A stretch of 64,000 bases of DNA from a virus (taxonomy: Duplodnaviria; Caudoviricetes): IMG/VR virus record IMGVR_UViG_3300021400_000095; one strand, given 5' to 3'. This document shows, piece after piece, positions 1 to 64,000 of the stretch. A program made the position numbers and the translations under genes. The notes below the pieces were generated by a model that saw only the letters and a program-made list of their open reading frames with translations, had not been told where the DNA came from and made no database searches. Within the stretch, counting starts at the first letter, position 1; each line of letters starts with the position of its first letter.

Positions 1-42
1 ATTTTGTAATGTTGGTTTACTTCTAACTTCTTCCATGTCTTA

Positions 43-354
43 CTAATATAAATCATTATATCTGTTAATTCCTTGTTCATATGATGAAATTGCATCATCA
101 AGTGGATATGGTATTCTTAGCATAACCCCATCAGGAATTTCAAATTCCATAGAACCATATTCTGGGTTTGCTTGCATAATTAACCAAGCATAATCACCAT
201 TACCATAATAATCATATGATAATAAGTCAAGCCTTGTTTTACCTTTTTCATACTTTTCATAAAAATCAGTGTTTTTTTTAGGTATTTTACAAAAAGGTAC
301 AATCTTTATCTCACCATCAATCCTAAACTTTCTATATCTATCATATGATGCCAT
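43..354 (-). CDS. Baseplate wedge / tail-X (LysM-like, T4 gp53-like) protein
   Basis: RLDLLSYDYYG..YAWLIMQANP..IPDG.MLRIP pattern typical of gp53/tail-X; lies downstream of tape measure and baseplate genes. Confidence 0.6.
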   Translation of the reverse strand: MASYDRYRKFRIDGEIKIVPFCKIPKKNTDFYEKYEKGKTRLDLLSYDYYGNGDYAWLIMQANPEYGSMEFEIPDGVMLRIPYPLDDAISSYEQGINRYNDLY

Positions 355-356
355 AT

Positions 357-3300
357 TTACTTAATACTTTGTTCAATATTATTATCTGTTGTCTTTGGTG
401 TCTTTGTTGTTGTAAATGCCCTGTGATTTGTTGAATTTGTATCCTTATTCACAAGCATTGCATCCCATGCCATTGATGTATCATCATCCTTACTAATATA
501 TCCATTTCTATAATCACTGTGCCTATCATATGCACTTGTGTTAGCAAAGAAATTATATGAAACAGCATTTTGTAACCTTGCAATAGGGCCACTAAGGTCA
601 CTTCCACCAATAAACTTAAATCCAAGTGTAACATTGGCTAACATTGGCTGTACACCTACACCCTCTGGATTTAAATCCCATTGAATTCCACCATTGCTAT
701 CATAATCAATACTTAAACTATCAATAATAATCTTTGTATTATAAAAATCACCAATTCTTAAAACACAAACAGGTGGCCTTCCAAATGCTAAATTACCAGC
801 TGCCATTGGTGTGTTTGAACTCATGTCAGATGCTGCTGTTGTTGGACCTTGCCTTGTACATTGATGTAAGAAAGTTAACCTTGCATTAAATCCTTCTGGT
901 GTTATTGAATGGAATGCTGGGTTAAAATAATGTACCTTGTCAACAAGATTCTTTCTTACTATATCATTTTCATCATTAATCTTCTTAAAATAAAGATATT
1001 CATCATCATACCTTCCACCATCAACAACCTCAACAGTGTAACTCTCTTCCCTTTTCTCAGCAACAATTCTTGCTTCAGGTAATTCATGTACATTATCTAA
1101 ATATACTTCTTCAGCAATCTTATTATCTATTGAATTGAGATTTGGTTTATCTTTATTTACTTTTAATTTAAAGATAATCTCAGCACATCTACCAAGTTTT
1201 GCTTCCAATGAACTTACATCATCATTTCCAGCAGGTAATTGTATTTCACCATCATCAACAATATGAATGTCTTCAGGGTCCATTATGTTAAGTGATTTAA
1301 CATATTCCTTTAAAAATCTTGCCCTTCTCTTTGCAAGACCATCATCACCTGTGTTCTTATATATATAACCATGTGATGAAGCATACCCTTTTACATCTGC
1401 TGATATTTCAACACTACCATTATCCAAATCAACTGCCCCACTTACATCTGTGAAGAAACTACTTAAAACTGAAAAGTCTGTTTCCAATAATGTCTGATAT
1501 GAAAATACATTTTTAACATCTTCCTCAGTTAATTTCAACATCTTCATTATTGTCTCCCTCTTGTTAGAGGTATTACCTGAATTATGTAAAATTCTATCAA
1601 ATTCTACAGTATTTAATTGAAAACTCTTTCTGTCTTTATAATTCTTTGGTCTGAGAACTTCAAGTTTTTTATCATTATCAATTTCATATTCCCAATAGGC
1701 TTGTCCACCACCAACCATTGTTCCACCTTTTATTGATTTTGCTTTAACACAACCACTAATACCAAGATTTTCATTTGTGTTAACTTCATAACCTGTTCCA
1801 CCACTATATCTACCTTCCCATAAATACTTTACAGGTGTCATTATATCACCTTTTGAATAATAATCCTTTCCAGAAAAATTATTTGGGAAAAATACAAAGT
1901 ATCTTAAAACAACATCAGGATTATCTTTTTCAGGCTTTGGTTTTGGATTAACTGTTGGACCAACTTCAGGTGTAACATTTTTAGTTGTTATTTTTGTCCT
2001 TGTTTCTGTTGTTTTGGTAACTTGCTCAACAAATTCATTTGCAGGATTTTCACATCCAGCAAAAAATCTTAACAACTTCTGTTCATTCTCTTCTGTTAAC
2101 TCTTTTCCATAACTCCAACTATCTACAATAGATGGATGGTCAACCAAAATTGTAAAATTCAATGTACCTGTTCTTTCAGTGTTTGTATATGTATAAATTG
2201 GTTCACCCCTACCAATAAAATTATTCTGATTCCAAGAAACACCAACATTTTCTTGGAACTTTAAATTATATGGTGGAAACCACATAATCCTACCACCATT
2301 TGGACCTTGTTGCTCCTTTGATAAAATGTTTGCCCTTGTGTCATCAACAAATGCATCTTTATTAATGTCTTTCCAAGCAAGATTTTCAATTGAAAACATA
2401 CATTTCTTAATAAGTTCCTTTGGTACATCAGGCCCACTACTATGTGGTGCAATTAAAGGTAAACCATTATCTTGTAATACTGACATGTTACTTAATCTAT
2501 TTGATGCATGGTTTGGCCTAAGTAACTCATTATTCTCAGGAAACATATTGTTCTGTATTTCATAACCACTATGCCTGATAAGGTCTTTCATCTTTGAATA
2601 TTGATAGTGTGAAGTCCAAACCCTGCAATATGGATTTTCATAACCATCATGGTGTGTTACATTTAACTTTCTTAAGTTCCTACCTCTTGACAAATTATAT
2701 TGTAAATCAACTGAACTCTGTGTAATTCCAATGTCTTCTTTTCCTGTGTGGAACCTATTAATTAATGAACCAATCTTTCCTTGTTTAAATAATTCATTGG
2801 TTTTTCCTAAAATATCTCTACCTAAATTGTCAGCATTACTCTTTACACTGTCATCAAAATTAAACACTGTTGTATTAATCTCATGATTTTCATTATCACC
2901 TATTTTTAATACAACTTTTCCATTTTCTGCTTCATTATATAATGTATATGCCCTGCCATTACCAAGTTCTGAATAATCTGTTGACATTAAACTACCAAAC
3001 TCAGAACCATAACTTGGTCTATCTACTGAAATACCACCAGGATTAAGATTCTTTTTGTTTTTAACCTCTATCTCAGATGGTGTATGGTACATTTCTATTG
3101 GTTCATTTTCTCTACTTCCTGTAGGATATGATTCATCCTCTCTATTAATCTTACCAATAGTTCTGTTCCATAATTCATCCAAATCATTACTATCCCTTAT
3201 AACTCTTACAGGTGCTGCATCATGATTTACTTCCAAACCATATAAAGTAGATAGTCTATCCAATTTTGTGAAAATTCCATTGTTTGCAGCAAAACCTTGT

Positions 3301-4031
3301 TCTGTTACAATATCATCTGTAAAGAAAATTTCATTGTCTTTAAAATATTCATCATTTAATCCAAAATATATTGGGTCATATCCAAGTTTATTAATTGGAT
3401 TATATCTTCTAAAGTCTTCAGAACCAGCATTTACAGGATTTAATGGTAAAGCAGGATTATAAATAATTTTTTGATAATGCCTATTTACAGGATTTCCCTT
3501 GTAATCAACAATACCAAAAACATCTGCATATAATTGTGAAATCCTATTTGCTAAACCTCTTGTGTCAACACCACCAAATGAATGATTATTTCCTGGACTT
3601 GTATTATATTCATCATAAAACTTAACACCTGCACCATTAATGTAATATCTCTCTCTTACTGTTGTCAAATTTCTTTCAAAATTTGTTTGTCTTGCAAGAA
3701 AAAGTGCCCTATTAAGTCTATTTTTAATAAAATCATAATCTGAATTTGGTAACTGATTTTCAAATGTAAAACCTGATAACCCACCAATTTCATCAAGATA
3801 TTTTATGTTATCTCTCTTTGATGGCATTATATACTTTTGTCCAATATCATCACCAGATGATGAACTCTCTGCATTTTCATGCTCCTTATATCTCAAAGAA
3901 GTAGGATTGTTCAACAAACTTGCATTTCTAAACTCAGTACCAATGGCATATACCCCACCAATTCTTTTGTTGATGTGGCTTCTTACCTGTTCAGTATATG
4001 AACTATTTATTTCATTTGATGTGTTTGCCAT
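357..4031 (-). CDS. Large baseplate/tail-initiation protein with an internal OmpA-like segment
   Basis: 1224 aa directly after tape measure; IGRGEPIYTY..ERT and PPVCVLRIGDFY motifs of tube-initiator-like domains; GYAS...LAKRRA...R.AEI resembles OmpA C-terminal domain. Confidence 0.5.
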   Translation of the reverse strand: MANTSNEINSSYTEQVRSHINKRIGGVYAIGTEFRNASLLNNPTSLRYKEHENAESSSSGDDIGQKYIMPSKRDNIKYLDEIGGLSGFTFENQLPNSDYDFIKNRLNRALFLARQTNFERNLTTVRERYYINGAGVKFYDEYNTSPGNNHSFGGVDTRGLANRISQLYADVFGIVDYKGNPVNRHYQKIIYNPALPLNPVNAGSEDFRRYNPINKLGYDPIYFGLNDEYFKDNEIFFTDDIVTEQGFAANNGIFTKLDRLSTLYGLEVNHDAAPVRVIRDSNDLDELWNRTIGKINREDESYPTGSRENEPIEMYHTPSEIEVKNKKNLNPGGISVDRPSYGSEFGSLMSTDYSELGNGRAYTLYNEAENGKVVLKIGDNENHEINTTVFNFDDSVKSNADNLGRDILGKTNELFKQGKIGSLINRFHTGKEDIGITQSSVDLQYNLSRGRNLRKLNVTHHDGYENPYCRVWTSHYQYSKMKDLIRHSGYEIQNNMFPENNELLRPNHASNRLSNMSVLQDNGLPLIAPHSSGPDVPKELIKKCMFSIENLAWKDINKDAFVDDTRANILSKEQQGPNGGRIMWFPPYNLKFQENVGVSWNQNNFIGRGEPIYTYTNTERTGTLNFTILVDHPSIVDSWSYGKELTEENEQKLLRFFAGCENPANEFVEQVTKTTETRTKITTKNVTPEVGPTVNPKPKPEKDNPDVVLRYFVFFPNNFSGKDYYSKGDIMTPVKYLWEGRYSGGTGYEVNTNENLGISGCVKAKSIKGGTMVGGGQAYWEYEIDNDKKLEVLRPKNYKDRKSFQLNTVEFDRILHNSGNTSNKRETIMKMLKLTEEDVKNVFSYQTLLETDFSVLSSFFTDVSGAVDLDNGSVEISADVKGYASSHGYIYKNTGDDGLAKRRARFLKEYVKSLNIMDPEDIHIVDDGEIQLPAGNDDVSSLEAKLGRCAEIIFKLKVNKDKPNLNSIDNKIAEEVYLDNVHELPEARIVAEKREESYTVEVVDGGRYDDEYLYFKKINDENDIVRKNLVDKVHYFNPAFHSITPEGFNARLTFLHQCTRQGPTTAASDMSSNTPMAAGNLAFGRPPVCVLRIGDFYNTKIIIDSLSIDYDSNGGIQWDLNPEGVGVQPMLANVTLGFKFIGGSDLSGPIARLQNAVSYNFFANTSAYDRHSDYRNGYISKDDDTSMAWDAMLVNKDTNSTNHRAFTTTKTPKTTDNNIEQSIK

Positions 4032-4070
4032 TATATTTTATAATAACTAAATTGTTTATTATTTTCAATA

Positions 4071-7000
4071 TTAATATAAACCTTTATTAACTACATTACC
4101 ACCCTTGTTATTGGTAATTATCTGTTTTTCAATTAATTTTGTAATTTGTCTAATAAATACAGGACTCTTTAACATTTCATCCATAATGTCTTTTGTAACA
4201 CCATTTCCTGCATCTAACTTAATAGTACCATTAATATTAATATCAATTGGTCCACTATTTATACCTTCACCATTTCCACCAACATTGGATGTGAAATTTC
4301 TGTTGTTAATTAATGAAGGTAAAACACTTAACATCTTCATTGGTAATGGTGTAATACTGGCAAAACCAGTGCTTATTATCTTAAATAAGTTACCTTGCTG
4401 TTTCCTATTTAAAATCATTTCACCACTATTTACTCTAATTAAATTCTTATCACCTTCTTCTGAATTTCCTTTTGCAATACCACCATGTGTAAATGATTCT
4501 GTTGAAATGTCCTGTATGTTGAATACACCTGTACTAACATTTGATGTCATTTCACCAACCTTCATCTGTTTGATTGATTCTATAAATTCACTATCCCCTT
4601 TCTTTCTAATTTCTCTCTCTAACCTATTACTTATGTTACCACTTGCAATTGCTTTTAATTCTTTAACAGAATAATCACCTTGTAATGAATCAAGACCAAA
4701 CTCAGCCTTTTTCTTTTCTCTTCTTTTTTGGTTACCAAATAAATTTTTACCAAGACTTTCACCACCAATTGCACCTGCAATACTACCAATCAAACCACCA
4801 ATAGCAGTACCAACAACAGGTAAAATAGCAGTACCAATTGCAGCACCTGCTGCACCACCACCCCAAGCACCTAATCCTGCACCACCTGCTGAACCAAGTG
4901 TTCTTCCAATTTTCTTTCCAGTTCCATAGTTTTTATTTCCTGCAAACTCATCAATACCTGTCAACAAACCTGAAACTAGTGCAGTTGTAACACCACCAGC
5001 CTTTGCTGCTTTAAAGGCTTTTGCATTTGCAAGATTCTTTAATTTTCCTGCACCACCACCAATACCTGTACCACTACCTAATATTGTTTTTACTCTTGAT
5101 GCATCACTGATGGTTTTAGCAATATTACCTGTGCCAGCAGCAGAACCTTTTGCAGCAGCAGCACCTTTACTTGCAGCCTTAACACCTTTCATTGCTTTAC
5201 CAGCATTTACAAGAGACCTTGCACCACTATATATATCTGCACCTGCACTGATAACACCAAAAGTTTTTATAGCAGCCAATATCAAACCAAGATTTTGATT
5301 TACAGTTGAAATACCTTTTGATACAACAGTATGAATAGGCTCAACAACTTTTGCTTCAATGGCTTCTCTTTTCTTTTCAACACCAATGATTTGTTCTCTC
5401 ATTTGTCTGGTATCAGATGCAATATTTCTAACATCATCAGATTCCTGAGAATTTTGTCTCATAATTTCAAAAAGTAAGCCATTTGACTTTGCCTGTGCAG
5501 CTGTCATTTCTTGCCTGTTACCATTTTTATCAACCAATGATAACATTACTTTTCCATTCTTAACATTAGCAGTGTTCTTGATAAATTCTTTTTCAGTATC
5601 ACTTAAACCTGATATGTTACCAATCTGTGATTCAATATAATTTCTTCTACCACTGGCCTGAACAGATTCCATTACCTGTCCATAATCCATGCCCATGGCT
5701 TGTGCTGCTGCCCTAATTCTTTGTTTGTTATATGCACCTACATCAACTTGTCCTGTTATGGTATTAAATCTTCCAAGGTTTCCAACTATTCTTTGGAACC
5801 TATCCATAAGTCCCTCCATATCAGTAAGACTTTCATTAAGCATTCCTAATGGGTCACTGAATTGTGCAAAAGGACCACCCAATACCTGTAATTGAGCACT
5901 TGTTTCAACAGCACCTTGCAAAGTACCAACTTTTTCAGCAAAACTTGCAATTTGTTGCATATCAAGTCTTATTGCTGTTGCTTTCTTTGCCATACTTTCA
6001 AGTCCTGCCAATCCATTCTTGAATGTATAATTTTGTGCTAATTTAATATTTTGTAAGAAATTTTGTGAGTATTTTTCAAAATTTAAACCATACTTGCTTG
6101 CATTTTTAAACATTTTTCCTGCAAGGTCAGCAGATGCAGAATATGAAAGACCAAAATTTTCAAGGCTTGATGCAAGTTGTGCACCATTTTCACCCATTAT
6201 TTTACTTAATGCAATAGATTTTTCAATGTCTTCATTACTCATACCAATCTGTCTTCCACTACCTTTTATGTAGTTTTCTTGAAGACTGATGATATCTTCC
6301 ATTCCAACACCATATAAATCAGACCAATTTGTTTTTGCAATTGTATTAATGGTATTGACTCTCAAAGCACTCATGGCCTTTCCTGACATACCAATGTTCC
6401 TGACCATGTTTGAGGTTGCTGTATCAACCTTCATCCATGAATCTAAAAACTCTTTACCTATACCAATAATTTTTCTACCACCAGCAGAAATATTACTAAA
6501 GCCACCTTTAACAGTTGACCAAATTTGGTCATATGCATTACTTTGTTTGTTAAGAACTTCAAGATGTTCTGATGCTTCTTTATGTGTTAATCTTTCTGTT
6601 TCTTTAACTTTCTCTGCACTATTATGAGCATTATCATATGCTTCAGAAAGTTTTCTTGCTTCTTCAACTGTTGAACCTACATTTTCAAAATCTTTATCAG
6701 TTAACTCAACTTCTTCTTCTGTTTCATTTTTAATTTCTTCTTTTAGTTTAAGAAGTTCTTTATATTTACTTATGATTTTATCAATTTGGTCACTGTTTTT
6801 TCCTGTACTTTCAACTGTTTCTTCCCAAACCTTTTGATTTTTTTCTGCTTCATTCTTAAACTCCTTTAGTTTTTTTTCTGCTTTTTCAAGAAGATTTGGT
6901 ATTTCAGAAGAACTTTCACCAATTGTATCAGCAAGTTGTTTTTTTGTTTCACTAAATTTTTTAGCAGATTTTTCCAAATCCATTCTTGTTGCTGCAAGAT

Positions 7001-7253
7001 TTCTTCTTTCATTTGCTAAATCAGAAGAAAATCTACCAAACAAAGTTTTGTTAGATTTTGCTATTTTATCAGCATAAGCAATCATTTCCTTTAGTTCAGC
7101 CAAACTTTTGGCATCACCAAAGTAATCACTATAACCCATTAAACCACTGCTATACCTACCCTTACTACTACCATCATTTCCCTGATTTGATACTAGTACT
7201 TTACCAAGATTATTAATAGCACTAACTATTTGTTTGGTATCAACATCTGCCAT
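4071..7253 (-). CDS. Tail tape measure protein
   Basis: 1060 aa, long helical/coiled-coil, Ala/Gly-rich glycine-zipper stretch (GAAGAAIGTAILPVVGTAIGGLIG); position between chaperones and baseplate. Confidence 0.75.
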   Translation of the reverse strand: MADVDTKQIVSAINNLGKVLVSNQGNDGSSKGRYSSGLMGYSDYFGDAKSLAELKEMIAYADKIAKSNKTLFGRFSSDLANERRNLAATRMDLEKSAKKFSETKKQLADTIGESSSEIPNLLEKAEKKLKEFKNEAEKNQKVWEETVESTGKNSDQIDKIISKYKELLKLKEEIKNETEEEVELTDKDFENVGSTVEEARKLSEAYDNAHNSAEKVKETERLTHKEASEHLEVLNKQSNAYDQIWSTVKGGFSNISAGGRKIIGIGKEFLDSWMKVDTATSNMVRNIGMSGKAMSALRVNTINTIAKTNWSDLYGVGMEDIISLQENYIKGSGRQIGMSNEDIEKSIALSKIMGENGAQLASSLENFGLSYSASADLAGKMFKNASKYGLNFEKYSQNFLQNIKLAQNYTFKNGLAGLESMAKKATAIRLDMQQIASFAEKVGTLQGAVETSAQLQVLGGPFAQFSDPLGMLNESLTDMEGLMDRFQRIVGNLGRFNTITGQVDVGAYNKQRIRAAAQAMGMDYGQVMESVQASGRRNYIESQIGNISGLSDTEKEFIKNTANVKNGKVMLSLVDKNGNRQEMTAAQAKSNGLLFEIMRQNSQESDDVRNIASDTRQMREQIIGVEKKREAIEAKVVEPIHTVVSKGISTVNQNLGLILAAIKTFGVISAGADIYSGARSLVNAGKAMKGVKAASKGAAAAKGSAAGTGNIAKTISDASRVKTILGSGTGIGGGAGKLKNLANAKAFKAAKAGGVTTALVSGLLTGIDEFAGNKNYGTGKKIGRTLGSAGGAGLGAWGGGAAGAAIGTAILPVVGTAIGGLIGSIAGAIGGESLGKNLFGNQKRREKKKAEFGLDSLQGDYSVKELKAIASGNISNRLEREIRKKGDSEFIESIKQMKVGEMTSNVSTGVFNIQDISTESFTHGGIAKGNSEEGDKNLIRVNSGEMILNRKQQGNLFKIISTGFASITPLPMKMLSVLPSLINNRNFTSNVGGNGEGINSGPIDININGTIKLDAGNGVTKDIMDEMLKSPVFIRQITKLIEKQIITNNKGGNVVNKGLY

Positions 7254-7330
7254 ATAAATTACATATTTTTCTTATATATAAATATCTAATAAACATTTTT
7301 CTATAACAAAAAAAGAAGTGGATATTTCAA

Positions 7331-7627
7331 TTATCCACCTCTTCTGTTATTCATTTGTTCCAATTTAGCAAAACTATTTAAATTACCATTGTTTCTATAA
7401 CCTCCAGTACTTGCAGTCCTTGCTGCTTCTGCTTCTTTATTTAATTGTTCCTGTTCAGCATTATGCTTCATGATAAAATATCTTCTATCCTGAATTGGCA
7501 TATTGTAAATAGTTTCTATTGGTATTCCTATGTGTTTAAAACATCCATAAATTTCATCCTTAAGTTTTCTTTCATAATCATTGGGCAATATTGAGAAAAA
7601 TGAATTGGTCAAGTTGTAGAAACACAT
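7331..7627 (-). CDS. Tail assembly chaperone, downstream frame (start uncertain; possible frameshift product)
   Basis: E..G..KH.G...IYNMPIQDRRYF motif typical of small ORF before tape measure; overlaps upstream gene in the +1 frame. Confidence 0.5.
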   Translation of the reverse strand: MCFYNLTNSFFSILPNDYERKLKDEIYGCFKHIGIPIETIYNMPIQDRRYFIMKHNAEQEQLNKEAEAARTASTGGYRNNGNLNSFAKLEQMNNRRGG

Positions 7628-8858
7628 TCATAGACCCACCTCCCAGAGTCTCAGGTCTTTCAATAGTAATGTTGTAATCAATACCAGGTTCATTATCTGT
7701 AATATATTTTCTTAATGCACTTGAATCTCTTACATTCATGTTTCTAACAAAATCATTTACAATCTTTCTATCAGTAACACCATCTACTGCCATTATAGAT
7801 AATGATAACCTATTTGTTAAATTGTGTGTAAAAGCAACCTCTTCTTCTTCAATTCCTTCACCCCAATCTTCAATTGTCTTTAATGCTTGTCTAACTTTAA
7901 GTTTTCCTGCTTTATCCAATGTGTCATCATCATCAATAAATGCTTCCATTCTTTCAACATATTCCTTAAGTTTTCCTTTAACTTCACCCTTGTTCTCAGA
8001 CTCATCTTCTTCCTTAAGTAGAACATTATCCTTGTGTGTTAAAAATCTAAACTTAATTTCTTTCTTACTTACAGGTAATGTAAAATCAAACCACCCATTT
8101 TCATCCCCCTTTAAATTAAATGGCTTAAATTCTAATTTTGATAAATCAATAACAGTATCAAATTCAATACCTGTTTCATTGTCCTTTGCTGTAATTGGAT
8201 ATTCATTACCATATCCTGAAGCCCTTAAGAAAAGAATAATTGCTTCCCTATCACCTTCAAGCATGTCATATGTATCAATTCTATTATCAACAACCTTCTC
8301 TTTAAGTATCATATCAATAATCTTATTATCCCTATAAAGATTTGGTGCAATAATCATATTTTCATCATATGCTGTTAAATATGCAACAGGAATCTTACCC
8401 ATCTTACTTCTATAACATTCACCCTTTGATGGTAATGGAATCACATCATATGAAGCCTGTGGATTATATTCAAATTTTGCTGGTGTATATTCCTTCTCAA
8501 TGTCTGTTTCATTTTTCTTAACATTATACAATGTTGTACTATCTGAAACAGAATTATCTTGTAAATTTACCTTAGGCTCCACAGTATTTGCTTCAACCTT
8601 GATTGACTTGTTTATCTTCTTTTTCTTTTCTCCTAAATCTTCCTTATTTCCACCAAGTGAAACATACTTTTCAATAACATCAGACTCTGCCTCTTCAATT
8701 AATCTTATCCTGTCAGCAATTTCTTCTTTTGTATATTTCTTGTTACCATGCTCATCCAAAGCATTTTTCATTTCCCTTTGTGTCTCCTTCTTTGTCCTTT
8801 CATACATATTATATGAATTCCTAAGGATTTCAAGTTCTTTGTTGTTATCTACTTCCAT
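7578..8858 (-). CDS. Baseplate hub assembly / tail chaperone (T4 gp26-like)
   Basis: IPLPSKG..Y, LTAYDE, GDREAIILFLR..GYG..Y, LPVSKKEIKFRFLT, DSSALRKYI...PGID motifs. Confidence 0.6.
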   Translation of the reverse strand: MEVDNNKELEILRNSYNMYERTKKETQREMKNALDEHGNKKYTKEEIADRIRLIEEAESDVIEKYVSLGGNKEDLGEKKKKINKSIKVEANTVEPKVNLQDNSVSDSTTLYNVKKNETDIEKEYTPAKFEYNPQASYDVIPLPSKGECYRSKMGKIPVAYLTAYDENMIIAPNLYRDNKIIDMILKEKVVDNRIDTYDMLEGDREAIILFLRASGYGNEYPITAKDNETGIEFDTVIDLSKLEFKPFNLKGDENGWFDFTLPVSKKEIKFRFLTHKDNVLLKEEDESENKGEVKGKLKEYVERMEAFIDDDDTLDKAGKLKVRQALKTIEDWGEGIEEEEVAFTHNLTNRLSLSIMAVDGVTDRKIVNDFVRNMNVRDSSALRKYITDNEPGIDYNITIERPETLGGGSMNVFLQLDQFIFLNIAQ

Positions 8859-8870
8859 TATTTTTATATT

Positions 8871-9347
8871 CTAATGTCTTTTATTTTTATTTTGTTTCCT
8901 TATGTACTTCTCATTATATTTCCCAACCAACTCAATTAACAATTTCATTACCTTACTTGGATTATTATTTATATCATGCTCCCATATCCTTATAATTGGT
9001 ATTCCATGTGCTAATGCCCACTCATCTTTTATTCTATCAACAAACTCATTGTGCTTTTGCATTGGGTTTTTCTCTTCCCAAACTTTACCATATCCATGAT
9101 AAAAATCACCATCTATTTCTACAATAATTTTACTTCCTGCTGGGCTTTCTATTAAAAAGTCATAATATCTCCCAATGTCTTCAGCCTTGAACTGATATGT
9201 ATATTTTATACCTAATTTATCCAAAAATTCCTTGGCAAACCTTTCTTCCAATTTTGAAGTACCATATTCTTTATGCTTTCTCTCTTTTGACTTCTTCTGT
9301 TTATTGCTTTTTTTTGCAATTTCTTTGTTCCTTATTGGTTGTGCCAT
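8871..9347 (-). CDS. DUF559/Vsr-like PD-(D/E)xK endonuclease
   Basis: SKLEERF, YYDF, IVEIDGDFYHG, D..K..WA...G..IIRIWE. Confidence 0.75.
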   Translation of the reverse strand: MAQPIRNKEIAKKSNKQKKSKERKHKEYGTSKLEERFAKEFLDKLGIKYTYQFKAEDIGRYYDFLIESPAGSKIIVEIDGDFYHGYGKVWEEKNPMQKHNEFVDRIKDEWALAHGIPIIRIWEHDINNNPSKVMKLLIELVGKYNEKYIRKQNKNKRH

Positions 9348-9355
9348 TATATTAT

Positions 9356-9889
9356 CTAAAATTTTGTATCAATTTCTGTTATTAGTGGATGTCTTAAATC
9401 TTTCTCAGACATAACTAAATCCTCAGTTCTATCAACACCAACCCTATTATAAATGTCATTGATTATATCATCTGTTATCATTAAACCCCTCTCAGATTCC
9501 TTATTATAATAATTATCAACTTTATATTCTACCTTTGATGTATCAGAAACTGATAAATAACCATGTGCAAATCCCCTTGGTACAAATACCCATTTTGGTG
9601 ATTCATCACCACTTAAATCAAATGAATATAATTTACCAAAATTTGGTGACTCCTTCCTTATGTCAATCACATAATCAACAATCCTACCTTCAATGCATCT
9701 TACAAGTTTTGCTTGTGCATATGGCATTTCTTGCCAATGCATACCCCTGAATACATTCTTTACCTTATTGTAAGACTGATTATCCTGCATTACTTTAAAA
9801 TCTAGGGTGTTATCAAACAAAACTGAAAAATACCCTCTTTCATCTTCAAATGTTCTTGCTTCAATTAATGTTGGTTCTGTGTAACTCAT
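9356..9889 (-). CDS. rmlC: dTDP-4-dehydrorhamnose 3,5-epimerase
   Basis: FEDERGYF, QDNQS, RGMHWQ, QAKLVRC..G...D..IDIR..SP.FG, FVPRGFAHG, YKVDNYY, SEKD. Confidence 0.93.
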   Translation of the reverse strand: MSYTEPTLIEARTFEDERGYFSVLFDNTLDFKVMQDNQSYNKVKNVFRGMHWQEMPYAQAKLVRCIEGRIVDYVIDIRKESPNFGKLYSFDLSGDESPKWVFVPRGFAHGYLSVSDTSKVEYKVDNYYNKESERGLMITDDIINDIYNRVGVDRTEDLVMSEKDLRHPLITEIDTKF

Positions 9890-9901
9890 ATTATAAATAC
9901 T

Positions 9902-10231
9902 TTATTTTATTTTTTTTATATCAAAAAATGGATTTGTCTCTGATAATAACTCAACAATATCCTCATAAAATTTACAATCTTCTTCAAAATTCATGACAGA
10001 TTCAGTTGATAATTCAAACCATTCATTCAATTTCCTTTCTGGCCAGTGTCTCTGATGTAACATTTTTTCAAGATAAAATGGATATTTTGTCTCATATTTC
10101 TTAACTAAAAATATCTCACTACCATTCCCTGTCTGTAACTTCTTTATCCTTTTTTCCACATCCCCCCTTGTCATACCAATCTTAAACATATTGTCATGAC
10201 CTGAATCACATAACAAATATACAAAAGCCAT
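9902..10231 (-). CDS. T5orf172/GIY-YIG-like domain protein
   Basis: FVYLL..KIGMT...RIKKLQTGN...LE..LH...EWF. Confidence 0.75.
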   Translation of the reverse strand: MAFVYLLCDSGHDNMFKIGMTRGDVEKRIKKLQTGNGSEIFLVKKYETKYPFYLEKMLHQRHWPERKLNEWFELSTESVMNFEEDCKFYEDIVELLSETNPFFDIKKIK

Positions 10232-10292
10232 ATATTTTTTTATAAAAAAATAATAATTAAAATATTAAGAGTAAAGATTATTTCATATATTC

Positions 10293-10303
10293 AACTATTT
10301 ATA
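10293..10303 (+). promoter_or_regulatory. Putative late promoter motif AACTATTTATA (representative copy)
   Basis: Same or near-same motif in gene-sense orientation at 10721, 53323, 58916, 60298 (+) and 7277, 16878, 19335, 26752, 30377, 40969, 43532, 47588, 48169, 58785, 62376 (-). Confidence 0.7.
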
Positions 10304-10320
10304 TAAAAAATATCTTTGTT

Positions 10321-10686
10321 ATGAGAAAAGAAATTAAAAATGATATTGAAGAAATTAAAAAAGTTTCAGCAAAATTTCCTAAAACATTAAATGAAGCACT
10401 TCAATTTAATGACCTTGAAGAAACTGAAAATATTGATGAACCCAAAATTGAAGAACCTGCTCATCATGAACCTCAATTGGAACATGAAAGTAGTAGTATG
10501 GATGTAATGGCCTTTGTTGATGATATTAGAAAAAAATCATTGAAAGGTATGGCTGAACTTGCTGATAATCCAGATGATGAAAAATATCAATTGTTGAAAA
10601 AAATATGGCAAATCTGTGATAAAAAACCTGAACAACAATCAGTGTTTAATAAACCTAATACTGAACAACCAAACCCTCAAATCTAA
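10321..10686 (+). CDS. Hypothetical late protein
   Basis: 121 aa ORF preceded by AACTATTTATA; contains TLNE, a possible prohead-protease site. Confidence 0.55.
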   Translation: MRKEIKNDIEEIKKVSAKFPKTLNEALQFNDLEETENIDEPKIEEPAHHEPQLEHESSSMDVMAFVDDIRKKSLKGMAELADNPDDEKYQLLKKIWQICDKKPEQQSVFNKPNTEQPNPQI

Positions 10687-10768
10687 TTTTAAAACATTTT
10701 TATAAAAAAACATTTTTACTACTATTTATTATAAAAAATAAGAATAAAATTAATTAATATATATAAAC

Positions 10769-11257
10769 ATGAGTGACTTATTAACCAAAATGCCTCTTGT
10801 CTATGAACCATTGAAAAAAAATAGATGGGTTTTTAGATTCCCTGCTGACCTTGGTATCCAAGAATGGACCCTTGAATCTGCTTCAAGACCTTCAATTAAC
10901 CAAAATCCAGTTGAAATCCAATTCCTTAATACATCAACTTGGGTACTTGGTAGATATACTTGGGAAGATATTAGCCTTACTTTCAGAGACCCTATTGGCC
11001 CTTCTACTTCACAAGCAATTATGGAATGGGTTAGACTTGGTTCAGAATCTGTTACAGGTAGACAAGGTTATGCTGCTGGATATAAAAGAGATGTTGAACT
11101 TGAAATGCTTGACCCAACAGGTGCAGTTGTGCAAAAATGGATATTAAAGAATGCCTTCTTGACAACAGTGAACTTTGGGGAACTTTCATATAGTGATGAT
11201 AGTCTTGCAACCATCAGTGCAACCCTTAAGATGGATTATGCTATCCTTGCTTACTAA
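10769..11257 (+). CDS. Tail tube protein (T4 gp19-like)
   Basis: EP...NRW, RP, GRYTWEDI.LT.RDPI, EW, YKRD..L.MLDP.G.VV..W.L..AF. Confidence 0.85.
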   Translation: MSDLLTKMPLVYEPLKKNRWVFRFPADLGIQEWTLESASRPSINQNPVEIQFLNTSTWVLGRYTWEDISLTFRDPIGPSTSQAIMEWVRLGSESVTGRQGYAAGYKRDVELEMLDPTGAVVQKWILKNAFLTTVNFGELSYSDDSLATISATLKMDYAILAY

Positions 11258-11285
11258 TTGATTTCTACTTTTTTAAATATAAAAA

Positions 11286-12191
11286 TTAATCCTGACTTTT
11301 TTCAAGGTCAGGATTTTTCCATACATATTTAATTAATCCACAATCATATATTCTTTCATAGTTAAGGATTGCAACCATTTGTGTTTCAGTTAGACTTAAA
11401 TCAAGTCCATATTTCTTATGTAATATTTGTTTTCTAAAATTAAACTTATGTTGTCTAATAATTCCATCACTTTCTTTAAAATAATGATAATCTGGGATTG
11501 TATAATAATCAAATTTAAAGCCAAGTTGCAGATATACATTATTACTTTCATCAACAGTCCATCTTCTATCAGCAAATGATTTAATTATAATTGGATTGTA
11601 TTTTCTTGTAAAATATTTAAATAGTTTTCCACCAACACCTTGACAAACATAATTATAATTACTTGCAAATCTTGTTAATTCCCATCTATTATTACCCTTT
11701 TCTTCTTCCTTAAATTGCATAACAGCAATAAGTTCATTATTATAATAAGCACCAAGATAAACTGAAGATGCAACAAAACCTTGGATATGATATTTATTCA
11801 AAAATGCTTTTGAAGTAAATTTATCAATTTCTCTAATATCACATTTTCTACCCATAATTTTAGGCATATTTTCACATTTTTTGAGAATATGTTTAATTTT
11901 ATTAAGAACAATATCCTTATTCTGAACATATTCATCCTCAAAAATCTGCAATAATCTTATACCCTTTTCTTTACAAGCATCTGTTCTATCTCTTTGATAT
12001 GTTTTTATTGAATAATAATCAGGATGTTCAACTAAACCATTGAACTGTATTGCTGCCTTTATTTGTGGTATATAAAAAGACAATTCATATGGTGCAATTA
12101 TTGTATTATCATCACAAATTATTTCACCATCAAACAATGTTCTGATATATTCATATATCTCTTTCTTAATCTCACTATTTGTCATAAGCAT
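11286..12191 (-). CDS. Degenerate homing-endonuclease-like protein with C-terminal Mom-like GNAT domain
   Basis: Paralog of the C-terminal half of 33642..35366; nuclease motif altered (ELSF..AAIQFNG vs ELDI..IAIEFDG); WELTRF, GVGGKLF, SFADRRW, IYDCG. Confidence 0.6.
   Translation of the reverse strand: MLMTNSEIKKEIYEYIRTLFDGEIICDDNTIIAPYELSFYIPQIKAAIQFNGLVEHPDYYSIKTYQRDRTDACKEKGIRLLQIFEDEYVQNKDIVLNKIKHILKKCENMPKIMGRKCDIREIDKFTSKAFLNKYHIQGFVASSVYLGAYYNNELIAVMQFKEEEKGNNRWELTRFASNYNYVCQGVGGKLFKYFTRKYNPIIIKSFADRRWTVDESNNVYLQLGFKFDYYTIPDYHYFKESDGIIRQHKFNFRKQILHKKYGLDLSLTETQMVAILNYERIYDCGLIKYVWKNPDLEKSQD
11288..11318. terminator. Intrinsic terminator after tail tube
   Basis: AATCCTGAC...GTCAGGATT followed by a T tract. 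Confidence 0.7.
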
Positions 12192-12201
12192 TATTTTTTG
12201 T

Positions 12202-12233
12202 CAAATATACAAAGTTTAAATATAAAAAACAAA
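12202..12233 (-). promoter_or_regulatory. Bacteroidota-type sigma promoter
   Basis: TTTG-N20-TATATTTG. Confidence 0.65.
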
Positions 12234-12240
12234 CAAGGTT

Positions 12241-13047
12241 TTATCTCCAACCTTGTTTTAACTTATCTTTTTTAACTTTTATAATAGTTCTACCAATTCT
12301 ATGTAAAAAATTGTTTAACTGTTTTTCAATATATGGCATTGTTATTCCATATAAATTAAAATAATCAGTAAACACTTCTTTTAAACCATCATTAATTTTT
12401 AACTCATTAAAATTTTCTTTTGCTGTTAAATACAAATTCCATGTTTCTGAAGAAGTTAATAAATCATCATTATATGGTTCTTGTTTATCCATCATATATG
12501 CATATAATCCATTTGAAAAACCTTCTTGTTCAGACTTTATACACAAATATAATAATTTGGCCAATTTTTGTTTATTTTCACTTTTTGATTCCAAATCAGT
12601 TTTTATTTTTTCATATAACCCATTTGAATCACCAAATTCATGCCCCATCTTTTCTTGTTGAAAAATGTGTTCCACTTTATGTTGTATTGTTTCCATGGAT
12701 TTTGGTTTATCAACTGTTCCATTTATTGCATAGATGTTAATAAACATCATGGCAAGTCCTTTATTTATAAAAATAGAACCACCATCTGTTATATAGGACA
12801 AATTATATTTTTCCTTAAAATCTTTACTTAAAAAATTCCTATATATTACAGAACTAACAATTTTTATCTTATCAATATAAGAAACAATGGAAATCTTTTT
12901 TTTTATTAACAAGTTATTTTTTTCTATAATTTCAGCATTGTTTAATTTACTAATAATTTCATTATAAAACTCATTAGAAAACCTTGCAACATCATCATTT
13001 ATACTCAATTCTTCTTCTATGATTTTTTTTATTTCTTCAGTTAACAT
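12241..13047 (-). CDS. Leader-bearing zincin-family protein, catalytic Glu lost (HKVEH)
   Basis: MLTEEIKKIIEEEL leader; TIQHKVEHIFQ aligns with ILQHEIEHVFQ of 35392; downstream E..GF.N..Y. Confidence 0.6.
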   Translation of the reverse strand: MLTEEIKKIIEEELSINDDVARFSNEFYNEIISKLNNAEIIEKNNLLIKKKISIVSYIDKIKIVSSVIYRNFLSKDFKEKYNLSYITDGGSIFINKGLAMMFINIYAINGTVDKPKSMETIQHKVEHIFQQEKMGHEFGDSNGLYEKIKTDLESKSENKQKLAKLLYLCIKSEQEGFSNGLYAYMMDKQEPYNDDLLTSSETWNLYLTAKENFNELKINDGLKEVFTDYFNLYGITMPYIEKQLNNFLHRIGRTIIKVKKDKLKQGWR

Positions 13048-13079
13048 GCTCTATTTTTATAATACAGACTTATTTTTTT

Positions 13080-13955
13080 TTATAATCCATTTTGCCTTAA
13101 AATCTCTTTGAATTTCCAATCTCTTTCCTTTTCTCTTTCTTCTTCCATTTTTATTGTATATAATGAATATGCCATACCAACTTTTCTAATTAAATATTTG
13201 AAGCCATTCTTTGAAACTGTTTGGAAATACTTTTTAGTTTTATCAAAGTTTTCATAATTCTTAATTATATTATGATTAATTAAATACCAACATGCAGTAA
13301 TGAACAATGTATTTTGACTATTATATTTGCTAATATTGTCATATGAATTCTTTAATGTTGAATATAAATCTGATATGAGATTATCATAAATGAAATCTTT
13401 ATATGTTTTATATTCTTTTTTCTTTTTTATAGCAGAAGCATATGCCCCATTAACAAATGAATTTATCTCATTTTTATTGCAATAATATAATATCTTGCAT
13501 AAATAAGCAACTATTGGGTTATTATTACTCATCCCTTTTATAATATCCTGATATCTGTCAGTAGAAATTGGTTTGTTTTTCATTTTACATTCCCAATAAT
13601 GACTACATTCATGTTGGATTGTGTCTGTTAAATCATAATAATCTATTTCATTCCCAAATTGCAAAACTGTTAAATATAAAGTATTTTCTTCAAATGAATA
13701 TCCATTATTCCTATGTGTTTTTGAATACCATACATAGAATTCATCAGTGCTGTTAAAATATTTAAACATAAAATCAACATATAAATCAGACATTTCTGTT
13801 GCTACCCTAAACTTTTTTTCTTTTATGTTTTTCTCCAATAAAGTATATATGTCCTTTTCAATTATGTTTGTTAATTTAACAACCTCTTTTGCAATACCTA
13901 AATCTTCATTCATTAGATATCTAACCTGTTCCTCTGTTAATATTACTTTTTTCAT
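13080..13955 (-). CDS. Leader-bearing zincin metallopeptidase-like protein
   Basis: MKKVILTEEQVRYLMNE leader; HECSH plus downstream E..SFVN. Confidence 0.65.
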   Translation of the reverse strand: MKKVILTEEQVRYLMNEDLGIAKEVVKLTNIIEKDIYTLLEKNIKEKKFRVATEMSDLYVDFMFKYFNSTDEFYVWYSKTHRNNGYSFEENTLYLTVLQFGNEIDYYDLTDTIQHECSHYWECKMKNKPISTDRYQDIIKGMSNNNPIVAYLCKILYYCNKNEINSFVNGAYASAIKKKKEYKTYKDFIYDNLISDLYSTLKNSYDNISKYNSQNTLFITACWYLINHNIIKNYENFDKTKKYFQTVSKNGFKYLIRKVGMAYSLYTIKMEEEREKERDWKFKEILRQNGL

Positions 13956-14077
13956 ACATATATAATTAATATATCTTTTTAATAAATGTCAAGTTTGTTA
14001 ACTTAATAACAATAAAAAAAAAGCATAGAAATATTTTTCATATCCCTATGCTTTTTAAAATTTTATTTAATTTGTTG

Positions 14078-16834
14078 TTATTCGTTGAAAGACACACTTT
14101 CAGGGTAGACAACAAATGTTATGCTAATATATTCAAGTGCAGGTGTAGGTTTAACAAGGATTTTTGCTGGAAGGATGTGTTGGTCTCTTGTTTCAGGTGT
14201 TGATTCAGTTTGAATTCTATAATCAACAATACCTCTATTAGACTTAACATCAGCAAGAATTGGTTCTACAAGTGACTTAAATTGTTTTTCAAGGGTTGCA
14301 TCATATTGTTCAAAGATAAGATGTTTAGAAGCCTCAACAACAAGTTTCTTAATTCTAAGCATAAGTCTTCTAACATTAATTCTATTAAGAGGGCTTTCCT
14401 TATCATATAATGTCTTATTACCCCAAACTTTAACACCATCTTGTGCAAATGTCTTGATAGGATTAACTCTATTTTCATAAAGTGTATCTTCATCAGAAAG
14501 AGTTGTCTTAATATCAGCCTTAATACAATCAATATTACCTCTTTCAGTACCAGCAGGTGCAAACCATGGGAATGAGTTATTATCTGTTGCAGCCATATTT
14601 CTAACAACATCCTTTGTTACAGGAAGTGTAAGATATCTCTTAGCAGAATTATCATAATATTTAATCCATGGCCAGTATGTACAAGCATAAGAAGATACAA
14701 TATCACTATCATTAACTGCTTCAGCAATTAAATCTGCTGTTTTAACTTCATTAACATCCATTGGTGAGTTAATGATATAAAGTGCATCACCACCTCTACC
14801 ATCCTCAGGGTCTTCAATCATATCAAGAGCATCTTCTACAAGAAGTGTGTGATGGAAGTAATCAATACCAGGAGTTGCAAACAAGTTAATATAAGAATCT
14901 TGTGGATTTGCAAATTGCATATAACCTGCAAGATATGCATAATAGTCACTTGTAATTGCATTTACTGGAAGATTAAGGTCAAGAGTTGGGTCAAGTACTA
15001 ACTCAGATGAATTAACATAATCAAATGGGCAACCTGAAACAATTGCATATTTAGATGCCTTATATTTATCTGTATTAGTTCTTTCAGCCCTATAAATATC
15101 CCAACCATCAAAGCCACCATATGGATAAACAGTGAACTTTCTTAAGTTAATGTCTTCATAAATTGTTCCCTCAGTCTGAGCCTCAGTAATAAGTCTTGGA
15201 AGTTTCTTTGATTGTGCAGCAGCTTGAAGTCCATCAACTGTTGTAAATGAATAACCAGATTCACTATCAACAAAAATCTTACTATTCATCAAGACATTTG
15301 TTCCAGAAACACTATTGTTATTTGGCATTGAAAGAATTGCATCAAGGTGGAAACCCTTAGTAAGTTTATCAGGGTCAGCATCACCCTTTCCATTTGCATA
15401 TGCAGTTACACCATTATAGTTAAGAACATCAACATCAAGGATATCTCTATTCAAGCCAAAATATTGTCTCTTAGGTTTAATGAAATCATTGAATTCAGTG
15501 TTATATGCAACATCAATTCTTTCACCACCATACTTAGGCATTGGATAACCTAAGAAACCACAAGGAACACAAGATTCAACACCATCTTCCTCTGAAATTT
15601 CAACTGTGATGTATTTTGATTTAGCAACATAGCCACCATCAAAAGTACCAATCTTAGCACCAATATAGTTATTAGTACCAGGCATCATTGAACAATTGGT
15701 GAATTTTTCAAGTACAACAGGTGATACATCACTATCATTGAAGTCTCTTACCCAAACATCAAATAAACCCTCATCAGGTCTGATTCTTTGAATAGAAATC
15801 TTAACTTGTCTATTAGCAGCATCACCATCAGAAATTGTATATACCTTGAAAAGTTTCTTAACATTGATTGCTTCATTAGTTGCTTCTTTAACCTCTGATA
15901 CAATCCAAGGGGTTTGTGCACATCTATATGTTTCTTTATAGTTTACATAATTTTCATTACCACTTGATTCAAGACCTGCTGTTGCAATATCTTCAAATTT
16001 AATTGTTTTATTTTCATTTTCAGGCCTTCTAAGTAAGTCTTGATATGCATAGTCATATAATGCTTCAATATAAACAGGTGCTGAACCTACAAGTGGGTCA
16101 GTGCTGAATACATTGTAAATATATGACCTATCAGTAGGATTAATTGAAACATTGTAACTTGTCTCAGTTGAAGCACTTACAATATTACCATTTTCATCTT
16201 CACTATACTTATTATATGTAATTTTAAGGCCAAACTTACCAAGTTCTACTTTACCATCATTTGAAACAGCAGTTCCACCACTAATTTTACCACTGAGTGG
16301 AATATTTGCTGATACACCACTAATCACACAGTTTGCATCATATGTGGCACTACTATAAGGAACAAGTTGTACTTTAGTAACAATAGGATTGAATGCTTCT
16401 TGTTGTGCTTTTTCACATTCACCACCATTAACATTAGCATAATAATTAGCCTTTGACCTAAGAATTACAAGTGGGTACTTTTTACTATCAATATTAGCAT
16501 AAACACCAAACACTTTACTATTTTCATAACCAGAGATACCAAGAACCCTAACAACATTAAGATTCTTTGATTCCTTCAAGTATTCTTTAGCAACATATGG
16601 AAGTTCATATTTAGGGAGGTCATTACCCTTATACTTTTCAGGTGATGTACCACCAAAGTAGTCTACAAAGTCAGCCCAATCAGTTACAGGTATTGCTTGA
16701 AATGCAGGTCCTTTAAGTGTTTCACCAACAAGACCAAGGCTAGTAATACCTAAGCTTTTAGCTGAGTAAAGAACATCTTTCTCTTCAGTATAAACACCTG
16801 GTGAAACATGACCACCTCTTGCATCACTTATCAT
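14078..16834 (-). CDS. Tail sheath protein (T4 gp18-like)
   Basis: VSPGVYTEEKD, GETLKGPAF, PWFAPAG..RG, LYENRVNPI, WGNKTL, LNRINVRRL. Confidence 0.93.
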   Translation of the reverse strand: MISDARGGHVSPGVYTEEKDVLYSAKSLGITSLGLVGETLKGPAFQAIPVTDWADFVDYFGGTSPEKYKGNDLPKYELPYVAKEYLKESKNLNVVRVLGISGYENSKVFGVYANIDSKKYPLVILRSKANYYANVNGGECEKAQQEAFNPIVTKVQLVPYSSATYDANCVISGVSANIPLSGKISGGTAVSNDGKVELGKFGLKITYNKYSEDENGNIVSASTETSYNVSINPTDRSYIYNVFSTDPLVGSAPVYIEALYDYAYQDLLRRPENENKTIKFEDIATAGLESSGNENYVNYKETYRCAQTPWIVSEVKEATNEAINVKKLFKVYTISDGDAANRQVKISIQRIRPDEGLFDVWVRDFNDSDVSPVVLEKFTNCSMMPGTNNYIGAKIGTFDGGYVAKSKYITVEISEEDGVESCVPCGFLGYPMPKYGGERIDVAYNTEFNDFIKPKRQYFGLNRDILDVDVLNYNGVTAYANGKGDADPDKLTKGFHLDAILSMPNNNSVSGTNVLMNSKIFVDSESGYSFTTVDGLQAAAQSKKLPRLITEAQTEGTIYEDINLRKFTVYPYGGFDGWDIYRAERTNTDKYKASKYAIVSGCPFDYVNSSELVLDPTLDLNLPVNAITSDYYAYLAGYMQFANPQDSYINLFATPGIDYFHHTLLVEDALDMIEDPEDGRGGDALYIINSPMDVNEVKTADLIAEAVNDSDIVSSYACTYWPWIKYYDNSAKRYLTLPVTKDVVRNMAATDNNSFPWFAPAGTERGNIDCIKADIKTTLSDEDTLYENRVNPIKTFAQDGVKVWGNKTLYDKESPLNRINVRRLMLRIKKLVVEASKHLIFEQYDATLEKQFKSLVEPILADVKSNRGIVDYRIQTESTPETRDQHILPAKILVKPTPALEYISITFVVYPESVSFNE

Positions 16835-16877
16835 ATTTTTTATAGTTTTAACTTTAATTATTTTTATACATTTTTCT

Positions 16878-16887
16878 TATAAATAGT
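16878..16887 (-). promoter_or_regulatory. Putative late promoter of tail sheath
   Basis: ACTATTTATA on minus strand about 43 nt before ATG. Confidence 0.65.
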
Positions 16888-16930
16888 CTTTTGAAACCAA
16901 AAAATCTGTATTCATTTATTTTTTAATAAA

Positions 16931-18100
16931 TTATTTTTGGCATTCAGTTTCATCATAACTAACATTTTGTTCTTCAGCATAATTTTGATTTGTTTCATCT
17001 AAATTTTCATTATAGATAATATCTTTATCATAACCACTTAATTTAAGGAAACTACATTTATCAAAATCATATCTTCTAACCTTTTTTATCTTAATTTCAT
17101 CATTTTCTTTAAGTAATAGGGTATTTCCACTTTGAAGAATATTTTCAAGGTCAATTTCTTCATCATTTACTTTAAAAATAAAAGTTCTAATGTTTTCAAC
17201 ATTATATTTTTCAACAGTAAAATTACAATCTAATGTAAATTTGATTTTATCATCACAAGGTCCAAGACTTACATTTATTTGTATTGGTTTATAATAATAT
17301 GAATTTTCAGGGCATTCAAGTGGAAGTTCTTCAATATCAGCATATGTTTGTTTTCTTTCTTCAAAGTCAAATGTCATTAACTTTAAAGCTGGTTTTTCTT
17401 CAACAATAAAATAATCTTCTGGGATAATATATGCTTTTACTGTAATTTCACAAGATTGTGAATAAAACTGTCTATCATCAATGTTATAAACTGATTCATC
17501 AGAAATATTATCCAAATTCATTGACATAAAATGTCCTTTTGGTCTAATATATGCTGTTATTGCTTTAAATTTCTCTTGAATAAGTTGATTGAATGTGTTT
17601 ATTAATTCATATCTGTTAGTCATTATACTTATCCTATATTTAAAATCCACACCCATAGGTTGTTTCATTCTATATTCAATATAATATTTTCTATCATTTT
17701 TGTCTCTTGCTTCAACCCTTTTCATAAGATAAGTTCTTTCACCAGGAATATTTTTTGAATCACCATTTATTGTACCTGATTGTGGATTACTTTCTCTTGT
17801 GATTGTTTTGAAATTTAAAATAGGATTTTTCTTATTATCAACATGTTCCCACATTTGCATATACTCAGAAAATCTCTGATTTGAATATAACACAAATGTT
17901 GGTAATCTTTGTCCATCATAAGATATTGCTAAATCATTCTCAACCCAGTCTCTAAAAGTTTTATCAATATCTTCATAATTGACAGGCTCTGGTAATGGGC
18001 TTGAATCAGAAAGAACTTCCTTTACTAAATTCTCCCTTCTTTCAAGTCCAAATGACTTGTTTCTTAAAACTAATTTATTTTTAAATTCAATACTTCCCAT
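16931..18100 (-). CDS. Tail completion / sheath stabiliser (gp15-like)
   Basis: Between neck and sheath genes; DID..F..W, P...D..Y...I.T. Confidence 0.5.
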   Translation of the reverse strand: MGSIEFKNKLVLRNKSFGLERRENLVKEVLSDSSPLPEPVNYEDIDKTFRDWVENDLAISYDGQRLPTFVLYSNQRFSEYMQMWEHVDNKKNPILNFKTITRESNPQSGTINGDSKNIPGERTYLMKRVEARDKNDRKYYIEYRMKQPMGVDFKYRISIMTNRYELINTFNQLIQEKFKAITAYIRPKGHFMSMNLDNISDESVYNIDDRQFYSQSCEITVKAYIIPEDYFIVEEKPALKLMTFDFEERKQTYADIEELPLECPENSYYYKPIQINVSLGPCDDKIKFTLDCNFTVEKYNVENIRTFIFKVNDEEIDLENILQSGNTLLLKENDEIKIKKVRRYDFDKCSFLKLSGYDKDIIYNENLDETNQNYAEEQNVSYDETECQK

Positions 18101-18639
18101 TATCCATTAAACTCAGTTTCATCAACATAGGCTCCTTCACAGGTCACATAGAACGGCATTTTTCCGTACAATGTATTTTTATTGGCTGTCATTCCCATTT
18201 TCCCATCATTTGTTACTGTAAAATATATTCTATATTCAGGTGTTATATCAACACCAATATAATCACCTCTTTTGATATCACAACCATTTTCTTCCAATTC
18301 TTCCAAAAGAACACTGAAAATAATTGTTCCTGGTTTTGCATATAAACCCTTACTGATTGTTTCACTGTATGCTTTCATTTGAGTATCTTGTATTTCATAA
18401 ACACAAGTTAATTCAATTGGGGTTTTGAATCTTAAATCAGATTTCCTTGCTTCCTTATAAATATCATCAACCTTGGTCTTTTCCAAATCAACTTGATAAA
18501 GGATAATAGTTTGATTAGCATGTTGTTCCATATATTCTTTAGCAAAATCCATTTGAACATTATAATCTTCCCCTGAGAAGAATTTGTTGTTCCTCTTTAT
18601 TGGATTTTTTCTTCTAATTGGCATATTATCTAATTTCAT
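18100..18639 (-). CDS. Neck / head-closure protein (gp14-like)
   Basis: DIY.EA...RF..PIE, L.E...DIKRGD; gene order. Confidence 0.55.
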   Translation of the reverse strand: MKLDNMPIRRKNPIKRNNKFFSGEDYNVQMDFAKEYMEQHANQTIILYQVDLEKTKVDDIYKEARKSDLRFKTPIELTCVYEIQDTQMKAYSETISKGLYAKPGTIIFSVLLEELEENGCDIKRGDYIGVDITPEYRIYFTVTNDGKMGMTANKNTLYGKMPFYVTCEGAYVDETEFNG

Positions 18640-18641
18640 AA

Positions 18642-19307
18642 TTAATAATAAGTTTCATAAACATTATCATTCAAGCCAAAATCAATAAGCACCAAATTAT
18701 CTTGACCATTTTCTTTAACAAGTCCCCAACTTGAAATTCTTTTCAAATCACCAACAGATTTAAGTTGATAATTTCCAAGATAGTCTTGCAACATATAAAA
18801 GATGGAATAATCATAATTATCTTGAAACTCTTCACTGTTGAATAATTCATCAAATTTTCTATTTCTATAACTTCTATTAGTATAAGAACTTACACAATAG
18901 TCAATCCAAGCACAAATTACTTCAAAACTATAACCAAAAATTCTTTTAAAGTCTGAAATTTTAGGTCTTCTTGCAAGTTCCATTTCAATCCACTGATAAT
19001 TTTCATCAACATCAAACACCTTAGCAAAACAGCCAATTTGTTGGAGATAATAATCTGCTTCTACTTCATTTTGAGCAAGTCCTTTCCTATTTTTAGCAAG
19101 TTTAAGAACCTTTTCTTCATCTATTTTATAAACAATTCTTGCAGAACCTGAAGATATTCTTTGTAATCTTTGTTCACAATATTGTATTCTTCCATTGAAT
19201 GTAGTGATTTTCTTAAACTCATCCATCTTGAAAAAAGTTGGATAAGCCATTTCACCAATTAAAACTTTATATTGATTTTCTGTAATTATAACTCTCTTGT
19301 TTTCCAT
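18642..19307 (-). CDS. Leader-bearing protein kinase-fold protein
   Basis: GSARIVY loop, VLK, helix-C Glu (QNEVE), DLKRISSWG catalytic loop, LIDFGL; leader KRVIITENQYKVLIGE. Confidence 0.65.
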   Translation of the reverse strand: MENKRVIITENQYKVLIGEMAYPTFFKMDEFKKITTFNGRIQYCEQRLQRISSGSARIVYKIDEEKVLKLAKNRKGLAQNEVEADYYLQQIGCFAKVFDVDENYQWIEMELARRPKISDFKRIFGYSFEVICAWIDYCVSSYTNRSYRNRKFDELFNSEEFQDNYDYSIFYMLQDYLGNYQLKSVGDLKRISSWGLVKENGQDNLVLIDFGLNDNVYETYY

Positions 19308-19432
19308 CTTTCTTTAATTACTAGTAATATATACTATAAATAGTTTTTCTTTTAAAGAAATAATATTCTAGTTAATAAATATATTTTATTAAATATTATA
19401 TATATAATATATTATATATTATTAAATATATA

Positions 19433-19464
19433 TTTGTTTTTTATTAATAAAATTTATATATTTG
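19433..19464 (+). promoter_or_regulatory. Bacteroidota-type sigma promoter (helicase operon)
   Basis: TTTG-N20-TATATTTG. Confidence 0.7.
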
Positions 19465-19484
19465 TAATAGTTAATATTTTAATT

Positions 19485-21518
19485 GTGAATACTAGTAATG
19501 AGATTGATGAGAAAAATAAAGCAATTGATGTTTTGAAAGAATATTCAGGTGAAAATCCATATCTTTTAGAATTAAAGAATGAAATTATATTAAAAAAACA
19601 TTTTGAAAAACTAAATGATTTTAATTGTGATTATATACTTAGAAATTACAATTTTCAACCAAAATTGATTAACAAAATTGTTAAGATTACTGATTGGTAT
19701 GGTGAAAAATTACAAAAAGATTTCCAATGTGAGTTTAAACCTGAAAAACTTCAAATAAAATATTTGCTTGGTGAAACTGAAAATACATACCATGTTTTGT
19801 TAAAATATAGGCAGAACATGGAATATATTTATATGTTTTTATCCAAAAAGGGGGTTATGACAAATTTTCTTATTAGTGATTACAACTTACTTGATGTTGA
19901 TTTTGATAGATATGATAGATTATCTGCAACATATAGACCTGATAAACCAAGAAAAATAAAAGAACATCAGAAGGCTGGAATAAAATTCCTATTATCAAGA
20001 AAAAAATGTATATTAGCAGATGACATGGGTTTAGCAAAAACAGCACAATTATCAATAGCATCTGTTGAAGGTAATTTTGATAATGTTTTAATAATTTGCC
20101 CAGCATCATTAAAAACTAATTGGTTTGATGAACTTTCATATTATGTACCAACAAGAGAAATTTCAATAATTGGTGGTGTTGGTGATATGAAAAAGAATGA
20201 ACTTGAAAAATATCTTGGATATGGTGTTGGAAAATCAGGAAAAAATATTCAGGAACTTCTACAAGAATCAAAAGAAAGAGGTAAATGGATTGATAATAGA
20301 TATGTTATTATTAATTATGATATTCTATCAGATGTTTATGAAATGCCAAAATCAAGAAAAAAGGCTGATATTATTGAAGCAAGGGAACATAGTCCAATTT
20401 TAAAGTTTATAGAAGGAAAAAAATCATTAATAATTATTGATGAAGCCCATAAACTCTCAAATATGAAATCCCAGCAATATAAAATAATATCTCAATTAAT
20501 TAATATTGGGAAACCTGATAGTGTATATCTTGCAACAGGAACACCAATTACTAATGACCCTGTAAATTATTTTAATATTCTTTCACTGATTGAAAATAAT
20601 ATAACTTCTGATTGGAAATATTATATGGAAAGGTATTGTGGTGCTAAATCATTTCCAAAAGATAATATTGAAAAGGAAAAAAGAGATAGAATTTCAAGGG
20701 AATTTATTTTTAATAAAGGGAAAAAAAATTGGTATGAACTAACAGATGAAGAAAAGAAAGAATTAAATAATTTAATAAATAAATCTGTTAAAATGAAAAC
20801 AATACCAATGGAGCCAACCCATTTGGATGAATTGATGGAAGTAACAAAACATATTTATTTAAGAAGAACAAAAGAAGATTTAGGTGGTCTTCCATCTAAA
20901 TATGTTTATGAAAAAATATATGATTTAACTGATGAACAAAAAGAAGAATATAATAAACTTTGGAGTGAATATGTTGAACAACAAAAAGAATTAGAACCTA
21001 ATAAAGAAATAAACAAGGAACTTCTTGAAGGTGCTATATATAGAAAATATCTTTCAAATCAAATGGTTCCTTACACAATTAATTTAGCTGAAAAATGTAT
21101 TAAAAGGGGTGAAAAGGTTATAATTGCTTGTTGTTATGATGAAGAACTTTATACTTTAAAAGATTATTTTGATGATAAATGTGTTGTTTATAATGGAAAA
21201 ATGAGTTTAAAACAAAAAGATGAAGCCAAAAATAAATTTATAAACAACCCTGAATGTATGGTATTTATTGGTAATATAGATAGTTGTGGTGTTGGTATTA
21301 ATCTGACTGTTAGTAGAGTTGTAATTTTTAATAATTTTTCATTTGTTCCCGGTATAAATAGACAAATGGAAGACAGGTGTTATAGACTTGGACAAACAAG
21401 GGACTGTCATATTTTTTATCAATTTTTTAGAGATACACAATATCAAAAAATGTGGGGCACAGTTCTGAAAAAAGAATTAAATATTAATCAAATTATTAAG
21501 AAAGAAAATGAAAAATAA
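19485..21518 (+). CDS. SNF2-family helicase
   Basis: LADDMGLAKT, IICPASLK.NW, DEAH, ATGTP, GVGINLT, QMEDRCYRLGQ; start moved to GTG 19485 just after a host-type promoter. Confidence 0.9.
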   Translation: MNTSNEIDEKNKAIDVLKEYSGENPYLLELKNEIILKKHFEKLNDFNCDYILRNYNFQPKLINKIVKITDWYGEKLQKDFQCEFKPEKLQIKYLLGETENTYHVLLKYRQNMEYIYMFLSKKGVMTNFLISDYNLLDVDFDRYDRLSATYRPDKPRKIKEHQKAGIKFLLSRKKCILADDMGLAKTAQLSIASVEGNFDNVLIICPASLKTNWFDELSYYVPTREISIIGGVGDMKKNELEKYLGYGVGKSGKNIQELLQESKERGKWIDNRYVIINYDILSDVYEMPKSRKKADIIEAREHSPILKFIEGKKSLIIIDEAHKLSNMKSQQYKIISQLINIGKPDSVYLATGTPITNDPVNYFNILSLIENNITSDWKYYMERYCGAKSFPKDNIEKEKRDRISREFIFNKGKKNWYELTDEEKKELNNLINKSVKMKTIPMEPTHLDELMEVTKHIYLRRTKEDLGGLPSKYVYEKIYDLTDEQKEEYNKLWSEYVEQQKELEPNKEINKELLEGAIYRKYLSNQMVPYTINLAEKCIKRGEKVIIACCYDEELYTLKDYFDDKCVVYNGKMSLKQKDEAKNKFINNPECMVFIGNIDSCGVGINLTVSRVVIFNNFSFVPGINRQMEDRCYRLGQTRDCHIFYQFFRDTQYQKMWGTVLKKELNINQIIKKENEK

Positions 21519-21783
21519 TAAAGTACTACAATGGATTTTAATCAAATTCTTTACAATTAAAGGATGGTTTAAGTCTAAAAAATTGAAAAAAAATTCTACT
21601 TATTATGGTGGAGTAAACAAGACATATGGTGTTTATATGGGTAACAATACTTTTTATGAACAATTATCTTGTACTGACAATATGTATGGTGTTACATATT
21701 TTTCAACAAAACAAGTAAAATATAATTATTTACAACTTGGATTATTTAAATGGAAATTAACAAATATTAATATTGAAAAATGA
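21508..21783 (+). CDS. Hypothetical protein
   Basis: ORF overlapping neighbours in a tightly packed operon. Confidence 0.5.
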   Translation: MKNNKVLQWILIKFFTIKGWFKSKKLKKNSTYYGGVNKTYGVYMGNNTFYEQLSCTDNMYGVTYFSTKQVKYNYLQLGLFKWKLTNINIEK

Positions 21784-21980
21784 TGTTTAAAAAGTTAAGA
21801 AATTGGTGGTTAAAAAGACAAGTTAAAAGAAAGGCAAAATGTGTTGATGAATTTGTTTTAAATTATCTTGAACACATGGATGATTCAAATGCATTAAATG
21901 AATATAAAGAGATGTATGATAAAATATCCAATGAAATTTTTAAAATAATGGAAATACCAAAAGATAGACTTAATATATAA
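21780..21980 (+). CDS. Hypothetical protein
   Basis: Start overlaps upstream stop; operon context. Confidence 0.5.
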   Translation: MMFKKLRNWWLKRQVKRKAKCVDEFVLNYLEHMDDSNALNEYKEMYDKISNEIFKIMEIPKDRLNI

Positions 21981-21981
21981 C

Positions 21982-22746
21982 ATGGAAGAATATCTAGCAT
22001 TTATTGATGAAGTTGGTAGAACAGTTGATGGAAATTATTTGTATAGATTTGATTTTACAAATGAGCCTGACACTGTGTGGGGTGAATATTTCAATGTTGC
22101 ACCATCCATAATTATACCAAATTTACAACCTGATGAAAATTGTATCAATAAATCAGGAAGGGTTGAAATGGAGCAACATTTGAATTTGGCTAAAAAGAAT
22201 GGATGTTTTTCAATGCAGGATTGTTTTGACCATATAATTTCACTTGGGTTTACTGATATTGATGACAACAATGAACTTATTTTTAATTTTGCTGATACAT
22301 ATGAAGATGTTGTTGAAAAACTTAGAAAAAATAACATTGAATTAACAAACATTGAAATAAAAGAAAAAAAAGGTGAAAAAATTTTAGATGATTTAATTGA
22401 CAAAATTGAAGACATTGAAAAAACAACAGTAAATGACAAATTTGATTTTTACAAAGATTTATATAAAGAAATATTAACTATTGAAATTGGTCAAGAAATA
22501 TCATTTAATGATATTAATCAAATTCTATTTGATAATGGTTATGAAAAAGTTGACTTTATATACAAAAAGAAACAATATACAATAAGAGGACATATTGTAG
22601 ATATATTCTCAATTTCATATGATTATAAATATCCTGTAAGAATTTCATTTTTTGGTAATACTGTAGAGAGTATGTATACATATGATGTTAATACACAAGA
22701 TAAAATTGAAGATTTAGAAAAAATAACAATTTATAATAATATTTAG
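21982..22746 (+). CDS. Phage protein fused to a UvrB/Mfd UvrA-interaction domain
   Basis: N-terminal domain paralogous to 23328; C-terminal GYEKVDF..QYTIRGHIVDIFS..PVRISFFGNTVESMYTYDVNTQ matches the UvrB domain 2 / Mfd D2 pattern. Confidence 0.7.
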   Translation: MEEYLAFIDEVGRTVDGNYLYRFDFTNEPDTVWGEYFNVAPSIIIPNLQPDENCINKSGRVEMEQHLNLAKKNGCFSMQDCFDHIISLGFTDIDDNNELIFNFADTYEDVVEKLRKNNIELTNIEIKEKKGEKILDDLIDKIEDIEKTTVNDKFDFYKDLYKEILTIEIGQEISFNDINQILFDNGYEKVDFIYKKKQYTIRGHIVDIFSISYDYKYPVRISFFGNTVESMYTYDVNTQDKIEDLEKITIYNNI

Positions 22747-22751
22747 AAAAT

Positions 22752-23324
22752 ATGTTAGATGAAGAAAAATTAATATCAGAAATAAAAATGATATCTAATG
22801 ACCTATTGTTTTTATCTTTTAATGAAATAAAAAATAGATTAGACAGAATAGTTAGAAAGTATGAAGATTCTAAAATGATTTTAAAAATTTTAAAAAATGT
22901 AAAAGAGAATCCTATTAATGATGAAAAAAAGATATTTAATGAATATTTAATACTTTTAAGACCTGATTTAACTTGTTCTTTAAATTTTGAAAATAATAAA
23001 ATTAAATATACTTTTAACAATTATTTTATTGATGATGAAGATGTAGAAAAAACTATTAGGAAAAAAATGTCAGAAAGTGACACTTTTAAAGAATTAAAAG
23101 AATATTTTGAAAAACCTGAAACCTTTGAAGATTTCCAAAATTTCTTAGTAGATTTAGATGAAAATAAACACACTGTGTTATTAAAAAATCTTGAAACTTA
23201 TCATGATTTCTTCAAGCCATTTTATAATTCTGTTAATATTGATGGTCAATATGAATATGTAACAAGTGACATATCAAAAAAAATAAATAATGATACTTAT
23301 ATAAATTGGGAAGAAAAAAATTAA
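22752..23324 (+). CDS. Hypothetical protein
   Basis: 190 aa ORF in operon. Confidence 0.55.
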   Translation: MLDEEKLISEIKMISNDLLFLSFNEIKNRLDRIVRKYEDSKMILKILKNVKENPINDEKKIFNEYLILLRPDLTCSLNFENNKIKYTFNNYFIDDEDVEKTIRKKMSESDTFKELKEYFEKPETFEDFQNFLVDLDENKHTVLLKNLETYHDFFKPFYNSVNIDGQYEYVTSDISKKINNDTYINWEEKN

Positions 23325-23327
23325 AAA

Positions 23328-23714
23328 ATGTCAGATTTATTTCTTGTATATGTAAAACCACTATGTAAAAACATTAATGGCACTTTTGAATATCAATTGT
23401 TTTTTAGTGAAACACCTGAAGTTGTGTGGGGTGTTGATTGGAATGTTGAAGTACCAAACTCAATTAAGGATTTAACACCTGAAAAATCAACATATTCAAA
23501 AATTGTTAATATAAAAAGTATTTTCCCATTTAAAACAATTGAAGAAACCTCCTGCTATTCCATGGAATATGCAATTAATGGTATAATTGCATTATCTTGG
23601 GTTGATATTGAGAATCTTGAAGATTATCCACCAAGTAGGGCTGTACTTCATTTTAATGATTCTTATGATAAAGTCAAAAACATTTTAAGTAATATTTTTA
23701 TTGAAATGAATTGA
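23328..23714 (+). CDS. Hypothetical protein, paralog of the 21982 N-terminal domain
   Basis: Shared G...Y...F...P..VWG...NV and SM.....II.L motifs. Confidence 0.65.
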   Translation: MSDLFLVYVKPLCKNINGTFEYQLFFSETPEVVWGVDWNVEVPNSIKDLTPEKSTYSKIVNIKSIFPFKTIEETSCYSMEYAINGIIALSWVDIENLEDYPPSRAVLHFNDSYDKVKNILSNIFIEMN

Positions 23715-23718
23715 TATA

Positions 23719-23750
23719 TTTGTTTTTGAATAAAAGATTTTGTATTTTTG
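23719..23750 (+). promoter_or_regulatory. Bacteroidota-type sigma promoter
   Basis: TTTG-N20-TATTTTTG. Confidence 0.7.
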
Positions 23751-23779
23751 CAAAAAAATAATTAAAAAAATTTGAAATT

Positions 23780-24931
23780 ATGAGTAATTTAAAACCTTCT
23801 GTTGGCAATGTAATAATTGATGAAACAGGAAGAGAATTTAGTAGTGTAAGGCAACTTGCTAAACATTTAAACATTAATAAAGATTGCATTCTTAGAAGAC
23901 TTAAAAGAGATGAACCATTTAAATATGGTGGGCATACTTATGGTTTGAAAAATGTAAATTACATTGGATATGAAAATAAAGAAAACAATATTCAAAATCC
24001 TGATATTCAGCAAGAAATAGTTTATTCTGAAGAATATCAACAATTTCTTGAATCTAAAAATGTTGCAGAATTACCATTTGAAAAATATACATTTGATGTA
24101 GATACTGCTGAAAATGGAAAGAAATATGCAATTGCACTTTTCTCTGATGCACACATTGAAGAAACTGTTGACCCAAGAACTGTTTTAGGTCTTAATGAAT
24201 ATAGTATTGATATTGCTGAAAAGAGAATCCAATGCTATTTTAAGAATCTTGTTAAAGCATTAAATGAAGATGAAGTACAAAATCTTATTTTTGCAAGTTT
24301 GGGTGATACCATAAGTTCTTATATACATGAGGAATTAGTTGAGAATAATTCATTAAGTCCACTTGAAGCAACTTTTAAAGCACAAAGTCTTATTTTTAGT
24401 GGTCTTGAATATATTGTTGAAAATAGTACTGTAGAGCATATTAAGTTTATTGGTATTGTTGGTAATCATAGTAGAACTACTAAGAAAATTCAACATAGCA
24501 ATGGCCATGTAATGTCATATGAATGGTTAATGTACAAGAATATTGAAAGGCAAATTCAATTGACAGGTCTTCCCATTGAAGTTGAAATCCCTAACAGTGA
24601 GATGTCTATTCTTGAAACAAGTGATGGTAAGAGATATATGTTTATGCATGGTTTCCAAATTAAGTCAACAGGTAATGCAACTGTTTCTGGTATTTATCCT
24701 GCTTTAAATAGATTAAGTCTTAAATTAGATAGAAATTTCCATCAGGATAAGATTTATATTGGACATTTCCATACATGTGTTTCAATTCCAAATGCAACTG
24801 TTAATGGTTCTATTATTGGATTTAATGCATTTGCACTTTCAAATGGTTTCTCATATGAAGAACCAGCACAAATGTATGAACTGTTCTCAAATGGTAGTTT
24901 AATTCTAACAAGAAAAATTTATTGTAAGTAA
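23780..24931 (+). CDS. Calcineurin-like metallophosphoesterase with N-terminal NUMOD/HTH-like segment
   Basis: SDAH, LGD, GNH, MHG, GHFH motifs; [19 protein letters not shown]-terminus. Confidence 0.8.
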
Positions 24932-24932
24932 T

Positions 24933-25865
24933 ATGAAGGGAATTATATTAGCTGGAGGTGCAGGAACAAGACTTCACCCAATTACAAAAGGAATCAGCAA
25001 GCAGCTACTTCCAATTTATGATAAACCTATGATTTATTACCCTCTGTCAATCCTTATGCTTGCTGATATAAAAGATATTCTTATCATTACAACACCTGAA
25101 GAACAATCAATGTTCAAGAGATTGCTTGGTAATGGTTCAGATTTTGGCATTAATCTCCAATATGCTGTTCAGGAAAAACCAAATGGTTTGGCTGAAGCAT
25201 TTATTATTGGTGAAGAATTCATTGGTGATGATGCTGTTTGTTTAATATTGGGTGATAATATTTTCCATGGTTCAAATATAAGTGTAAAGTTGAATTTGGC
25301 AAGAACCATTGTTGAAGATACTAAAAATGCAAGAGCAGTTGTCTTTGGTTATCAAGTATCTGACCCTGAAAGATATGGTGTTGCTGAAGTGACTAAGACT
25401 GATGTTGAATTTCCAAACAATTTATATTGTGTAAAATCACTTGAAGAAAAACCAAAGAATCCAAAATCAAATATTGCAGTAACAGGATTATACTTCTATC
25501 CAAATTCTGTTGTTAATGTAGCAAAAAATATTAAACCATCAGCAAGAGGTGAACTTGAAATTACTGAAGTAAATAATGTATATAATAATATGATTGCAAA
25601 TGATGGTGGAACAATGCTTGACCTTATTATGTTTGATAGGGGTTATGCTTGGCTTGACACTGGAACTTTTGATAGTCTATCAGATGCATCAAATTACATT
25701 GAAACAATTCAGAAAAGACAAGGTTTAAAAGTTGCTTGTTTGGAAGAAATTGCATATAATAAAGGATGGATTAGTAAACAACAACTTTTGGAAGCAGGTG
25801 AAAAATTAAAGAAAAATGATTATGGAAAATATCTATTGAATCTTATAAATAAAGCCATAGACTAA
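24933..25865 (+). CDS. rmlA: Glucose-1-phosphate thymidylyltransferase
   Basis: [62 protein letters not shown]. Confidence 0.96.
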
Positions 25866-25878
25866 TCTATGGCTTTTT
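25851..25878. terminator. Bidirectional terminator
   Basis: AAAGCCATAGA-CTAA-TCTATGGCTTT between convergent genes. Confidence 0.8.
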
Positions 25879-25884
25879 AGTTTA

Positions 25885-26733
25885 CTAATACATTGCACTA
25901 TACAATAGCATACAGGCATCTTGTTTATAGAGTACCATTGGGTCACTTTGCCTTCTTGGTGCATTATTTGGCCTATATTTATTATCAAAATAATCAAATT
26001 TTAGTTTTTGTGCATCATTATTAGAAAATAAATAATGCATGCCATCATGTGATTGATATTTCATTTCAGGTTTTATACCATTTTTTTCAAGATAATCTTC
26101 AAGTTCCTTTTGTGCTTTTTCATCATCAATATCACAATCAATTAATCCCCAAGGTCTAACCTTTGTCCATTTAACATTTACATCATCTGCTGTCATTTGT
26201 CTACCTGCTGCAAATTGAAATTCTCTATTCTTTTCCATCCCTCTTTGTTTTAATGAATTAGCATATGCATTGGTTTGATTCATGGACCTTTTATTAATTG
26301 TCATATAACATCTTGCATTAAATCTGTTACATAAGAATATAACAGCAGAAATATCTCTTGGTGAATCAATTGTTTTTACAATTCTGCCTTTATTTGAAAC
26401 AGCATTTTGGAAAGATGGGTTAACATTCATTTGGATATGTTTCAATGATTCAATTGCTTCTTCTTTGGTATTACCTGATACAATTCCATAAGCAACAAAA
26501 TTTACACTAAAATTTCTACTACCATCACCTGAATGGTTCTTATGAAAACTATTAAGATTGTCCTTCTTTCTCTGAGATATATAAACATACCAAAAATCAT
26601 CAGGTGAAGTCCACTGTCTATTAATAAGTTCAATGGCTGTATCCAACTGATATACTTCATTTACATGTCCTTCAAGTATTTTACTAATACTTTCAGAAAT
26701 TATATTTTTTAAATGTTCTTGACTTAACAACAT
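25885..26733 (-). CDS. Leader-bearing protein with AEP (primase-polymerase)-like motifs
   Basis: MLLSQEHLKNIISESISKIL leader; LIDCD and QSHDGMH resemble AEP DxD and SxxGxH. Confidence 0.45.
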   Translation of the reverse strand: MLLSQEHLKNIISESISKILEGHVNEVYQLDTAIELINRQWTSPDDFWYVYISQRKKDNLNSFHKNHSGDGSRNFSVNFVAYGIVSGNTKEEAIESLKHIQMNVNPSFQNAVSNKGRIVKTIDSPRDISAVIFLCNRFNARCYMTINKRSMNQTNAYANSLKQRGMEKNREFQFAAGRQMTADDVNVKWTKVRPWGLIDCDIDDEKAQKELEDYLEKNGIKPEMKYQSHDGMHYLFSNNDAQKLKFDYFDNKYRPNNAPRRQSDPMVLYKQDACMLLYSAMY

Positions 26734-26738
26734 ATTCT
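26675..26738. repeat. 64 bp direct repeat copy 1 (leader-coding segment plus start context)
   Basis: Identical to 27612-27675 except one base. Confidence 0.95.
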
Positions 26739-26768
26739 TTGTTATATTTATTAATAAATAGTTATAAA

Positions 26769-26927
26769 ATGGGAAGAAAAAAACAAAAGTTTCAAATTGA
26801 TGAAAATGGTAAGTATTATAAAATTGTTAATGGTGAAAAAAAATACTATGAACCATTAAAACTTGTTGATTTTTTTTATGATGATGTAAAAATAGATTCT
26901 TTTTCAGAAAAAAATAAGAATGAATAA
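26769..26927 (+). CDS. Small hypothetical protein, convergent with 26876..27670
   Basis: 52 aa with phage-like codon use, preceded by TATTTATTA. Confidence 0.35.
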   Translation: MGRKKQKFQIDENGKYYKIVNGEKKYYEPLKLVDFFYDDVKIDSFSEKNKNE

Positions 26928-27670
26928 TTTATTAATATGAAATAAACTTTTCTTTTTTTTTCTTTCATATATAAATAATATATGTTCCCAATTTTAGCAT
27001 TGTATTTTTTATATTTCTTTTTATAATAATCTAATGTTAATCCACTTTCTGTTTTTAATATTTTTTTATTTTCCTCATTAGATTCAAAAAATTCTAATAA
27101 TTTTGCAATTTGTTTTAATTTGGTTATATTTTCATAATGTGTTAAATCTTTAATGTTTTTCTCTTTGGTTAAAAAGTAACCAAACTGTGAACATCTTGCA
27201 TTACATTCAGTATCTCTTAAATAATATAACAATTTCCTTAATAAAATATAAACCATATCAGTGGAAGATGAAATTAATATATTTTTTATTCCACCTTCAT
27301 TGTCATTAATAAAATGTGTTAATTCATGTATTATAAAAGAAATTGTTGTATTTTTATCATAATTATAAAAATAATTGTAGTTTACAATAATATGTTTGTC
27401 TTTATATTCCATATTACCATCAGTTAAATTATCACCAACAACAATAAATAAATCAGATGAATTATTATATGGATAATATTTTAAGATTGTTTTATTTGAT
27501 ATTTTGTAACTAAAATTGTAAACCTCTTTTTTTATTTTTATATCAATTAAATTGTAAATATATTCTGCTAATGGAAAAAGTTTTTCATTCAATATATGCA
27601 TTTTTTCTAATAGTATTTTACTAATACTTTCAGAAATTATATTTTTTAAATGTTCTTGACTTAATAACAT
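26876..27670 (-). CDS. Leader-bearing zincin metallopeptidase-like protein
   Basis: IIHELTHF, LLYYLRDTECNAR; same leader as 25885. Confidence 0.65.
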   Translation of the reverse strand: MLLSQEHLKNIISESISKILLEKMHILNEKLFPLAEYIYNLIDIKIKKEVYNFSYKISNKTILKYYPYNNSSDLFIVVGDNLTDGNMEYKDKHIIVNYNYFYNYDKNTTISFIIHELTHFINDNEGGIKNILISSSTDMVYILLRKLLYYLRDTECNARCSQFGYFLTKEKNIKDLTHYENITKLKQIAKLLEFFESNEENKKILKTESGLTLDYYKKKYKKYNAKIGNIYYLYMKEKKRKVYFILINYSFLFFSEKESIFTSS

Positions 27671-27675
27671 ATTCT
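27612..27675. repeat. 64 bp direct repeat copy 2
   Basis: See 26675-26738. Confidence 0.95.
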
Positions 27676-28744
27676 ATTCACCAATTAGTTCAGGAATATC
27701 ATTAATTGTACAATCTTGTGGGCAACCATCAGAATCATATACCATATATTGCCCATCTTCATATACAATCATTAAATAATATTCACCATATTTTACATTT
27801 ACAAATAAATTACCTGCTGCATCTTTTTGCCAATTTTCACCATCATCAAACCATACATTTGAAATAGGTGTATTTGAATTTGATGGAACATAATTCATTT
27901 TACCTTGTTTATTCCAAACAATAACATAGCCATTAATTGCTTTATCTGAAACATCTTTGAAGTCCCTATTTCCACCAAATTGGAAATGAGTATCAACCTC
28001 ATTGTTAATCCTATCAATTAATTCTTGATTAAGCCTTGTTTGCCAAGTTTTTCCATTGTCATTTGAAATTGCAACAGGAACAACTGATGAGAAATCTCTA
28101 ATAAAACAACATGCACCATCATGACCACCATTATAAACAATTCCTCTACATCTTGTTTTGTTCATACCTGATTCACCAAGTAATCTAATAATTTCATGTG
28201 CAGGAATTGATGATTTTCTCATGTTACCAAAACTTGCCCTATCATCATGCATTACAAGATTAACTGAAGATAAAATTTTTTTTGCAATATCATCTGGAAA
28301 AATATCAACAACCTGTTGTTTAATATGCCATCTATTACCATATGTTTGTTTTGCAAGTTGCTCAGAAAATATAAGGAAATCCTGATATCCACCAAGTAAC
28401 TTAAGTTTTATAATAGATGTACCATATCCAGTTGCTTTTTCATTACTTGATTTTAAATTATATACAGAATATACACCTGCACCATACATGTTTCCACCAT
28501 TTGAATTAGTAAATTCCCTACTAAAACCATATGTGAATAATGAATCTATAACAGACATCTTTTTACCACCAACAGTCACAATAGCATCTTTTGGCCTATG
28601 GTAAAGTGTAATACCATTCATTATATCTTTGTATGTAATACCATTTTCTCTGACATTAAATTTTTCATTAATATCAGAGAAATCCATATTACTAAATGTT
28701 TCTTTTACAATGTTTTTAACATCTGTTTCTGTTAATATCATCAT
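27674..28744 (-). CDS. Leader-bearing PARP/ADP-ribosyltransferase-like protein
   Basis: TLYH...GF....GNMYGAGVYS....S...A.GY resembles the H-Y ART/PARP fold; start reset to MMILTETDVKNIVKE. Confidence 0.55.
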   Translation of the reverse strand: MMILTETDVKNIVKETFSNMDFSDINEKFNVRENGITYKDIMNGITLYHRPKDAIVTVGGKKMSVIDSLFTYGFSREFTNSNGGNMYGAGVYSVYNLKSSNEKATGYGTSIIKLKLLGGYQDFLIFSEQLAKQTYGNRWHIKQQVVDIFPDDIAKKILSSVNLVMHDDRASFGNMRKSSIPAHEIIRLLGESGMNKTRCRGIVYNGGHDGACCFIRDFSSVVPVAISNDNGKTWQTRLNQELIDRINNEVDTHFQFGGNRDFKDVSDKAINGYVIVWNKQGKMNYVPSNSNTPISNVWFDDGENWQKDAAGNLFVNVKYGEYYLMIVYEDGQYMVYDSDGCPQDCTINDIPELIGE

Positions 28745-30359
28745 AGAAAAAATTCTTGTTAATTCTGTTAAATGATTCTGTAAATTTATTCCTAATATCA
28801 TCAATATTATCAGTATTAGAAACATTGTTTTCAGGTTGATTATTACCTGCCTGTTGAATGTTATTGTAATTCAACTGATTTTCCTGAGGTTTATTAACAA
28901 CCCTACAACCAATTTGTTTTAATGCTTTGAAGAACATCTTAACAAAACTAGCCTTATCCTTAAGCCATGACATAATACCCTCAGTAATAACTGAATTCTC
29001 TTCAAGTTTCTTTGCAATACCAAAAACAACATTCATTAATGCAGTTGCTTCCTTCTTATCATATTCATATGTTCTATGGAATCTTGTTAATGCATTGAGT
29101 GCAAGATTTGTAAGAATTAATGTAATCTGTGTTGCATTTTCAGCATATGTCTGAATATTTGAAGATTCCAAAACATTTGCCTTCTTTGTTGCATTGACTG
29201 TGCAATATGTAAGAAGATAATCTGCTAATTTGTTACCTGCATCCTGAGATTGTGTATTAGTGTCATATCCATTTGCTTCACAATATGATTCCATCCAAGC
29301 ACAAGCCTTTTCAGTTCTCTTCATCATTTCAGCACCACCTTCAACATCTTCTGGATTGTTCTGACCTCTTTCAATTTTATCTCTTTGTGCAGCAGCATTA
29401 AGTTCACCATTAAGGTTATTCAAAAGACCAATTTCAGATGTCCATTTATCTTCTTTTGCACCTGAAAGTAAATAGGTATCTCTTACATCATAACCAACAC
29501 TTCTTAAGGTAATACCACCACTCTTATTGGCTTTCATTTGAAGGTCTTGTTTTACCTGTACTGATAAATCTTGGCTGTCAGTATCTTCCCAACCATTATC
29601 ATTCTTTGCAACTTCCAAATCCTTGTCAGCAACATCTGCTTTATTAGGAACCCATACATACATAGGAAGTGGTTTTGCACCTCTCTTGATACCTCTACCA
29701 AATAATGATTTCCATTTACCGGGGGCAAGAACAAATGTTGCATCTTTATCATATGATTTAATTAATGTTGCATTTTTAATAGACAATACATGACCATAAC
29801 TTACATTACCATATACTCTGGAATAAAGTTTGATTTGTTCCAATGTAACAGGGTCATTAATTTTACTAAGATAGTTTTGCCACATTTGCATAGCATTTTC
29901 ACCTGCTTCACTATGTGCTTGGTTAATCTTTTCCTTGTTCTTTGAATAGAAACCTGTTGCAATCTCATCTTCAAGATGAAGAACCTCATCATTGTTATAT
30001 TTACCTGATTGGATAAGAACTGATTGTACTGCATTAAGGTCACCACCATCAAGCCATGAATCAATTTCACTATCAAAAACCTTGATTTGAACATGTGTAG
30101 GCTCTGCCTTGTCAATCCATGCTGTTCTTGTAATTCTGTTCTTTGAAGGGTCAGTTAATCTTGCAACAATTGCTTTTGCAGAATCAGCATCAATATTATA
30201 TAAATTAATAACCTTATATGGTTGTCTTGTCTTTAAATCTAATCCTTTTCCTGGCTGTACTGTTACAGCAATCTGACCATATTTATAATTTTTATATTTA
30301 TCAGCAGCCTTTGGTGCTTTCTGACTATTATTCTGATTTTTATAATAAGGATATGCCAT
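28716..30359 (-). CDS. ArdC-N-like (ssDNA-binding antirestriction) domain protein
   Basis: LSIKNATLI....ATFV....KWK..FGR.IKRGAK...YDV.DT matches the ArdC N-terminal domain pattern. Confidence 0.55.
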   Translation of the reverse strand: MAYPYYKNQNNSQKAPKAADKYKNYKYGQIAVTVQPGKGLDLKTRQPYKVINLYNIDADSAKAIVARLTDPSKNRITRTAWIDKAEPTHVQIKVFDSEIDSWLDGGDLNAVQSVLIQSGKYNNDEVLHLEDEIATGFYSKNKEKINQAHSEAGENAMQMWQNYLSKINDPVTLEQIKLYSRVYGNVSYGHVLSIKNATLIKSYDKDATFVLAPGKWKSLFGRGIKRGAKPLPMYVWVPNKADVADKDLEVAKNDNGWEDTDSQDLSVQVKQDLQMKANKSGGITLRSVGYDVRDTYLLSGAKEDKWTSEIGLLNNLNGELNAAAQRDKIERGQNNPEDVEGGAEMMKRTEKACAWMESYCEANGYDTNTQSQDAGNKLADYLLTYCTVNATKKANVLESSNIQTYAENATQITLILTNLALNALTRFHRTYEYDKKEATALMNVVFGIAKKLEENSVITEGIMSWLKDKASFVKMFFKALKQIGCRVVNKPQENQLNYNNIQQAGNNQPENNVSNTDNIDDIRNKFTESFNRINKNFFYDDINRNRC

Positions 30360-30447
30360 ATTTTAAGTATTTTTCTTATAAATAGTTGGTTTATATGAAA
30401 AATGTTTTGTATTTTTGTAAAAAATAAATATATAAAACAATATTGCT

Positions 30448-30705
30448 ATGTGTAAAGAAAACTTTGATAACCTTGAATTTAAGCCTTTTATAGAAACACC
30501 AGATGATGTTGCAGGATATGATGAGTTAGAAATAAATGAAGTTGCTTGTAATAGTGTTGGAATTAAATTGTTTGAATTTGACTTGAATGATGATATTGCA
30601 GATATTGCACTTGATGAAGATAAAGTTAAAGAAGTGTTCCCTGACTTTATAATCAAAGAAGGAAAAGGTTATGTACTTGGTAATGAAAATGGCTTGTACA
30701 TTTAA
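30448..30705 (+). CDS. Hypothetical acidic protein
   Basis: ORF after host-type promoter 30386-30417. Confidence 0.55.
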   Translation: MCKENFDNLEFKPFIETPDDVAGYDELEINEVACNSVGIKLFEFDLNDDIADIALDEDKVKEVFPDFIIKEGKGYVLGNENGLYI

Positions 30706-30755
30706 TTTTGGGAACTATATACAAGTTGTCCACAATAGGAATAGATAGACAGATT

Positions 30756-30932
30756 ATGAAGAAGATAAAAGTTGTATTGTCTGAAGGTGTATATGTTATA
30801 AAGCCAAATGATGACAACAAAGATAGTGTTGTGCTTGAATGTGACACAAGAAAAGAATGGACAGATTATTTAACAAGCCTCCCAAACCCACCAAGACACA
30901 TTGTTGTAAGTACATTGGTTCAAAATCTTTAA
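30756..30932 (+). CDS. Small hypothetical protein
   Basis: Likely ATG start MKKIKVVL within ORF 30708..30932. Confidence 0.4.
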   Translation: MKKIKVVLSEGVYVIKPNDDNKDSVVLECDTRKEWTDYLTSLPNPPRHIVVSTLVQNL

Positions 30933-31030
30933 TAAAGATTGGACAACAAGTATATAATTTCCTTAATTTTTATTATGTTTCACAAACATAATGTTTGAGA
31001 TGAATAAAACACACATTGTAGTATGTGTGT

Positions 31031-31062
31031 TTTGTTTTTTTATAGGTTTTTTTGTATTTTTG
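31031..31062 (+). promoter_or_regulatory. Bacteroidota-type sigma promoter (polymerase N-half)
   Basis: TTTG-N20-TATTTTTG. Confidence 0.7.
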
Positions 31063-31102
31063 TAAAAAATGATGTCTAATGATAGACTTTAATTGAATTG
31101 TT

Positions 31103-33598
31103 ATGGCTGAAAATTTGAACAAAGAAATTACAGATGAAGTAATTGAAACATTTTTGAATGGGCATGACCCACAAGAAAGAATTGTAAATATTGAATATTC
31201 CTATAGAGATAATTTCATGAAAGTATATTATAGGAATGAAAATGACCAAAAATGTATGTCCATGGAATCATTTTACCCATTTGTTTGGGCAAGACTTGAT
31301 ACCTGTGTTTCATTGTGTGGTGGTGATAGAAAAAAATTGAAACTCCTTATGCAACAATGTGGTATTGAAGTAAAATCACTTGAATATACAACAAAAGATG
31401 GAGTTGAAATACCTGAAATGAAAGATGGTTATAGATTCATGTTCAAGGCAAGAAAACCAATGTCTTATACTGAATTCCTTGACTTCTTTAAGAAATGTGA
31501 TTTTCCAATATATTCAGATAAAAAAATAAATAACATTGAAAGACCTTTCCTGTGTGTTACACCTCAGGAACAATTTCTTATTTCCACAGGTAAAAGATTT
31601 TTTAAAGGATATGATGATTATAATCAAATCCTTAGACTTACCTTTGACTTGGAAACTGAAGGTCTTGACCCAACAAGGCATAGAATTAAACTCATTGGTA
31701 TCAAACTTAATAGACCTGTCATAATAAGAGGCAAACTATATGATAATTTTGAAAGAATATATAGACTTGAAGGAAATACTGAACAAGAAAAAAATGCATC
31801 TGAATTAAAAATTATAGATACATTCCTTAGAATTATATATACATTTAAGCCTGATGTTATTACTGCACATAATGGTGAAAACTTTGACTGGTCTTTCATC
31901 ATTGAAAGATGTAATCAACTTGGTACAGATATTGATACTGTTTCAAAACCATACTTTAAAGGAAAAACAATATATAAAAACCCAAAGGAATCAATTCTTA
32001 AACTTGGTGGTGAAGTTGAAACCTTCCATCAAACAGTTGTACCAGGAATCATTGTAACTGATTCACTACATGCTGTTAGAAGAGCACAAGCAACAGATTC
32101 AAATTTTAAGGAAGCAAACCTTAAATATTCTGCAAAATATCTTGAAACTGTTAAACCAAACAGAGTTTATGTTCCTGGTGATATTATTGATAAAACACTT
32201 ATTGATGAAACACCTTCCTATGCTTTCAATAATAATGATGGTACTTGGTATAAAATATCTGAAGATAAGCCTATTAAAGAAAACTATGAAGTTGTAACAG
32301 GTAAATACATTGTTGAAAGATATTTGTTTGATGACCTTCAGGAATGTAATGATGTAGAATTGAAATTGAATACAGCTAGTTTCTTACTTTCAAAAATTCT
32401 TCCACTATCATTTCAAAAATGTTGTACAATGGGTACTGCTGGACAATGGAAATCTCTTATGATGGCATGGTCCTATGAAAATAATCTTGCAATTCCATTT
32501 GCTGAAAATACTGGAAAATTCACAGGTGGCCTTTCAAGATTACTTAAAGTTGGTGGATGTGGACCAATTGTAAAACTTGATTATAACTCACTGTATCCTT
32601 CTATTATTCTTACTTGGGCAATTGAAGATGAAAAAGATATTTCAGGTGCAACACTGAAATTCCTTAACTATATCCTTACAACAAGAGAGAAATTTAAAGG
32701 AATAAAAAAATCAGCAAATAAAATTGTTGAAAAATATGAGGACAAAATTAATAGTGGTCAAACTTTAACACCTGAAGAAAATGAAGAATACCATAAAGCA
32801 CTAGGCACTTTCTCAGCAGCAGATAAAACACAGAACCAAATGAAGATAATGGGTAACTCATTCTTTGGTGCATATGGGTCAAACCTTGGCTCAGTATATC
32901 CTTGGAAATCTGTTAAATGTGCTGAAAGAACAACTTGTACAGGAAGACAATCACTTAGATTAATGATTTCTCATTTTACTAAGCTTGGCTATGAACCTAT
33001 TGTGGGTGATAGTTTTACACCTGATACACCAATGTTCATAAAATACAAAGATAGTGGATTAATTGATATTAAACCTATTGAAGAACTTATTAATGAGAAA
33101 GAAATAAAGATTGATGCACTTGGAAGAGAATATGATTATTCCAAAAAAGATTATTATGTTTTATGTAGAAGTGGATGGGTAGAACCTAGTTATATTTACA
33201 GGCATAAGACAGAAAAGGATATATATGAAATCACTGATGGTGAAATGAAAGTTGAAGTAACTGAAGACCATAGTTTATTTAATTCTAAACAAGAAAAGAT
33301 TAAACCAAGTGAGATTACTAATAAAACAGAATTAGAATACTATACTGAAGAAGTAAGACCTGATGGATATACAAGATATTTTGCAACACAAGCACCTCAG
33401 GCAAAACAAATGGCAATGGATTTGGCTAATGGTAAAATAGACAGAGTACCAATGAAAGTTTTAAATTATCAAGAAGTATATCAAAAAATTTTCTATGATA
33501 CATTTATTGAAAATTATAAAAATGATATTAAATATAGTAAAACTTGTCTAGCTGGTTTACAATATATTAGAAAAATGCTTATGGAAAAAAAATTTTAA
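31103..33598 (+). CDS. Family B DNA polymerase, N-terminal half fused to N-intein
   Basis: ExoI FDLET, ExoII HNGENFD, motif A DYNSLYPS, motif B K...NSFFG, motif C truncated at IVGD then intein. Confidence 0.93.
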   Translation: MAENLNKEITDEVIETFLNGHDPQERIVNIEYSYRDNFMKVYYRNENDQKCMSMESFYPFVWARLDTCVSLCGGDRKKLKLLMQQCGIEVKSLEYTTKDGVEIPEMKDGYRFMFKARKPMSYTEFLDFFKKCDFPIYSDKKINNIERPFLCVTPQEQFLISTGKRFFKGYDDYNQILRLTFDLETEGLDPTRHRIKLIGIKLNRPVIIRGKLYDNFERIYRLEGNTEQEKNASELKIIDTFLRIIYTFKPDVITAHNGENFDWSFIIERCNQLGTDIDTVSKPYFKGKTIYKNPKESILKLGGEVETFHQTVVPGIIVTDSLHAVRRAQATDSNFKEANLKYSAKYLETVKPNRVYVPGDIIDKTLIDETPSYAFNNNDGTWYKISEDKPIKENYEVVTGKYIVERYLFDDLQECNDVELKLNTASFLLSKILPLSFQKCCTMGTAGQWKSLMMAWSYENNLAIPFAENTGKFTGGLSRLLKVGGCGPIVKLDYNSLYPSIILTWAIEDEKDISGATLKFLNYILTTREKFKGIKKSANKIVEKYEDKINSGQTLTPEENEEYHKALGTFSAADKTQNQMKIMGNSFFGAYGSNLGSVYPWKSVKCAERTTCTGRQSLRLMISHFTKLGYEPIVGDSFTPDTPMFIKYKDSGLIDIKPIEELINEKEIKIDALGREYDYSKKDYYVLCRSGWVEPSYIYRHKTEKDIYEITDGEMKVEVTEDHSLFNSKQEKIKPSEITNKTELEYYTEEVRPDGYTRYFATQAPQAKQMAMDLANGKIDRVPMKVLNYQEVYQKIFYDTFIENYKNDIKYSKTCLAGLQYIRKMLMEKKF
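33011..33598 (+). mobile_element. Split intein, N-fragment (195 aa)
   Basis: Starts SFTPDTP (block A, Ser1) right after IVGD; block B VTEDHSL; ends at a stop with no block F/G. Confidence 0.9.
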
Positions 33599-33641
33599 TA
33601 GTGCTTTTTTTGGTTCTTATACTATTTATAAATAAAAAAAT

Positions 33642-35366
33642 ATGTTAAAAGAAAACAGAGAAATAAAAAAAAGAAATAGATACAATACAGAAACATTTAT
33701 TGAAAAAGCAAGAAGTTTAGAACATTGTGCAAATTATGATTTTAAAAAAAGTGTTTATAAAGCATATAATAAAAAACTTGTTGTAACTTGTCATGTAAAG
33801 GATGAAAATGGTAATGAGCATGGTGATTTTTTAATTACTCCTGGTCATTTATTTGAAGGACAGGGGTGTCCTGTTTGTAGATATATTAAATCTGCAAAAT
33901 CAAAAAGAAGGACATTTGATGAACTGGTTAATGATGCAAAAAAAGTTCATGGTGATAAATATGATTATAGTTTAATAACTGATTACAAAAATGACAGGAT
34001 TAAGTACCCAATTATTTGTCCAGAACATGGTATTTTTTATCAAACAATGAACAATCATATAACAGGAAAGCAAGGTTGTCCTACTTGTGGCAGAAACCTT
34101 GCAGATGAAAAAAGAAGGTTAACAACTGAAGAATTTGTTGAGAAAGCAAGAAAAGTTCATGGAAATAAGTATGATTATTCAAAAGTAAACTATGTTACAA
34201 GTGATGAAAAAGTTTGCATAATATGTCCTGAACATGGTGAATTTTGGCAAACACCATCAAATCATTTAATGGGGCAAAGATGTCCTCAATGTGGAAACAT
34301 AAGCAGAGGAATATTAAAAAGATTAACAACTGAAGAATTTGTTGAGAAAGCAAGAAAAGTTCATGGAAACAAGTATGATTATTCAAAAGTAAACTATGTT
34401 ACAAGTGATGAAAAAGTTTGTATAATATGTCCTGAACATGGTGAATTTTGGCAAAGCACAGGTAATCATTTACAAGGAAATGGATGCCCAAAATGTGCAC
34501 CACTATATTCAAAACCAGAAAATAAAGCACTTCAATTTGTTTATGATGTTCTTGGAGAAGAAAATGTAGAAACAAGGAATAGAATAATTTTAAGAGGAAA
34601 AGAATTAGATATCTATATTCCAAGTAAAAGGATTGCAATTGAATTTGATGGGATTTTTTGGCATAATGAATTAACTAAAGACAAATATTTTCATATTAAC
34701 AAAACCATTGAATGTGAAAAGAATAACATTCATTTAATCCATATTTTTGAGGATGAATGGAAATACAAACAAGACATTATCAAATCAATGTTATTAAACA
34801 TATTTGATAAAACACCTAACAAAATTTATGCAAGGAAATGTGAAATAAGAGAAGTATCTGCACATGATGCCAGTACATTTCTTGACAATAACCATCTTCA
34901 AGGCAAATGTGGCTCATCTGTAAAATTAGGTTTATATTATAATAATGAACTTGTTTCTCTTATGTGTTTTGGTAAATCAAGACATTTTGTTGGCAATGGG
35001 AAACATCAATGGGAATTACTTAGATTTTGTAATAAGTTAAATACCAATGTTATTGGAGGTGCTAGTAAATTATTCAAGCATTTTATTGAATTGTATAATC
35101 CTGAAGAAATTGTTTCTTATGCTGACAGAAGATGGTCAACAGGAAATTTATATAATGTTTTAGGATTTAAATTATATAATAAGTCACAACCAAATTATTA
35201 TTATGTGATTGGAGATAAAAGGTATTATAGGTTTAATTTTAGGAAAAGTATTTTAGTTAAAAAATATGGCTGTCCTGAAAATGTGAGTGAGCATGAGTTT
35301 TGTCTTTCACAGCATTGGTATAGAATTTATGATTGTGGCTGTTTATGTTACAAATGGGAAAAATAA
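33642..35366 (+). CDS. Free-standing homing-endonuclease-like protein: Zn-ribbon repeats, PD-(D/E)xK nuclease, Mom-like GNAT domain
   Basis: Four C..HG.F...H..G..CP.C units; ELDIY..IAIEFDG.FWH; WELLRF, GGASKL, SYADRRW. Confidence 0.8.
   Translation: MLKENREIKKRNRYNTETFIEKARSLEHCANYDFKKSVYKAYNKKLVVTCHVKDENGNEHGDFLITPGHLFEGQGCPVCRYIKSAKSKRRTFDELVNDAKKVHGDKYDYSLITDYKNDRIKYPIICPEHGIFYQTMNNHITGKQGCPTCGRNLADEKRRLTTEEFVEKARKVHGNKYDYSKVNYVTSDEKVCIICPEHGEFWQTPSNHLMGQRCPQCGNISRGILKRLTTEEFVEKARKVHGNKYDYSKVNYVTSDEKVCIICPEHGEFWQSTGNHLQGNGCPKCAPLYSKPENKALQFVYDVLGEENVETRNRIILRGKELDIYIPSKRIAIEFDGIFWHNELTKDKYFHINKTIECEKNNIHLIHIFEDEWKYKQDIIKSMLLNIFDKTPNKIYARKCEIREVSAHDASTFLDNNHLQGKCGSSVKLGLYYNNELVSLMCFGKSRHFVGNGKHQWELLRFCNKLNTNVIGGASKLFKHFIELYNPEEIVSYADRRWSTGNLYNVLGFKLYNKSQPNYYYVIGDKRYYRFNFRKSILVKKYGCPENVSEHEFCLSQHWYRIYDCGCLCYKWEK
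34119..34455 (+). repeat. 133 bp internal direct repeat (34119-34251 and 34323-34455)
   Basis: Two synonymous mismatches, 204 bp period; duplicates one Zn-ribbon unit. Confidence 0.9.
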
Positions 35367-35391
35367 TATGTTTATATAAAATGATAAAATA

Positions 35392-36279
35392 ATGAAAAAA
35401 ATAATATTAGATGAACAAACTAAGAATGAATTAAAGAACATAATTAATGAAGAACTAACTATTAACAATGAGATTAATCTTCTAACAACTTCAATTTATT
35501 CTGAAATAAAAAAGAACATTAAAAATGTAAAATATTCACCATTAAAACAAGATGTTTCTTTTGGTATATTACATTTAAAAAATATAAACATATTTGGATT
35601 AAAATTCAGTATTAAAATTACTATATACAACACAAATAAAAAAGAATCTTATAAGCAAATGTGTGAAGAATATGATTGTTATAATGGATATACTAATTTT
35701 ACAGATAATATTATTAACATAAATATTGGTGTCCTCAGTGGGTCAAGATATATTGATTTTGAAGGTATTCTGCAACATGAAATTGAACATGTTTTCCAAT
35801 ATACCAAAAAGAATAATCAAATAAACACAAAAATAGGCCAAAGCATTTATAAAAAGGCTTTCAACATAATCCAAAACTCTGACAATTATAACAAATATCA
35901 GTTTTATTGTGCATATCTAATTTATTGTTTGTCAGATAATGAGGTAGATGCTTTTGTTAATCAACTTTATAGGGATATTGTAAATGGAAATGCTTTAAAT
36001 GATGAACCTATTATACAAAACTCCACTATAATGCAAAATTATTTGAATTGCAAAAAAATATTAAATAATCTTGATATTAATAATAGATTTTATCAAATGG
36101 CACTTATGTCAATAGGTTTTGATACTGAGAAAAAACAAAAACAATTTATCAAATATTGTAACAATGCTCTTAAAAGAATGATAAACAAAATTGGTAAAAC
36201 TATTGTAAAAGCAAGAAAAGATTTAATTGAAAAAAAAGATGTTGCTGTGCAACTTAATAATTTGAAAATTGAAAATTAA
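35392..36279 (+). CDS. Leader-bearing zincin metallopeptidase-like protein
   Basis: MKKIILDEQTKNELKNIINEEL leader; HEIEH; EVDAFVNQLY. Confidence 0.7.
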   Translation: MKKIILDEQTKNELKNIINEELTINNEINLLTTSIYSEIKKNIKNVKYSPLKQDVSFGILHLKNINIFGLKFSIKITIYNTNKKESYKQMCEEYDCYNGYTNFTDNIININIGVLSGSRYIDFEGILQHEIEHVFQYTKKNNQINTKIGQSIYKKAFNIIQNSDNYNKYQFYCAYLIYCLSDNEVDAFVNQLYRDIVNGNALNDEPIIQNSTIMQNYLNCKKILNNLDINNRFYQMALMSIGFDTEKKQKQFIKYCNNALKRMINKIGKTIVKARKDLIEKKDVAVQLNNLKIEN

Positions 36280-36291
36280 TTTATATATTTA
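36261..36291 (+). promoter_or_regulatory. Variant Bacteroidota-type promoter (polymerase C-half)
   Basis: TTTG-N19-TATATTTA, 16 nt before ATG 36308. Confidence 0.5.
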
Positions 36292-36307
36292 CAAAAAATT
36301 TAATGTG

Positions 36308-36406
36308 ATGAAAATTTTAAATAAAGGTAAATGTTTAGATTATGTATATGATATATCATTAGATGGCACTGTAGTTAATGCATTGGGTATGAATATCTTA
36401 TCAAAT
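36308..36406 (+). mobile_element. Split intein, C-fragment (33 aa)
   Basis: Block F YVYDIS, block G ILSN followed by Thr+1. Confidence 0.9.
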
Positions 36407-37894
36407 ACCGATGGGTTCAATTTCAAATTGCCTGATGAATCAAAATACAGATATACTAAAGAGCATCCATATGTCAGTACAGGTCTTTCAAGGGAAACTA
36501 AAAAAGATAAAGAATATGTTGGTTATGAAGCAGATGTTGCTGAATTTAATGACCAATATATGTGTGACATGCATTATGATGATAAAGCTGTTAACAAAAT
36601 GGGACTTGGCATAGACGAAATACTTAATTTCTCCTGCAACATTTCAAGAAAGAACTATTTGGATTATTTTCCAGAAAAGCCATATCCAAAGGATGTTAAG
36701 ATTGTTGGTAATACTTTAAAGTCAAAAAAATTGCCAATATATATACAGAATTTCATGGATAAGGGATTCAGATTGTTGTTACAGAATAAGGGTAGTGAAT
36801 TTCTTGAAGAGTATTACAATTATATTGAAAAGATTTACAATTTTAAGATACCACTTAAGGACATTGCCAGTAAAGGAAAGGTAAAGAAATCAATTGAGGA
36901 TTACATTGCTGATTGTGAAACAGTGACAAAGGCTGGAAATAAGAAATCAAGGCAAGCATGGATGGAGTTAGCAATTAAGAACAATGTAAAAGTTGATTTA
37001 GGTGAAACATTATATTATATAAACACAGGGACAAAGAAGTCACATTCTGATGTTAAGAGAATTACACATTATAATATGACTGATGATAGTGGTGAAATAA
37101 AAGATATAAAGACACAATTGGACAGAGAGTGGAAGAAAGCAGAAGATGGTAAAGCAGGTGTCAAGAAATCATTGAAATTTGATGAATGGGTAAAGAAACA
37201 TTATCCAAATGTAAAAATTAAGGATGAAATTGTTCTATGTGCTGAGTTATTACCAAGAGAAATTGTTGAATCAGATAAGGACTTTTATTGTGAAGAAGGA
37301 AAAGAATATAATGTTGAAAAGTACATTGACCAGTTCAATAAAAGAATTACACCACTATTAGTTTGTTTTTCAAAGGAAATCAGGTCAAAGATATTGATTA
37401 ATAAGCCAAATGAAAGGCAATATTTTACTGAAGAACAGACTGTTCTAACTTCAGGTGAGCCAAACAAGGAAGGAGACCAGGACACATATGAACAACTTAT
37501 GACAATGGAAGATAAGGAAATTAAGTTTTGGCTTGACCATCCTGAATGGAAGATTCCATTCTTAAAGGAATGTGATATGGATTGGGAAAAAATCAAGACA
37601 GATTATCTTGAAAGAAAAGAGAAGGAAAGACAATTTGGTATTGACAAAATTAGGGAAGAATTTGACAATGCAATTAACAATTTAACTCCTGAAGAAATTG
37701 AGAAGATTGATGATGGAAAGATACCAGCAAGTATTGAAAAAATTGCAGACATTGACCCATTGACTTTTAATTTTGTTAGTAAAATAGATAATAGTGTTGT
37801 TCTTGGTACTATTTATGATATCATAGATGCACAAACATATCAACAGGAAAAGAAAAGTTCTACAATGGAATATGTTCTTGAAAATAATAGTTAA
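36308..37894 (+). CDS. Family B DNA polymerase, C-terminal half preceded by C-intein
   Basis: TDG completes motif C; RKNY, K..G; ATG 36308 follows its own promoter-like element. Confidence 0.9.
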   Translation: MKILNKGKCLDYVYDISLDGTVVNALGMNILSNTDGFNFKLPDESKYRYTKEHPYVSTGLSRETKKDKEYVGYEADVAEFNDQYMCDMHYDDKAVNKMGLGIDEILNFSCNISRKNYLDYFPEKPYPKDVKIVGNTLKSKKLPIYIQNFMDKGFRLLLQNKGSEFLEEYYNYIEKIYNFKIPLKDIASKGKVKKSIEDYIADCETVTKAGNKKSRQAWMELAIKNNVKVDLGETLYYINTGTKKSHSDVKRITHYNMTDDSGEIKDIKTQLDREWKKAEDGKAGVKKSLKFDEWVKKHYPNVKIKDEIVLCAELLPREIVESDKDFYCEEGKEYNVEKYIDQFNKRITPLLVCFSKEIRSKILINKPNERQYFTEEQTVLTSGEPNKEGDQDTYEQLMTMEDKEIKFWLDHPEWKIPFLKECDMDWEKIKTDYLERKEKERQFGIDKIREEFDNAINNLTPEEIEKIDDGKIPASIEKIADIDPLTFNFVSKIDNSVVLGTIYDIIDAQTYQQEKKSSTMEYVLENNS

Positions 37895-37928
37895 AAAAAA
37901 GACTAAGTTTAATTACTTAGTCTTTTTT
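37894..37928. terminator. Bidirectional terminator
   Basis: A tract-GACTAAGT...ACTTAGTC-T tract. Confidence 0.75.
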
Positions 37929-38521
37929 CTATCTTTAATATTTCCATCAAATTCAAGTTGAGCAGTAAAGATATTTCCTTTATTATCAACCAATTTAATT
38001 TTTCCTTCAGACAAGCCTATTTGTTTAAGACTTGCACTTTCATTAAGTGGTTGTTTTGAAAAATAATCTGAAATACATTCTTTAACAATTGCTTTTATTA
38101 TAGTATAATCAATACCAGCAGAAGTTGAACCATATTGTTGAACAGGTATTGATTTTTGTGAAGACATTTCAGTGATTTGTTGTTTTTTTGGTGATGGTTG
38201 TACCATTGATAAAGCATTACTCAATGATGCATCTTCTCCAACATTAATTGGATTGCTTTGCATTGATTCAAGGATTTCTTTTGGCATGTTGCTATTTTGG
38301 AAAGCATTAGGTGAATAAGCATTTATATTAGGTACATATGGTTTATCTTCTGATTCTGAAAGTCTGAAATTATCCCATTCATCAGAAAATGTATTAGGGT
38401 CAACATCTGTAGCCATTTGTGATTTTCCTACATGTTTATTAACAAGTTTATCACCATTTTCATTACATAATTGTCTTGACCTATTTAAAACTTGTGCTAA
38501 TTGTTCTGGTGTAAGTGCCAT
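37913..38521 (-). CDS. Hypothetical protein, likely virion-associated
   Basis: In a late-motif operon; contains ITE and LNE sites. Confidence 0.55.
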   Translation of the reverse strand: MALTPEQLAQVLNRSRQLCNENGDKLVNKHVGKSQMATDVDPNTFSDEWDNFRLSESEDKPYVPNINAYSPNAFQNSNMPKEILESMQSNPINVGEDASLSNALSMVQPSPKKQQITEMSSQKSIPVQQYGSTSAGIDYTIIKAIVKECISDYFSKQPLNESASLKQIGLSEGKIKLVDNKGNIFTAQLEFDGNIKDRKKTK

Positions 38522-38522
38522 T

Positions 38523-39413
38523 TTATTCTTCTTTATATAAATTATTCATTCTATTCATCATGTCATTATATGATTTTGTTAGTTCATTGTCTTTAACATT
38601 ACTAACATCATCATGTGTAACAGGTTCATCTGTTTGTTTTGGAATAGAATTATTTTCTTGTTTTTCACCTGTTTCTTCACCATTATTTATTTCTTGTTTT
38701 GTAACTGGTTTTGCATCAGGTGCAGTCATTAAGTTATTATTAATATCAGTTTTTTGTTCAGTATTGTCAATAGGATTTTCTTTTTTCCCAAGCATATTTT
38801 GAACTTTTTGTCCAAGATTACTATTTTTAATTCTTGAAATTAAATTGTTAATAATTTGTTTTGCAGAATATTTACTATTTGTTTGTGTTTTAGGGGTTTC
38901 CTCAACATCAATATTTTTAACATCATCTTTTGTTATTGGTTTATCATCAATCTCAATTTCTTTTTCATTACTGAAATCATTATTTTTCAATTTATTTTGT
39001 TTATGAATATATCTTGCATTACCAATTGGAGCAATGTTATAGATAACTGACATTGAGTCATCACCTGTTTCTGATGAACCATTTGACATAAAACCTTCAA
39101 GAGAATCACCATCAAATTTATTTTTCATATCAATGTTCCAAGATTTAATTCTGTCAACCCTGAAATATTTCCATTTTGGAATACCTCTTTTTGTATCACC
39201 ACTTGGTTGGAAAGCCCTGACAACAGGATTATTTGCTGTTGTTAAACCATATGCAACAGGGTATATAGTTCTTGGTCCTTTCCCTTTACCACCTTTTTGG
39301 TCATCATATACAATAGAAACCGGGTGCATCCCACTGATTGCTTTATTAATCTTTGTATTGGATACACTCTCTAATAAAATTGTTTCTTTATATATTTGTT
39401 CAAATAAATCCAT
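38523..39413 (-). CDS. WYL-like domain protein
   Basis: I.Y...R.I.P.AYG...VRAFQ...WKYFRVDRI.SW. Confidence 0.6.
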   Translation of the reverse strand: MDLFEQIYKETILLESVSNTKINKAISGMHPVSIVYDDQKGGKGKGPRTIYPVAYGLTTANNPVVRAFQPSGDTKRGIPKWKYFRVDRIKSWNIDMKNKFDGDSLEGFMSNGSSETGDDSMSVIYNIAPIGNARYIHKQNKLKNNDFSNEKEIEIDDKPITKDDVKNIDVEETPKTQTNSKYSAKQIINNLISRIKNSNLGQKVQNMLGKKENPIDNTEQKTDINNNLMTAPDAKPVTKQEINNGEETGEKQENNSIPKQTDEPVTHDDVSNVKDNELTKSYNDMMNRMNNLYKEE

Positions 39414-39799
39414 TACTTAACAATAATTTGACCATCTTCAACATTTGCTGTTGTGTCAACTGAATTTACACCATACTCATTTTCTTCATTGTAAATGCTG
39501 ATGTTTTTTAAAAAGGTTCTACCACCAACACCATTTCTACCATTAATATCATATGAACCACCAATATTCTCAGCCTTTGTATCAAAGTTTGAATAATCCA
39601 TCATAGATTTTGGTAAATCACAATTTGGTACACTATGGGTATGACCACCATGACCTGAACCTTTACCTTGTGGGTCACCATCACTTAATGCATCTTTGTG
39701 GGTTTGTGAATATTCATCATATCTTGTATAATCATTTCTTACAAGTTCTTCCTGTCTTCTTTCAAGACCAGTTTTTTCAAGACATGTTTGTTTTGCCAT
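39413..39799 (-). CDS. Hypothetical (likely virion) protein
   Basis: 128 aa; H.DALSDGD..GKG motif; late operon. Confidence 0.55.
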   Translation of the reverse strand: MAKQTCLEKTGLERRQEELVRNDYTRYDEYSQTHKDALSDGDPQGKGSGHGGHTHSVPNCDLPKSMMDYSNFDTKAENIGGSYDINGRNGVGGRTFLKNISIYNEENEYGVNSVDTTANVEDGQIIVK

Positions 39800-39807
39800 A
39801 ATTTTAT

Positions 39808-40950
39808 TTATTTTTTATAATCATCTTTTATTTTATCTCTTAATTGTTGTTTTGCATCATCAGACCATTTTGAATAATATGGATTGTTAAATGCTAAATC
39901 CTGTGCATCTTTTGACCTCCACCTATAAAAATCATTATGTTTCCCTTTAAATGGTTTATTTTTATCTCTTTCCTGTTTCTTATCAAATAAATTTTTAAAT
40001 GTGTTTGGTTCATTCATTCTATCTTTATAATAATTAGCATTTTTAACTAATAAAAGAACAAATTTCCCATCACCAAGTTTAACATAATCAATATCATCAC
40101 CAGGAACAAAACCATATTGTTTATTTTGCCTTATATCTTTTCTTACTCTTTCCAAATCACTATAATCAACAACACCAATAACATTTTCATCTGATATGTT
40201 ATGTAAATCAGCATTTGTCATAGGATAATTCTTATGTAGCCAAGGTGTTTGCTTTTCAATACCACCATGCTTTTGTAAAATGTTTAAAAGTTTTTTACTG
40301 TTAATTGACTTTCCTTCCTTAACAATACTTTCATATGTTATAACTTGTTTAGTAGGATTTAAGTCATTCTTACTTCCACCTGATTTTTGATAAACATTTT
40401 GTTCCCCCCTATTAAATTGTGACCTCTTAATGTTAGCATCATTTGCCATTGCATTGTTGTATTGGGTCTCAATTTGTTTTAAATTTGGATTGTTTTTCTC
40501 CATTGTTTTCATTGTGGAAATACCTTGTTGCTTAATTGTTGGGTCATTGCTTTGTGCTTTCTTCTTTGCAGCACCATATCTCCACTTTAATGTTGATGCA
40601 TTTGTATTTGAAACCCTGTTTTTATTATCACCATATGTTCTATTAACTAAGTTCTGATTATCTTCAAATATCTTATTCTCCCAATCAAATTTCTTTGTCT
40701 CAACATATATTGGTGTTTGTACACTAATGTTTCTGTTTAATCCATAAAAACTACTATCCCTTCTCATCTGTTTTGCAAGTTTATCAGTTGTTAATGGCTT
40801 TGCATCACCATTTTCAGTCTTGTCACCAGTGTAAACATAATTTGCCCCATCAAATTCATTGAAATCTGACCCAACATTATCTAAATATGCTGTGTTACAC
40901 CCAACAATCTCATCCAACTGCTTCTGTGTTAAAATAACCCTTTTTGACAT
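39808..40950 (-). CDS. Leader-bearing hypothetical protein
   Basis: MSKRVILTQKQLDEIV; preceded by GATATTTATA. Confidence 0.6.
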   Translation of the reverse strand: MSKRVILTQKQLDEIVGCNTAYLDNVGSDFNEFDGANYVYTGDKTENGDAKPLTTDKLAKQMRRDSSFYGLNRNISVQTPIYVETKKFDWENKIFEDNQNLVNRTYGDNKNRVSNTNASTLKWRYGAAKKKAQSNDPTIKQQGISTMKTMEKNNPNLKQIETQYNNAMANDANIKRSQFNRGEQNVYQKSGGSKNDLNPTKQVITYESIVKEGKSINSKKLLNILQKHGGIEKQTPWLHKNYPMTNADLHNISDENVIGVVDYSDLERVRKDIRQNKQYGFVPGDDIDYVKLGDGKFVLLLVKNANYYKDRMNEPNTFKNLFDKKQERDKNKPFKGKHNDFYRWRSKDAQDLAFNNPYYSKWSDDAKQQLRDKIKDDYKK

Positions 40951-41055
40951 ATATCATAGTAATTTATATATAAATATCTTATTAATTTAATTTCTATCTA
41001 AAAAATATTGACAATAATATCCATAAACATATTTTTTAAGAAAAATAAGTTTTTT

Positions 41056-42291
41056 ATGGATAGAAAAATTAAAGTTTTAGTTGTTCCATCAGACAGATTT
41101 GGTTGTGGGTTATGGAGGTCAGTTAAGCCACATACTAAATTAAATGAATTATATGGAGATGAATTTGATATTGATATTGAATATGAACCAAATTGGTTGG
41201 ATTTACCATCATTTGATAAATATGACATTATTCACTTCCATAAAGGTTTATATCAAGATATGGAACCTTTTAGAAATGCCCTTAAATATTTTAAGGAACA
41301 TAATATTGTAACAATTATGGACCTTGATGACCATTGGGAAGTTGGCCAATTCCACCCAATGTTCCAAACTGCAAGAAAAATGAAAATGGCAGAAAAAATT
41401 ACAGGAAATTTTGGTCTTGTTGATTATGTAACAACAACAACTGAAATTTTTGCTAATAAAATTAAGAAGTGGAACAAAAATGTTTTTGTTTTCCCAAATG
41501 CAATTGACCCAAATGATTCACAATTTTCAACAGAAAAAGAACAATCTGATAAAATTAGATTTGGATTTGTAATGGGTTCTTCACATAAAAGAGATATGGA
41601 ACAATTTTTTGGAACTGTTTCAACACTTCCTGAAGATGTCCTTAATAAAATACAAATTGTTCTTTGTGGATATGACCTTAGAGGACAAACATATGTCCAA
41701 AATCCTGATGGTACTATAACAACAAGACCAATTAAACCAACAGAATCTGTTTGGTTTGAATATGAAAGAAATGTTACTAATGACTTTAAAATTGTGTCAG
41801 ATGAATACAGGAATTTCTTATTTAATTTCTTGCCAAATGCACAATATCCTAAAGTAAATGAAGAACCATATAGAAGAGAATGGACCAAGGATGTAAATAG
41901 TTTTGGAACACATTACAAATATATTGATGTGTTGATTGCACCATTGGACACAAATCAATTCAATGAAGTTAAATCAGAATTAAAATTTGTTGAAGCAGGT
42001 TTTACTAATACTGCATTGATTTGCTCAGATTTTGGTCCATATCACTTGGTTGGAAAAAGTATATTTGAAAGAGGTGGTGGAATTAATGAAAATGGAAATT
42101 GTGTTCTTATTGACCCTGCAAAGAAACATAAAGCATGGTCTAAAGCAATTACTAGATTAACAAGAAATCCTGAACTAATTGATAAACTTAAATATAACCT
42201 TCATGAATTTGTTAAAGATGAATATAATCTTGATAATGTAACAAAAAGAAGAGCAGAATGGTATAAATCAATAATTAAAAAAGAGGACTAA
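41056..42291 (+). CDS. Glycosyltransferase (GT-B/GT4-like)
   Basis: GCG.WR..PH, DLDD.W, PNAID, DVLIAPL..FN.VKSELKFVEAG; start reset to MDRKIK. Confidence 0.8.
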   Translation: MDRKIKVLVVPSDRFGCGLWRSVKPHTKLNELYGDEFDIDIEYEPNWLDLPSFDKYDIIHFHKGLYQDMEPFRNALKYFKEHNIVTIMDLDDHWEVGQFHPMFQTARKMKMAEKITGNFGLVDYVTTTTEIFANKIKKWNKNVFVFPNAIDPNDSQFSTEKEQSDKIRFGFVMGSSHKRDMEQFFGTVSTLPEDVLNKIQIVLCGYDLRGQTYVQNPDGTITTRPIKPTESVWFEYERNVTNDFKIVSDEYRNFLFNFLPNAQYPKVNEEPYRREWTKDVNSFGTHYKYIDVLIAPLDTNQFNEVKSELKFVEAGFTNTALICSDFGPYHLVGKSIFERGGGINENGNCVLIDPAKKHKAWSKAITRLTRNPELIDKLKYNLHEFVKDEYNLDNVTKRRAEWYKSIIKKED

Positions 42292-42307
42292 TGTTAGTCC
42301 TCTTTTT
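42277..42307. terminator. Bidirectional terminator
   Basis: AAAAGAGGACTA-ATGT-TAGTCCTCTTTT. Confidence 0.8.
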
Positions 42308-42330
42308 ATTTAAACAAAATATTTAAATTT

Positions 42331-43512
42331 TTAAATATCAACACTTGTCCAACCTGATGGAATACCATTAGTACCTGTTGTCCATGATGTCATTGATGGG
42401 TCTTTTACAAATGTACCTGATGATGCCACATTATAAACCCAATTACTTGTACAATCAGATGCTGAAATATCAGTTGCTAAACATTTAATATAATTTAAAT
42501 TAGTACAATCTAAAAACATACTATCATAACAACATTCTGCTAATGTGGTTGCTGGTAATTCTGGTGCAGTTGTTAAATTTGTACAACCATCAAACATTTG
42601 TAGATAACAATACCTTGCTAATGTAGTAGCTGGTAATTCTGGTGCTGTTGTTAAACTACTACAACCTTGGAACATACTTCCATAACACCATCCTGCTAAA
42701 GTAGTTGCAGGTAATTCTGATACAGTTGTTAAATTACTACAATCAGCAAACATATTTGCATAACAACATTCTGCTAATGTAGTAGCTGGTAATTCTGGTG
42801 CAGTTGTTAAACTATTACAGCCTCCAAACATATATTGATAACAATAATCTGCTAAAGTAGTTGCAGGTAATTCTGGTACAATTGTTAAACTACTACAACT
42901 ATAGAACATATATGAATAACAATAATCTGCTAAAGTAATAGTAGGTAATATTAATTCACTTGCATCTATCAAACCTGTACAGTGACTAAACATATATATA
43001 AAAATAGCTTCTGCACCATTATCAAAACTATTTACTGTTGAGAAGTTAGTACTATCAATTAATGACATTATATTTCCCTTAATTTTAAATGTTGCACTAG
43101 AAGACTGAAAACAACCTTTACTCTGATAAGTATCACTAATACCATATGTTGGATTGTCCCCTCTAAATTGAATAACATCACCACTAACTACAGGTATAAA
43201 TGTGTCACCAGATTGAGAATAGCCATTAAAATTTCCAGCTGTTATTGAAGTCCATTCACCTCCATTCTTACTATATTCAATTGTGGCTCTGCCTTCTTCT
43301 GTTGGCAAACCTTCACTACAACACCAATATATATTACCATCACCCTGTATTTCAAATGTTAAAGGTGTTTCTTCCAATGGAATTTCTTTATTTTTATTAT
43401 AATGAACATCTCTATTTTGCATGGTTAAAGACACCCATGGCTCATGATATTCATCACCATTATATGCAACATCAAATGTATTTGCACTTTCAAAATAATG
43501 CATGTATCTCAT
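42331..43512 (-). CDS. BspA-type leucine-rich-repeat protein (putative adhesin/receptor-binding)
   Basis: Six 26-aa repeats PELPATTLAxxCYxxMFxxCxxLTTA; late motif upstream. Confidence 0.75.
   Translation of the reverse strand: MRYMHYFESANTFDVAYNGDEYHEPWVSLTMQNRDVHYNKNKEIPLEETPLTFEIQGDGNIYWCCSEGLPTEEGRATIEYSKNGGEWTSITAGNFNGYSQSGDTFIPVVSGDVIQFRGDNPTYGISDTYQSKGCFQSSSATFKIKGNIMSLIDSTNFSTVNSFDNGAEAIFIYMFSHCTGLIDASELILPTITLADYCYSYMFYSCSSLTIVPELPATTLADYCYQYMFGGCNSLTTAPELPATTLAECCYANMFADCSNLTTVSELPATTLAGWCYGSMFQGCSSLTTAPELPATTLARYCYLQMFDGCTNLTTAPELPATTLAECCYDSMFLDCTNLNYIKCLATDISASDCTSNWVYNVASSGTFVKDPSMTSWTTGTNGIPSGWTSVDI
42490..42958 (-). repeat. Tandem 78 bp coding repeats (about 6 units)
   Basis: Recurrent ggtaattctgg / gctaa..tag and gttaaa..a..aca blocks at 78 bp period. 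Confidence 0.85.
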
Positions 43513-43541
43513 AATATATAAAATTGTTTCTTATAAATAGT

Positions 43542-43572
43542 TTTGAAAAGTTCATTTTTATTGGTATATTTG
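43542..43572 (+). promoter_or_regulatory. Bacteroidota-type sigma promoter (nucleotide metabolism operon)
   Basis: TTTG-N19-TATATTTG. Confidence 0.7.
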
Positions 43573-43589
43573 TAAAAAAATAAAATAAT

Positions 43590-44177
43590 ATGAAGATAGC
43601 AATTAACAGTGAAAAATTAGAAAAAGAGTTTACTACTTTTTGGATTGGCATGCAATTCTGTGGTCTTTCAAATTATTATAACAATGAAGAATATGATGAG
43701 TTACAAAAGCAACTATCAACAGCAACATGTGCATTGAATGAAGATACAGGTTGTTCATATCCTGGTTCACTTCTTGTACACATTAATCTTGCAACAGCAT
43801 TAGCACAAAGAATTGCAAAGATGATTAGTGGTACATTTACCATTGATGATGAAAGTCTTGTCAAGGTTTGTTTACTTATGCATTTATCCAAAATTGAAAT
43901 GTATGAACCTAATGACAATCAATGGGAGGTTGAAAAGAGAGGTTTGAATTACAAATTTGCTGAGTTGTCAGGAAAACTTAAATTTGGTGAAAGAAGCATT
44001 CTCAATGCAATGAACAAGGGTATCAAACTAACTGCTGAGGAATTTGAAGCCATGAAGTGTCTTGATAGTGAAAAAGAAGGAAACAGCAAATATGGTGATT
44101 GTATTATGTCAACCATTGTAAGACAGGCAAATGAACTTGCATATGCAATTGAAAAGGAAAAATATAACAAACTATGA
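43590..44177 (+). CDS. HD-domain-like protein, probably degenerate
   Basis: YPGSLLVH..., LLMHLSK in place of HD.GK. Confidence 0.5.
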   Translation: MKIAINSEKLEKEFTTFWIGMQFCGLSNYYNNEEYDELQKQLSTATCALNEDTGCSYPGSLLVHINLATALAQRIAKMISGTFTIDDESLVKVCLLMHLSKIEMYEPNDNQWEVEKRGLNYKFAELSGKLKFGERSILNAMNKGIKLTAEEFEAMKCLDSEKEGNSKYGDCIMSTIVRQANELAYAIEKEKYNKL

Positions 44178-44677
44178 AAATAAAAATTAAAAAATTAAAT
44201 GAAAATGCAAAAACTCCTGTTAAATCAAAAACAGGAGATTTTTGCTATGATGTTTGGGCCACTTCATGTGAAGAGGTTGCTCCAAATGTTTATAAATATG
44301 GAATTGGCCTTGCATTTGAAATTGTAAGGGATGATGAAATAATTGAGCAATATAATAAAGATTCTTGTTCATCTGGAAAGAATATTGATTTAAAAAACTC
44401 ACCACTTTGTTTGGACATTGATTTCAGACCAAGAAGTTCTGTTTGGAAAACAGGAATGGTATTATGTAATTGTGAAGGAACAATTGATGAAGGATATAGA
44501 AATCAGGTATTTGCATTTTTTTATCATGTAATGCCAAATATGTCAAAGTATGAGGTTGGTGATAGAATTGGTCAAATAAAGATTGGTTTTACAACACCTA
44601 TTGAATTTGAAATTGTTGATGAACTTGATATGGATACAGAAAGGGGTCTTAATGGTTTTGGTTCAACTGGAAAATAA
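44174..44677 (+). CDS. dut: dUTPase (trimeric)
   Basis: GDFCYDV, RPRSS, GTIDEGYRN, GDRIGQ, RGLNGFGSTG. Confidence 0.9.
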   Translation: MKIKIKKLNENAKTPVKSKTGDFCYDVWATSCEEVAPNVYKYGIGLAFEIVRDDEIIEQYNKDSCSSGKNIDLKNSPLCLDIDFRPRSSVWKTGMVLCNCEGTIDEGYRNQVFAFFYHVMPNMSKYEVGDRIGQIKIGFTTPIEFEIVDELDMDTERGLNGFGSTGK

Positions 44678-44701
44678 ATAATATGTAAAAAAAATTAAAT
44701 A

Positions 44702-45697
44702 ATGAATTTATTTGATTTCTACAGAACAAAGCATCAGCAATTAATAGGCTATAATCCACTTACAACAATATGTTCAATTGATTTTTCAATAAAATATGTT
44801 GAAGATGCTGATTTTAAAAAAAGAGGTGAAGAACTTAACAAATCTATTGATACTAAAGAGTTTAATAATCTTGCCATTGTTGTAAGAAGAATGATAAGTG
44901 TTCCTAGTAATGGTAATAAGATTATTGTTAAGCCACTTATCAGTGAATATATTATTAATTTTGAAGAAGGAAAACCATTAACAGATTATACTGATGAAAT
45001 ATTGAAATTAATTCCAAAAGGTTGTTGTATTACAGCATATAATGGGTATAGAATGGATTTCATTGCATTAGAAAGAAAATTCAAAATTAATTTGAAGGAT
45101 TATATTCTGGTTGATACAATGAGGATTGAAAAACATTTTGACAATGATTGTTTAAGAGAAATGATGTGTATTGACATAAATAAATATCCTAAGACAAAAC
45201 TTGGTTCTGATGGAAAGATGCATATTGAAAGTCTTCTTAAATCATATATAAATTTGGAAATGTATGAATCACCATTTGTAAAAAAGCACATGTCATCCAA
45301 TGATGCTTTGGTTAATCTTGATTTATTAATGACACAATTTTACATGTATGGTTTTACTTGCTTTGAAGAAATGCAAGAAATGACAGAGCATTTCATGGAT
45401 ATGCAAGATAAGGATGATTACATGTTATATCATATAAAAAACTATGATATTTTCTATACTAAAATAAATAGGGCAGAATATCTGATGAACAAAAAATTTG
45501 TCTTTAATTTTGGTAGAATTGAAGGTCTTACTGTAGAAGGTCTTGATAATGACAGATTAATACATATGTTGAAAAAATACATGATTCCATTTAAAAGGGA
45601 TGGTGTTGTAGTAAATAAACATGACCCATATCTTTATGAAATTTTATATGTATTAAGGTTAGAATATTTAAGAAGGATTAAAAATAAATTGATTTAA
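44702..45697 (+). CDS. DEDD 3'-5' exonuclease-like protein, divergent
   Basis: AYNGYRMDF, LVDT, H..SNDA; ExoI Glu missing. Confidence 0.45.
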   Translation: MNLFDFYRTKHQQLIGYNPLTTICSIDFSIKYVEDADFKKRGEELNKSIDTKEFNNLAIVVRRMISVPSNGNKIIVKPLISEYIINFEEGKPLTDYTDEILKLIPKGCCITAYNGYRMDFIALERKFKINLKDYILVDTMRIEKHFDNDCLREMMCIDINKYPKTKLGSDGKMHIESLLKSYINLEMYESPFVKKHMSSNDALVNLDLLMTQFYMYGFTCFEEMQEMTEHFMDMQDKDDYMLYHIKNYDIFYTKINRAEYLMNKKFVFNFGRIEGLTVEGLDNDRLIHMLKKYMIPFKRDGVVVNKHDPYLYEILYVLRLEYLRRIKNKLI

Positions 45698-45768
45698 CAA
45701 ATAAATGATTTTGATTTGGCATGATTTTTGTTAATGAAATAAGTATAAAATTAATAAATTTTTAAAGA

Positions 45769-46920
45769 ATGAAGACAAGTAAACTTACAAAAATTACTTA
45801 TGGACTTGATGACATTGGAATTAGGCAATCACCAATTTGTTATACTGAACATAGAAGTGATGTTAATCCTTATGTAACTGTTTGTGGAAGAGAAATGTAC
45901 CCTATATTTGCTTCACCAATGGAAAGTGTTATTGATGAAAAAAACTATAAATTTTTTATAGAAAATAAGATAACACCTGTTATTCCTAGGTCTATTATGC
46001 AAAGGTGTACAATAGAAGATAGATTAAAATTATCAGAAGAAACATTTGTTAGTTTTTCAGAAAAAGAAGTATATGATATTTTTGAAAATGGCCTGTTTGA
46101 TTTATCTGATAATGTTCAATACATTTGTATTGATATGGCACATGGAACATTAAATTCTTTGTATGAAATTTGCAAAAAAATCAAAAAAAAGTATGGGGAA
46201 AAGGTTATTTTAATGACAGGAAATGTAAACAATGAATTGGCATATTCATTTTATTGTGATGCAGGTATTTCATATATGAGACTTTGTATTGGTTCTGGAA
46301 GTAGGTGTACAACAGCTTGTGCTGTAGGTGTATACACAGGTGCTGCTACATTAATTGATGATATTAATATTGAAAGAAGTAAATGGATTGATGCACATCC
46401 AAATGAAAAAGAATATACTAAAATAATTGTTGATGGTGGAATTGATTGGTATGACAAAATTCAGAAAAGTCTTGCATTAGGAGGTGATTTTGTTATGATT
46501 GGTAAATTGTTTGCTGAATGTGAAGAAGCATGTGGAGAAATAGGTTATGCAGAATCAGAAGAAGACTTTTCCAATGGCTCATACCTAACAAGAGAACAGT
46601 ATGAAAATTATAAAAAATATACTGAAGAAGATTTAAACTTCCTTGGTAAAACAAGAAAACTTTTGATTCCTTATAGAATGTATAGGGGTATGTCACATAG
46701 ATATTCTCAAAAATTAATAGGAGGTGATGGGTCTAAGGTTAGTGAAGGAATTTGTAAGCCAGTTAAAGTAAAATATTCATTGAAACATTGGATAACAAAT
46801 ATGGACTCTTATCTCAGAAGTTGTATGACATATACTGATAGTAAAACAATTGAAGAATTAAAAGAAAACACAGAACTGTCAATACTAGCAAATAATGGAA
46901 AATTAGCATATGCTAAATAA
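45769..46920 (+). CDS. GMP reductase / IMP dehydrogenase family protein
   Basis: ASPMESV, IDMAHG, GNV, IGSGSRCTT, VDGGI, LALGGDFVMIG, YRGMS, EG. Confidence 0.85.
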   Translation: MKTSKLTKITYGLDDIGIRQSPICYTEHRSDVNPYVTVCGREMYPIFASPMESVIDEKNYKFFIENKITPVIPRSIMQRCTIEDRLKLSEETFVSFSEKEVYDIFENGLFDLSDNVQYICIDMAHGTLNSLYEICKKIKKKYGEKVILMTGNVNNELAYSFYCDAGISYMRLCIGSGSRCTTACAVGVYTGAATLIDDINIERSKWIDAHPNEKEYTKIIVDGGIDWYDKIQKSLALGGDFVMIGKLFAECEEACGEIGYAESEEDFSNGSYLTREQYENYKKYTEEDLNFLGKTRKLLIPYRMYRGMSHRYSQKLIGGDGSKVSEGICKPVKVKYSLKHWITNMDSYLRSCMTYTDSKTIEELKENTELSILANNGKLAYAK

Positions 46921-46925
46921 AAAAG

Positions 46926-46959
46926 AAATGGTAGACAAATTTTAGTCTACCATTTTTTT
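46926..46959 (+). terminator. Terminator after GMP reductase-like gene
   Basis: AAATGGTAGAC...GTCTACCATTT followed by a T tract. Confidence 0.75.
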
Positions 46960-47124
46960 AATTTATCTAAATGTTTTTTATTTGGGAATAATATATCTGT
47001 TTACACCAATAATTCTATAAAATGTTGAAGTCCAGTACAAAAATATGGATAAATCTGTGAGATTCACCCATATGTTCTGTAAGTCTATTAGCAAGGTTCT
47101 GTATGAAGATGTAAAGATGGTGGC

Positions 47125-47448
47125 TTAGCCTTCATAACTTAAACCTGGTGCTCCATCTCCATATGTATCAAGCCAAATCTTGTTTATTACCTTTTGTCCT
47201 TCTTTCCATTCATACTCATAATCGTCAATGATTCTTGTTGCTTCTGCATTTAATGCATTACATAATCTTGTTAGAACAATATCCCTGAATGCTTCTTCTT
47301 CTGTAGGCTCACCCCATCTGTCATAAACACTTCCCCCATCTTCAAAATCTGCATTAAAATCATAATCCTCTTTCAGTACTTTCTTCACACTCTCAGCAAC
47401 AATCTGCCTGAGAGTGTTTTCATTTAGTTTTATTATATTCTTTTTCAT
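47125..47448 (-). CDS. Leader-bearing small protein
   Basis: MKKNIIKLNENTLRQIVAESVKKVLKE; start reset to ATG 47448. Confidence 0.65.
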   Translation of the reverse strand: MKKNIIKLNENTLRQIVAESVKKVLKEDYDFNADFEDGGSVYDRWGEPTEEEAFRDIVLTRLCNALNAEATRIIDDYEYEWKEGQKVINKIWLDTYGDGAPGLSYEG

Positions 47449-47665
47449 ATTTATATTCTTTATTTCATTAGCATTATTGTTCTTTTGATATTTTTTGGCT
47501 ACCTTGTGATTGATAGTAATTATCTGCTTTTTCAACAGTGGTATTACCTGCTGAATTTCATATCTCATCACCAACTATTGATACAACTATAAATAGTATG
47601 AAAAATAAAAACTCACATGGTAGTGAGTTTTTTAGTGTAAATAAGTATATTATTCCCTTTTATTT

Positions 47666-48151
47666 TTAGTAGTTCATTTGTCCTTGTTGTGGGTTCATTG
47701 CATTCTGTGGGCTATATTGTCTATTATTGATATAACCTGTTTGTTGTCTTTGGTTAATTCTTTTACCAGCAGCATCCCATTTACTTTGCATGCCTTGTAC
47801 ATCACCCATTTTTGCTTTTATTGCTGCAATTTGTTGGTTAATTTGTTGATTTACTTGATTAACAGCAGCATTTACTCTTTGTTCTCTTGATGCTTCAATG
47901 GCATTAATTTGTTGTTGTAATTTCTCATTATCTGCTTGCATGCCTTGCATTTGTGCTTGGTATGCATTCATTTTTGCATTATCAACAACATTACCTACTG
48001 CATTACCAACACCCTTTGCAACACCTTTGATTCCTCTACCAAGATTTTGGAAAAACCCTTCATCCATATCAGATTCTTTAAGAACCTCAATAACAGATTC
48101 TCTAACAATATTTTTAAGTTCTGATTCAGTCAATCTAATTTTATTAGCCAT
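47666..48151 (-). CDS. Leader-bearing Gln-rich coiled-coil protein
   Basis: MANKIRLTESELKNIVRESVIEVLKE..MDEG. Confidence 0.7.
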   Translation of the reverse strand: MANKIRLTESELKNIVRESVIEVLKESDMDEGFFQNLGRGIKGVAKGVGNAVGNVVDNAKMNAYQAQMQGMQADNEKLQQQINAIEASREQRVNAAVNQVNQQINQQIAAIKAKMGDVQGMQSKWDAAGKRINQRQQTGYINNRQYSPQNAMNPQQGQMNY

Positions 48152-48239
48152 AATAGATATATTTTTTATAATAAATATTATTTAACATAGAAAAAAACTT
48201 TACATATTTAATTATATTATTATTTTTTAAATAAAAATT

Positions 48240-48476
48240 ATGACTAAAATTAGTGATTTAACAATAGGTGAACTAATAAATTATTCAAAAGCATGTTCAC
48301 TTGTAATAGACAAACATATTAAAGGTTCAGATTATTATAGGTCAGTTCCAGAAGCAATGTTATCTGATGCTGATTTGGAAGCATATAGAACAATATCTGA
48401 AAAGTACAAAAAATATAAAGTTATAGAAGACAAAATTGTTTCTGAGATTAATAAAAGGTTAATGGATTTATGTTAA
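48240..48476 (+). CDS. Hypothetical protein
   Basis: First ORF of a + strand operon. Confidence 0.55.
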   Translation: MTKISDLTIGELINYSKACSLVIDKHIKGSDYYRSVPEAMLSDADLEAYRTISEKYKKYKVIEDKIVSEINKRLMDLC

Positions 48477-49447
48477 AGAAAGTATTTTTTAATACATACT
48501 TATTTTTCAAAGGTTTATTTTTTGGTATGAAAGGTGCTGATGATATTATTTCACAGAAAGCATCATATAGTTCAGGAGATATTGAAATAGACCAAGAAAA
48601 GCATGTTGATAATATATATAGTCAACTTATTGCAGGAAAAGAAACCCAAGAAGTTAAAGAATTAAGGGATGAATATTATAGGGTAGTAAGGGAGGCTAAT
48701 AACTTTCATGTTGATGTGACAGGTAGTTTAGAGGAAGGTGCAACAGGAGATTTAAAGGCAAAGGCAAGAAAAAAGACTGCACTTGATTTTACATGTAAGA
48801 TTGAAGTGTTTAATCCTGAAAAATTACCAGTAAGAGTTATACAAGATAATAAATTAATTCCAAAACATGGAAATTTTTTTGCTGATGATTTATTCAGTTA
48901 TGGGACAAATGATTTTGTTTCAATTTTTACAGTTAAAAGAAATTTCATACCAAGGTTTGCACTTGAAAACTATGCCAATAAGGTTGTTGTTAGAACTATT
49001 AATGATGAATATTCATATATTGATATATATACAACCATTTATGCAAGTCAGTTTGGTAAAGTTGATGCAATTTTAATTTCCCAATTAAATGATTTAATAA
49101 AGACAAAGAATAAGAAATCAGATATTACAGATTTGTCTGAATTTTCATTTGTAACTGATAAGGCTTATGGTGAAAATGATTTATATGAATTTTCATTTGG
49201 TGAAATTAAATATGAAGGAATTAATGTTTTTGATGGAAATTTTGTTTTAACATTTAAAGGCAAAAACATTAAGAATGGTTTTGATATAACAGAGAAATAT
49301 AAGACAAAAGAATTGGATGAAAAGTTAAAAAACAAAAGTCCAAGAAATAAAGTAGAGGGTATAGATTTATTTGCCATTGATAGAAAAATAAAGAAGGAAG
49401 AAGAAAACTTTTCAACAACAAAGTTAGAGTTTTCAAATCCTGAATAA
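48470..49447 (+). CDS. Hypothetical protein
   Basis: 325 aa ORF. Confidence 0.6.
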   Translation: MLKKVFFNTYLFFKGLFFGMKGADDIISQKASYSSGDIEIDQEKHVDNIYSQLIAGKETQEVKELRDEYYRVVREANNFHVDVTGSLEEGATGDLKAKARKKTALDFTCKIEVFNPEKLPVRVIQDNKLIPKHGNFFADDLFSYGTNDFVSIFTVKRNFIPRFALENYANKVVVRTINDEYSYIDIYTTIYASQFGKVDAILISQLNDLIKTKNKKSDITDLSEFSFVTDKAYGENDLYEFSFGEIKYEGINVFDGNFVLTFKGKNIKNGFDITEKYKTKELDEKLKNKSPRNKVEGIDLFAIDRKIKKEEENFSTTKLEFSNPE

Positions 49448-49458
49448 AATAAAGTAAA

Positions 49459-50046
49459 ATGAAAACAAGGATTGCAATTGATTTAAATGATGTAATCAGA
49501 GATTATACTGATAATTTTATTAAAAATTATCTTTTGAATTACAACAGAGAATTTGATACAACTGATTTTTCCATATGGACTAATGACATGGAAACTTTAC
49601 TACCTTTTAAAACAAGGCATGCATATGAAAATTTTGTTTATGAAGATTATTCATATGAACTTTATGGTAAATGTGATACATGTACAAAGAACACACAAAT
49701 AGATTTAAACAGTTGGTTAGAATCATTAAAGGAAATTGAAGATAATGAAATAGATGTCATGTTTGTTTCACCAATGGAATATGGGCCAACAATTGGCTAT
49801 ACATACTTTTTCATTTCAAAACTAAATACAAGTGTAAGAAGGGTATATTTACCAAAAGATTCTTCAACAATTTGGGATGAATGTGACATTTTAATAACAG
49901 CAAATCCAATGTTATTAAATAATAAGCCTGAAGGTAAAACATCAATTAAAATAGAAAAAGAATATAATCAAAATTGTGATGCAGATTATAGTTATAAGAC
50001 TTTTAGTGCATTTACTAAAGATGAAAATAATATATTAAACAAATAA
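49459..50046 (+). CDS. HAD-family 5'(3')-deoxyribonucleotidase-like protein
   Basis: RIAIDLNDVIRD (DxxD variant), D.LI, YN. Confidence 0.65.
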   Translation: MKTRIAIDLNDVIRDYTDNFIKNYLLNYNREFDTTDFSIWTNDMETLLPFKTRHAYENFVYEDYSYELYGKCDTCTKNTQIDLNSWLESLKEIEDNEIDVMFVSPMEYGPTIGYTYFFISKLNTSVRRVYLPKDSSTIWDECDILITANPMLLNNKPEGKTSIKIEKEYNQNCDADYSYKTFSAFTKDENNILNK

Positions 50047-50049
50047 AAT

Positions 50050-50394
50050 ATGGGGAACAAATATTTTAGCATTGAAGGTAAAAAATATTATCTTGACTTT
50101 GAAAAAATCAGAGAAATATGGAATCAGAGTAAAAATGATATTCTAACAGATGTAGAAATAACAGATGTTTCATCTTTAGATGATGAAGCAAATAATGAAT
50201 TTGTTAATCAAAAGATTATTAAAGAAAACAAATATTGCAATACACAAACAGATGTATTAATGCAAGATATTGTAAAGGCATGTATTTTAGGTATACTTGA
50301 AATTGAGACATTAGATGGTGATGATACAACATTTGGAGAAATGATATGTTTTAATACATGCTTAAAATTTGGAATAATAAAAGAAATCAATTAA
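50050..50394 (+). CDS. Hypothetical protein
   Basis: 114 aa ORF in operon. Confidence 0.55.
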   Translation: MGNKYFSIEGKKYYLDFEKIREIWNQSKNDILTDVEITDVSSLDDEANNEFVNQKIIKENKYCNTQTDVLMQDIVKACILGILEIETLDGDDTTFGEMICFNTCLKFGIIKEIN

Positions 50395-50397
50395 AAT

Positions 50398-51510
50398 ATG
50401 GCAAAATTAACAGAACAAGAAATGCTTCAAGTTGTTGAAGAAAGTATAAAGAAAATTGAAAATAAGGATTTTACTGCATATTTTTTAGTAATTGACACAA
50501 AAGGAAACCCATCAGGTTCTCTTGAATACATTTATCAAACAGCATTCACTTTAAGAGAACTTGGTTATAATGCAGTAATAATTCACAATGATAAAGAATT
50601 TGTTGGTGTTGAGGAATGGCTTGGAAAGAAATATGCTGATTTACCACATAAGAATTTTGAAACAGAAAATGTTGAGATTGGGCCTTCTGACTTTTTATTC
50701 ATTCCTGAAATTTTTGCAAACATTGTTGGTCAATTAAAGAATATTAGTTGTAAAAAAATAATGATAGTTCAAAACTATAATTATTTACCTGAATTCATGC
50801 CAATTTCAAGTACTTTGGATGATATGAAGATTAATGATGTTGTAACAACAACTAATGTTCAGGCAACAAAGGTAAAGGAATATTTTCCAACAGTTCAAAC
50901 ACATGTTGTTGCACCAAGTATTAAAAAGGTTTTTAGAAATAGTGATAAACCAAGAAAGTTAATTATAAATGTTGTTTCCAAGAATCAAGAAGATGTTTAT
51001 AGAATTATGAAACCATTCTATTGGAAATATCCTATTTACAAGTGGATTTCATTCAGGGAACTAAGAGGTCTTGACCAAGAAACTTTAAGTACTGCACTAA
51101 GGGAAACACCTATAACTGTTTGCATTGATGCAGAAACTAATTTTGGATATGTTGAACTTGAAGCACTAAGATGTGGCTCAATAGTATTAGCAAAAATACC
51201 AAGCACACCTAGTGATTGGAATCTTGAAACTGACAAGAATGGTGAGCAACATTTAACTGATGCATGTGTTTGGTTTGATAACATTGACAGTGTTCCTGAT
51301 ATGCTTGCAAGTATTATTAGAACATGGACACTTGATAGAATTCCTTCAGAAGTATATAATAATCTACATAAATTTGATTTAATGTTCACACCTGAGCAGC
51401 AATCAAAAGAAATTGAAAGAGTTTATGGGCATGACATCTTTGAAAAAAGATTAAATGATTTGAAAGAATTCCACATTCAATTAAAGAATAATATAAATGA
51501 GAATAAATAA
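50398..51510 (+). CDS. Glycosyltransferase (GT-B-like)
   Basis: G..IY..A..L...GY, IPE, NFG...LEALRCG. Confidence 0.65.
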   Translation: MAKLTEQEMLQVVEESIKKIENKDFTAYFLVIDTKGNPSGSLEYIYQTAFTLRELGYNAVIIHNDKEFVGVEEWLGKKYADLPHKNFETENVEIGPSDFLFIPEIFANIVGQLKNISCKKIMIVQNYNYLPEFMPISSTLDDMKINDVVTTTNVQATKVKEYFPTVQTHVVAPSIKKVFRNSDKPRKLIINVVSKNQEDVYRIMKPFYWKYPIYKWISFRELRGLDQETLSTALRETPITVCIDAETNFGYVELEALRCGSIVLAKIPSTPSDWNLETDKNGEQHLTDACVWFDNIDSVPDMLASIIRTWTLDRIPSEVYNNLHKFDLMFTPEQQSKEIERVYGHDIFEKRLNDLKEFHIQLKNNINENK

Positions 51511-51513
51511 AAT

Positions 51514-52305
51514 ATGAAAGATTTAACAGTAATTGTTCCAATACATGAATATACTGAAGAAGTAGAAAAGTTACTTACAAATGCAGTTGAGAGTTACAAG
51601 AAAATTGCAGATGATGAAAATATTTTAATGTTTGTTGGCCCTGCCAAAGTTTTGGATAAAGTCAAAAAAATGTCAGTTTTAGATGGAAACAACAATGTTG
51701 TGTTTCTTGAAAACAAGGATATTGATTTTTGTACACAAATAAATGTTGCAGTAGATGCATGTGTAACAAAATATTTCTCAATTCTTGAATTTGATGATTT
51801 GTATATGCCAAACTGGTTTAAGAATGCAGAAGCATATATGGAATTAGATAATAACATTTCAGTTGTATTACCATTAACTGAAATTGTTATGGCTGATAAA
51901 ATGGAAGATGGACCTGTTGGTTATGTAAATGAGGCTGTTTGGGCAACATCTTTTTCTGATGAAATTGGTTATCTTGATATTGAAGCACTTTTAACTTATA
52001 TGAATTTTAATACTACAGGTGGAATTTTTAACAAGGAAGATTTTATTAAAATTGGAAAACTTAAGAAATCAATTAAATTAACCTATTGGTATGAATATTT
52101 ATTAAGAAGTGTATATAATGGTAAAAAGGTATATGTTGTACCAAAAGTTGGATATCAACATTTCTTGAATAGAAAGGGTTCAATTTCAGACACATATAAT
52201 AATACTTTAACACCTGATGAAGCTGATTTCTGGATTGAATTAGCACAAAAAGACTACTTATTCAACAAAGAAAGAGATAAGTCACACTATCAATTTGAGC
52301 AATAA
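51514..52305 (+). CDS. Glycosyltransferase family 2-like
   Basis: LTVIVPIH, N.AV..C.TKYF.ILEFDD. Confidence 0.7.
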   Translation: MKDLTVIVPIHEYTEEVEKLLTNAVESYKKIADDENILMFVGPAKVLDKVKKMSVLDGNNNVVFLENKDIDFCTQINVAVDACVTKYFSILEFDDLYMPNWFKNAEAYMELDNNISVVLPLTEIVMADKMEDGPVGYVNEAVWATSFSDEIGYLDIEALLTYMNFNTTGGIFNKEDFIKIGKLKKSIKLTYWYEYLLRSVYNGKKVYVVPKVGYQHFLNRKGSISDTYNNTLTPDEADFWIELAQKDYLFNKERDKSHYQFEQ

Positions 52306-52437
52306 AATAATAATGCAAACATGGGGTACTTAATGTGCCCCATGCATCAACATAAGACTTGTTATACAAGTATGTCAGGAAAGTACACTTAATTGTGTAG
52401 AAATGATGCTGCTTAAGAAAAAAATCAGTAAGCACAA

Positions 52438-53310
52438 ATGGGAAGAGGAAGAAAACCAAAAGAAAGAAAAGGTTATTTTTATGAAAAAGAAGAACAAGCA
52501 GTAATAGACTACATTAATTCAACAAATAACATTGAAAAAAACCATATTTTTAATACCATATTATTTCCTGCTTTTAGTAAAATGATTGAATCAATCATTA
52601 GAAGATATAAATTATATGTCCCTGATGAAGATTTTGACCAAACATTTAATGATACTATATCATATTTGATGACAAAAATCATGCATTATAAGCCTATTAT
52701 TTATGAATATGAAGAAATTGATTCAATACCTGATGGCATAATACCTGTAATGGTTAATGAAGTTGATAAGAAAGAAATTTTTAAAAATGCCACAAGCGGT
52801 AGTCCAAAATATATTATCATAAATTCACTTGATGATATTGTACCATATGAATTAAATGAGAAGAAATATAGAGCCTTTTCATATTGTCAAACAATTTGTA
52901 AAAATTATTTAATGTTTAAGGGCATACAATATGTTAAAGGACAACAAAGAAATTTGCCATATGAATCAGATTCATTTGAAAATAATTACAAATATGCAAC
53001 AGAAGAAAACAATAGTTATATTTTGGCTGAAAAATTGATAAAAAAATCATCAAATGAAATCCTAAAGATGGTTAAATCACCTAAAGAATATGATTTAAAT
53101 GATAGTGAACTAAAAGTTGGTTATGCTCTTGTTGATTTGTTAAACAATTGGGACAAGTTGGTGATTGAAAATGGTAGTAATAAACTCCAAAAAAACTCAG
53201 TTCTTTATTTCTTAAGAGAAGAAACAATGATGTCAACAAAATTAGTTAGGGACAATATGAAGAAATTTAAAACATTATATTATCTATTAAAGGAAAAGGA
53301 ACTTGAATAG
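52438..53310 (+). CDS. Putative phage sigma-like (late, T4 gp55-like) transcription factor
   Basis: YF...E.AV..Y, F.KM.E.II, AFSY..TI.KNYL region-2-like motif. Confidence 0.5.
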   Translation: MGRGRKPKERKGYFYEKEEQAVIDYINSTNNIEKNHIFNTILFPAFSKMIESIIRRYKLYVPDEDFDQTFNDTISYLMTKIMHYKPIIYEYEEIDSIPDGIIPVMVNEVDKKEIFKNATSGSPKYIIINSLDDIVPYELNEKKYRAFSYCQTICKNYLMFKGIQYVKGQQRNLPYESDSFENNYKYATEENNSYILAEKLIKKSSNEILKMVKSPKEYDLNDSELKVGYALVDLLNNWDKLVIENGSNKLQKNSVLYFLREETMMSTKLVRDNMKKFKTLYYLLKEKELE

Positions 53311-53345
53311 AAAACAGGTAACAACTATTTATAAGAAAAAAGAAA

Positions 53346-53747
53346 ATGGCAAAATATAAAGTTAAATTAAATTCAATTGAAAAAATTGAAGAACTTCTTC
53401 AAGAAATTTATGAGGAAGCATGTAGATTGATTGTACAAATACAATGTGAGATTGATAAAATACAAAATAGCACTAATTTAGGTGCTGAAAATATTACCAT
53501 TGATGATAAAGCAAAGTATGCAAAAGCAATGAATGATTTCATGAATGCAAAGAAAAAAGCAATTGATAGTAAATTTGAAATTGCAAAATTTATGGGTGAA
53601 CTTGCAAAGCATAGTGGTGATATTGCTAACACATTGAATGACCCTTCTTTTGTAAAAGAAACAAAGCTTAATTTGGCTGGTTTGAGAAATGCAGCATTTG
53701 AAGACACTGGTGATAATGATTTTGATTCCTATAACTTAAAGAAATAA
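53346..53747 (+). CDS. Hypothetical coiled-coil protein
   Basis: First gene of a late-motif operon. Confidence 0.55.
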   Translation: MAKYKVKLNSIEKIEELLQEIYEEACRLIVQIQCEIDKIQNSTNLGAENITIDDKAKYAKAMNDFMNAKKKAIDSKFEIAKFMGELAKHSGDIANTLNDPSFVKETKLNLAGLRNAAFEDTGDNDFDSYNLKK

Positions 53748-55708
53748 TGAACAGTGAAAGTAGAATAATTGGTCTAATAGGTGCAATACAAACACTCATA
53801 GAGAATTTCCCTATGAGTGTGCTTTCAGTTAGAGGCAAGACCTATACATCAGCAATGGATTTTATCTTAGACATTCTAAGACAAATTGGATTGGATGAAA
53901 TAACATTGACTGATGAAATTATAAAACTTTTCTTTAATGTTCCTAATGCCATAGAAATATATGGAAACATGGGAACACTTGTCTATAAACCAATTAAAAA
54001 ACCCACTGATGAGCAAATTAAAAATGCACAATATAGAACAAATGTTCCAACAGATGTGTCAATTGATGACCCTGATTATATTGTTGTAAATAATGTTTAT
54101 TATTTTAAAACAACAAATGTGTCACATGATGTACAAAGTGAATTTGTTAATGGGCTTGAAGATTCTGTAAAAAATATTATAATGAATATTCTTACAGCAA
54201 TTTTGTCTTGTTCCATTGTCCCTGAAATACCTGATTATGATTTAGATTTATCTGAACAATATAGAATTGAATTACCTTTATCATTAATTGACACTTGTAA
54301 CTATCTAAACATTTGCCCAACAACAGAAATAGGACAAAATTTCTATAATGTAGACTATAATATAACACCAAACACATTGTATAAATCAAAAGATTTAAAT
54401 GCTTTTATTTGGTATGTTTTAAATAGAGGAACTACTATTAACCAAACTGAAATAAATAAAATGATGTGGGATAGTAGAATGAAATCTGAAAATTATAGTG
54501 ATTATAATAGAAACACACCTGAAAAATGGAATTCATGGCTTTCATCAAAAACAGGTCCAACAACCACTAATCCAAATAACATTTTATATGCTTCAGGCAA
54601 AACAAATGAATATTTTAATGCATTAGAAGATAGTGAAGGAAGAAATACTACAACACAAATTCCACTTCACCCAATAATTCAGTTTTATCCAAATAATAGT
54701 GTAACAGGTGAAAAAACTTTAAATCTTTTAATATCAAGTCAAAGTTATTGGCAACCAAACAGAACATTTAATAAAAGTATTTATGAATTCAATAAGGATT
54801 ATTTGGAAAATATAAAAATTTTTTCACCAAGAGTTCTTGTTGCAAGCATGATTAATGAATTATTGAATGGCAATGTTTTAGGCTCATTAGGCTTAAGTTA
54901 TAGTATTGAAGAAAATTATATTGATGCACAAATTAATGAAATTGTAAAAAGAGCATTGGAAGAGGATGATATGACAATTTCAGATTGCTATTTCACATTT
55001 TCAAATGATGAATATAATAAAATGCTTGCCAACATGGAAGTTCAAAGATATGGTGGAAAAGTATTAAATAGTGAAACAGCACCTGTAATTAAGATTGGAA
55101 AAGACTTTGGCATTGATAAATTGAATGAAATTAATTCAATGGCAACCATTAATGAAAAGATTACAACAATAACTAAAACAATATATGACATTGCAGCAAT
55201 ACCAGGAACAGATGCTTCAATAGAAATTAGTGATAAATTAAGTTTAGGTTACAATAATGAATGGCTTAGACAAATTTTAATGTCTATTATCAGACCAATT
55301 GTAAAATCATTACTTTCACCTAAACTTATGTTATTGTTTTTAATTGATTTTGAAATAATGGGTTTAATAAACCTTGAAGATATTAATGCAATTAAAAATA
55401 TTAATGATATATTGAATATATTTTATAGGAAAATTTTTGGTGCAATGATTTCTGTTATCAGATATATTAAAGATAAGATAATTGAGTTTTTACTTAATCT
55501 TTTCTTTAAGCACATTGAGCCATTACTAATCAAATTCTTTGCTATTGTTTTAACTGAAAAACTTGATGCATGGATTGCACTATTAGCAGAGGCTGCTGCC
55601 TGTCTTCCAAGATTTAAACAGCAAAAAGTATTAACAGAAATTGATGATGTTAACTATGCTGATATAACAAAAACAAGTGATGTTCCTGAATCATCAGTAA
55701 CTTGCTAA
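53747..55708 (+). CDS. Hypothetical virion (baseplate-region) protein
   Basis: 653 aa with long amphipathic helices; upstream of spike gene. Confidence 0.45.
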   Translation: MNSESRIIGLIGAIQTLIENFPMSVLSVRGKTYTSAMDFILDILRQIGLDEITLTDEIIKLFFNVPNAIEIYGNMGTLVYKPIKKPTDEQIKNAQYRTNVPTDVSIDDPDYIVVNNVYYFKTTNVSHDVQSEFVNGLEDSVKNIIMNILTAILSCSIVPEIPDYDLDLSEQYRIELPLSLIDTCNYLNICPTTEIGQNFYNVDYNITPNTLYKSKDLNAFIWYVLNRGTTINQTEINKMMWDSRMKSENYSDYNRNTPEKWNSWLSSKTGPTTTNPNNILYASGKTNEYFNALEDSEGRNTTTQIPLHPIIQFYPNNSVTGEKTLNLLISSQSYWQPNRTFNKSIYEFNKDYLENIKIFSPRVLVASMINELLNGNVLGSLGLSYSIEENYIDAQINEIVKRALEEDDMTISDCYFTFSNDEYNKMLANMEVQRYGGKVLNSETAPVIKIGKDFGIDKLNEINSMATINEKITTITKTIYDIAAIPGTDASIEISDKLSLGYNNEWLRQILMSIIRPIVKSLLSPKLMLLFLIDFEIMGLINLEDINAIKNINDILNIFYRKIFGAMISVIRYIKDKIIEFLLNLFFKHIEPLLIKFFAIVLTEKLDAWIALLAEAAACLPRFKQQKVLTEIDDVNYADITKTSDVPESSVTC

Positions 55709-55732
55709 ATAATATTTAAAACCCAATGAACA

Positions 55733-56128
55733 ATGTTAACATTAGATAAAATATCAAGTGTTATAACCAATACACTTAATAAAATGAAAACACCTGCTGA
55801 TATATTGCCAACAGTTCTGTTAAATTGTGTGGCAATGAGAAGACCAGGATTATCAGCAGCAAAAATTGCTGCACAAATTATAAGCAACAACAATGCTATT
55901 GGCATACCAACAGGTTTAAATCCTGATGGGACACCTAATATGATAAATGAATATACATATAACATTGTTAAGTGTGTTATTGATGCAATCCAACAAGATG
56001 GTGTTGTTCAAGTTGCAATTCCAGCAGGTTCAATCATGGTTCAAACTGAAGGTGCAAATGCTGGTGGCCCACTTGTTGGTGTTGGAACAAATGTAATAAA
56101 TTCAGTAGCTAAAGGTTTAATTAGGTAA
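55733..56128 (+). CDS. Hypothetical baseplate/spike-associated protein
   Basis: GIPTG..PDG, G.NAGGP motifs; adjacent to spike gene. Confidence 0.45.
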   Translation: MLTLDKISSVITNTLNKMKTPADILPTVLLNCVAMRRPGLSAAKIAAQIISNNNAIGIPTGLNPDGTPNMINEYTYNIVKCVIDAIQQDGVVQVAIPAGSIMVQTEGANAGGPLVGVGTNVINSVAKGLIR

Positions 56129-56129
56129 T

Positions 56130-56318
56130 ATGGAATTTAAAAATATAAAAGAATTAAGTAATGGTGAACTTGACATTTATAAATTAGAGTTATATCATCA
56201 ATATGAAGCATTGAAAACAAAAATTGATAGAATGTGTGATGAACTTGACAAAATTTCATCAGAATATGATAAGGCAAAAAAAGAAATAAGAATAAGACAA
56301 AGTAAAATATATAAATAA
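56130..56318 (+). CDS. Small coiled-coil hypothetical protein
   Basis: Tightly coupled to both neighbours. Confidence 0.5.
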   Translation: MEFKNIKELSNGELDIYKLELYHQYEALKTKIDRMCDELDKISSEYDKAKKEIRIRQSKIYK

Positions 56319-57211
56319 TGGCAGAAAATTTTGCATTGGTTAGATTGGCAAAAGTTTTATCAGTAAAAGACATTGCAGATGGTGATAGAATTAAAGTTAG
56401 ATTGTTACCAGAAGATGCAGGAAAAGAAACTGAAGTCATTGACAATGTTTTACCTATCATACCAAAATTATTACATATAAAGCCAAAAGTTGGTGAAATG
56501 GTTTTGATTTTGACTGCACAAGCAACAGATGGTAACAGTCAAAGATATTATTTTGGTCCTGTGATTTCTCAAAAAAACCATATGTATTATGAACCATATG
56601 AAAAAGAAGCAACATCACTATACAAAGGCTCAACTGTCTCACCTGAACAAGCACAAGATATGATTCCTGAAACAAATGGTGCATTTCCTAAAGATGAAGA
56701 TATTTCACTTGAAGGTAGAAAAAACACAGGAATCCAATTAACAGATGATGATGTTAGAATTAAAGCAGGTGTTAAAGTTGTAAAACCAGGAACAAATAAT
56801 AGAGAAATACAATTTAATACAAAAAATCCTGCATATGTAAAACTAAAGTTTAATGATGAACAGCAACACACCAATAAAGGTAAAGAATATCAAAGTACAG
56901 CACTTGTGGTTGCTGATAAAATAAACCTGATTGGAACTGACAGTAAGCTTGTTGCAGAAAATAAAGAAATCAAAATTACAGACCCTGATGATTTGGCAAC
57001 AGATGAAGCAATGAAAGCAATTATTGATAAAGCACATCAATTACCATATGGTGACATACTTGTTGATTTCTTAAAATTGATGAGAACTGCACTTTTAACA
57101 CATGTACACCCATTCTCAGGAACACCACCATGTATTATTGGAACACCTTTAGAAACTGTACAGACTTATGATATGAATAAAATTTTATCAGATACAGTTA
57201 GAATATCTTAA
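56318..57211 (+). CDS. Baseplate central spike (gp5/gpV-like OB fold with HxH tip)
   Basis: RIKVRL, P...PKVGEMVLI, C-terminal THVHP. Confidence 0.7.
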   Translation: MAENFALVRLAKVLSVKDIADGDRIKVRLLPEDAGKETEVIDNVLPIIPKLLHIKPKVGEMVLILTAQATDGNSQRYYFGPVISQKNHMYYEPYEKEATSLYKGSTVSPEQAQDMIPETNGAFPKDEDISLEGRKNTGIQLTDDDVRIKAGVKVVKPGTNNREIQFNTKNPAYVKLKFNDEQQHTNKGKEYQSTALVVADKINLIGTDSKLVAENKEIKITDPDDLATDEAMKAIIDKAHQLPYGDILVDFLKLMRTALLTHVHPFSGTPPCIIGTPLETVQTYDMNKILSDTVRIS

Positions 57212-57215
57212 AAAG

Positions 57216-57241
57216 AAAAGACCTCATGTGAGGTCTTTTTT
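57216..57241. terminator. Bidirectional terminator
   Basis: AAAAGACCTCA..TGAGGTCTTTT. Confidence 0.75.
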
Positions 57242-57242
57242 G

Positions 57243-58766
57243 TTATTCATATCTTTCTGTTACATCACTTACAACTGTGAATCTTAATACCTTTTTAAAA
57301 TATTTAATCTCCCTACCTAAGTTTACTTTTATGTCTACAAAATACTCATGTGGTACTAAATCTGCTGTGTAAATCAAGAAGAAATTGTTTAAGAAATTCT
57401 TATCAATAGGATGATAATCAATGACAGTTAACTCTCTGTTTCCATCTTTAATATATAATCTGTATTCAGCACTATCTATTAATTCTTTGACATCTGTTTC
57501 ATATTCTTTCCTGAAATCTACTGTAATTTCTCTTACTTCACCTCTATGTAGAACTTCAGCATCATTGATTCCATATAAACTTGGTACAAAACTACTCTTA
57601 TTAGATGACCTGTTTCCAACCACTAAGAAATTTGATTGTGGTTTAACTTCAAACTCTAATTCAATATCATCTATTTTTTGGCCATTTAAAGACAAATTAG
57701 ACCATTTGTCATAACCAATGGTTCCATCCTCCAACTTAATCTTTTGAGGCTCAATATGGGCAAAATAGACACCTTTTTGGGCTTGTTGGACTTCAAATTC
57801 AACACCATCAATTGTACAAGTTGGAATATTGTCAAGATTTACTGGTTCACCATTTATATTTGAATAAAGATACAAATCATTTTCCCTACCAAGGCAAAAA
57901 TTTTCTCTATCATCAGAAACTGTTTTACAATACTTTGCTTCAATATATGGATGGAAGAAAGTATTTGTATTATTAGTAAAGAAACCAACATATTGTGGCA
58001 TTATAGTTTCCATTCTTTCAATATTAGGGGAAAACATAATACCAATACCATAATTTTCTTCACCATTTACCAAATCAATTATATATTTTGTTATATCAAT
58101 ACAAAGATTTTCATTCCCAAAATCAAAATGTTGTTCTCCAATAACAATAGATTGTTCATTGTTTTTGAATAAATCATACTGTTCTTTTAAAAATTCATTT
58201 GAATAAACACCACCTTCAAGAATAATTTTTCTTCTTATTGTGTTTCCTTCTTCATCTTCTTCCAAAACCCAAATATTTTTTGGTGAAATATTTAAATTAG
58301 GGTCATTTAAATCTATCTTTTCTTTATCCACTGGCCAGACATAACCATCACTACTAAAATACCAGTTTGATGGGTTATCATTAAAAGACCTATTATTATT
58401 AATCCAAAAATCAGCAACAAAATCAAAACCTCTACCTTCATCAAAATGTGCAGGTAGTTTAAATGCAATTATATCAAAAGATGCTGCTCTTTGTCTAATT
58501 TCTTTACCATTTAATAAAAGTTTTTCAAGAGGATATCCATCAACTGAAAAACAATTTGTCATTTTTAATTTTACTGATAAATTATCTAAATCAGCAAATG
58601 TTTTATCTTTAATAAGGTCAAGTATTTCATTTTCATCAAAATGAATTAATCCCCTTGTAATTACTTTTCTGCCATAATTTAATTCCATTACAGGATTAAG
58701 ACCCATATTAGAATATTGGCCTTTTACAATTGTATTTACTTTATCTAAAAAAAAGTGTCTTACCAT
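57243..58766 (-). CDS. Hypothetical virion structural protein
   Basis: 507 aa beta-rich; late motif upstream. Confidence 0.5.
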   Translation of the reverse strand: MVRHFFLDKVNTIVKGQYSNMGLNPVMELNYGRKVITRGLIHFDENEILDLIKDKTFADLDNLSVKLKMTNCFSVDGYPLEKLLLNGKEIRQRAASFDIIAFKLPAHFDEGRGFDFVADFWINNNRSFNDNPSNWYFSSDGYVWPVDKEKIDLNDPNLNISPKNIWVLEEDEEGNTIRRKIILEGGVYSNEFLKEQYDLFKNNEQSIVIGEQHFDFGNENLCIDITKYIIDLVNGEENYGIGIMFSPNIERMETIMPQYVGFFTNNTNTFFHPYIEAKYCKTVSDDRENFCLGRENDLYLYSNINGEPVNLDNIPTCTIDGVEFEVQQAQKGVYFAHIEPQKIKLEDGTIGYDKWSNLSLNGQKIDDIELEFEVKPQSNFLVVGNRSSNKSSFVPSLYGINDAEVLHRGEVREITVDFRKEYETDVKELIDSAEYRLYIKDGNRELTVIDYHPIDKNFLNNFFLIYTADLVPHEYFVDIKVNLGREIKYFKKVLRFTVVSDVTERYE

Positions 58767-58994
58767 TATCTTTATACATTTATATATAAATAGTTGTAAT
58801 TTAAGAACAAAATTTTTTTTTATAATAATTATTTTTATTAAGTTTTGGTTATTAATATGTTATGTATTTAGCAAATAAAATACTTTATTTTGATTGATTT
58901 TTTTCTTTCATTATAAACTATTTATTAGTAGTTGAAGGAATTTATTTTCTGGCCAGAAAAATTATATTGAAAATAATGAACTAAAACTATGTGA

Positions 58995-59723
58995 ATGGGG
59001 AAAAAGAAAAAAGAAGTTTCAGGATTGACTGAAACTGTGTTAGAAATTGGAGTTAAACCCTTGTCTTACAGGGTTAACTTAAAGTGCAAAAACCAAAAAC
59101 AGAAAGAATTGGTTAACAACATTAAGGCCAATCAAATTACAGTTGTTGAAGGTGTTTTTGGTGTTGGCAAAACATTTGTCATTAATTCTGTTGCACTTGA
59201 AATGTTAAAAAATCAAGAAGTAGAAAAAATAATTTTAATTGTTCCATCTGTTAGTAATGGTAGTATGAGTTTGGGTCATTTACCAGGCAGTCTTGATGAA
59301 AAAATCTATAATTTTGCAGTAAATGAATTAGAAAGTTTTAGAAAAATATTGCAAAAATATGGAAATGAAAATGCAGACCAAATCATAGAAGAACTGTTCA
59401 AAAAAGAAATGATACAAATTAGACCACTTGCATTTTTGAGAGGTGCATCTTTTGAAAATGCTTTTATCTGTGTGTCTGAAGCAGAACAATTTACTAAAGA
59501 AGACCTTTTTCTAATACTTACAAGATTTGAAAGTGGGAAAATGGTTATCTCAGGTGACCAATTACAAACAGATAGAAAAGAGGTTAAATCAGGAAATAGT
59601 GGATTACAACATGCAATGGAAAGATTAAATGGAATAAATGGTGTTGGAATTGTTAAGTTTTCTGAAAATGATATTGTAAGAAATGATATATTATTAGATA
59701 TATATAACAAATGGAAAAACTAA
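58995..59723 (+). CDS. phoH: PhoH-like ATPase
   Basis: GVFGVGKT, LGHLPG, PLAFLRGASF, EAEQ, LTR, SGD..Q.D, DIVR. Confidence 0.9.
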   Translation: MGKKKKEVSGLTETVLEIGVKPLSYRVNLKCKNQKQKELVNNIKANQITVVEGVFGVGKTFVINSVALEMLKNQEVEKIILIVPSVSNGSMSLGHLPGSLDEKIYNFAVNELESFRKILQKYGNENADQIIEELFKKEMIQIRPLAFLRGASFENAFICVSEAEQFTKEDLFLILTRFESGKMVISGDQLQTDRKEVKSGNSGLQHAMERLNGINGVGIVKFSENDIVRNDILLDIYNKWKN

Positions 59724-59777
59724 ATTGTTTGGCTTAAATTGCAAAATTGCAGTCACAAAGTTATGTATTAGTTTTTC

Positions 59778-59804
59778 AACCACCTAAAATTAGGTGGTTT
59801 TTTT
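59778..59804 (+). terminator. Terminator after phoH
   Basis: AACCACCTAA..TTAGGTGGTT followed by a T tract. Confidence 0.7.
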
Positions 59805-59863
59805 AATTTTGACCCCTTGATTTTTATAAAAAATACTTTATTTTTTATAAAAAAACAAATGAT

Positions 59864-60298
59864 ATGGACAAAAAAATTACAAGTGTTATTAAATTTGACA
59901 ATAATTTAAAAATAGGAACAACTGATAAAAAAAATCCAAAAGTTATTTATTTTGAATGGGGCTATTATATTAGGCCAAAAATAAAAAAAGAACAATATTT
60001 CCAAGATATTGAATCTGTGAAAAAAGAACTTGCTGATTTTTTAAAAGATTATATGAAAAATGCAACAGCATTAAAAAAAGATTATCTTTTTTTTAGTGAA
60101 ATTGCTGAAGATAGAATTTTTTATAATAAAAAATCATTCTTTACTTTTCAATTACTAATGAAACCAAATGATTTTATTGTTGACCATTATGGTTTTAAAG
60201 AAATTGCAGAAGCATTTTCTGAAAGTCAAACATTAGTTAGTGACTTTAAGAAAATAATTAGAAAATATGACTTTGCAGTTTGTAAATCTAAGTCATAA
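59864..60298 (+). CDS. Hypothetical protein
   Basis: 144 aa ORF. Confidence 0.55.
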   Translation: MDKKITSVIKFDNNLKIGTTDKKNPKVIYFEWGYYIRPKIKKEQYFQDIESVKKELADFLKDYMKNATALKKDYLFFSEIAEDRIFYNKKSFFTFQLLMKPNDFIVDHYGFKEIAEAFSESQTLVSDFKKIIRKYDFAVCKSKS

Positions 60299-60324
60299 AC
60301 TATTTATTATTAAAATAGATACAA

Positions 60325-60714
60325 ATGGCACAAGAATTTTATTTAATAAAAGGAGCAACATCCCCATATCTTAGGATGGAATTAATAAATGATGGTAGAT
60401 ATGATTATAAAAAATCATTATTTGATAATGCCTTACAAGATAGTGTTGTAACATTTTCAATGAAAAATGTTGAAACAGGTCTTTTAAAAGTAGCAAAAGC
60501 ACCTGTTGATATTGTTTTAGCAAAAAGTGAAGGCTGTGAAGAAAAATATGTTCTGCAATATAAATGGAAAGAAAGAGATACCAAAGAATCAGGTGTATTT
60601 GAAGGTATGTTTGAAATAAAATTTAATGGAAACCTTTCTGAAGATGGTATTGAATACCCTAATGGTATATTAAAAGTTCCTGTGGAAGAACCACTTATAA
60701 TTTATATTAGATGA
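60325..60714 (+). CDS. BppU-N-like virion protein
   Basis: FYLIKG.T.P.L, V.F.M, Y.W...DT..SG.F.G.F.I. Confidence 0.5.
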   Translation: MAQEFYLIKGATSPYLRMELINDGRYDYKKSLFDNALQDSVVTFSMKNVETGLLKVAKAPVDIVLAKSEGCEEKYVLQYKWKERDTKESGVFEGMFEIKFNGNLSEDGIEYPNGILKVPVEEPLIIYIR

Positions 60715-60745
60715 AAAAAGAGAGTTAATCAACTCTCTTTTTTTT
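60714..60745. terminator. Bidirectional terminator
   Basis: AAAAAAGAGAGTT-AATC-AACTCTCTTTTTT. Confidence 0.8.
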
Positions 60746-61445
60746 ATGCCAAATCAGGATATAATCTTATTATCTTGTTTCTAATACTTTTAACCTTGTT
60801 CTCATAATTTTTATCACTTGCATACCTCATTCCAAGGTCATTAACAAATCCACCAGGGCTTAAAAGTTCATCAATTGATTTATCATTTAAATATTTTGCT
60901 TTCATTAAATTAATGTATGGTTGTATGCTATCATCCTGTGTTGGATATGTGCATGCATTTTTTCCACTATCATATGAACCAACAGACCAAACACTATTTG
61001 TTTTTCTTGCTCTATTTGTCATACCAAAACAACTTTCCAAATGTGCTTGTGCTAATAGTAATGGCAAATCAAAATTATTTTTTTGGCAAACATCAACAAT
61101 TTTTTCTGGTGAAAGTTGAAGATTTTCTATTGACATATTCTGATTCTTTAATGCCTGTGCAATGTACTTTGTAACATCTTTAATCTTTTTATCTCTTAAA
61201 GTATCTACTTGCTGTTCCACACCAACCTCATGTTTAATGTAATTTTTATATTTTTCATTAAGCTCCAAGCCATCAATTGCAAATGCAATAACACTTGCAG
61301 CAATACCAGCAGCAAGTGCTGCTTTATATCTTTTTATTAGAGATTTTATATCAAATCCTTCAGTCAGTGTTTCACCTGTTATTTCTTGTAAGATTGAATA
61401 TTCCTTTATGAAATCAAACTGACTTTCATTAACAATGAATTTCAT
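60744..61445 (-). CDS. GH73-like glucosaminidase/muramidase with leader
   Basis: LLAQAHLES.FG, N..SVG, YASD..Y; N-terminal MKFIVNESQF..IKE..LQE..LTE. Confidence 0.75.
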   Translation of the reverse strand: MKFIVNESQFDFIKEYSILQEITGETLTEGFDIKSLIKRYKAALAAGIAASVIAFAIDGLELNEKYKNYIKHEVGVEQQVDTLRDKKIKDVTKYIAQALKNQNMSIENLQLSPEKIVDVCQKNNFDLPLLLAQAHLESCFGMTNRARKTNSVWSVGSYDSGKNACTYPTQDDSIQPYINLMKAKYLNDKSIDELLSPGGFVNDLGMRYASDKNYENKVKSIRNKIIRLYPDLA

Positions 61446-61450
61446 ATTAA

Positions 61451-62368
61451 TTAATCAAAAATTCCAATAATTTCAAAAAGATTATTTATATCTTCAACAA
61501 GGCTTTCTTTTGAATATGTCTTTGATTTTATTTGTTCAAAAATTGCAGAAACTTTTTTAGCTGAAGCACTATCACCACTATTCTCAAATTCATCCTTTTT
61601 CTTCAACATTTTTGATTCACATATTTCCTTATATTTGTTGAAGATTTCTTCAGGATTATTTGATTTACCAAGTTCCATTACAATTTGTTTTTCATCTTCA
61701 TTTAAAATATTAGCATATTTTTCATTGAATTCTTTAACTAAATTTTCAGCAAAACCATCAATGTTTTTTGAAGGTGCAAATGAAACAATATTTTCTCTTT
61801 TATTAATATCCTCTCTTAAAACTTTAATAGCAGCACTAAATTCAGCCAAATTTCTTGCAGATTTTTTGTTTTCAACAATGTATTCAATTGCTGAGTCAAG
61901 TTCTGTATTCTCTTCAGCTAAATGTGCATCAGCACTTTCTCCTAAATACTTATAAGCACTTGCAAGAACTTCTCCTAATTTCTTAACATCTTCTTTAAGT
62001 GTTTTTGCAATAACCTTGTTTTCTGCAAAATTATTTACAAAATAATCAATATCAGAATTTGTACCAGCCTTTCTAATACTTTCATATATGTCATGTAAGG
62101 TACTTAAATTCTTTGAAGACTTAATTGTATTTACATATTTAGCAATAATTGATTTTCCTTTAGTTGTTTCAATTAATAAACCAGATACACCTTCAAAAGA
62201 TTCTTTAATATACCCAAATGATTTATTGGATATTTCTTCAGCCTTTTCATTTATCATTATTTCATGAAGCCTCTCCATAAAACTATTATTAATGTCTTCT
62301 TGAAGTTGCTTAAGTTCAGCACTGTTGTTTATCTTATTTAAATTTATATTGTATGTTCTCATAATCAT
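61451..62368 (-). CDS. Putative prohead scaffold/core protein
   Basis: Directly after portal; helical, many [IL]xE sites. Confidence 0.45.
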   Translation of the reverse strand: MIMRTYNINLNKINNSAELKQLQEDINNSFMERLHEIMINEKAEEISNKSFGYIKESFEGVSGLLIETTKGKSIIAKYVNTIKSSKNLSTLHDIYESIRKAGTNSDIDYFVNNFAENKVIAKTLKEDVKKLGEVLASAYKYLGESADAHLAEENTELDSAIEYIVENKKSARNLAEFSAAIKVLREDINKRENIVSFAPSKNIDGFAENLVKEFNEKYANILNEDEKQIVMELGKSNNPEEIFNKYKEICESKMLKKKDEFENSGDSASAKKVSAIFEQIKSKTYSKESLVEDINNLFEIIGIFD

Positions 62369-62390
62369 ATTTTTTTAATAAATAGTTTTG

Positions 62391-64000
62391 TTAAATGATT
62401 TGTTCAGTGTCACCATCTAATTCATTGTAAAAATCTGTTTCAGTATAACCACTTTCCTTGTTTTCATCATCTGATGAATCACTATCTTCAACTTCTTCAC
62501 TAATTATGTTTTTATCTGAATCATCAAGCAAATTATCAATCTTGTCAAAAATATTACCAACAACCTCATTTATAAAAACATTCTTGCTTTCAAAATCAAA
62601 AGGCTCTTCAACATAATCTGGTGATTCCTTGATACATTTATTCAATAAATCAAAATATTGTTCAGTAAATGTTTTAACTTCATTAATTACAGGCTTTTTC
62701 TTTTTCCTTGATTCCATTGGACCACCATTATCTGCTTCAGGTGCTTCTGACATGTCCATTGTGTCCTCAGTTCCACCCATGTCACCCATGTCTTCAGAAC
62801 CAGCACTTCCAAGTGAATCCATATTAAGTGAACCACCTCCAATGTCAGGACTACCACCAGGGCCACCACCCATGTCCCCCATTTCATCATTACTTTGTGC
62901 TTGTTGCTGACCACCATTCAATGCATCATAATCACCATATACTCTATCTACATCATCAAACACACCTGTTTTCTTAATTATGCTTGCTGTGTTTTCAAGT
63001 TCAGCAGCCATTGCCTTCTCCAACCTGATTTCTAATAACATGTCTTTGATTTCTTCATCTGTCATCTTCATGATTTTTTTCAATACCAAATGAAGTGACA
63101 TTAATGGCATACCAATACCAGGGTCTGCTAAAGCAGCAGTTGCTGTTCCAATTCTCTTTGTAATGTCTTCAAGTTCAAGTGCTTCAATTTGTGCTGATGG
63201 ATTGTTTAATGATAAACTGAAATTCATTAATTCATCATCAAGCCCAAGAAAATGAAGGTGAACCATTGCAACTTTATTTAATTCCATTAATAGATATTGT
63301 TGAATAGTGTTTATCATTCTGGAAAACCTTACATCCAATAATGATAAATTCTGACCCTTTCCTTGTGCCTCTTGGAAATTTAAGAAAGTTTTAGGTACTC
63401 TTAAAGCAGCAAATATTTTGTTCTGCATATAATTAATATCATCCATTTGAGTTGGATTTTGTGCAGATGGCAAATTCTCAATTGGTGTAGGTGCAGAAGG
63501 GTCTCTGACTGGAATAAAATAATCAGTTGAAACATCCATGAAGTTCTTTCTTAAATCAACTTGACCTGTTTGTGGGTCAATAACAGGTGTTCTCTTAAAC
63601 TGATTAGCAAATTCTTGAATAAATGCAGGAACATCTTGGTCATCAATTGCACCAACATAAACCTTAAACACCCTTCTTTCAATACTCTTATCCAATCTGT
63701 AAATCAACATGGCATCTTCCATCATAGACCACATTCTCCATGCCCTTCTTGCTTTATGCAAATGACTTACACCATATGGTAAAAATAAACTGTCTTTTAA
63801 TAATCTAAAATGTGCAACCTGCCAATCTTTATATGGTGTTGCTTCATTATGACCAACCCAAACAAATCTTGTTTCATCTGGCTTTAAATCTTGAATTTGA
63901 TTTGGTAATACACCTGAATACATTGAAGTATATCCATTTTCAACTCTGTCCATTTCATAAACAGGTAACTGCTTCCAACCTAAAACACCATTTTTTTGGT
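62391..64000 (-). CDS. Portal protein (T4 gp20-like), 5' end outside window
   Basis: AHFRL, LPYG.S.L..ARR.W, MEDAMLIYR, ERRVF, DYFIP, ALRVPK; frame stays open to the window edge. Confidence 0.9.
   Translation of the reverse strand, partial: QKNGVLGWKQLPVYEMDRVENGYTSMYSGVLPNQIQDLKPDETRFVWVGHNEATPYKDWQVAHFRLLKDSLFLPYGVSHLHKARRAWRMWSMMEDAMLIYRLDKSIERRVFKVYVGAIDDQDVPAFIQEFANQFKRTPVIDPQTGQVDLRKNFMDVSTDYFIPVRDPSAPTPIENLPSAQNPTQMDDINYMQNKIFAALRVPKTFLNFQEAQGKGQNLSLLDVRFSRMINTIQQYLLMELNKVAMVHLHFLGLDDELMNFSLSLNNPSAQIEALELEDITKRIGTATAALADPGIGMPLMSLHLVLKKIMKMTDEEIKDMLLEIRLEKAMAAELENTASIIKKTGVFDDVDRVYGDYDALNGGQQQAQSNDEMGDMGGGPGGSPDIGGGSLNMDSLGSAGSEDMGDMGGTEDTMDMSEAPEADNGGPMESRKKKKPVINEVKTFTEQYFDLLNKCIKESPDYVEEPFDFESKNVFINEVVGNIFDKIDNLLDDSDKNIISEEVEDSDSSDDENKESGYTETDFYNELDGDTEQII

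Follow-up and report, generated by a model that had tools for sequence, protein, structure and literature searches.

About 99% of the CG dinucleotides are gone from the DNA of this phage, and the depletion is independent of reading frame and falls on the two-base word itself. The trait is genuine and extreme, is confined to this lineage and is maintained by selection, and it resembles restriction-site avoidance without being tied to specific sites of 4-8 bp. The best reading of the evidence is that the CG-reading activity is more likely encoded by the host than by the phage.

CG depletion and its distribution

An exact count over the window (the whole 64,000-nt stretch of DNA analysed here) gave 10 CGs where base composition predicts 1,313, a ratio (rho) of 0.008. 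The preliminary description had listed ten CG coordinates, all of them exact, and had roughly estimated an expectation of a thousand; its remark that GC, CC and GG are common is borne out by their ratios (GC 1.01, CC and GG both 1.27). The TG/CA excess that it proposed to look for is present as well, with CA/TG at 1.38 in the window and 1.38-1.41 in this phage overall against 1.22-1.25 in relatives, a difference that deamination would also give. Across 66 genes, CG stands at 0/290 for codon positions 1-2, 2/354 for positions 2-3 (the near-absence of NCG codons described earlier) and 8/406 for codon boundaries, and in the non-coding DNA of the window at 0/20; this deficit, present at every codon position and outside the genes, rules out codon bias as the cause and makes the depletion independent of codon usage, as in restriction-site avoidance. 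Arg, said to be almost only AGR, is encoded by 720 AGR codons and no CGN codon in the window genes. A composite of 135 kb, obtained by walking outward through strain contigs and covering 135 of the ~353 kb of the genome, holds 25 CGs against 2,790 expected.

The purge is restricted to this lineage within its family. Strains from more than 10 other samples, 0.5-3.5% apart, all have CG ratios of 0.00-0.02, whereas 145 loci of relatives range from 0.28 to 1.17 (median 0.70), and the 41 among them that match in GC content reach a minimum of 0.31. Low G+C and assembly artefact are thus ruled out as causes by the GC-matched relatives and the multiple CG-free strains. Since the nearest relatives, 87% identical in the tail tube, retain CG, the purge arose on the branch of this lineage itself. 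The preliminary description had set two outcomes against its own claim, a CG ratio near that of other AT-rich phages and a depletion explained by codon bias alone; neither was found, and the observation therefore holds.

GATC is also missing from the window (0 against ~154 expected) and occurs once in 461 kb of the strain sequence examined. Most of the phage family lacks it as well, and its avoidance is a constraint distinct from the CG purge, older and more stringent. AGCT, CTAG and CCWGG are partly avoided in the window, and relatives avoid single CG words, namely CCGG and CGCG in G001 and G031 and ACGT in G002.

Phage identity and host

The window covers the core of structural and replication genes of a T4-like jumbo phage of ~353 kb, with genes for the tail tube, baseplate, portal, terminase, major capsid, split polymerase B, RecA, helicase and NrdD. 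No difference was found over 13.7 kb from a 352.7-kb contig of sample SHIW14-1, scaffold_15 of ENA ERZ28612966 with 352,732 bp, and the sample labels point to rumen studies, so that it is presumably a rumen phage. Cultured relatives are remote, the best portal match being 37%. The traits of a T4-like jumbo phage of Bacteroidota are present, with gp19-, gp20- and gp23-like genes, host-type promoters and a lack of Shine-Dalgarno words: promoter-like TAnnTTTG sites lie upstream of genes, and Shine-Dalgarno-like words precede only 3 of 82 genes. TAnnTTTG promoters with scarce Shine-Dalgarno words are the Bacteroidota pattern, which points to a host in that phylum. One contig of the phage family was binned with a Bacteroidales genome, and the host is probably a member of Bacteroidales. 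A DNA search of the CG-rich nrdD patch described below against 401 Bacteroidales genomes gave weak short matches and no convincing host link.

Surviving CG sites

All 33 residual CG sites examined could be removed by a single synonymous transition. In the window, the CG at 14083-14084 spans a codon boundary, would be removed by such a transition and is common to 3/3 strains locally ~1% apart; the two within 18154-18166, in CGG and CCG contexts, are likewise synonymously removable and common to 2/2 strains. Those at 21350-21351, 29720-29721 and 39321-39322 lie in CCGG, that at 36409-36410 in a CCG context within the C-terminal half of the split DNA polymerase B, and those at 36616-36617 and 47223-47224 in ACGA and TCGT contexts, respectively. 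The last, at 52797-52798, is polymorphic and reads TG in four other strains; nearly all polymorphic CGs alternate with TG or CA. Several residual CGs are common to strains locally ~1% apart, and one to strains 5-11% apart. Just left of the window, a patch of nrdD carries five CGs in 30 bp, kept in two samples and present in a shorter form in a third.

The depletion is spread over all sixteen NCGN words, non-palindromes included, each reduced ~10-fold or more, rather than confined to specific 4-8 bp sites. CCGG is the best tolerated (ratio 0.08), followed by one-strand CCG (0.016) and the rest (0.004). The bias of survivors towards CCG contexts (17/28, p=0.004 against opportunity) is given little weight because the relative G002 leans likewise and the cultured Bacteroides phage DAC15 does not.

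Selection versus mutation between strains

Gain and loss of CG between strains were compared at 6,428 synonymous C/T sites before G with those in other contexts under a two-state model. CG is lost x10 faster than other synonymous C (bootstrap 6.8-16.7) and gained at x0.04 (0.02-0.065), that is, ~25 times more rarely, and 42% of pairwise strain comparisons retain the CG; these figures rest on 29 CG-bearing sites and on related, non-independent strain pairs, and are subject to recombination and to the two-state model. A selection-only model with S=5.5 predicts loss of x5.5 and gain of x0.022, whereas a mutation-only model predicts gain of x1, loss of x250 and zero shared sites; by arithmetic, S=5.5 with about twofold hypermutability fits both observed figures. 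Methylation decay should leave gain neutral and loss sufficient, and the data instead combine a gain suppressed ~25-fold with a loss only ~10-fold faster. Weak ongoing selection at each site thus fits and methylation with deamination does not, so that CpG methylation and deamination as the main driver, one of the causes offered in the preliminary description, is not supported. Sites of extreme hypermutability mixed with a few that are protected could conceivably also produce the strain pattern. This phage has as much Arg as its relatives, and where they carry CGN Arg it shows no excess of Cys, His, Gln or Trp. Comparison with relatives is saturated at four-fold sites, where substitution paths give no information. 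Taken together, we consider it likely that selection rather than mutation keeps CG out.

Convergence with cultured Bacteroides phages

The Steigviridae phages crAss001 (MH675552) and DAC15 (MT074136), which infect Bacteroides, as this phage probably infects Bacteroidales, are likewise purged to CG ratios of about 0.02 (0.022 and 0.021 outside tRNAs); crAss002 stands at 0.72 and Flavobacterium phage immuto at 0.56. In crAss001 the order of survivors is also the same (CCGG 0.20, one-strand CCG 0.033, the rest 0.010), and DAC15 is without a CCG gradient. Unlike this phage, however, both are podoviruses and unrelated to it, and they are about half as strongly depleted, with a smaller CA/TG excess (1.12-1.15). 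Searches of their complete genomes for C5 and N4/N6 methyltransferases came up empty, and comparison with the 135 kb of this phage yielded no convincing common gene. A purge common to unrelated phages whose hosts are related, with no methyltransferase found, speaks for the host side, although separate phage nucleases could suffice. tRNA number (crAss001 25, DAC15 13, crAss002 none) does not discriminate, since the relatives G001 and G002 carry 23 and 16 despite containing CG.

Search for a phage-encoded agent

The preliminary description had proposed an agent targeting CG-containing DNA and had named three genes: a family-wide Vsr/DUF559-like PD-(D/E)XK nuclease (8871-9347, minus strand), a family-wide T5orf172/MUG113 (GIY-YIG-like) protein (9902-10231, minus strand), and a homing-endonuclease-like protein with zinc-finger repeats and a weak Mom-like domain, encoded between the two halves of the polymerase (33642-35366, plus strand), whose paralogue at 11286 matches homing-endonuclease PHROGs. 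Two complete relatives with CG ratios of 0.55 and 0.64 encode orthologues of all three (66-72%, 58-69% and 42-54% identity, respectively). The class of cause is upheld, but the named genes are not supported as its lineage-specific source, because their orthologues occur in relatives with ordinary CG; their specificity may have changed in the CG-free lineage.

The sole nuclease-like gene of the window found to be lineage-restricted encodes a rare, degenerate DEDDh (ExoX/DnaQ-like) exonuclease (44702-45697, plus strand), absent from both complete relatives and known from four homologue clusters; its fold model is of low confidence (pLDDT 51), with only weak DnaQ-fold matches. No tie between this gene and CG, or other CG-free DNA, came to light. 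Nor does anything connect it with the deoxydinucleotidases, enzymes that belong to the DEDDy class (PMC11706625).

No C5-methyltransferase was detected in 135 of 353 kb with an M.MpeI-like profile that recovered positive controls, and the gene lists of the stretches read contain no Pfam methylase. In distant family members, which have CG ratios of 0.42-0.84, an M.MpeI-like gene (E 7e-45 to 4DKJ) lies next to recA; its place there, between recA and the exonuclease gene, is taken by a different gene in this phage. Among 160 viral loci with M.MpeI-like enzymes of predicted CG specificity, the lowest CG ratios are 0.05-0.16. One Bacteroidales prophage-like contig encodes such an enzyme, and Bacteroidales loci with these enzymes are not CG-poor.

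A proposed host-side CG-reading activity

Our preferred explanation, which we rate at about even, is ongoing purifying selection on the CG word itself, with the cost coming from a host-side activity that reads CG during infection of Bacteroidales; the placement of the agent on the host side is, taken separately, an equally balanced call. Each CG would carry a small, graded cost (scaled selection ~5), in contrast to the all-or-none cost that would underlie the zero count of GATC, and a load of a few dozen sites, even a five-site cluster, is tolerated. If the effect of the activity grows with CG dose, the phage would escape through purging rather than methylating its DNA. The same pressure would account for the independent purge in crAss001 and DAC15. 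The Bacteroidales DNA sampled has ordinary CG ratios (0.64-1.65), and a classical two-base restriction system that methylates its own genome throughout is therefore unlikely; a graded cost is better explained by a sensor responding to CG dose or by an enzyme of low efficiency and patchy distribution.

The most concrete candidate would be an ApeA-type sensor, which might detect CG deoxydinucleotides released by DNA turnover and respond with tRNA cleavage and abortive infection. According to a preprint (bioRxiv 10.64898/2026.01.26.701840), Ec2ApeA is a HEPN tRNase that aborts infection by cutting tRNA. Both dpCG, with which it co-purifies, and the 5-methyl form of dpCG activate it; it binds pdNG generally, with dpAG as the strongest stabiliser, and has a ligand that the authors trace to host DNA degradation. 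Like the agent proposed here, Ec2ApeA is thus a bacterial sensor activated by dpCG, and it has homologues in Bacteroidales, HEPN_Apea scoring above the Pfam cut-off in 9 of 301 genomes of this probable host order. It differs in its broad pdNG binding and host-DNA ligand, and the passages of the preprint consulted report no effect on phage genome composition. A PDB search matched no ApeA structure. crAss001 and DAC15 are AG-rich, which counts against the ApeA reading, as do the broad pdNG binding and the origin of the ligand in host DNA. We regard an ApeA-type sensor specifically as unlikely; an inefficient or patchily distributed nuclease directed at CG, or a base-damaging enzyme, would serve equally. 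On a broader view, it is possible, if doubtful, that an undescribed innate immunity of Bacteroidota recognises CG, either as a site in the DNA of phages or as released dpCG, without self-methylation, and drove the purge in both Steigviridae and this phage; it would be the bacterial equivalent of ZAP or TLR9.

Alternative explanations

The strain data would also be matched by a phage-encoded, CG-preferring nuclease of the T4 EndoII kind, which yields selection rather than mutation: it would destroy host DNA and spare a phage that lacks CG, with no cytosine modification, and repair of rare self-cuts would make the cost of each CG graded. The ordinary CG content of Bacteroidales provides the target, and ~218 kb (62%) of the genome lies outside the stretch read. 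However, the named candidates are common to CG-containing relatives, the lineage-restricted gene at 44702 is of an exonuclease kind, from which recognition of an internal word is not expected, and the part read has no convincing gene in common with crAss001 or DAC15, so that we hold this explanation to be improbable. Methylation-mediated selection, in which a CpG methyltransferase of phage or host marks CG and the cost arises from methylation damage or, in the next host, from 5mC-dependent (Type IV) restriction, is distinctly unlikely. It is consistent with selection plus mild hypermutation (up to ~3-fold) and with the raised CA/TG, and M.MpeI-like enzymes do exist in distant family members and in the Bacteroidales prophage-like contig; against it stand the lack of a methyltransferase in the 135 kb read, the other gene in the recA-adjacent slot, the lack of such enzymes in crAss001 and DAC15, and the Bacteroidales loci that carry them and are not CG-poor.

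Pure decay through long-term CpG methylation and deamination draws on the CA/TG excess and on the alternation of polymorphic CGs with TG or CA, but its needs of ~250-fold hypermutability, unsuppressed gain and no shared sites are contradicted by the strains, viral loci and family members with M.MpeI-like enzymes retain more CG, and Arg has been kept through AGR; we consider it very unlikely. The avoidance of GATC and, in part, of AGCT, CTAG and CCWGG here, together with the single CG words avoided by relatives, gives a precedent for stacked avoidance of many ordinary CG-containing restriction sites, an account rendered scarcely credible by the depletion of all sixteen NCGN words, non-palindromes too, with the classic site CCGG the best tolerated. 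Evasion of CpG sensing by the animal (TLR9), or a physical constraint acting on the DNA, would suit an animal gut habitat; since relatives from apparently the same kinds of sample keep CG, as does crAss002 from the human gut, its probability is close to negligible.

Relation to known systems and significance

Avoidance of restriction sites is documented in phage genomes (Rusinov et al. 2018, PMC6286503, as cited in PMC12707154). In both phenomena a word is lost in all frames by selection, and the zero GATC of this phage is a textbook case. The CG purge differs in that it concerns a two-base word in every flanking context, tolerates dozens of sites and a five-site cluster, and is accompanied by neither cognate host methylation nor CG depletion in the Bacteroidales loci sampled. 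CpG under-representation has been linked to M.MpeI and M.SssI in Mollicutes (Wojciechowski et al. 2013, as cited in PMC11282364), where a CG shortage likewise goes with a TG/CA excess. In contrast to that case, this phage has no C5-methyltransferase in 135 kb, is more deeply depleted than any of the 160 M.MpeI-like viral loci, and shows suppressed gain rather than runaway loss between strains. T4 endonuclease II (denA) degrades host DNA at targets marked by a CG base pair and spares phage DNA (PMC2764454); T4, however, is protected by hydroxymethylcytosine and not by word loss, and no lineage-specific EndoII-like gene was found in the part of this genome read. A parallel from another domain of hosts and another nucleic acid involves the sensor ZAP, which drives CpG suppression in vertebrate RNA viruses; it resembles the proposed agent as a host sensor exerting dose-dependent selection against a dinucleotide, and serves as an analogy only.

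A literature search, the coverage of which left out most subscription journals, found no published description of CG-purged phage genomes. The present locus contributes strain-level evidence for selection and a contrast across the whole family. As the trait is shared by the cultured phages crAss001 and DAC15 and not by crAss002, the question is open to bench work now. In the engineering of Bacteroides phages, inserted CG-containing DNA may bear a hidden cost. The purge implies a DNA-reading activity poorly accounted for by known restriction, methylation and nuclease systems, and its identification would reveal a new class of bacterial immunity or else a new means by which a phage discriminates its own DNA from that of its host.

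Gene content of the phage and its strains

Genes for glycan synthesis occur both as a cluster adjoining the baseplate genes, which comprises GT2, TupA ATP-grasp, Glf, DUF4422 and GT92 (L545:3879-12484), and as scattered RmlA, RmlC and glycosyltransferase-like genes in the window (9356-9889, 24933-25865, 41008-42291 and 50398-52305). CG is nearly absent from these host-like genes too. DNA polymerase B is encoded by two genes (window 31103-37894), between which lie a homing-endonuclease-like gene and another ORF; in the relative G002, the two halves are adjacent. Several paralogues of a protein combining nuclease and Mom-like domains are present (window 11286-12191 and 33642-35366; L408:10329-12026; L409:10329-12236), and the paralogue adjoining the major capsid gene varies among strains. 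Among the head genes lies one (L449:1929-5426) whose 1,165-aa product carries an ART-PolyVal ADP-ribosyltransferase domain. Flanked by genes for a dUTPase and a GMP reductase/IMP dehydrogenase-like protein, a near-orphan gene (window 44702-45697) encodes a putative DEDDh exonuclease whose first acidic motif is incomplete and whose homologues form four clusters in 1.8 billion representatives.

A CG-containing patch of 30 bp, G+C-rich and with five CGs, lies within a conserved stretch of nrdD approximately 16.4 kb to the left of the window (L272:18190-18240), and in another strain it carries three CGs. It resembles a short tract introduced by recombination with a donor that contained CG; a DNA search of 401 Bacteroidales genomes found no donor, returning weak short matches only.

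Putative methyltransferases and site avoidance

A putative compact C5-methyltransferase resembling M.MpeI is encoded in the replication cluster of a distant clade of the phage family (L282, L288, L315, L324, L329 and others), usually in the interval between recA and the exonuclease gene, and CG depletion in this clade is just moderate. A Bacteroidales prophage-like contig (L431; G047 contig 139) with a normal CG ratio (0.99) also carries an M.MpeI-like methyltransferase, here in pieces: one ORF holds the catalytic part, and separate short ORFs follow downstream. The methyltransferase of the small phage contig L317 is M.SssI-like and split; the CG ratio of this contig is 0.053.

The word GATC has a count of exactly zero in the window (1-64000) and in most family members (loci L006-L154), including two complete genomes for which approximately 900 sites each would be expected; a minority of relatives, such as L047, L049, L061, L139 and L148, contain it. 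In the relatives G001 and G031, CCGG and CGCG are near zero and the remaining CG words are retained, a loss that represents ordinary site avoidance existing alongside the full CG purge.

Follow-up and report, generated by a model that had tools for sequence, protein, structure and literature searches.

In bacteriophage T4, the internal proteins IPI, IPII and IPIII and the Alt protein carry a capsid-targeting sequence (CTS), which the prohead protease gp21 cleaves off (Mullaney and Black 1996; PMC3012670, PMC9026906, PMC5694885). [quoted passage not shown] In phages phiKZ, 201phi2-1 and SPN3US, long propeptides of head and ejection proteins are cut by the gp175/gp245 prohead proteases (PMC5694885, PMC10052503, PMC7411985). 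Beyond the work on T4, phiKZ and SPN3US, literature searches gave no account of the leader described below.

Polyvalent proteins of phages and conjugative elements, reportedly described by Iyer, Burroughs, Anand, de Souza and Aravind in 2017, contain ART, zincin-like, AEP/primpol-like and LPD-type domains and are thought to be delivered with the DNA.

The window, which is the whole 64,000-nucleotide stretch of DNA analysed here, belongs to the 353-kb genome of an uncultured rumen T4-type jumbo phage, whose host is probably a rumen Bacteroidota, and megablast against GenBank phages returned no match. A sequence-only reading of the window had noticed a related N-terminal leader on dispersed ORFs with different payloads and had proposed a packaging tag like the T4 CTS. 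The shared leader was borne out by a leave-one-out PSSM: nine distinct leaders (10 genes) outscored all other N-termini of the window, and 8 of the 10 distinct leaders scored 11.8–28.2 against a maximum of 4.9 in 57 non-leader N-termini, while the leader of gene 12241 was marginal and that of gene 60744 was recovered via its orthologs only. The leader consensus is [IV]-x-[LI]-[TNS]-E-x-x-[LV]-[KR]-x-[IL]-[IV]-x-E, extended in a long form of 22–27 residues by [SC]-V-K-K-V-L-K-E, and every leader of the window ends in [ILVM]-x-E. Scanning three related jumbo phages with the PSSM trained on the window recovered the motif, with 7–10 N-terminal matches per genome at ≥12 bits against 0–0.2 in shuffled versions of these genomes; N-terminal positions account for less than 4% of all positions scanned, and the motif is more than 100-fold enriched there. 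Database searches with the leader only gave E values down to 1e-14 (against 5.8 billion proteins).

Among the leaders, 45% of the codon pairs encoding identical residues use different codons, which shows that selection acts on the leader peptide and not on DNA. Since the peptide is conserved while synonymous change is free, the conservation does not serve to keep homology at the DNA level for recombination, and a DNA-level constraint (recombination or translation signal) was ruled out as the main cause. The recent duplication shared by genes 25885 and 26876 is an exception. E and K abound in the leaders, which are charged amphipathic helices devoid of a hydrophobic run; a Sec/Tat signal peptide was rejected, as the leaders do not show a hydrophobic core after a basic N-region.

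The coordinates by which the leader genes had been named, kept here as designations, are the low ends of the minus-strand genes, whose N-termini lie at the high ends instead. Genes 12241, 13080 and 35392 are paralogs of one another. Gene 12241 (12241..13047, minus strand; E 1e-9 and 5e-6 with 13080 and 35392) is a member of this HExxH family without the HExxH motif, and carries the truncated leader MLTEEIKKIIEEE (about 13006–13047; 5.0 against 1.8 by leave-one-out PSSM) and the post-leader EELSI/EELGIS block common to the family. Gene 13080 (13080..13955, minus strand) encodes an HExxH, possibly zincin-like, protein with the short-form leader MKKVILTEEQVRYLMNE (13905–13955; 16.9 bits, leave-one-out 15.1); no Pfam or PHROG family was found for it, and the Atlas provided weak leads only. 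The third paralog, 35392 (35392..36279, plus strand), is located between the two halves of a split DNA polymerase and encodes an HExxH (HEIEH) protein whose leader, MKKIILDEQTKNELKNIINEE (35392–35454; 25.6, leave-one-out 20.9), has a 3-residue insertion. Two neighbouring genes, 25885 (25885..26733, minus strand), encoding a possible AEP-like protein, and 26876 (26876..27670, minus strand), encoding an HExxH (HELTH) protein, have the same long-form leader MLLSQEHLKNIISESISKILE (26671–26733, 24.7 bits, and 27605–27670, respectively); their first 58 coding nucleotides are alike save one mismatch and their payloads are unrelated to each other. Of the four payloads that had been called zincins, 13080, 26876 and 35392 have the HExxH motif and 12241 does not; none has a family match, and they are kept as leads. 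A weak LPD23 lead was also seen in the Atlas.

Gene 18642 (18642..19307, minus strand) encodes a protein-kinase-like protein with the leader MENKRVIITENQYKVLIGE (19251–19307), followed by an invariant MAYP. Gene 27674 (27674..28744, minus strand) encodes ART/PARP-like and beta-propeller-like domains behind the leader M(M)ILTETDVKNIVKE (28700–28744); its true start was corrected to about 28741–28744, and its closest homolog begins at the second Met. The conserved 380-aa protein 39808 (39808..40950, minus strand) has the leader MSKRVILTQKQLDE (40909–40950), followed by IVG; in the orthologs of three related phages, ILTQKQLDEIVGG is nearly invariant and the next 50 or so residues are variable. 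Gene 47125 (47125..47574, minus strand) encodes a small protein with a perfect long-form module, MKKNIIKLNENTLRQIVAESVKKVLKE (47368–47448, 30.5 bits), and an acidic payload of 80 aa. The leader begins at Met 47448 within a longer open frame, whose 42 open codons upstream match the tail of an N-domain in the database protein P0006. Gene 47666 (47666..48151, minus strand) encodes a Gln/Asn-rich 161-aa protein with the long-form leader MANKIRLTESELKNIVRESVIEVLKE (48074–48151, 27.5 bits), and its ortholog in genome G001 has two tandem leaders. The GH73 glucosaminidase 60744 (60744..61445, minus strand), which has a hydrophobic segment, lies two genes downstream of the portal gene, a position syntenic in all four genomes. 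Its degenerate leader MKFIVNESQFDFIKE (61401–61445) fails the leave-one-out test (−6.4), and its orthologs in three related phages keep clear leaders (IITEEQF, VLTEQQY and IILTEAQFKRLLSEE). A twelfth candidate leader gene, 50398, was dropped because the motif is not kept in its orthologs; to judge from the sequence only, its look-alike N-terminus resembles helix 1 of a glycosyltransferase-like fold.

A late-type motif, ACTATTTAT, precedes several of the leader genes, and several structural genes too, by 20–27 nt; it was found upstream of 18642 and 25885 and before 47574. In its strict form it precedes 13 of 37 leader-gene starts against 8–18% of all genes; others are in operons. We take it as a putative mark of late genes from its presence before structural genes only. 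Genes 12241 and 13080 adjoin the sheath and tube region, and 18642 lies beside sheath-adjacent genes.

The payloads differ in fold, being kinase-like, ART/PARP-like and GH73. Most of them had no match in Pfam and PHROGs, and single-sequence PDB searches gave none. For 18642, the AF2 model (pLDDT 91.7) shows the leader as a short low-confidence helix (residues 10–16), and Foldseek matches to APH(2''), PRPK/Bud32 and ULK1 at E 1e-4 confirmed the kinase payload proposed earlier as a protein-kinase-like fold. In all 722 kinase-like homologs, [LIVM]-x-E directly precedes the invariant MAYP, even after a swap of leader type. In the AF2 model of 27674 (pLDDT 87.5), the leader helix (residues 6–18) is detached, residues 20–28 form a disordered linker and the globular part starts at about residue 35. 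The PARP-like ART payload assigned to it is supported by VIA Z scores of 5–6.7 to ParT, MbcT, cholix toxin and PARPs and by Pfam PARP matches in 10 of 48 homologs; the assignment rests on these two lines because Foldseek gave no match at E≤0.001 for the model. Homologs of this ART domain also occur within multidomain proteins of 600–1500 aa. Likewise, the GH73 payload of 60744 agrees with its match to Pfam PF01832 at 5.8e-9, while the AEP-like payload of 25885 is a lead only, drawn from the nearness of the Atlas cluster PF24387 (0.92), its nearest named cluster.

A T4 gp20-type portal gene (62391..64000, minus strand; Pfam PF07230 at 2e-66) is cut by the window end, and the head module runs on from it past this end. 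Contig L112 is the phage's own genome and continues exactly from the window. Its minus strand encodes, in order, a 230-aa protein with a partial internal module, an S77 protease (L112:18542–19264), a protein of 152 aa whose long leader is perfect (29 bits), an HExxH-family protein of 271 aa behind a short leader, an acidic scaffold-like protein (L112:15632–17131) and the gp23 capsid protein; two extra leader genes lie between the gene for the protease and those for scaffold and capsid. The protease belongs to PF03420 (Peptidase_S77), is encoded next to gp23 in a T4-type head module, and aligns with T4 gp21 over its full length, including ELNHP, SSRGLG and LLIE. An S77 protease is encoded in 5 of 5 related jumbo contigs searched, and leader genes lie within the head module in the three relatives with complete contigs. 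The T4 gp23 propeptide has 65 residues (PMC5694885), and the site L63-x-E65|A66 of gp23 aligns with M-L-K-E|A of this phage's capsid protein, which, as judged from the alignment, keeps the L-x-E|A maturation site of T4. The N-terminus of the scaffold-like protein, TLKALLSEAVKDAIR, matches the second half of the leader, TLRQIVAESVKKVLK, just as in T4 the CTS QEFIAE|A matches gp22 EQLIAE|A. The earlier choice of 61451 as scaffold was not upheld, as the acidic protein in the gp22 position adjoins the capsid gene, outside the window.

The locus resembles the T4 system in having a short common N-terminal peptide on otherwise unrelated, fast-evolving proteins, an [LI]-x-E end with a Φ-Φ-A-E|[AS] core (here IVAE|S, in T4 FIAE|A), a leader similar to the scaffold N-terminus in both phages, an S77 protease gene beside the scaffold and capsid genes and, like Alt, one ADP-ribosyltransferase-like cargo (27674). 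It differs in that the leader has 14–27 residues with up to three Φ-x-E sites, against 6–19 residues in T4, in that there are about ten tagged genes in 64 kb and 10–20 per related genome, against four in T4, and in that larger enzymes are among the tagged proteins (kinase-like, HExxH and GH73 proteins, the last with a membrane segment). Many small payloads here are acidic, unlike the basic internal proteins of T4; moreover, the module is found within proteins as well, in tandem copies and where shuffled domains meet. With the phiKZ/SPN3US type it shares a jumbo phage genome, many internal head proteins (predicted here), conserved N-termini in paralogs and several redundant cut sites after Glu (also predicted), and the transmembrane segment after the propeptide of SPN3US gp47 has a counterpart in the GH73 protein 60744. 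That type is defined by an S80 protease, an [S/A/G]-x-E motif and propeptides often longer than 100 residues; here we found a T4-type S77 protease, [ILVM]-x-E sites and short leaders, and the leaders were not assigned to it. The domain repertoire is similar to that of polyvalent proteins, the AEP-like and zincin labels being leads, but separate genes, each with its own leader, replace one giant protein.

The helical tag has at its end the motif at which the phage's own head protease, of T4 type, would cut, and we therefore consider it most likely that about ten otherwise unrelated, putatively late proteins are loaded into the capsid and clipped like T4 internal proteins. The leader system would then probably be an enlarged form, with a longer leader, of the CTS and internal proteins of T4, with capsid docking, S77 clipping and ejection with the DNA. 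Docking, cleavage, packaging and injection, as we infer them, would proceed as follows. The leader, an amphipathic helix of 14–27 residues joined to the payload by a flexible linker, would dock late-made proteins onto the prohead scaffolding core, probably by mimicry of the N-terminal helix of the scaffold protein. The gp21-type (S77) protease would cut after at least one leader [ILVM]-x-E site (L-T/N-E, I-V-x-E or V-L-K-E) and so release mature enzymes and small hypervariable proteins within the head, to be ejected together with the DNA; a protein with the module between two of its domains would be packaged as a polyprotein and then cut apart. The term 'host-takeover cocktail' for the payloads may be apt, to judge from their folds. 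If the tag works as in T4, sequence would mark the proteins carried in the head of an uncultured jumbo phage and injected. Candidate first-minute effectors would include kinase-like, ADP-ribosyltransferase-like, peptidoglycan hydrolase and HExxH proteins, together with small hypervariable proteins, dozens in number, on which host defences have likely acted. The CTS idea of T4 would extend to a large uncultured clade of Bacteroidota phages, with mimicry of the scaffold N-terminus as a concrete docking mechanism, and metagenomes could be searched with the tag for injected anti-defence proteins.

The long-form module is not restricted to N-termini. It also lies inside proteins where shuffled domains meet, at the C-terminus and in tandem copies, and its use as an internal junction is new here. 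It is present in at least 300 database proteins, and each of two database searches gave roughly 50–60 payload clusters; in one search, 22 N-domain clusters and 52 C-domain clusters were joined combinatorially by one module. At one syntenic site different C-domains follow the module, and beads-on-a-string proteins with two modules were found. The payloads are also found as genes of their own that have the module at the very N-terminus (100 of 120). Of the tag as first proposed, the likeness to the T4 CTS stands as the best fit, given the S77 gene, the [ILVM]-x-E ends, the L-x-E|A capsid site and the MAYP junction, and the restriction to an N-terminal leader falls, because the motif is also an internal domain junction.

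The domain junctions suggest another explanation, in which the module is mainly a site for swapping effector domains, as in polymorphic toxins or polyvalent proteins, with processing by the leader-tagged HExxH peptidases instead of S77 and no requirement for capsid delivery. The combinatorial joining of the N- and C-domain clusters, the varied C-domains at one syntenic site, the two-module proteins, the leaders on several HExxH paralogs, the ART domains within large multidomain proteins and one module copy on a bacterial-looking contig would all fit. However, the same payloads also stand free behind an N-terminal module, the module is conserved as a peptide with free synonymous change, the cut-site pattern is that of S77 proteases and the HExxH proteins have no family match, and we regard this explanation as improbable. 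Hardly more probable is that the helix mediates docking or oligomerisation at some assembly outside the prohead, for instance a complex of the tail or baseplate, a cytoplasmic body or a chaperone, and that the head protease leaves it uncut. Several leader genes do lie among tail genes (12241, 13080, 18642), and a generic interaction helix could be internal or C-terminal; yet the genes for protease and scaffold have two leader genes between them, the leader is similar to the N-terminus of the scaffold protein and to the site of capsid maturation, and the conserved [LIVM]-x-E is followed at once by MAYP, the conserved and presumed mature start.

K, I, N, E and L are the commonest residues, three of the genes are paralogs and 50398 is a look-alike, so that the resemblance could be a by-product of AT-rich composition with a generic amphipathic N-terminal helix, or of paralog descent. 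The 7–10 N-terminal matches per genome against almost none in shuffles, leave-one-out scores far above all other N-termini and the leader-only searches refute this for practical purposes, the payload folds being unrelated as well, and we give it almost no weight. An AT-rich proteome contains many [ILV]-x-E sequences, so that the site by itself is weak evidence. Internal, C-terminal and tandem modules, which a strict N-terminal signal does not require, count against the capsid-tag reading, as do the copy in P0039 and the acidity of many payloads.

Beyond capsid loading of leader-tagged proteins, a bolder and more doubtful proposal is that the long-form module is a self-contained 'address plus cut-site' cassette that is active wherever in a protein it stands. 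With it, jumbo phages of the gut and rumen would assemble, fuse and reshuffle polyproteins of small hypervariable effectors, package them by scaffold-helix mimicry, cut them in the head and inject them, a combinatorial injected-effector system which would be far larger than the internal proteins of T4. One module carrier, P0039, lies on a bacterial-looking contig, beside an IS1595 transposase.

All eleven N-termini on which the sequence-only reading had based a shared leader are present in the window, their coordinates being the low ends of minus-strand genes; the shared leader is genuine and not a product of chance. The leader core reads [IV]-x-[LI]-[TNS]-E-x-x-[LV]-[KR]-x-[IL]-[IV]-x-E and is followed, in the long form of 25885, 26876, 47125 and 47666, by [SC]-[VI]-x-K-[VI]-L-x-E. 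Leave-one-out scoring gave 11.8–28.2 for eight distinct leaders versus at most 4.9 for 57 other window N-termini. The leader of 12241 was marginal and that of 60744 failed by itself; the latter gene was kept because its orthologs carry a leader (IITEEQF, VLTEQQY, IILTEAQFKRLLSEE). The proposed scan of relatives was also positive: in three related jumbo-phage genomes fetched whole (G001, G002 and G003), the window-trained matrix gave 7–10 N-terminal matches per genome (threshold ≥12 bits) versus 0–0.2 in shuffles, N-terminal positions representing less than 4% of all positions scanned. Among 35 leaders, 45% of identical residues use different codons, AGT/TCA serine switches included, and selection therefore acts on the peptide. 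This does not hold for 25885 and 26876, which show one mismatch in their first 58 coding bases ahead of unrelated payloads; here the leader was recently copied onto new cargo. Gene 50398 begins with a leader-like helix that is not conserved as a leader in its orthologs. This gene (50398–51510), 51514–52305 and 41008–42291 look glycosyltransferase-like by eye, and none of the three has a Pfam match.

Several of the enzymatic payloads proposed earlier were recovered. The product of 18642 is predicted to adopt a protein-kinase-like fold (AF2 pLDDT 91.7; Foldseek E 1e-4 to APH(2''), PRPK/Bud32 and ULK1), 60744 encodes a GH73 enzyme with a hydrophobic segment downstream of the leader, and in 27674 a beta-propeller-like part comes after an ART/PARP-like domain (Pfam PARP in 10 of 48 homologs; VIA Z 5–6.7 to ParT, MbcT, cholix toxin and PARPs). 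HExxH was found in three of the four presumed zincins (13080, 26876 and 35392) and not in 12241, and none of them gave a family match; 12241, 13080 and 35392 are paralogs. The AEP-like domain of 25885 remains tentative, an Atlas lead being its sole support, and no payload assignment was found for 39808 or for the small proteins 47125 and 47666. In the structural models, the leader of 27674 is predicted to form a helix of its own, after which comes a low-confidence linker, and residues 1–20 of 18642 to form a short low-confidence helix ahead of the globular part. The ART-fold matches of the 27674–28744 model include one from the cyanophage A4 pre-ejectosome (chain 9k3a_B; Z 5.5, 128 aligned residues), so that this solved phage ejection-protein complex may contain a similar domain.

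The window is AT-rich (28.7% GC), encodes T4-type virion proteins (tail sheath, gp20-type portal, tape-measure-like and baseplate-hub-like proteins) and, from exact-protein matches, is part of a 352,732-bp metagenome scaffold (ENA ERZ28612966 scaffold_15). Its close relatives are 300–390-kb IMG/VR contigs (portal identity 56–75%), and the gene order of G001, G002 and G003 is syntenic with it. Locus L112, a base-for-base match to the window tail, extends the window by 15.7 kb and holds, on the minus strand, a head module with, in this order, a protein of 230 aa bearing a partial internal copy of the long leader (hereafter the module), a Peptidase_S77 of 240 aa, a 152-aa protein (N-terminus MLITEKQLKNIVLESVKKFLKE, 29 bits), a 271-aa HExxH-family protein (N-terminus MQKKLTITENQFKQLLNEE), an acidic 499-aa scaffold-like protein in the gp22 position (L112:15632–17131) and a gp23-type capsid protein. 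The scaffold-like protein lies outside the window, and 61451–62368, previously taken for the scaffold, encodes a conserved protein of 305 aa immediately downstream of the portal. The S77 protease, encoded outside the window 14.5 kb past the portal, can be aligned with T4 gp21 over the whole length, with ELNHP, SSRGLG and LLIE conserved; LIE-9 is a likely gp21 autocleavage site (PMC9026906). From T4 gp23, 65 residues are removed (PMC5694885), and M-L-K-E/A of the capsid protein aligns with L63-x-E65/A66 of gp23; the long leader ends in V-L-K-E, resembling this site. S77 is encoded in 5/5 relatives searched, and leader genes are present in the head modules of all three genomes fetched whole. Endonuclease-like genes, DUF723-containing in the window phage (L112:9061–9858, 5799–5996 and 11763–13460) and zinc-ribbon-rich, possibly HNH-type, in G002 (259596–260951 and 261653–262624), have inserted into the head module, and the resulting breaks in the protease-scaffold-capsid cluster differ from genome to genome. 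In the more distant G003 (191538–193358) and G005, S77 lies inside a 606–622-aa open frame, and upstream of it there is another, weak S77 match; the protease gene may be fused or interrupted.

In T4, IPs are directed to the core by propeptides of 10–19 residues, which gp21 then removes, and cleavage of Alt occurs at ITE-6 and LTE-619 (PMC9026906, PMC5694885); the internal proteins are diverse except for the conserved capsid targeting sequence, CTS (PMC3012670). The scaffold-like N-termini of 4/4 genomes, ...ESK-x-[ST]-L-K-x-[LM]-L-[SG]-E-A-V-K-x-[AV]-[IL]-R, correspond, position by position, to T-L-R-Q-I-V-A-E-S-V-K-K-V-L-K, the leader's second half. A parallel exists in T4, where IPII and IPIII start with MKTYQEFIAE/A and gp22 with MLKEQLIAE/A (L114:1118–1237, L118:4327–4416 and L118:3630–3719), CTS and gp22 sharing Q-x-Φ-I-A-E-A. 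From these resemblances, the leader is proposed to enter the core through mimicry of the N-terminal helix of the scaffold itself. In the kinase-like family (722 members), the mature part begins with an invariant MAYP always directly preceded by [LIVM]-x-E, and in two members the long leader replaces the short one, as expected of a portable, cleavable tag.

An upstream motif, (A)ACTATTTAT(A), is conserved 16–27 nt ahead of the start codons of leader and structural genes, which in the window are those starting at 10321, 19307, 26733, 30359, 33642, 43512, 47574, 53346, 58766, 60325 and 62368. Ahead of structural genes the distance is 20–27 nt, as for 61451, 57243, genes near the portal and, in G001, the sheath, tube-like and portal genes. 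Its strict form was found before 13 of 37 leader-gene starts in four sequences versus 8–18% of all genes; other leader genes are located inside operons. Judged by sequence, it is probably a late promoter element of the clade.

The long module, described so far as N-terminal, also occurs internally. In relatives it is internal to the gene immediately upstream of that for the protease, occurs in tandem in the G001 protein orthologous to 47666, and separates an AEP-like domain from a second domain in a 695-aa G003 protein. A 40-residue query, the N-terminus of 47125, retrieved at least 157 similar-length and at least 143 longer proteins (5.8 billion proteins searched, E≤0.01). The module is N-terminal in 100/120 of the former, followed by a 60–110-residue payload (59 clusters), and internal in 114/120 of the latter, after a conserved ...ESK-x-NKN-(M)KKN, with 22 N-domain clusters combined with 52 C-domain clusters. 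Some matches lack the Met and others carry two modules, in a beads-on-a-string fashion. The same payload is found free-standing and fused. Ahead of its leader Met, 47125 has 42 further open codons (47449–47574), which correspond to the end of a 116-aa N-domain in the module-bearing protein P0006, and a late-type motif stands just before a TTG at 47574; 47125 may be a truncated two-domain form with an uncertain start.

Under the protease model, proteins whose domains are joined by the module would be polyproteins, packaged whole and cut afterwards. Alternatively, the module may be a domain-swapping junction served by another protease; in a syntenic gene of two closely related phage contigs the N-domain is kept and the C-domains after the module differ. 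T4-like capsid loading is the best supported reading and, on sequence and context only, a moderately probable one. Compared with the T4 CTS, whose reviews anticipated the principle, the leader system is longer, multi-site, much expanded and position-flexible. A module-bearing two-domain protein, P0039 (L115:6508–7431), was also found on a 474-kb contig of bacterial appearance (TonB receptor, fucosidase, GH2), at 6.5 kb from its end and adjoining a PARG fragment and an IS1595 transposase; gene transfer, a prophage remnant or chimeric assembly could account for it.

Follow-up and report, generated by a model that had tools for sequence, protein, structure and literature searches.

The stretch of DNA analyzed here, hereafter the window, is 64,000 nt of a tailed-phage record (IMG/VR IMGVR_UViG_3300021400_000095). 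It is AT-rich (23 to 34% G+C) and includes a tail-sheath gene (positions 14078 to 16834) whose best matches are T4-like myophage sheaths. Related loci were found on IMG/VR contigs rated complete, of up to 363 and 393 kb, and sheep and bovine gut metagenomes are among the sequencing runs in which the region occurs. The carriers of the gene fusion described below are roughly 360- to 390-kb ruminant-gut jumbo phages. Statements about gene content rest on two complete relatives with the fusion (G001 and G002), not on the window's own whole genome. Since the complete relatives encode two sigma factors and lack an RNA polymerase beta subunit, transcription would be carried out by the host polymerase. 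Promoter and terminator scans stayed at chance level, and no RNA datasets were present among the listed runs containing the region.

The fusion gene lies in a packed same-strand run that comprises an SNF2-family helicase gene, variable small genes, the fusion itself, a paralogue of its N-terminal part, and an exonuclease-family gene (Table 1). The SNF2 gene was located at most 4 kb upstream of the fusion-gene family in 43 of 48 loci and was the sole Helicase_C gene in five large genomes. A 190-aa gene with no recognized family (22752 to 23324) separates the fusion from the paralogue in the window lineage only. In relatives, a 262-aa gene with a faint match to an RNA 2′-phosphotransferase family (E = 5e-4; L002:5210-5995) is often found between the helicase and the fusion. 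Further downstream in the window (24933 to 25865) lies an RfbA-like glucose-1-phosphate thymidylyltransferase gene with 63 to 77% DNA identity to Bacteroidales copies, and when 301 genomes from the candidate host family were searched at the DNA level for CRISPR spacers, the matches listed were to rfbA only. Both complete fused genomes share an adjacent EcoRI-type methyltransferase and GmrSD_N-HNH gene, a restriction-modification-like pair (L266:6382-9154 in G002). DUF1848 was considered as a gene specific to the fused clade and was rejected, being present in an unfused genome.

Table 1. Features of the fusion gene and its neighbors, in window positions.
Feature	Positions	Strand	Remarks
SNF2-family SF2 helicase/translocase	19434..21518	+	conserved upstream operon member
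Fusion gene, 254 aa: conserved phage domain, acidic linker, and Mfd-D2 (UvrB_inter)	21982..22746	+	ORF
N-terminal phage domain (carrier), aa 1–126	21982..22359	+	conserved C-[FY]-S-M motif
Conserved helix (aa 133–144) and acidic flexible linker	22360..22461	+	unfused orthologues stop here
Captured Mfd domain D2 (UvrA-binding module type), aa 165–251	22474..22734	+	assigned from profile, structure, and trees
R202, equivalent to E. coli Mfd R165	22585..22587	+	invariant, 31/31 phage copies (100%)
R220, equivalent to E. coli Mfd R181	22639..22641	+	kept in 97% of 31 phage copies
F224, equivalent to E. coli Mfd F185	22651..22653	+	F in 81%, I in 13% of 31 phage copies
Paralogue of the N-terminal domain, without D2	23328..23714	+	24% identity, E 4e-13; conserved downstream neighbor
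Exonuclease-family gene (phrog_284)	23780..24931	+	usual next neighbor in fused clade; weak N-terminal NUMOD1-like DNA-binding motif

The original prediction had recognized the pattern of UvrB domain 2 or Mfd D2 at 22471 to 22746, and profile, PDB, and superposition data bear this out. The PF17757 (UvrB_inter) profile matched residues 165 to 251 over 86 of its 91 positions (1 to 86), with E values of 1.3e-18 for the whole protein and 5.5e-20 for the piece alone; the scores of 67 to 72 bits are about three times the curated cut-off of 22.9. The top PDB sequence matches of the domain were E. coli Mfd D2 (4DFC_A, E = 2.4e-9) and UvrB domain 2 (3FPN_B, E = 1.1e-8). The AlphaFold model contains two confident domains and a low-confidence linker (residues 130 to 156). 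Its D2 part was superimposed on 4DFC_A with an rmsd of 1.1 Å over 84 columns [TM(target) of 0.91] and on 3FPN_B with an rmsd of 1.6 Å [TM(target) of 0.83]. Profile and model together identify D2 as a true PF17757 member with the UvrB-domain-2 fold; its sequence is of the Mfd D2 type.

No family other than PF17757 reached its cut-off in the Pfam profile search of the 254-aa protein, in agreement with the earlier observation that helicase domains are absent. Missing are the CarD-like RNA polymerase–interacting domain, the RecG-like SF2 translocase, and D7 of Mfd, as well as the SF2 helicase core, β-hairpin, and C-terminal UVR domain of UvrB. Judged by domain content, the protein can be classed neither as Mfd nor as UvrB. 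The fusion does not stem from misassembly: in three other animal-gut studies, single contigs cover the gene whole, with substitutions only and no joints or indels, and ~30 other sequence clusters share the architecture.

The N-terminal domain, or carrier, belongs to a family with 364 representatives at 50% identity. Its model (pLDDT of 89.5) had no significant fold match in the PDB (best Z score of 3.4 in the VIA wide search; no Foldseek match with E ≤ 0.001), which is not proof of a new fold. A search of the ESM Atlas returned nothing significant, feature searches on the domain yielded nothing usable, and no relatives were found among GenBank phages. An SSB or OB-fold identity was considered on account of the acidic tail; the OB-fold rows in the Foldseek output were nonsignificant only (E > 0.3, TM < 0.2). 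The fold is shared with an uncharacterized phage protein in BFVD, A0A6J5LAG9 (TM of 0.81, 31% identity), which is 139 aa long and, unlike the 254-aa fusion, has no D2. The neighboring paralogue at 23328, originally noted as lacking D2, does lack it: it aligns to residues 4 to 121 only and has no PF17757 match. In two distant phages (P0242 and P0313), both paralogous domains are naturally fused in tandem in one chain. This hints that carrier and paralogue work as a heterodimer, so the paralogue is a possible partner of the carrier. Another sequence, P0029, appears chimeric, with a distant paralogue-type N terminus joined at the conserved Cys motif to sequence identical to P0012.

The fused and unfused sets were drawn from a search of 5.8 billion proteins. 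Twenty-nine full-length fused clusters encode proteins of 237 to 274 aa that are 42 to 98% identical to the window protein. Two further divergent fusions were recovered by profile search, giving 31 fused sequences that form one subclade and, as a group, are roughly 40 to 70% identical to the window protein. The larger set of orthologues without D2 comprises proteins of 151 to 168 aa, most of them near 158 aa. At ~50% identity, these unfused orthologues are a better comparator for the phage domain than the paralogue named in the original prediction. Their tails are acidic (D/E make up 40% of the last 15 residues), and the last residue is F, I, W, or Y in 63 of 91 of them. In the fused clade, D2 comes after the acidic stretch and replaces this terminus.

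Trees were built without P0029 and without P0001, a near-copy of the window gene. In the N-domain tree, all 30 fused rows fell on one branch (SH-aLRT of 91, quick tree) together with three unfused rows. One of these three, P0226, carries a linker frameshift with D2 intact downstream; the other two have long branches, and D2 was not found behind them. The D2 domains of the phages group in a single clade with support of 100/100. One capture followed by few losses is the simplest reading of these trees, and phages are already known to acquire interaction domains from their hosts. Among proteins of 50 to 191 aa, D2 was not found as a stand-alone phage family. The only free D2 copy found was a nonsense-split allele from a single sample (L323:741-1523), in which a TAA divides the carrier from D2 and an ATG restart follows two codons on; it is either a real fission or an error. 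A linker frameshift, with D2 intact in a different frame ahead of the paralogue, was seen at L222:2018-2745. Matches of D2 among GenBank phages were rejected, as they resemble bacterial mfd or uvrB in host-derived contigs (the annotated ones are mfd or uvrB).

The suggestion that the domain was captured from a Bacteroidota Mfd was supported by profile scores, trees, and diagnostic columns. After phage proteins, the best annotated full-length matches all had Mfd architecture and none was UvrB; the named ones were from Bacteroidales or Weeksellaceae. Mfd outscored UvrB in 71 of 71 Bacteroidota genomes, and all 31 phage copies preferred the Mfd profile (median of 89 versus 59 bits). Of 17 columns diagnostic for Mfd versus UvrB, 14 side with Mfd, and the remaining three are sites where the phage departed from the Mfd consensus. 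In an approximately unbiased (AU) test over 92 columns, grouping with UvrB was not rejected (P = 0.34). The phage clade was sister to Mfd of the Cryptobacteroides/UBA932 type in two trees (100/98 and 90/96), in which that lineage is oversampled. Mean identity was also highest to this lineage (38.5%; other Mfd, 30%; UvrB, 27%). AU tests on alternative donor placements rejected none of them (P = 0.10 and 0.20, 92 columns), and the genus-level diagnostic columns for a Cryptobacteroides/UBA932 donor split 4:9. Overall, an origin from Mfd D2 is well supported by these comparisons, a Bacteroidales donor is likely, and Cryptobacteroides/UBA932 is a candidate donor lineage.

Compared to its relatives of known function, the phage D2 shares with Mfd/TRCF D2 (PF17757; 4DFC, 2EYQ) the fold (~1.1 Å), the equivalents of R165, R181, and F185, the Mfd-type diagnostic residues, and the predicted UvrA interface, with a best identity of ~45%. 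Mfd additionally has D1a/D1b, the RNA polymerase–interacting domain, the translocase, and the D7 mask, all of which are missing from the phage protein. Unlike Mfd D2, the phage domain is placed C-terminally on an unrelated phage domain. Positions 230, 232, 238, 240, and 241, invariant in Mfd, are relaxed in the phage copies; those at 230, 232, 238, and 240 may reflect lost intramolecular contacts. UvrB domain 2 (3FPN_B) has the same fold and the same UvrA site at ~27% mean identity, but the phage D2 lacks UvrB-diagnostic residues (e.g., Asp at 204 and Arg/Lys at 200), the helicase, and the β-hairpin.

Four closer pairs of D2 sequences had dN/dS values of 0.13, 0.11, 0.20, and 0.20; deeper pairs, which are close to saturation, had values of 0.3 to 0.5. 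The D2 frame stayed intact across a tree whose branches sum to ~12 substitutions per site. By these measures, D2 is under purifying selection. The possibility that it has been carried along neutrally since an old recombination event, for which the one frameshifted and one nonsense-split allele could be cited, is thus largely refuted by the low dN/dS of the closer pairs and by the intact frame, and we give it very little weight.

Residues that contact UvrA were drawn from published work (PMC3025350, PMC13453472) and from the predicted interface. In Mfd, triple substitution of R165, R181, and F185 abolishes UvrA binding and transcription-coupled repair (PMC3025350). The expectation that such residues are retained was confirmed for the equivalents of all three (Table 1), the F185 equivalent being missing in two divergent phage copies. 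The predicted interface comprises 19 positions (174 to 176, 192, 202 to 205, 207, 220, 222 to 227, and 239 to 241). In phage copies, these positions change more slowly than the remaining ones (0.80 versus 1.08, P = 0.015), and the difference holds when only non-core interface sites are considered (P = 0.016). Interface conservation is less strict in the phage copies than in host Mfd. The window copy has T227, a position at which E is found in most Mfd, in all UvrB, and in 65% of the phage copies; positions 240 and 241 drift; and position 204, at the center of the predicted interface, carries a bulky, phage-specific H, Y, or F in place of the small residue of Mfd and the Asp of UvrB.

The window's D2 was co-folded with the domain of UvrA that binds UvrB; the UvrA came from a Bacteroidales genome of the UBA932 type and is a stand-in that may not be the host's own protein. 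The complex scored an ipSAE of 0.65 (best of three controls, 0.00), with contact agreement between runs of at least 93% and a partner pLDDT of at least 90. The mark used was reached by 58 of 80 solved pairs and 2 of 110 mismatched pairs in calibration. Because similar complexes have been solved (3FPN/4DFC), the high score may stem from resemblance to those structures. Genes for UvrA, UvrB, Mfd, and RNA polymerase were all absent from G001 and G002, as were a UvrA-type domain, a second PF17757 domain, and a second SF2 helicase. Since the complete fused genomes contain no UvrA, the partner would be the UvrA of the host. The kept contact residues, the co-fold, and this gene content make host UvrA the probable partner, as originally predicted, and we consider it likely that the phage D2 binds UvrA.

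Two other partners were weighed against UvrA. D2 could have been kept to bind a phage protein (the helicase, the paralogue, or another) in place of the acidic tail, with its UvrA role lost. The conservation of the R-G, D, P-x-R, and G residues may be partly structural, position 204 is phage-specific, and the same fold is reused outside repair as UB2H of PBP1b (PF14814), which is ~14% identical and under the Pfam cut-off for the phage D2. Yet selection has preserved the exposed F185 equivalent along with further interface sites outside the core, and the co-folded complex with UvrA reaches the mark; we regard such repurposing as improbable. Alternatively, the phage D2 could bind D7 of host Mfd in trans, opening the D2-D7 clamp and deregulating Mfd on transcription complexes. 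R165 and R181 also build the D2-D7 interface of Mfd (PMC3025350), D7 (PF03461) is kept in the nearest host Mfds, and the phages combine their own sigma factors with the absence of a polymerase. An intermolecular D2 must, however, outcompete the intramolecular contact, and F185, exposed in the clamp (PMC3025350), is nonetheless conserved in phage copies; we regard this as more improbable still.

If D2 binds UvrA, as seems likely, what it does there depends on whether it acts where the carrier is. The best explanation, which we hold tentatively, is a tethered UvrA adaptor. A phage ancestor would have taken the D2-coding part of mfd from a member of the Bacteroidota, probably of the Bacteroidales, and spliced it to a core gene at its 3′ end. 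Comparison with unfused orthologues shows that the graft stands in place of the end of the acidic C-terminal tail. With no D7 mask and the UvrA-contact surface conserved, the protein would present a permanently exposed UvrA-binding site. The carrier, probably paired with the downstream paralogue, may work with the SNF2 translocase, as their synteny suggests, and the complex would hold host UvrA at phage DNA. In this way, the recruiting step of Mfd would be imitated without the Mfd motor or RNA polymerase–binding domain, and lesions or adducts on phage DNA might be handed to host UvrAB first. At high expression, the same protein could also pull UvrA off the host chromosome.

Several observations argue for the adaptor. 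D2 is fused in essentially all copies, with no free family; the carrier is a core gene downstream of the phage's sole SF2 translocase; and D2 replaces an acidic C-terminal tail of a kind that usually mediates protein contacts. A weaker pointer is the RecD2 helicase (PF14490), which is present in both complete fused genomes (L256:10398-12524 in G002 and G001:292007-292279) and was not found in eight unfused records; this link compares two related genomes with only two complete unfused ones. Against the adaptor are the interface drift at T227 and 240 to 241 and the two divergent copies that have no F185 equivalent, the fact that operon neighbors need not bind one another, and the allele in which D2 is split off with its own ATG. 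Moreover, since D2 and UvrB compete for one site on UvrA, an unmasked D2 present in large amounts may hinder UvrB loading instead of promoting it.

The last point leads to the main alternative, a decoy, in which unmasked D2 fills the UvrB/Mfd site of host UvrA and shuts down both global and transcription-coupled excision repair. UvrABC would thereby be kept off phage replication, recombination, or packaging intermediates, and the carrier would provide expression and location only. The decoy draws on the same contact residues, co-fold, and slow interface sites as the adaptor. UvrA is scarce relative to typical phage proteins, and the one natural allele that appears to express D2 apart from the carrier fits the same reading. 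Mfd without D7 inhibits the UvrA GTPase, and its sequestration of UvrA has been proposed (PMC3025350); in intact Mfd, D7 covers D2 up to the point of activation, an arrangement proposed to keep UvrA from being sequestered or diverted from global nucleotide excision repair (NER) (PMC13453472). Both the biochemistry of D7-less Mfd and the proposed role of masking speak for a decoy. On the other hand, no stand-alone D2 family was detected among proteins of 50 to 191 aa, the graft sits on a core gene within a helicase operon, and no bulky DNA modification marker was found among those tested. We consider the decoy rather unlikely. The tethering of D2 to a core protein in a helicase operon leans toward the adaptor, and the tethering of UvrA to a phage DNA-processing module is slightly favored over a free decoy.

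It had also been proposed that the protein protects modified phage DNA, and the markers tested lend this no support. In a marker survey that was not exhaustive, no TGT/DpdA was found, and the methylases were of the N6/N4 and EcoRI types only. An adenylosuccinate synthetase–family gene keeps the PurA Asp and is PurA-like, not PurZ-like; a Z-genome is therefore not supported. ThyA or ThyX was present without a pattern.

In some relatives, NADAR and ADP-ribosylglycohydrolase genes lie within the same helicase operon (L222:3147-3653; L223:1682-2500 and 4559-5125), a possible counter-defense against DNA ADP-ribosylation. ADP-ribose adducts made by DarT are removed by NER (PMC7003065). A bolder version of the tethered adaptor, which we think unlikely, is that the SNF2 translocase, the carrier heterodimer, and the stolen UvrA hook of Mfd make up a two-part analogue of transcription- or replication-repair coupling that steers host NER onto phage DNA. 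One possible use of such an analogue would be the stripping of defense-inflicted adducts such as DarT ADP-ribose. A known counterpart of the phage protein is engineered Mfd without D7 or with a broken D2-D7 clamp (PMC3025350), in which exposed D2 engages UvrA without activation, as proposed for the phage D2. That protein is a laboratory construct that keeps the motor, whereas the phage protein would be a natural minimal version on a new carrier.

Nothing relevant to a phage-borne PF17757 domain, Mfd D2, or UvrA-binding phage protein was found in the searchable literature, and literature searches returned no phage protein that engages UvrA via the Mfd/UvrB docking site. Our results suggest that these phages capture host excision-repair machinery. 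UvrA binding is easily testable, as E. coli UvrA assays and the triple-mutant control exist already. If UvrA is bound, the protein, decoy or adaptor alike, would provide a ligand, natural and encoded in a genome, for the UvrA-UvrB/Mfd interface. This interface is being explored as a target for anti-evolution drugs and antibiotic adjuvants (PMC6320318, PMC9152706). The fusion also offers a first handle on a widespread phage core protein without a recognized fold. If the proposed function is true, excision repair would matter enough in jumbo-phage infection to be selected for across a deep clade.

Follow-up and report, generated by a model that had tools for sequence, protein, structure and literature searches.

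In the 64-kb window, which is the whole stretch of DNA that was analyzed, four intact genes lie in one shared orientation on the plus strand. The first (31103..33598) encodes 831 aa and ends with IVGD, followed by SFTPDTP...VTEDH and then a stop codon. It comprises a polymerase N-extein (31103..33010; 636 aa), with an exonuclease domain and polymerase motifs A and B, ending in ...EPIVGD, and an intein fragment, IntN (33011..33595; 195 aa). Next come a free-standing, Hef-like homing endonuclease open reading frame (ORF) of 574 aa (33642..35366) and a 295-aa ORF that bears the motif HEIEH (35392..36279; the HExxH ORF). The fourth gene starts at a TTG (36269) or an ATG (36308) and runs to 37894. 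From the ATG, which sits 2.7 kb past the stop codon of the N-half, it encodes a 33-aa IntC (36308..36406), with block F (YVYDISLDG) and block G (..ILSN), and then the C-extein (36407..37894; 495 aa plus the stop codon), whose first residue is Thr+1 (36407-36409) in the TDG of motif C and which goes on through the palm and thumb. The last residues of IntC are SN, with the terminal Asn at 36404-36406, and they are followed by TDGFNF of the C-extein. An earlier note on this DNA had described a DNA polymerase split inside motif C by a natural split intein, with two genes between the halves, and that description is borne out from 31103 to 37894.

The N-extein matches Pfam DNA_pol_B_exo1 (E 9e-12) and DNA_pol_B (E 5e-7) as well as the DNA polymerase family phrog_262 (E 9e-47). 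Its last residue is the first Asp of motif C, and the family B DNA polymerase is interrupted between the D and T of that motif (VGD|TDG). The insertion is exact to the residue because an unsplit ortholog of 1144 aa, P0059, reads continuously across the junction (YEPIVGD-TDGFNF); the N-half up to the junction is 76% identical to it, and the C-half, at 70% identity, has a C-extein colinear with residues 649-1143. The same comparison with uninterrupted orthologs, which had been suggested as a check, restores VGD-TDG without a gap in L004 and many other loci too, where the insert is exactly absent. The pol-c intein site of family B polymerases, YGD|TDS, is used by archaeal, Mimivirus, and Nanoarchaeum equitans (Neq) Pol inteins (PMC549080), and at VGD|TDG the insertion likewise separates the D from the T in motif C. 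Kinship to the pol-c inteins is weak and consistent with the site: the best match of IntN in a PDB sequence search is NEQ068 (E 0.014), and the contiguous intein of a phage relative, L028, aligns with PI-PkoII (E 2.7e-5), staying colinear across the second LAGLIDADG motif and on into block G. Judged from sequence and site, the intein is a member of the pol-c allele family. The split locus explains why the PolB of these jumbo phages is annotated as two "hypothetical" genes.

IntN is made up of a splicing (Hint) part (33011..33340; residues 1-110), a variable linker (33341..33388; residues 111-126), and a helical LAGLIDADG relic (33389..33598; residues 127-195 plus the stop codon). Ser1 (33011-33013) directly abuts IVGD and is Ser in 117/117 aligned relatives. 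Invariant in the same alignment are the DTP of IntN, the NX motif Arg64-His65 (33200-33205), and T84, D86, and H87 of the N3/block B motif Thr84-Glu-Asp-His87 (TEDH; 33260-33271); Ser1, DTP, Arg-His, and TEDH also occur in two split N-halves outside the alignment. The Arg-His NX motif is specific to Ser1 inteins (PMC10189870). Among the 120 C-half relatives listed, 97 have a short IntC (<=60 aa), and in 87 of these 33 to 34 aa precede TDG, which favors the ATG at 36308 as the start of the C-half. The core YVYDISLDGTVVNALG is conserved over the 97 short IntC sequences, of which 82 end in SN, 7 in KQ, and 4 in HN; by the last residue alone, 90 end in Asn and 7 in Gln, and Thr+1 comes next in all 97. 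A penultimate His, common but not obligatory in class 1 inteins, is thus missing here and in the 82 relatives with Ser at this position; in the contiguous intein relatives the penultimate residue is His. Ser1 and Thr+1, the penultimate Ser, and the 33-aa IntC were all as first reported, and the three Cys present are all noncatalytic.

Against the contiguous intein of P0123, the splicing part of IntN shows 42% identity (E 4e-27). Curated models place their matches correctly and score below threshold, with 13.9 bits against a cutoff of 35.8 for Pfam Intein_splicing (PF14890) and 20.1 bits (E 1e-3) against 24.5 for TIGR01445 (intein_Nterm). A VIA fold search with the IntN model returned eleven inteins at Z 8-11 over residues 1-113 or more; matches to the Hint part include the Mvu TFIIB intein (Z 9.7), Aes123 PolB1 (8.9), and PolB16 (7.8), and split inteins among the fold matches include Neq, Aes123 PolB1, and PolB16. 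The top rows of a Foldseek search are likewise all inteins, with weak E-values (0.013 or worse). Residues 70-110 have a pLDDT of just 56-62 in the model of IntN alone, a value that is expected for a lone IntN but falls short of establishing a complete fold, and linker residues 109-125 fall below 50 and are poorly conserved. Values of dN/dS, which are rough because dS is near saturation, are 0.09-0.15 for the Hint part, 0.15-0.28 for IntC, and 0.09-0.26 for the polymerase; both halves are under purifying selection, and the intein is as constrained as the polymerase. Ser1, TEDH, blocks F and G, the fold, and the exact insertion support the assignment of IntN and IntC to a naturally split class 1 intein with a Hint domain. 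Given the conserved class 1 residues and the purifying selection on the two halves, the sequences are best read as pointing to active oxyester trans-splicing.

The tail of IntN (RVPMKVLN...F) had been suspected to be a LAGLIDADG remnant, and the evidence agrees. In hhalign, it aligns with the same-site contiguous inteins on their second LAGLIDADG motif (probability 90%, E 1.7e-6), and the three best structural matches of the whole IntN, spanning residues 1-194, are the LAGLIDADG-bearing inteins PI-TkoII (Z 11.1, 190 residues aligned), the TliVMA intein, and PI-PfuI. The LAGLIDADG core has two helices that each end in a catalytic Asp/Glu, in an alpha-beta-beta-alpha-beta-beta-alpha arrangement. 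The relic retains the "RVP..LN" loop, the second LAGLIDADG helix minus its catalytic acid, and the next helix ("SKTCLAGL"), and its AF2 model (pLDDT about 90) consists of four helices and no beta sheets. Across 117 sequences, no substitution is seen at R145, P147, N152, F161, F165, K177, C179, A181, or G182. A working LAGLIDADG endonuclease was considered for the tail and rejected, as nothing but the second-motif region can be recognized and the GDG acid block has become ENYKND. These observations support a relic of the second LAGLIDADG motif that is conserved and well folded, that is not an enzyme, and whose role is probably structural.

In the gap between the halves, the 574-aa ORF is assigned, by full-length similarity to the family, as a Hef-like free-standing homing endonuclease. 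It is 36 to 40% identical, over 93 to 99% of the length, to genes of cultured phages annotated as "Hef-like homing endonuclease," and it matches phrog_559 (E 1.5e-147), phrog_3339 ("homing endonuclease"; E 1.4e-102), and 1437 phage records. Pfam matches are DUF4379 and DUF723 and, weakly, Mom, MTES_1575, and Vsr, in keeping with a protein in which treble-clef Zn modules are repeated, the core is Vsr/PD-(D/E)xK-like, and the C-terminal domain is Mom/GNAT-like. The HExxH ORF, with 204 family representatives, is a putative metallopeptidase and the second passenger in the gap. The earlier note had called it a zincin; the part that stands is the HExxH...E pattern, with the third ligand present (H129, H133, and E184 invariant in 60 sequences, and E130 nearly so), and the fold is the part that found no match. 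Its AF2 model is confident (pLDDT 91), but Pfam, PHROG, and NCBIfam searches gave no match, Foldseek found no convincing PDB fold (TM <0.2), and VIA gave only generic helical matches (Z <=7.9, residues 149-290). Two paralogs of the HExxH ORF adjoin a truncated Hef-like gene at 11286-13955.

On the plus strand between 30800 and 38100, the only terminator-like sites are at 31002-31037 and 37895-37928, and they bracket the four genes. The second (37895..37928) lies directly 3' of the C-half, is bidirectional, and sits between convergent genes. A Bacteroidota-type promoter-like site (TTTG ... TAnnTTTG; 31031..31062, plus strand), a candidate by its position only, lies about 40 nt 5' of the N-half and overlaps the tail of the hairpin at 31002-31037. 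It is the only plus-strand site of this type in the four-gene block, and the count of the motif in the whole window is at chance. Sigma-70-like matches are also at chance (59 versus 48.9 +/- 5.9), and with the sole Bacteroidota-type site of the block 5' of the N-half, a separate promoter for the C-half, as once proposed, finds no support.

We consider it very probable that an uncultured rumen jumbo phage of ~350 kb carries its family B DNA polymerase gene here in fractured form and rebuilds the enzyme by split-intein trans-splicing. The halves would be translated separately, probably from one four-gene transcript, after which IntN and IntC would dock and the Hint domain would fold. The class 1 oxyester route would then proceed through an N-O acyl shift at Ser1, transesterification to Thr+1, cyclization of the terminal Asn, and an O-N shift, releasing the intein and leaving a 1131-aa polymerase with an intact VGDTDG motif C. 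The origin would be a contiguous LAGLIDADG intein that lost its first endonuclease half-domain and whose frame was broken inside the second, the present seat of the Hef-like gene. The latter is predicted to be the likely mobility agent today, acting on a presumed target.

The halves might instead merely dock into a noncovalent, two-subunit polymerase, with the intein as a splicing-dead clasp, an explanation that we hold to be improbable. The missing penultimate His and the subthreshold scores of the curated models would suit it, as would intein-less C-halves that start just past TDG in the same clade and therefore suggest that two unspliced pieces can make a viable enzyme. Splicing is known, however, from inteins that lack a penultimate His, and splicing residues that docking would not need are all conserved (Ser1, Arg-His, and Thr..His in 117/117; Asn/Gln in 97/97). 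Moreover, because the break separates the two catalytic aspartates in motif C, an unexcised domain of ~228 aa would occupy the active site, to go by established PolB structure.

That an intron or trans-splicing joins the halves as RNA, or that translation is recoded, with the intein-like ends incidental, appears far less probable still. A group I intron does break the same polymerase gene in relative L011 (12827-13131; Rfam RF00028, 70.6 bits), and such introns are frequent in the related Jug (jumbo gut) phages, according to the available part of their description (PMC12880540). However, a search of 30500-38500 found no Rfam intron up to E = 1, the sole match being a chance sRNA; the sequence that runs in frame right up to the two junctions has homology to intein blocks A/B and F/G; and the gap holds two intact conserved genes here and four opposite-strand genes in L005-L008. 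There is an equally slight chance of an assembly artifact or a decaying pseudogene with an intact polymerase elsewhere. The analysis spans the 64-kb window, and a second polymerase could lie elsewhere in the genome, but the same architecture recurs in >100 distinct protein clusters and 11 independent IMG/VR loci, and the four ORFs are intact, with dN/dS well below 1.

The split-intein arrangement is real, but it is published in kind and common in related phages. In the split Pol intein of N. equitans (NEQ068/NEQ528; PDB 5oxw, 5oxx, 5oxz), IntN is about 98 aa, compared with 195 aa here, and is not known to carry an endonuclease relic, and no endonuclease gene is known between the halves. Its chemistry is presumably of the oxyester type (Ser1/Thr+1), and both inteins have a Lys/Arg-His NX motif before block B. 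The Neq intein likewise interrupts a family B polymerase at pol-c (PMC549080) and is cysteine-less (PMC10189870). IntN matches the Neq fold at Z 7.2 (rmsd 1.8 A, 75 residues). Whereas N. equitans is a hyperthermophilic archaeon with unlinked halves, the present intein belongs to a mesophilic gut phage and has its halves 2.7 kb apart in one orientation.

Fractured-gene inteins of the Dassa type use Cys nucleophiles. Fractured genes with split inteins and a free-standing endonuclease were already known, as the earlier note said and as Dassa 2009 (PMC2677866) bears out. In the available part of that report, the host genes (gp41-1, NrdJ-1, IMPDH-1, DnaE, and others) are also divided into two co-oriented genes at one locus, and the endonuclease core is also Vsr/PD-(D/E)xK-like. 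PolB is not among the fractured hosts named in that part, and the locus described here differs in its second, non-nuclease gap gene, its retained LAGLIDADG relic, and the lack of a significant hairpin upstream of the endonuclease gene (z = 1.0). The gene-breaking model outlined there, in which a free-standing endonuclease invades an intein, fits the relic seen in IntN. With its putative endonuclease, the PolB locus would count as a fractured gene in the sense of Dassa et al. 2009.

Split inteins of phage or metagenomic PolB genes (Aes123 PolB1, CP21 PolB1, LCGC14 PolB2, and PolB16 OarG, the last with its source in a sheep-gut metagenome) are cysteine-less, use Ser1 and Ser/Thr+1, and are active at ambient temperature (PMC11923092, PMC12707363, PMC10189870). 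The NX histidine signature is common to them and the present intein, which differs in its three noncatalytic Cys; the PDB sequence search with IntN gave no match to Aes123, CP21, LCGC14, or PolB16. Their insertion sites are not the one used here, PolB16 being inserted after GDTD, two residues downstream, and the fragment sizes differ (120 + 39 aa in Aes, 15 + 168 aa in PolB16, and 195 + 33 aa here). The pol-c site is also that of PI-PkoII/PI-TkoII of KOD polymerase (PDB 2cw7/2cw8) and the Mimivirus PolB intein, with PI-TkoII cited among Ser1 inteins with Ser/Thr at +1 (PMC10189870); unlike these single chains with an intact endonuclease, the chain here is broken and ends in a catalytically empty helical stump. 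Ambient-temperature Ser/Thr split inteins are few, the literature naming Aes123, CP21, LCGC14, GOM-OPS-1, and PolB16, and they are wanted for protein ligation under oxidizing conditions or alongside thiol chemistry. In the present family, mesophilic gut phages supply well over a hundred natural variants, and the built-in, folded IntN appendage could bear on the known aggregation problem of IntN fragments. In the Jug phages of Bacteroides/Phocaeicola (360-402 kb), group I introns, endonuclease genes, and putative inteins often break up genes, and endonuclease sequences frequently divide the DNA polymerase genes; the available part of that work (PMC12880540) does not describe the split intein, the site, or the chemistry.

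More than 100 distinct relatives of the N-half (~830-850 aa, 60-82% identity) cover 99% of it, tail included. The long IntN, the penultimate Ser, and the extra gap genes, initially taken as unusual here, are instead family-wide, and the content of the gap varies among relatives: one endonuclease gene, two of them, or a truncated one; only the HExxH gene; or the opposite-strand genes of L005-L008. Other relatives carry contiguous LAGLIDADG inteins of 353-356 aa at the same site, 42-50% identical to the splicing part of IntN. Because split, contiguous, and empty alleles are scattered across the polymerase tree, with at least six changes of the split state, the element is turning over. Within the clade, one polymerase site occurs in four states (empty, with a contiguous intein, with a split intein, and fractured without an intein), and this set clearly documents, in nature, the path by which contiguous inteins are proposed to become fractured genes. 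We posit, tentatively and as the less likely case, that the stump is kept for a present job and that the pol-c site is an active contest between the contiguous LAGLIDADG intein and the split-intein/Hef cassette. The stump may be a folding or antiaggregation cap, or it may aid docking of an otherwise disordered IntN; if it does have a present job, it would define a distinct, "extended" type of natural split intein. The contiguous intein and the cassette may replace each other in nearly identical polymerase genes: in one pair, L022 (split) and P0123 (contiguous), the exteins are nearly identical and the occupants differ.

Positions 31103 to 37894 are filled by four open reading frames, all in the same orientation. 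The first (31103-33598, + strand) encodes the 831-aa N-terminal part of PolB, with Pfam exonuclease and polymerase domains and a match to phrog_262; it follows the polymerase up to ...EPIVGD, continues for 195 more residues from SFTPDTP (IntN), and then stops. The fourth, from the ATG at 36308, encodes 33 residues ending in ...ILSN (IntC) and resumes with TDGFNF. Comparison with uninterrupted orthologs, as the earlier note had advised, places the break exactly. P0059, an 1144-aa ortholog that matches the N-part at 76% identity and the C-part at 70%, has no insert and reads YEPIVGD-TDGFNF unbroken across the junction; therefore, the 195 and 33 residues are an exact insertion between the D and the T of motif C. 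Their removal gives a 1131-aa enzyme. No close relative of the locus was found in cultured phages: there was no DNA-level match, the C-half had no tblastn match in INPHARED, and IntN had only weak matches, in the PolB genes of three Pseudomonas jumbo phages.

The pol-c intein site, YGD/TDS, is occupied in archaeal polymerases, Mimivirus PolB, and the split Nanoarchaeum polymerase (PMC549080), and the junction described here is that site. A PDB sequence search with IntN ranked the N-half of the Neq split intein, NEQ068, first (E 0.014). Of the intein HMMs, Pfam Intein_splicing and TIGR01445 matched the right residues of IntN but both fell below their cut-offs. Evidence stronger than these matches comes from related polymerases with a single-chain intein. 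Contiguous inteins of 353 to 356 aa occupy the same site in P0123, P0153, P0273, and the IMG/VR locus L028; each has a pair of LAGLIDADG motifs and ends in the canonical ...HN. In its splicing part, IntN shares 42% identity with the P0123 intein (E 4e-27) and 50% with that of L028, which in turn matches PI-PkoII of KOD polymerase (E 2.7e-5). Also, in an AF2 model of IntN (pLDDT 77), the beta-rich N-part superposes on a set of mini- and split inteins, namely, Mvu TFIIB (Z 9.7), Aes123 PolB1 (Z 8.9), PolB16 (Z 7.8), and Neq (Z 7.2 at 1.8 A).

Across an alignment of 117 related N-halves (60 to 100% identity), Ser1, Asp5-Thr6-Pro7, Arg64-His65, and Thr84/Asp86/His87 are invariant, and the two remaining split N-halves, which lie outside this alignment, also carry Ser1, DTP, Arg-His, and the Thr/Asp/His residues. 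Arg/Lys-His at the Arg64-His65 position is the NX motif, a recently described signature of Ser1 oxyester inteins (PMC10189870). The 97 short IntC sequences share a conserved core, YVYDISLDGTVVNALG, and end in Asn (90 sequences) or Gln (7 sequences), invariably followed by Thr+1. Ser stands next to last in 82 of the 97, and therefore Ser-Asn is the family norm. Rough dN/dS values, with dS near saturation, are 0.09 to 0.15 for the Hint part, 0.15 to 0.28 for IntC, and 0.09 to 0.26 for the exteins. Taken with the invariant catalytic residues, these low values indicate that residues serving chemistry alone, and not docking, are maintained.

Such maintenance argues against the idea that the halves merely form a non-covalent clasp without splicing. 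The break parts the two catalytic aspartates of motif C, and so an unexcised domain would be expected to sit in the polymerase active site and fill it, which makes a clasp quite improbable. Judged from the conserved chemistry residues and the break inside motif C, active trans-splicing by the class 1 oxyester route is therefore very probable. Joining of the halves at the RNA level, which the earlier note had named as a refuting outcome, draws some plausibility from the related locus L011, where a genuine group I intron interrupts this gene at a later point. Nevertheless, an Rfam scan of 30500-38500 matched no intron model and gave just a chance sRNA match, and this explanation was rejected. 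Misassembly was excluded as well, since the architecture recurs in more than 100 protein clusters and 11 IMG/VR loci.

The arrangement is of an already-known kind. On the points tested, the locus agrees with the fractured gene of Dassa 2009, with Neq Pol, where the intein is likewise at pol-c, and with the Ser-type split inteins of phage PolB genes (Aes123, PolB16, and others). Polymerases of the related Jug phages are reported to be split by endonucleases (PMC12880540). Modestly new are a LAGLIDADG stump kept under selection and rival occupants that coexist at one site.

In the IntN model, the Hint part is followed by a linker that is disordered and variable (residues 109-125) and then by a four-helix tail modelled with confidence (127-194; pLDDT about 90). 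The suspicion that this tail is a LAGLIDADG remnant proved right, as evidenced by both profile and structure. Combined into a profile, 61 distinct tails match the contiguous inteins (probability 90%, E 1.7e-6) over their second LAGLIDADG motif and the next helix. Moreover, the top three structural matches to the model as a whole are all LAGLIDADG-bearing inteins and align over residues 1-194, headed by PI-TkoII (Z 11.1, 190 aligned) and followed by the TliVMA intein and PI-PfuI. The relic has other residues in place of the catalytic GDG block and a shorter beta hairpin. The break in the chain falls within what was once the endonuclease domain, where the published gene-breaking model predicts it (PMC2677866). 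Nine relic positions are invariant in the 117 sequences, and the relic is under selection.

Terminator-like hairpins lie at 31002-31037 and 37895-37928, with none between them on the + strand. The sole Bacteroidota-type promoter-like site of the four-gene block is upstream of the N-half; none precedes the endonuclease gene, the HExxH gene, or the C-half, and sigma-70-like sites are present at chance level. The separate promoter once proposed for the C-half thus finds no support, and the simplest reading is one four-gene transcript. The regulatory hairpin that Dassa 2009 describes 5' of such endonuclease genes was not found here (fold z-score 1.0). The word TATAAATA, which occurs 29 times in the window versus 16 +/- 4 expected, lies 8 to 15 nt 5' of the endonuclease gene start. 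This is the T4/Aeh1-type late-promoter word, which Dassa et al. noted upstream of such endonuclease genes (PMC2677866). The palindrome TATTTATAAATA (33623-33634), which contains it on both strands, stops 8 nt short of the endonuclease start codon.

Two genes lie between the halves. The first (33642-35366, 574 aa) belongs to the Hef-like free-standing homing endonuclease family (phrog_559, E 1.5e-147), with treble-clef Zn modules, a Vsr/PD-(D/E)xK-like core, and a Mom/GNAT-like end. Along its full length it shares 36 to 40% identity with annotated Hef-like genes, and it has matches in 1437 phage records. The C-terminal third of this nuclease-annotated protein (residues ~400-530) resembles Mom/GNAT acyltransferase-fold domains, with matches to Pfam Mom (E 2e-4), phrog_1384, and, weakly, a glyphosate N-acetyltransferase. 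The second, the HExxH gene (35392-36279, 295 aa), is a member of a phage family of 204 representatives in which an H..H...E pattern is invariant. Its model is confident, yet Foldseek and VIA-align returned no convincing PDB fold match, and in the Atlas it falls in unnamed viral clusters only.

Gene contexts taken from related IMG/VR loci show that the gap varies. It holds one endonuclease gene in L001, L017, and L022, two in L002, a truncated one in L011, the HExxH gene alone in L003, and four opposite-strand genes over 4.6 kb in L005-L008, where the halves must be transcribed separately. The latter genes (11603-15905, - strand) encode 627, 392, 287, and 116 aa and have no Pfam match. Also, a second nuclease/HExxH cluster lies between tail-like genes of the window at 11286-13955 (- strand), and therefore the pairing of the two families recurs. 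Its Hef-like gene (301 aa) lacks Zn modules and shares 40% identity with the gap endonuclease over residues 316-573 of that protein. Of its two paralogs of the 295-aa protein, one has HECSH and the other HKVEH, so the latter has lost the catalytic Glu.

Split, contiguous, and empty states are intermixed on a maximum-likelihood tree built from 28 N-exteins, and well-supported branches force at least six changes of the split state. The exteins of L022 (split, with an endonuclease gene) are nearly the same as those of P0123 (contiguous LAGLIDADG intein), with alignments at 91% over 774 aa and 97% over 531 aa; the differences in the former are expected to lie mostly in the intein. L003 (split) groups as the sister of L009 (empty), with identity of about 90%. 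Gain, loss, or swapping of the element is therefore ongoing. Nucleotide identity between L001 (split) and L004 (empty) is 0.88-0.95 at a distance upstream and drops to 0.74-0.82 over the final 160 codons ahead of the junction. Between the window and L003, synonymous identity is somewhat higher close to the junction. Identity also rises at the junction in an empty-versus-empty control, and co-conversion tracts here are suggestive only.

Other interruptions occur nearby. About 75 codons past the intein site, the C-extein of L011 carries a group I intron (12827-13131; Rfam RF00028, 70.6 bits), and that of L001 has a 338-nt gap in the same place (13589-13927) without an Rfam match; the window has no such insertion. 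Some C-halves of this clade that start just after TDG, without IntC or with an unrelated ~35-aa leader (P0294, P0299, P0311, P0328, P0295, P0315, P0346, and P0361), indicate that the hotspot has also been fractured without an intein, like Aeromonas phage 25 gp43. Finally, the ORFs of P0244, P0245, and P0256 (411 aa, 99% identical to the window C-half) begin only at ...DYFPEKPY, which suggests that the C-extein is interrupted once more in certain strains or that the gene calls are truncated.
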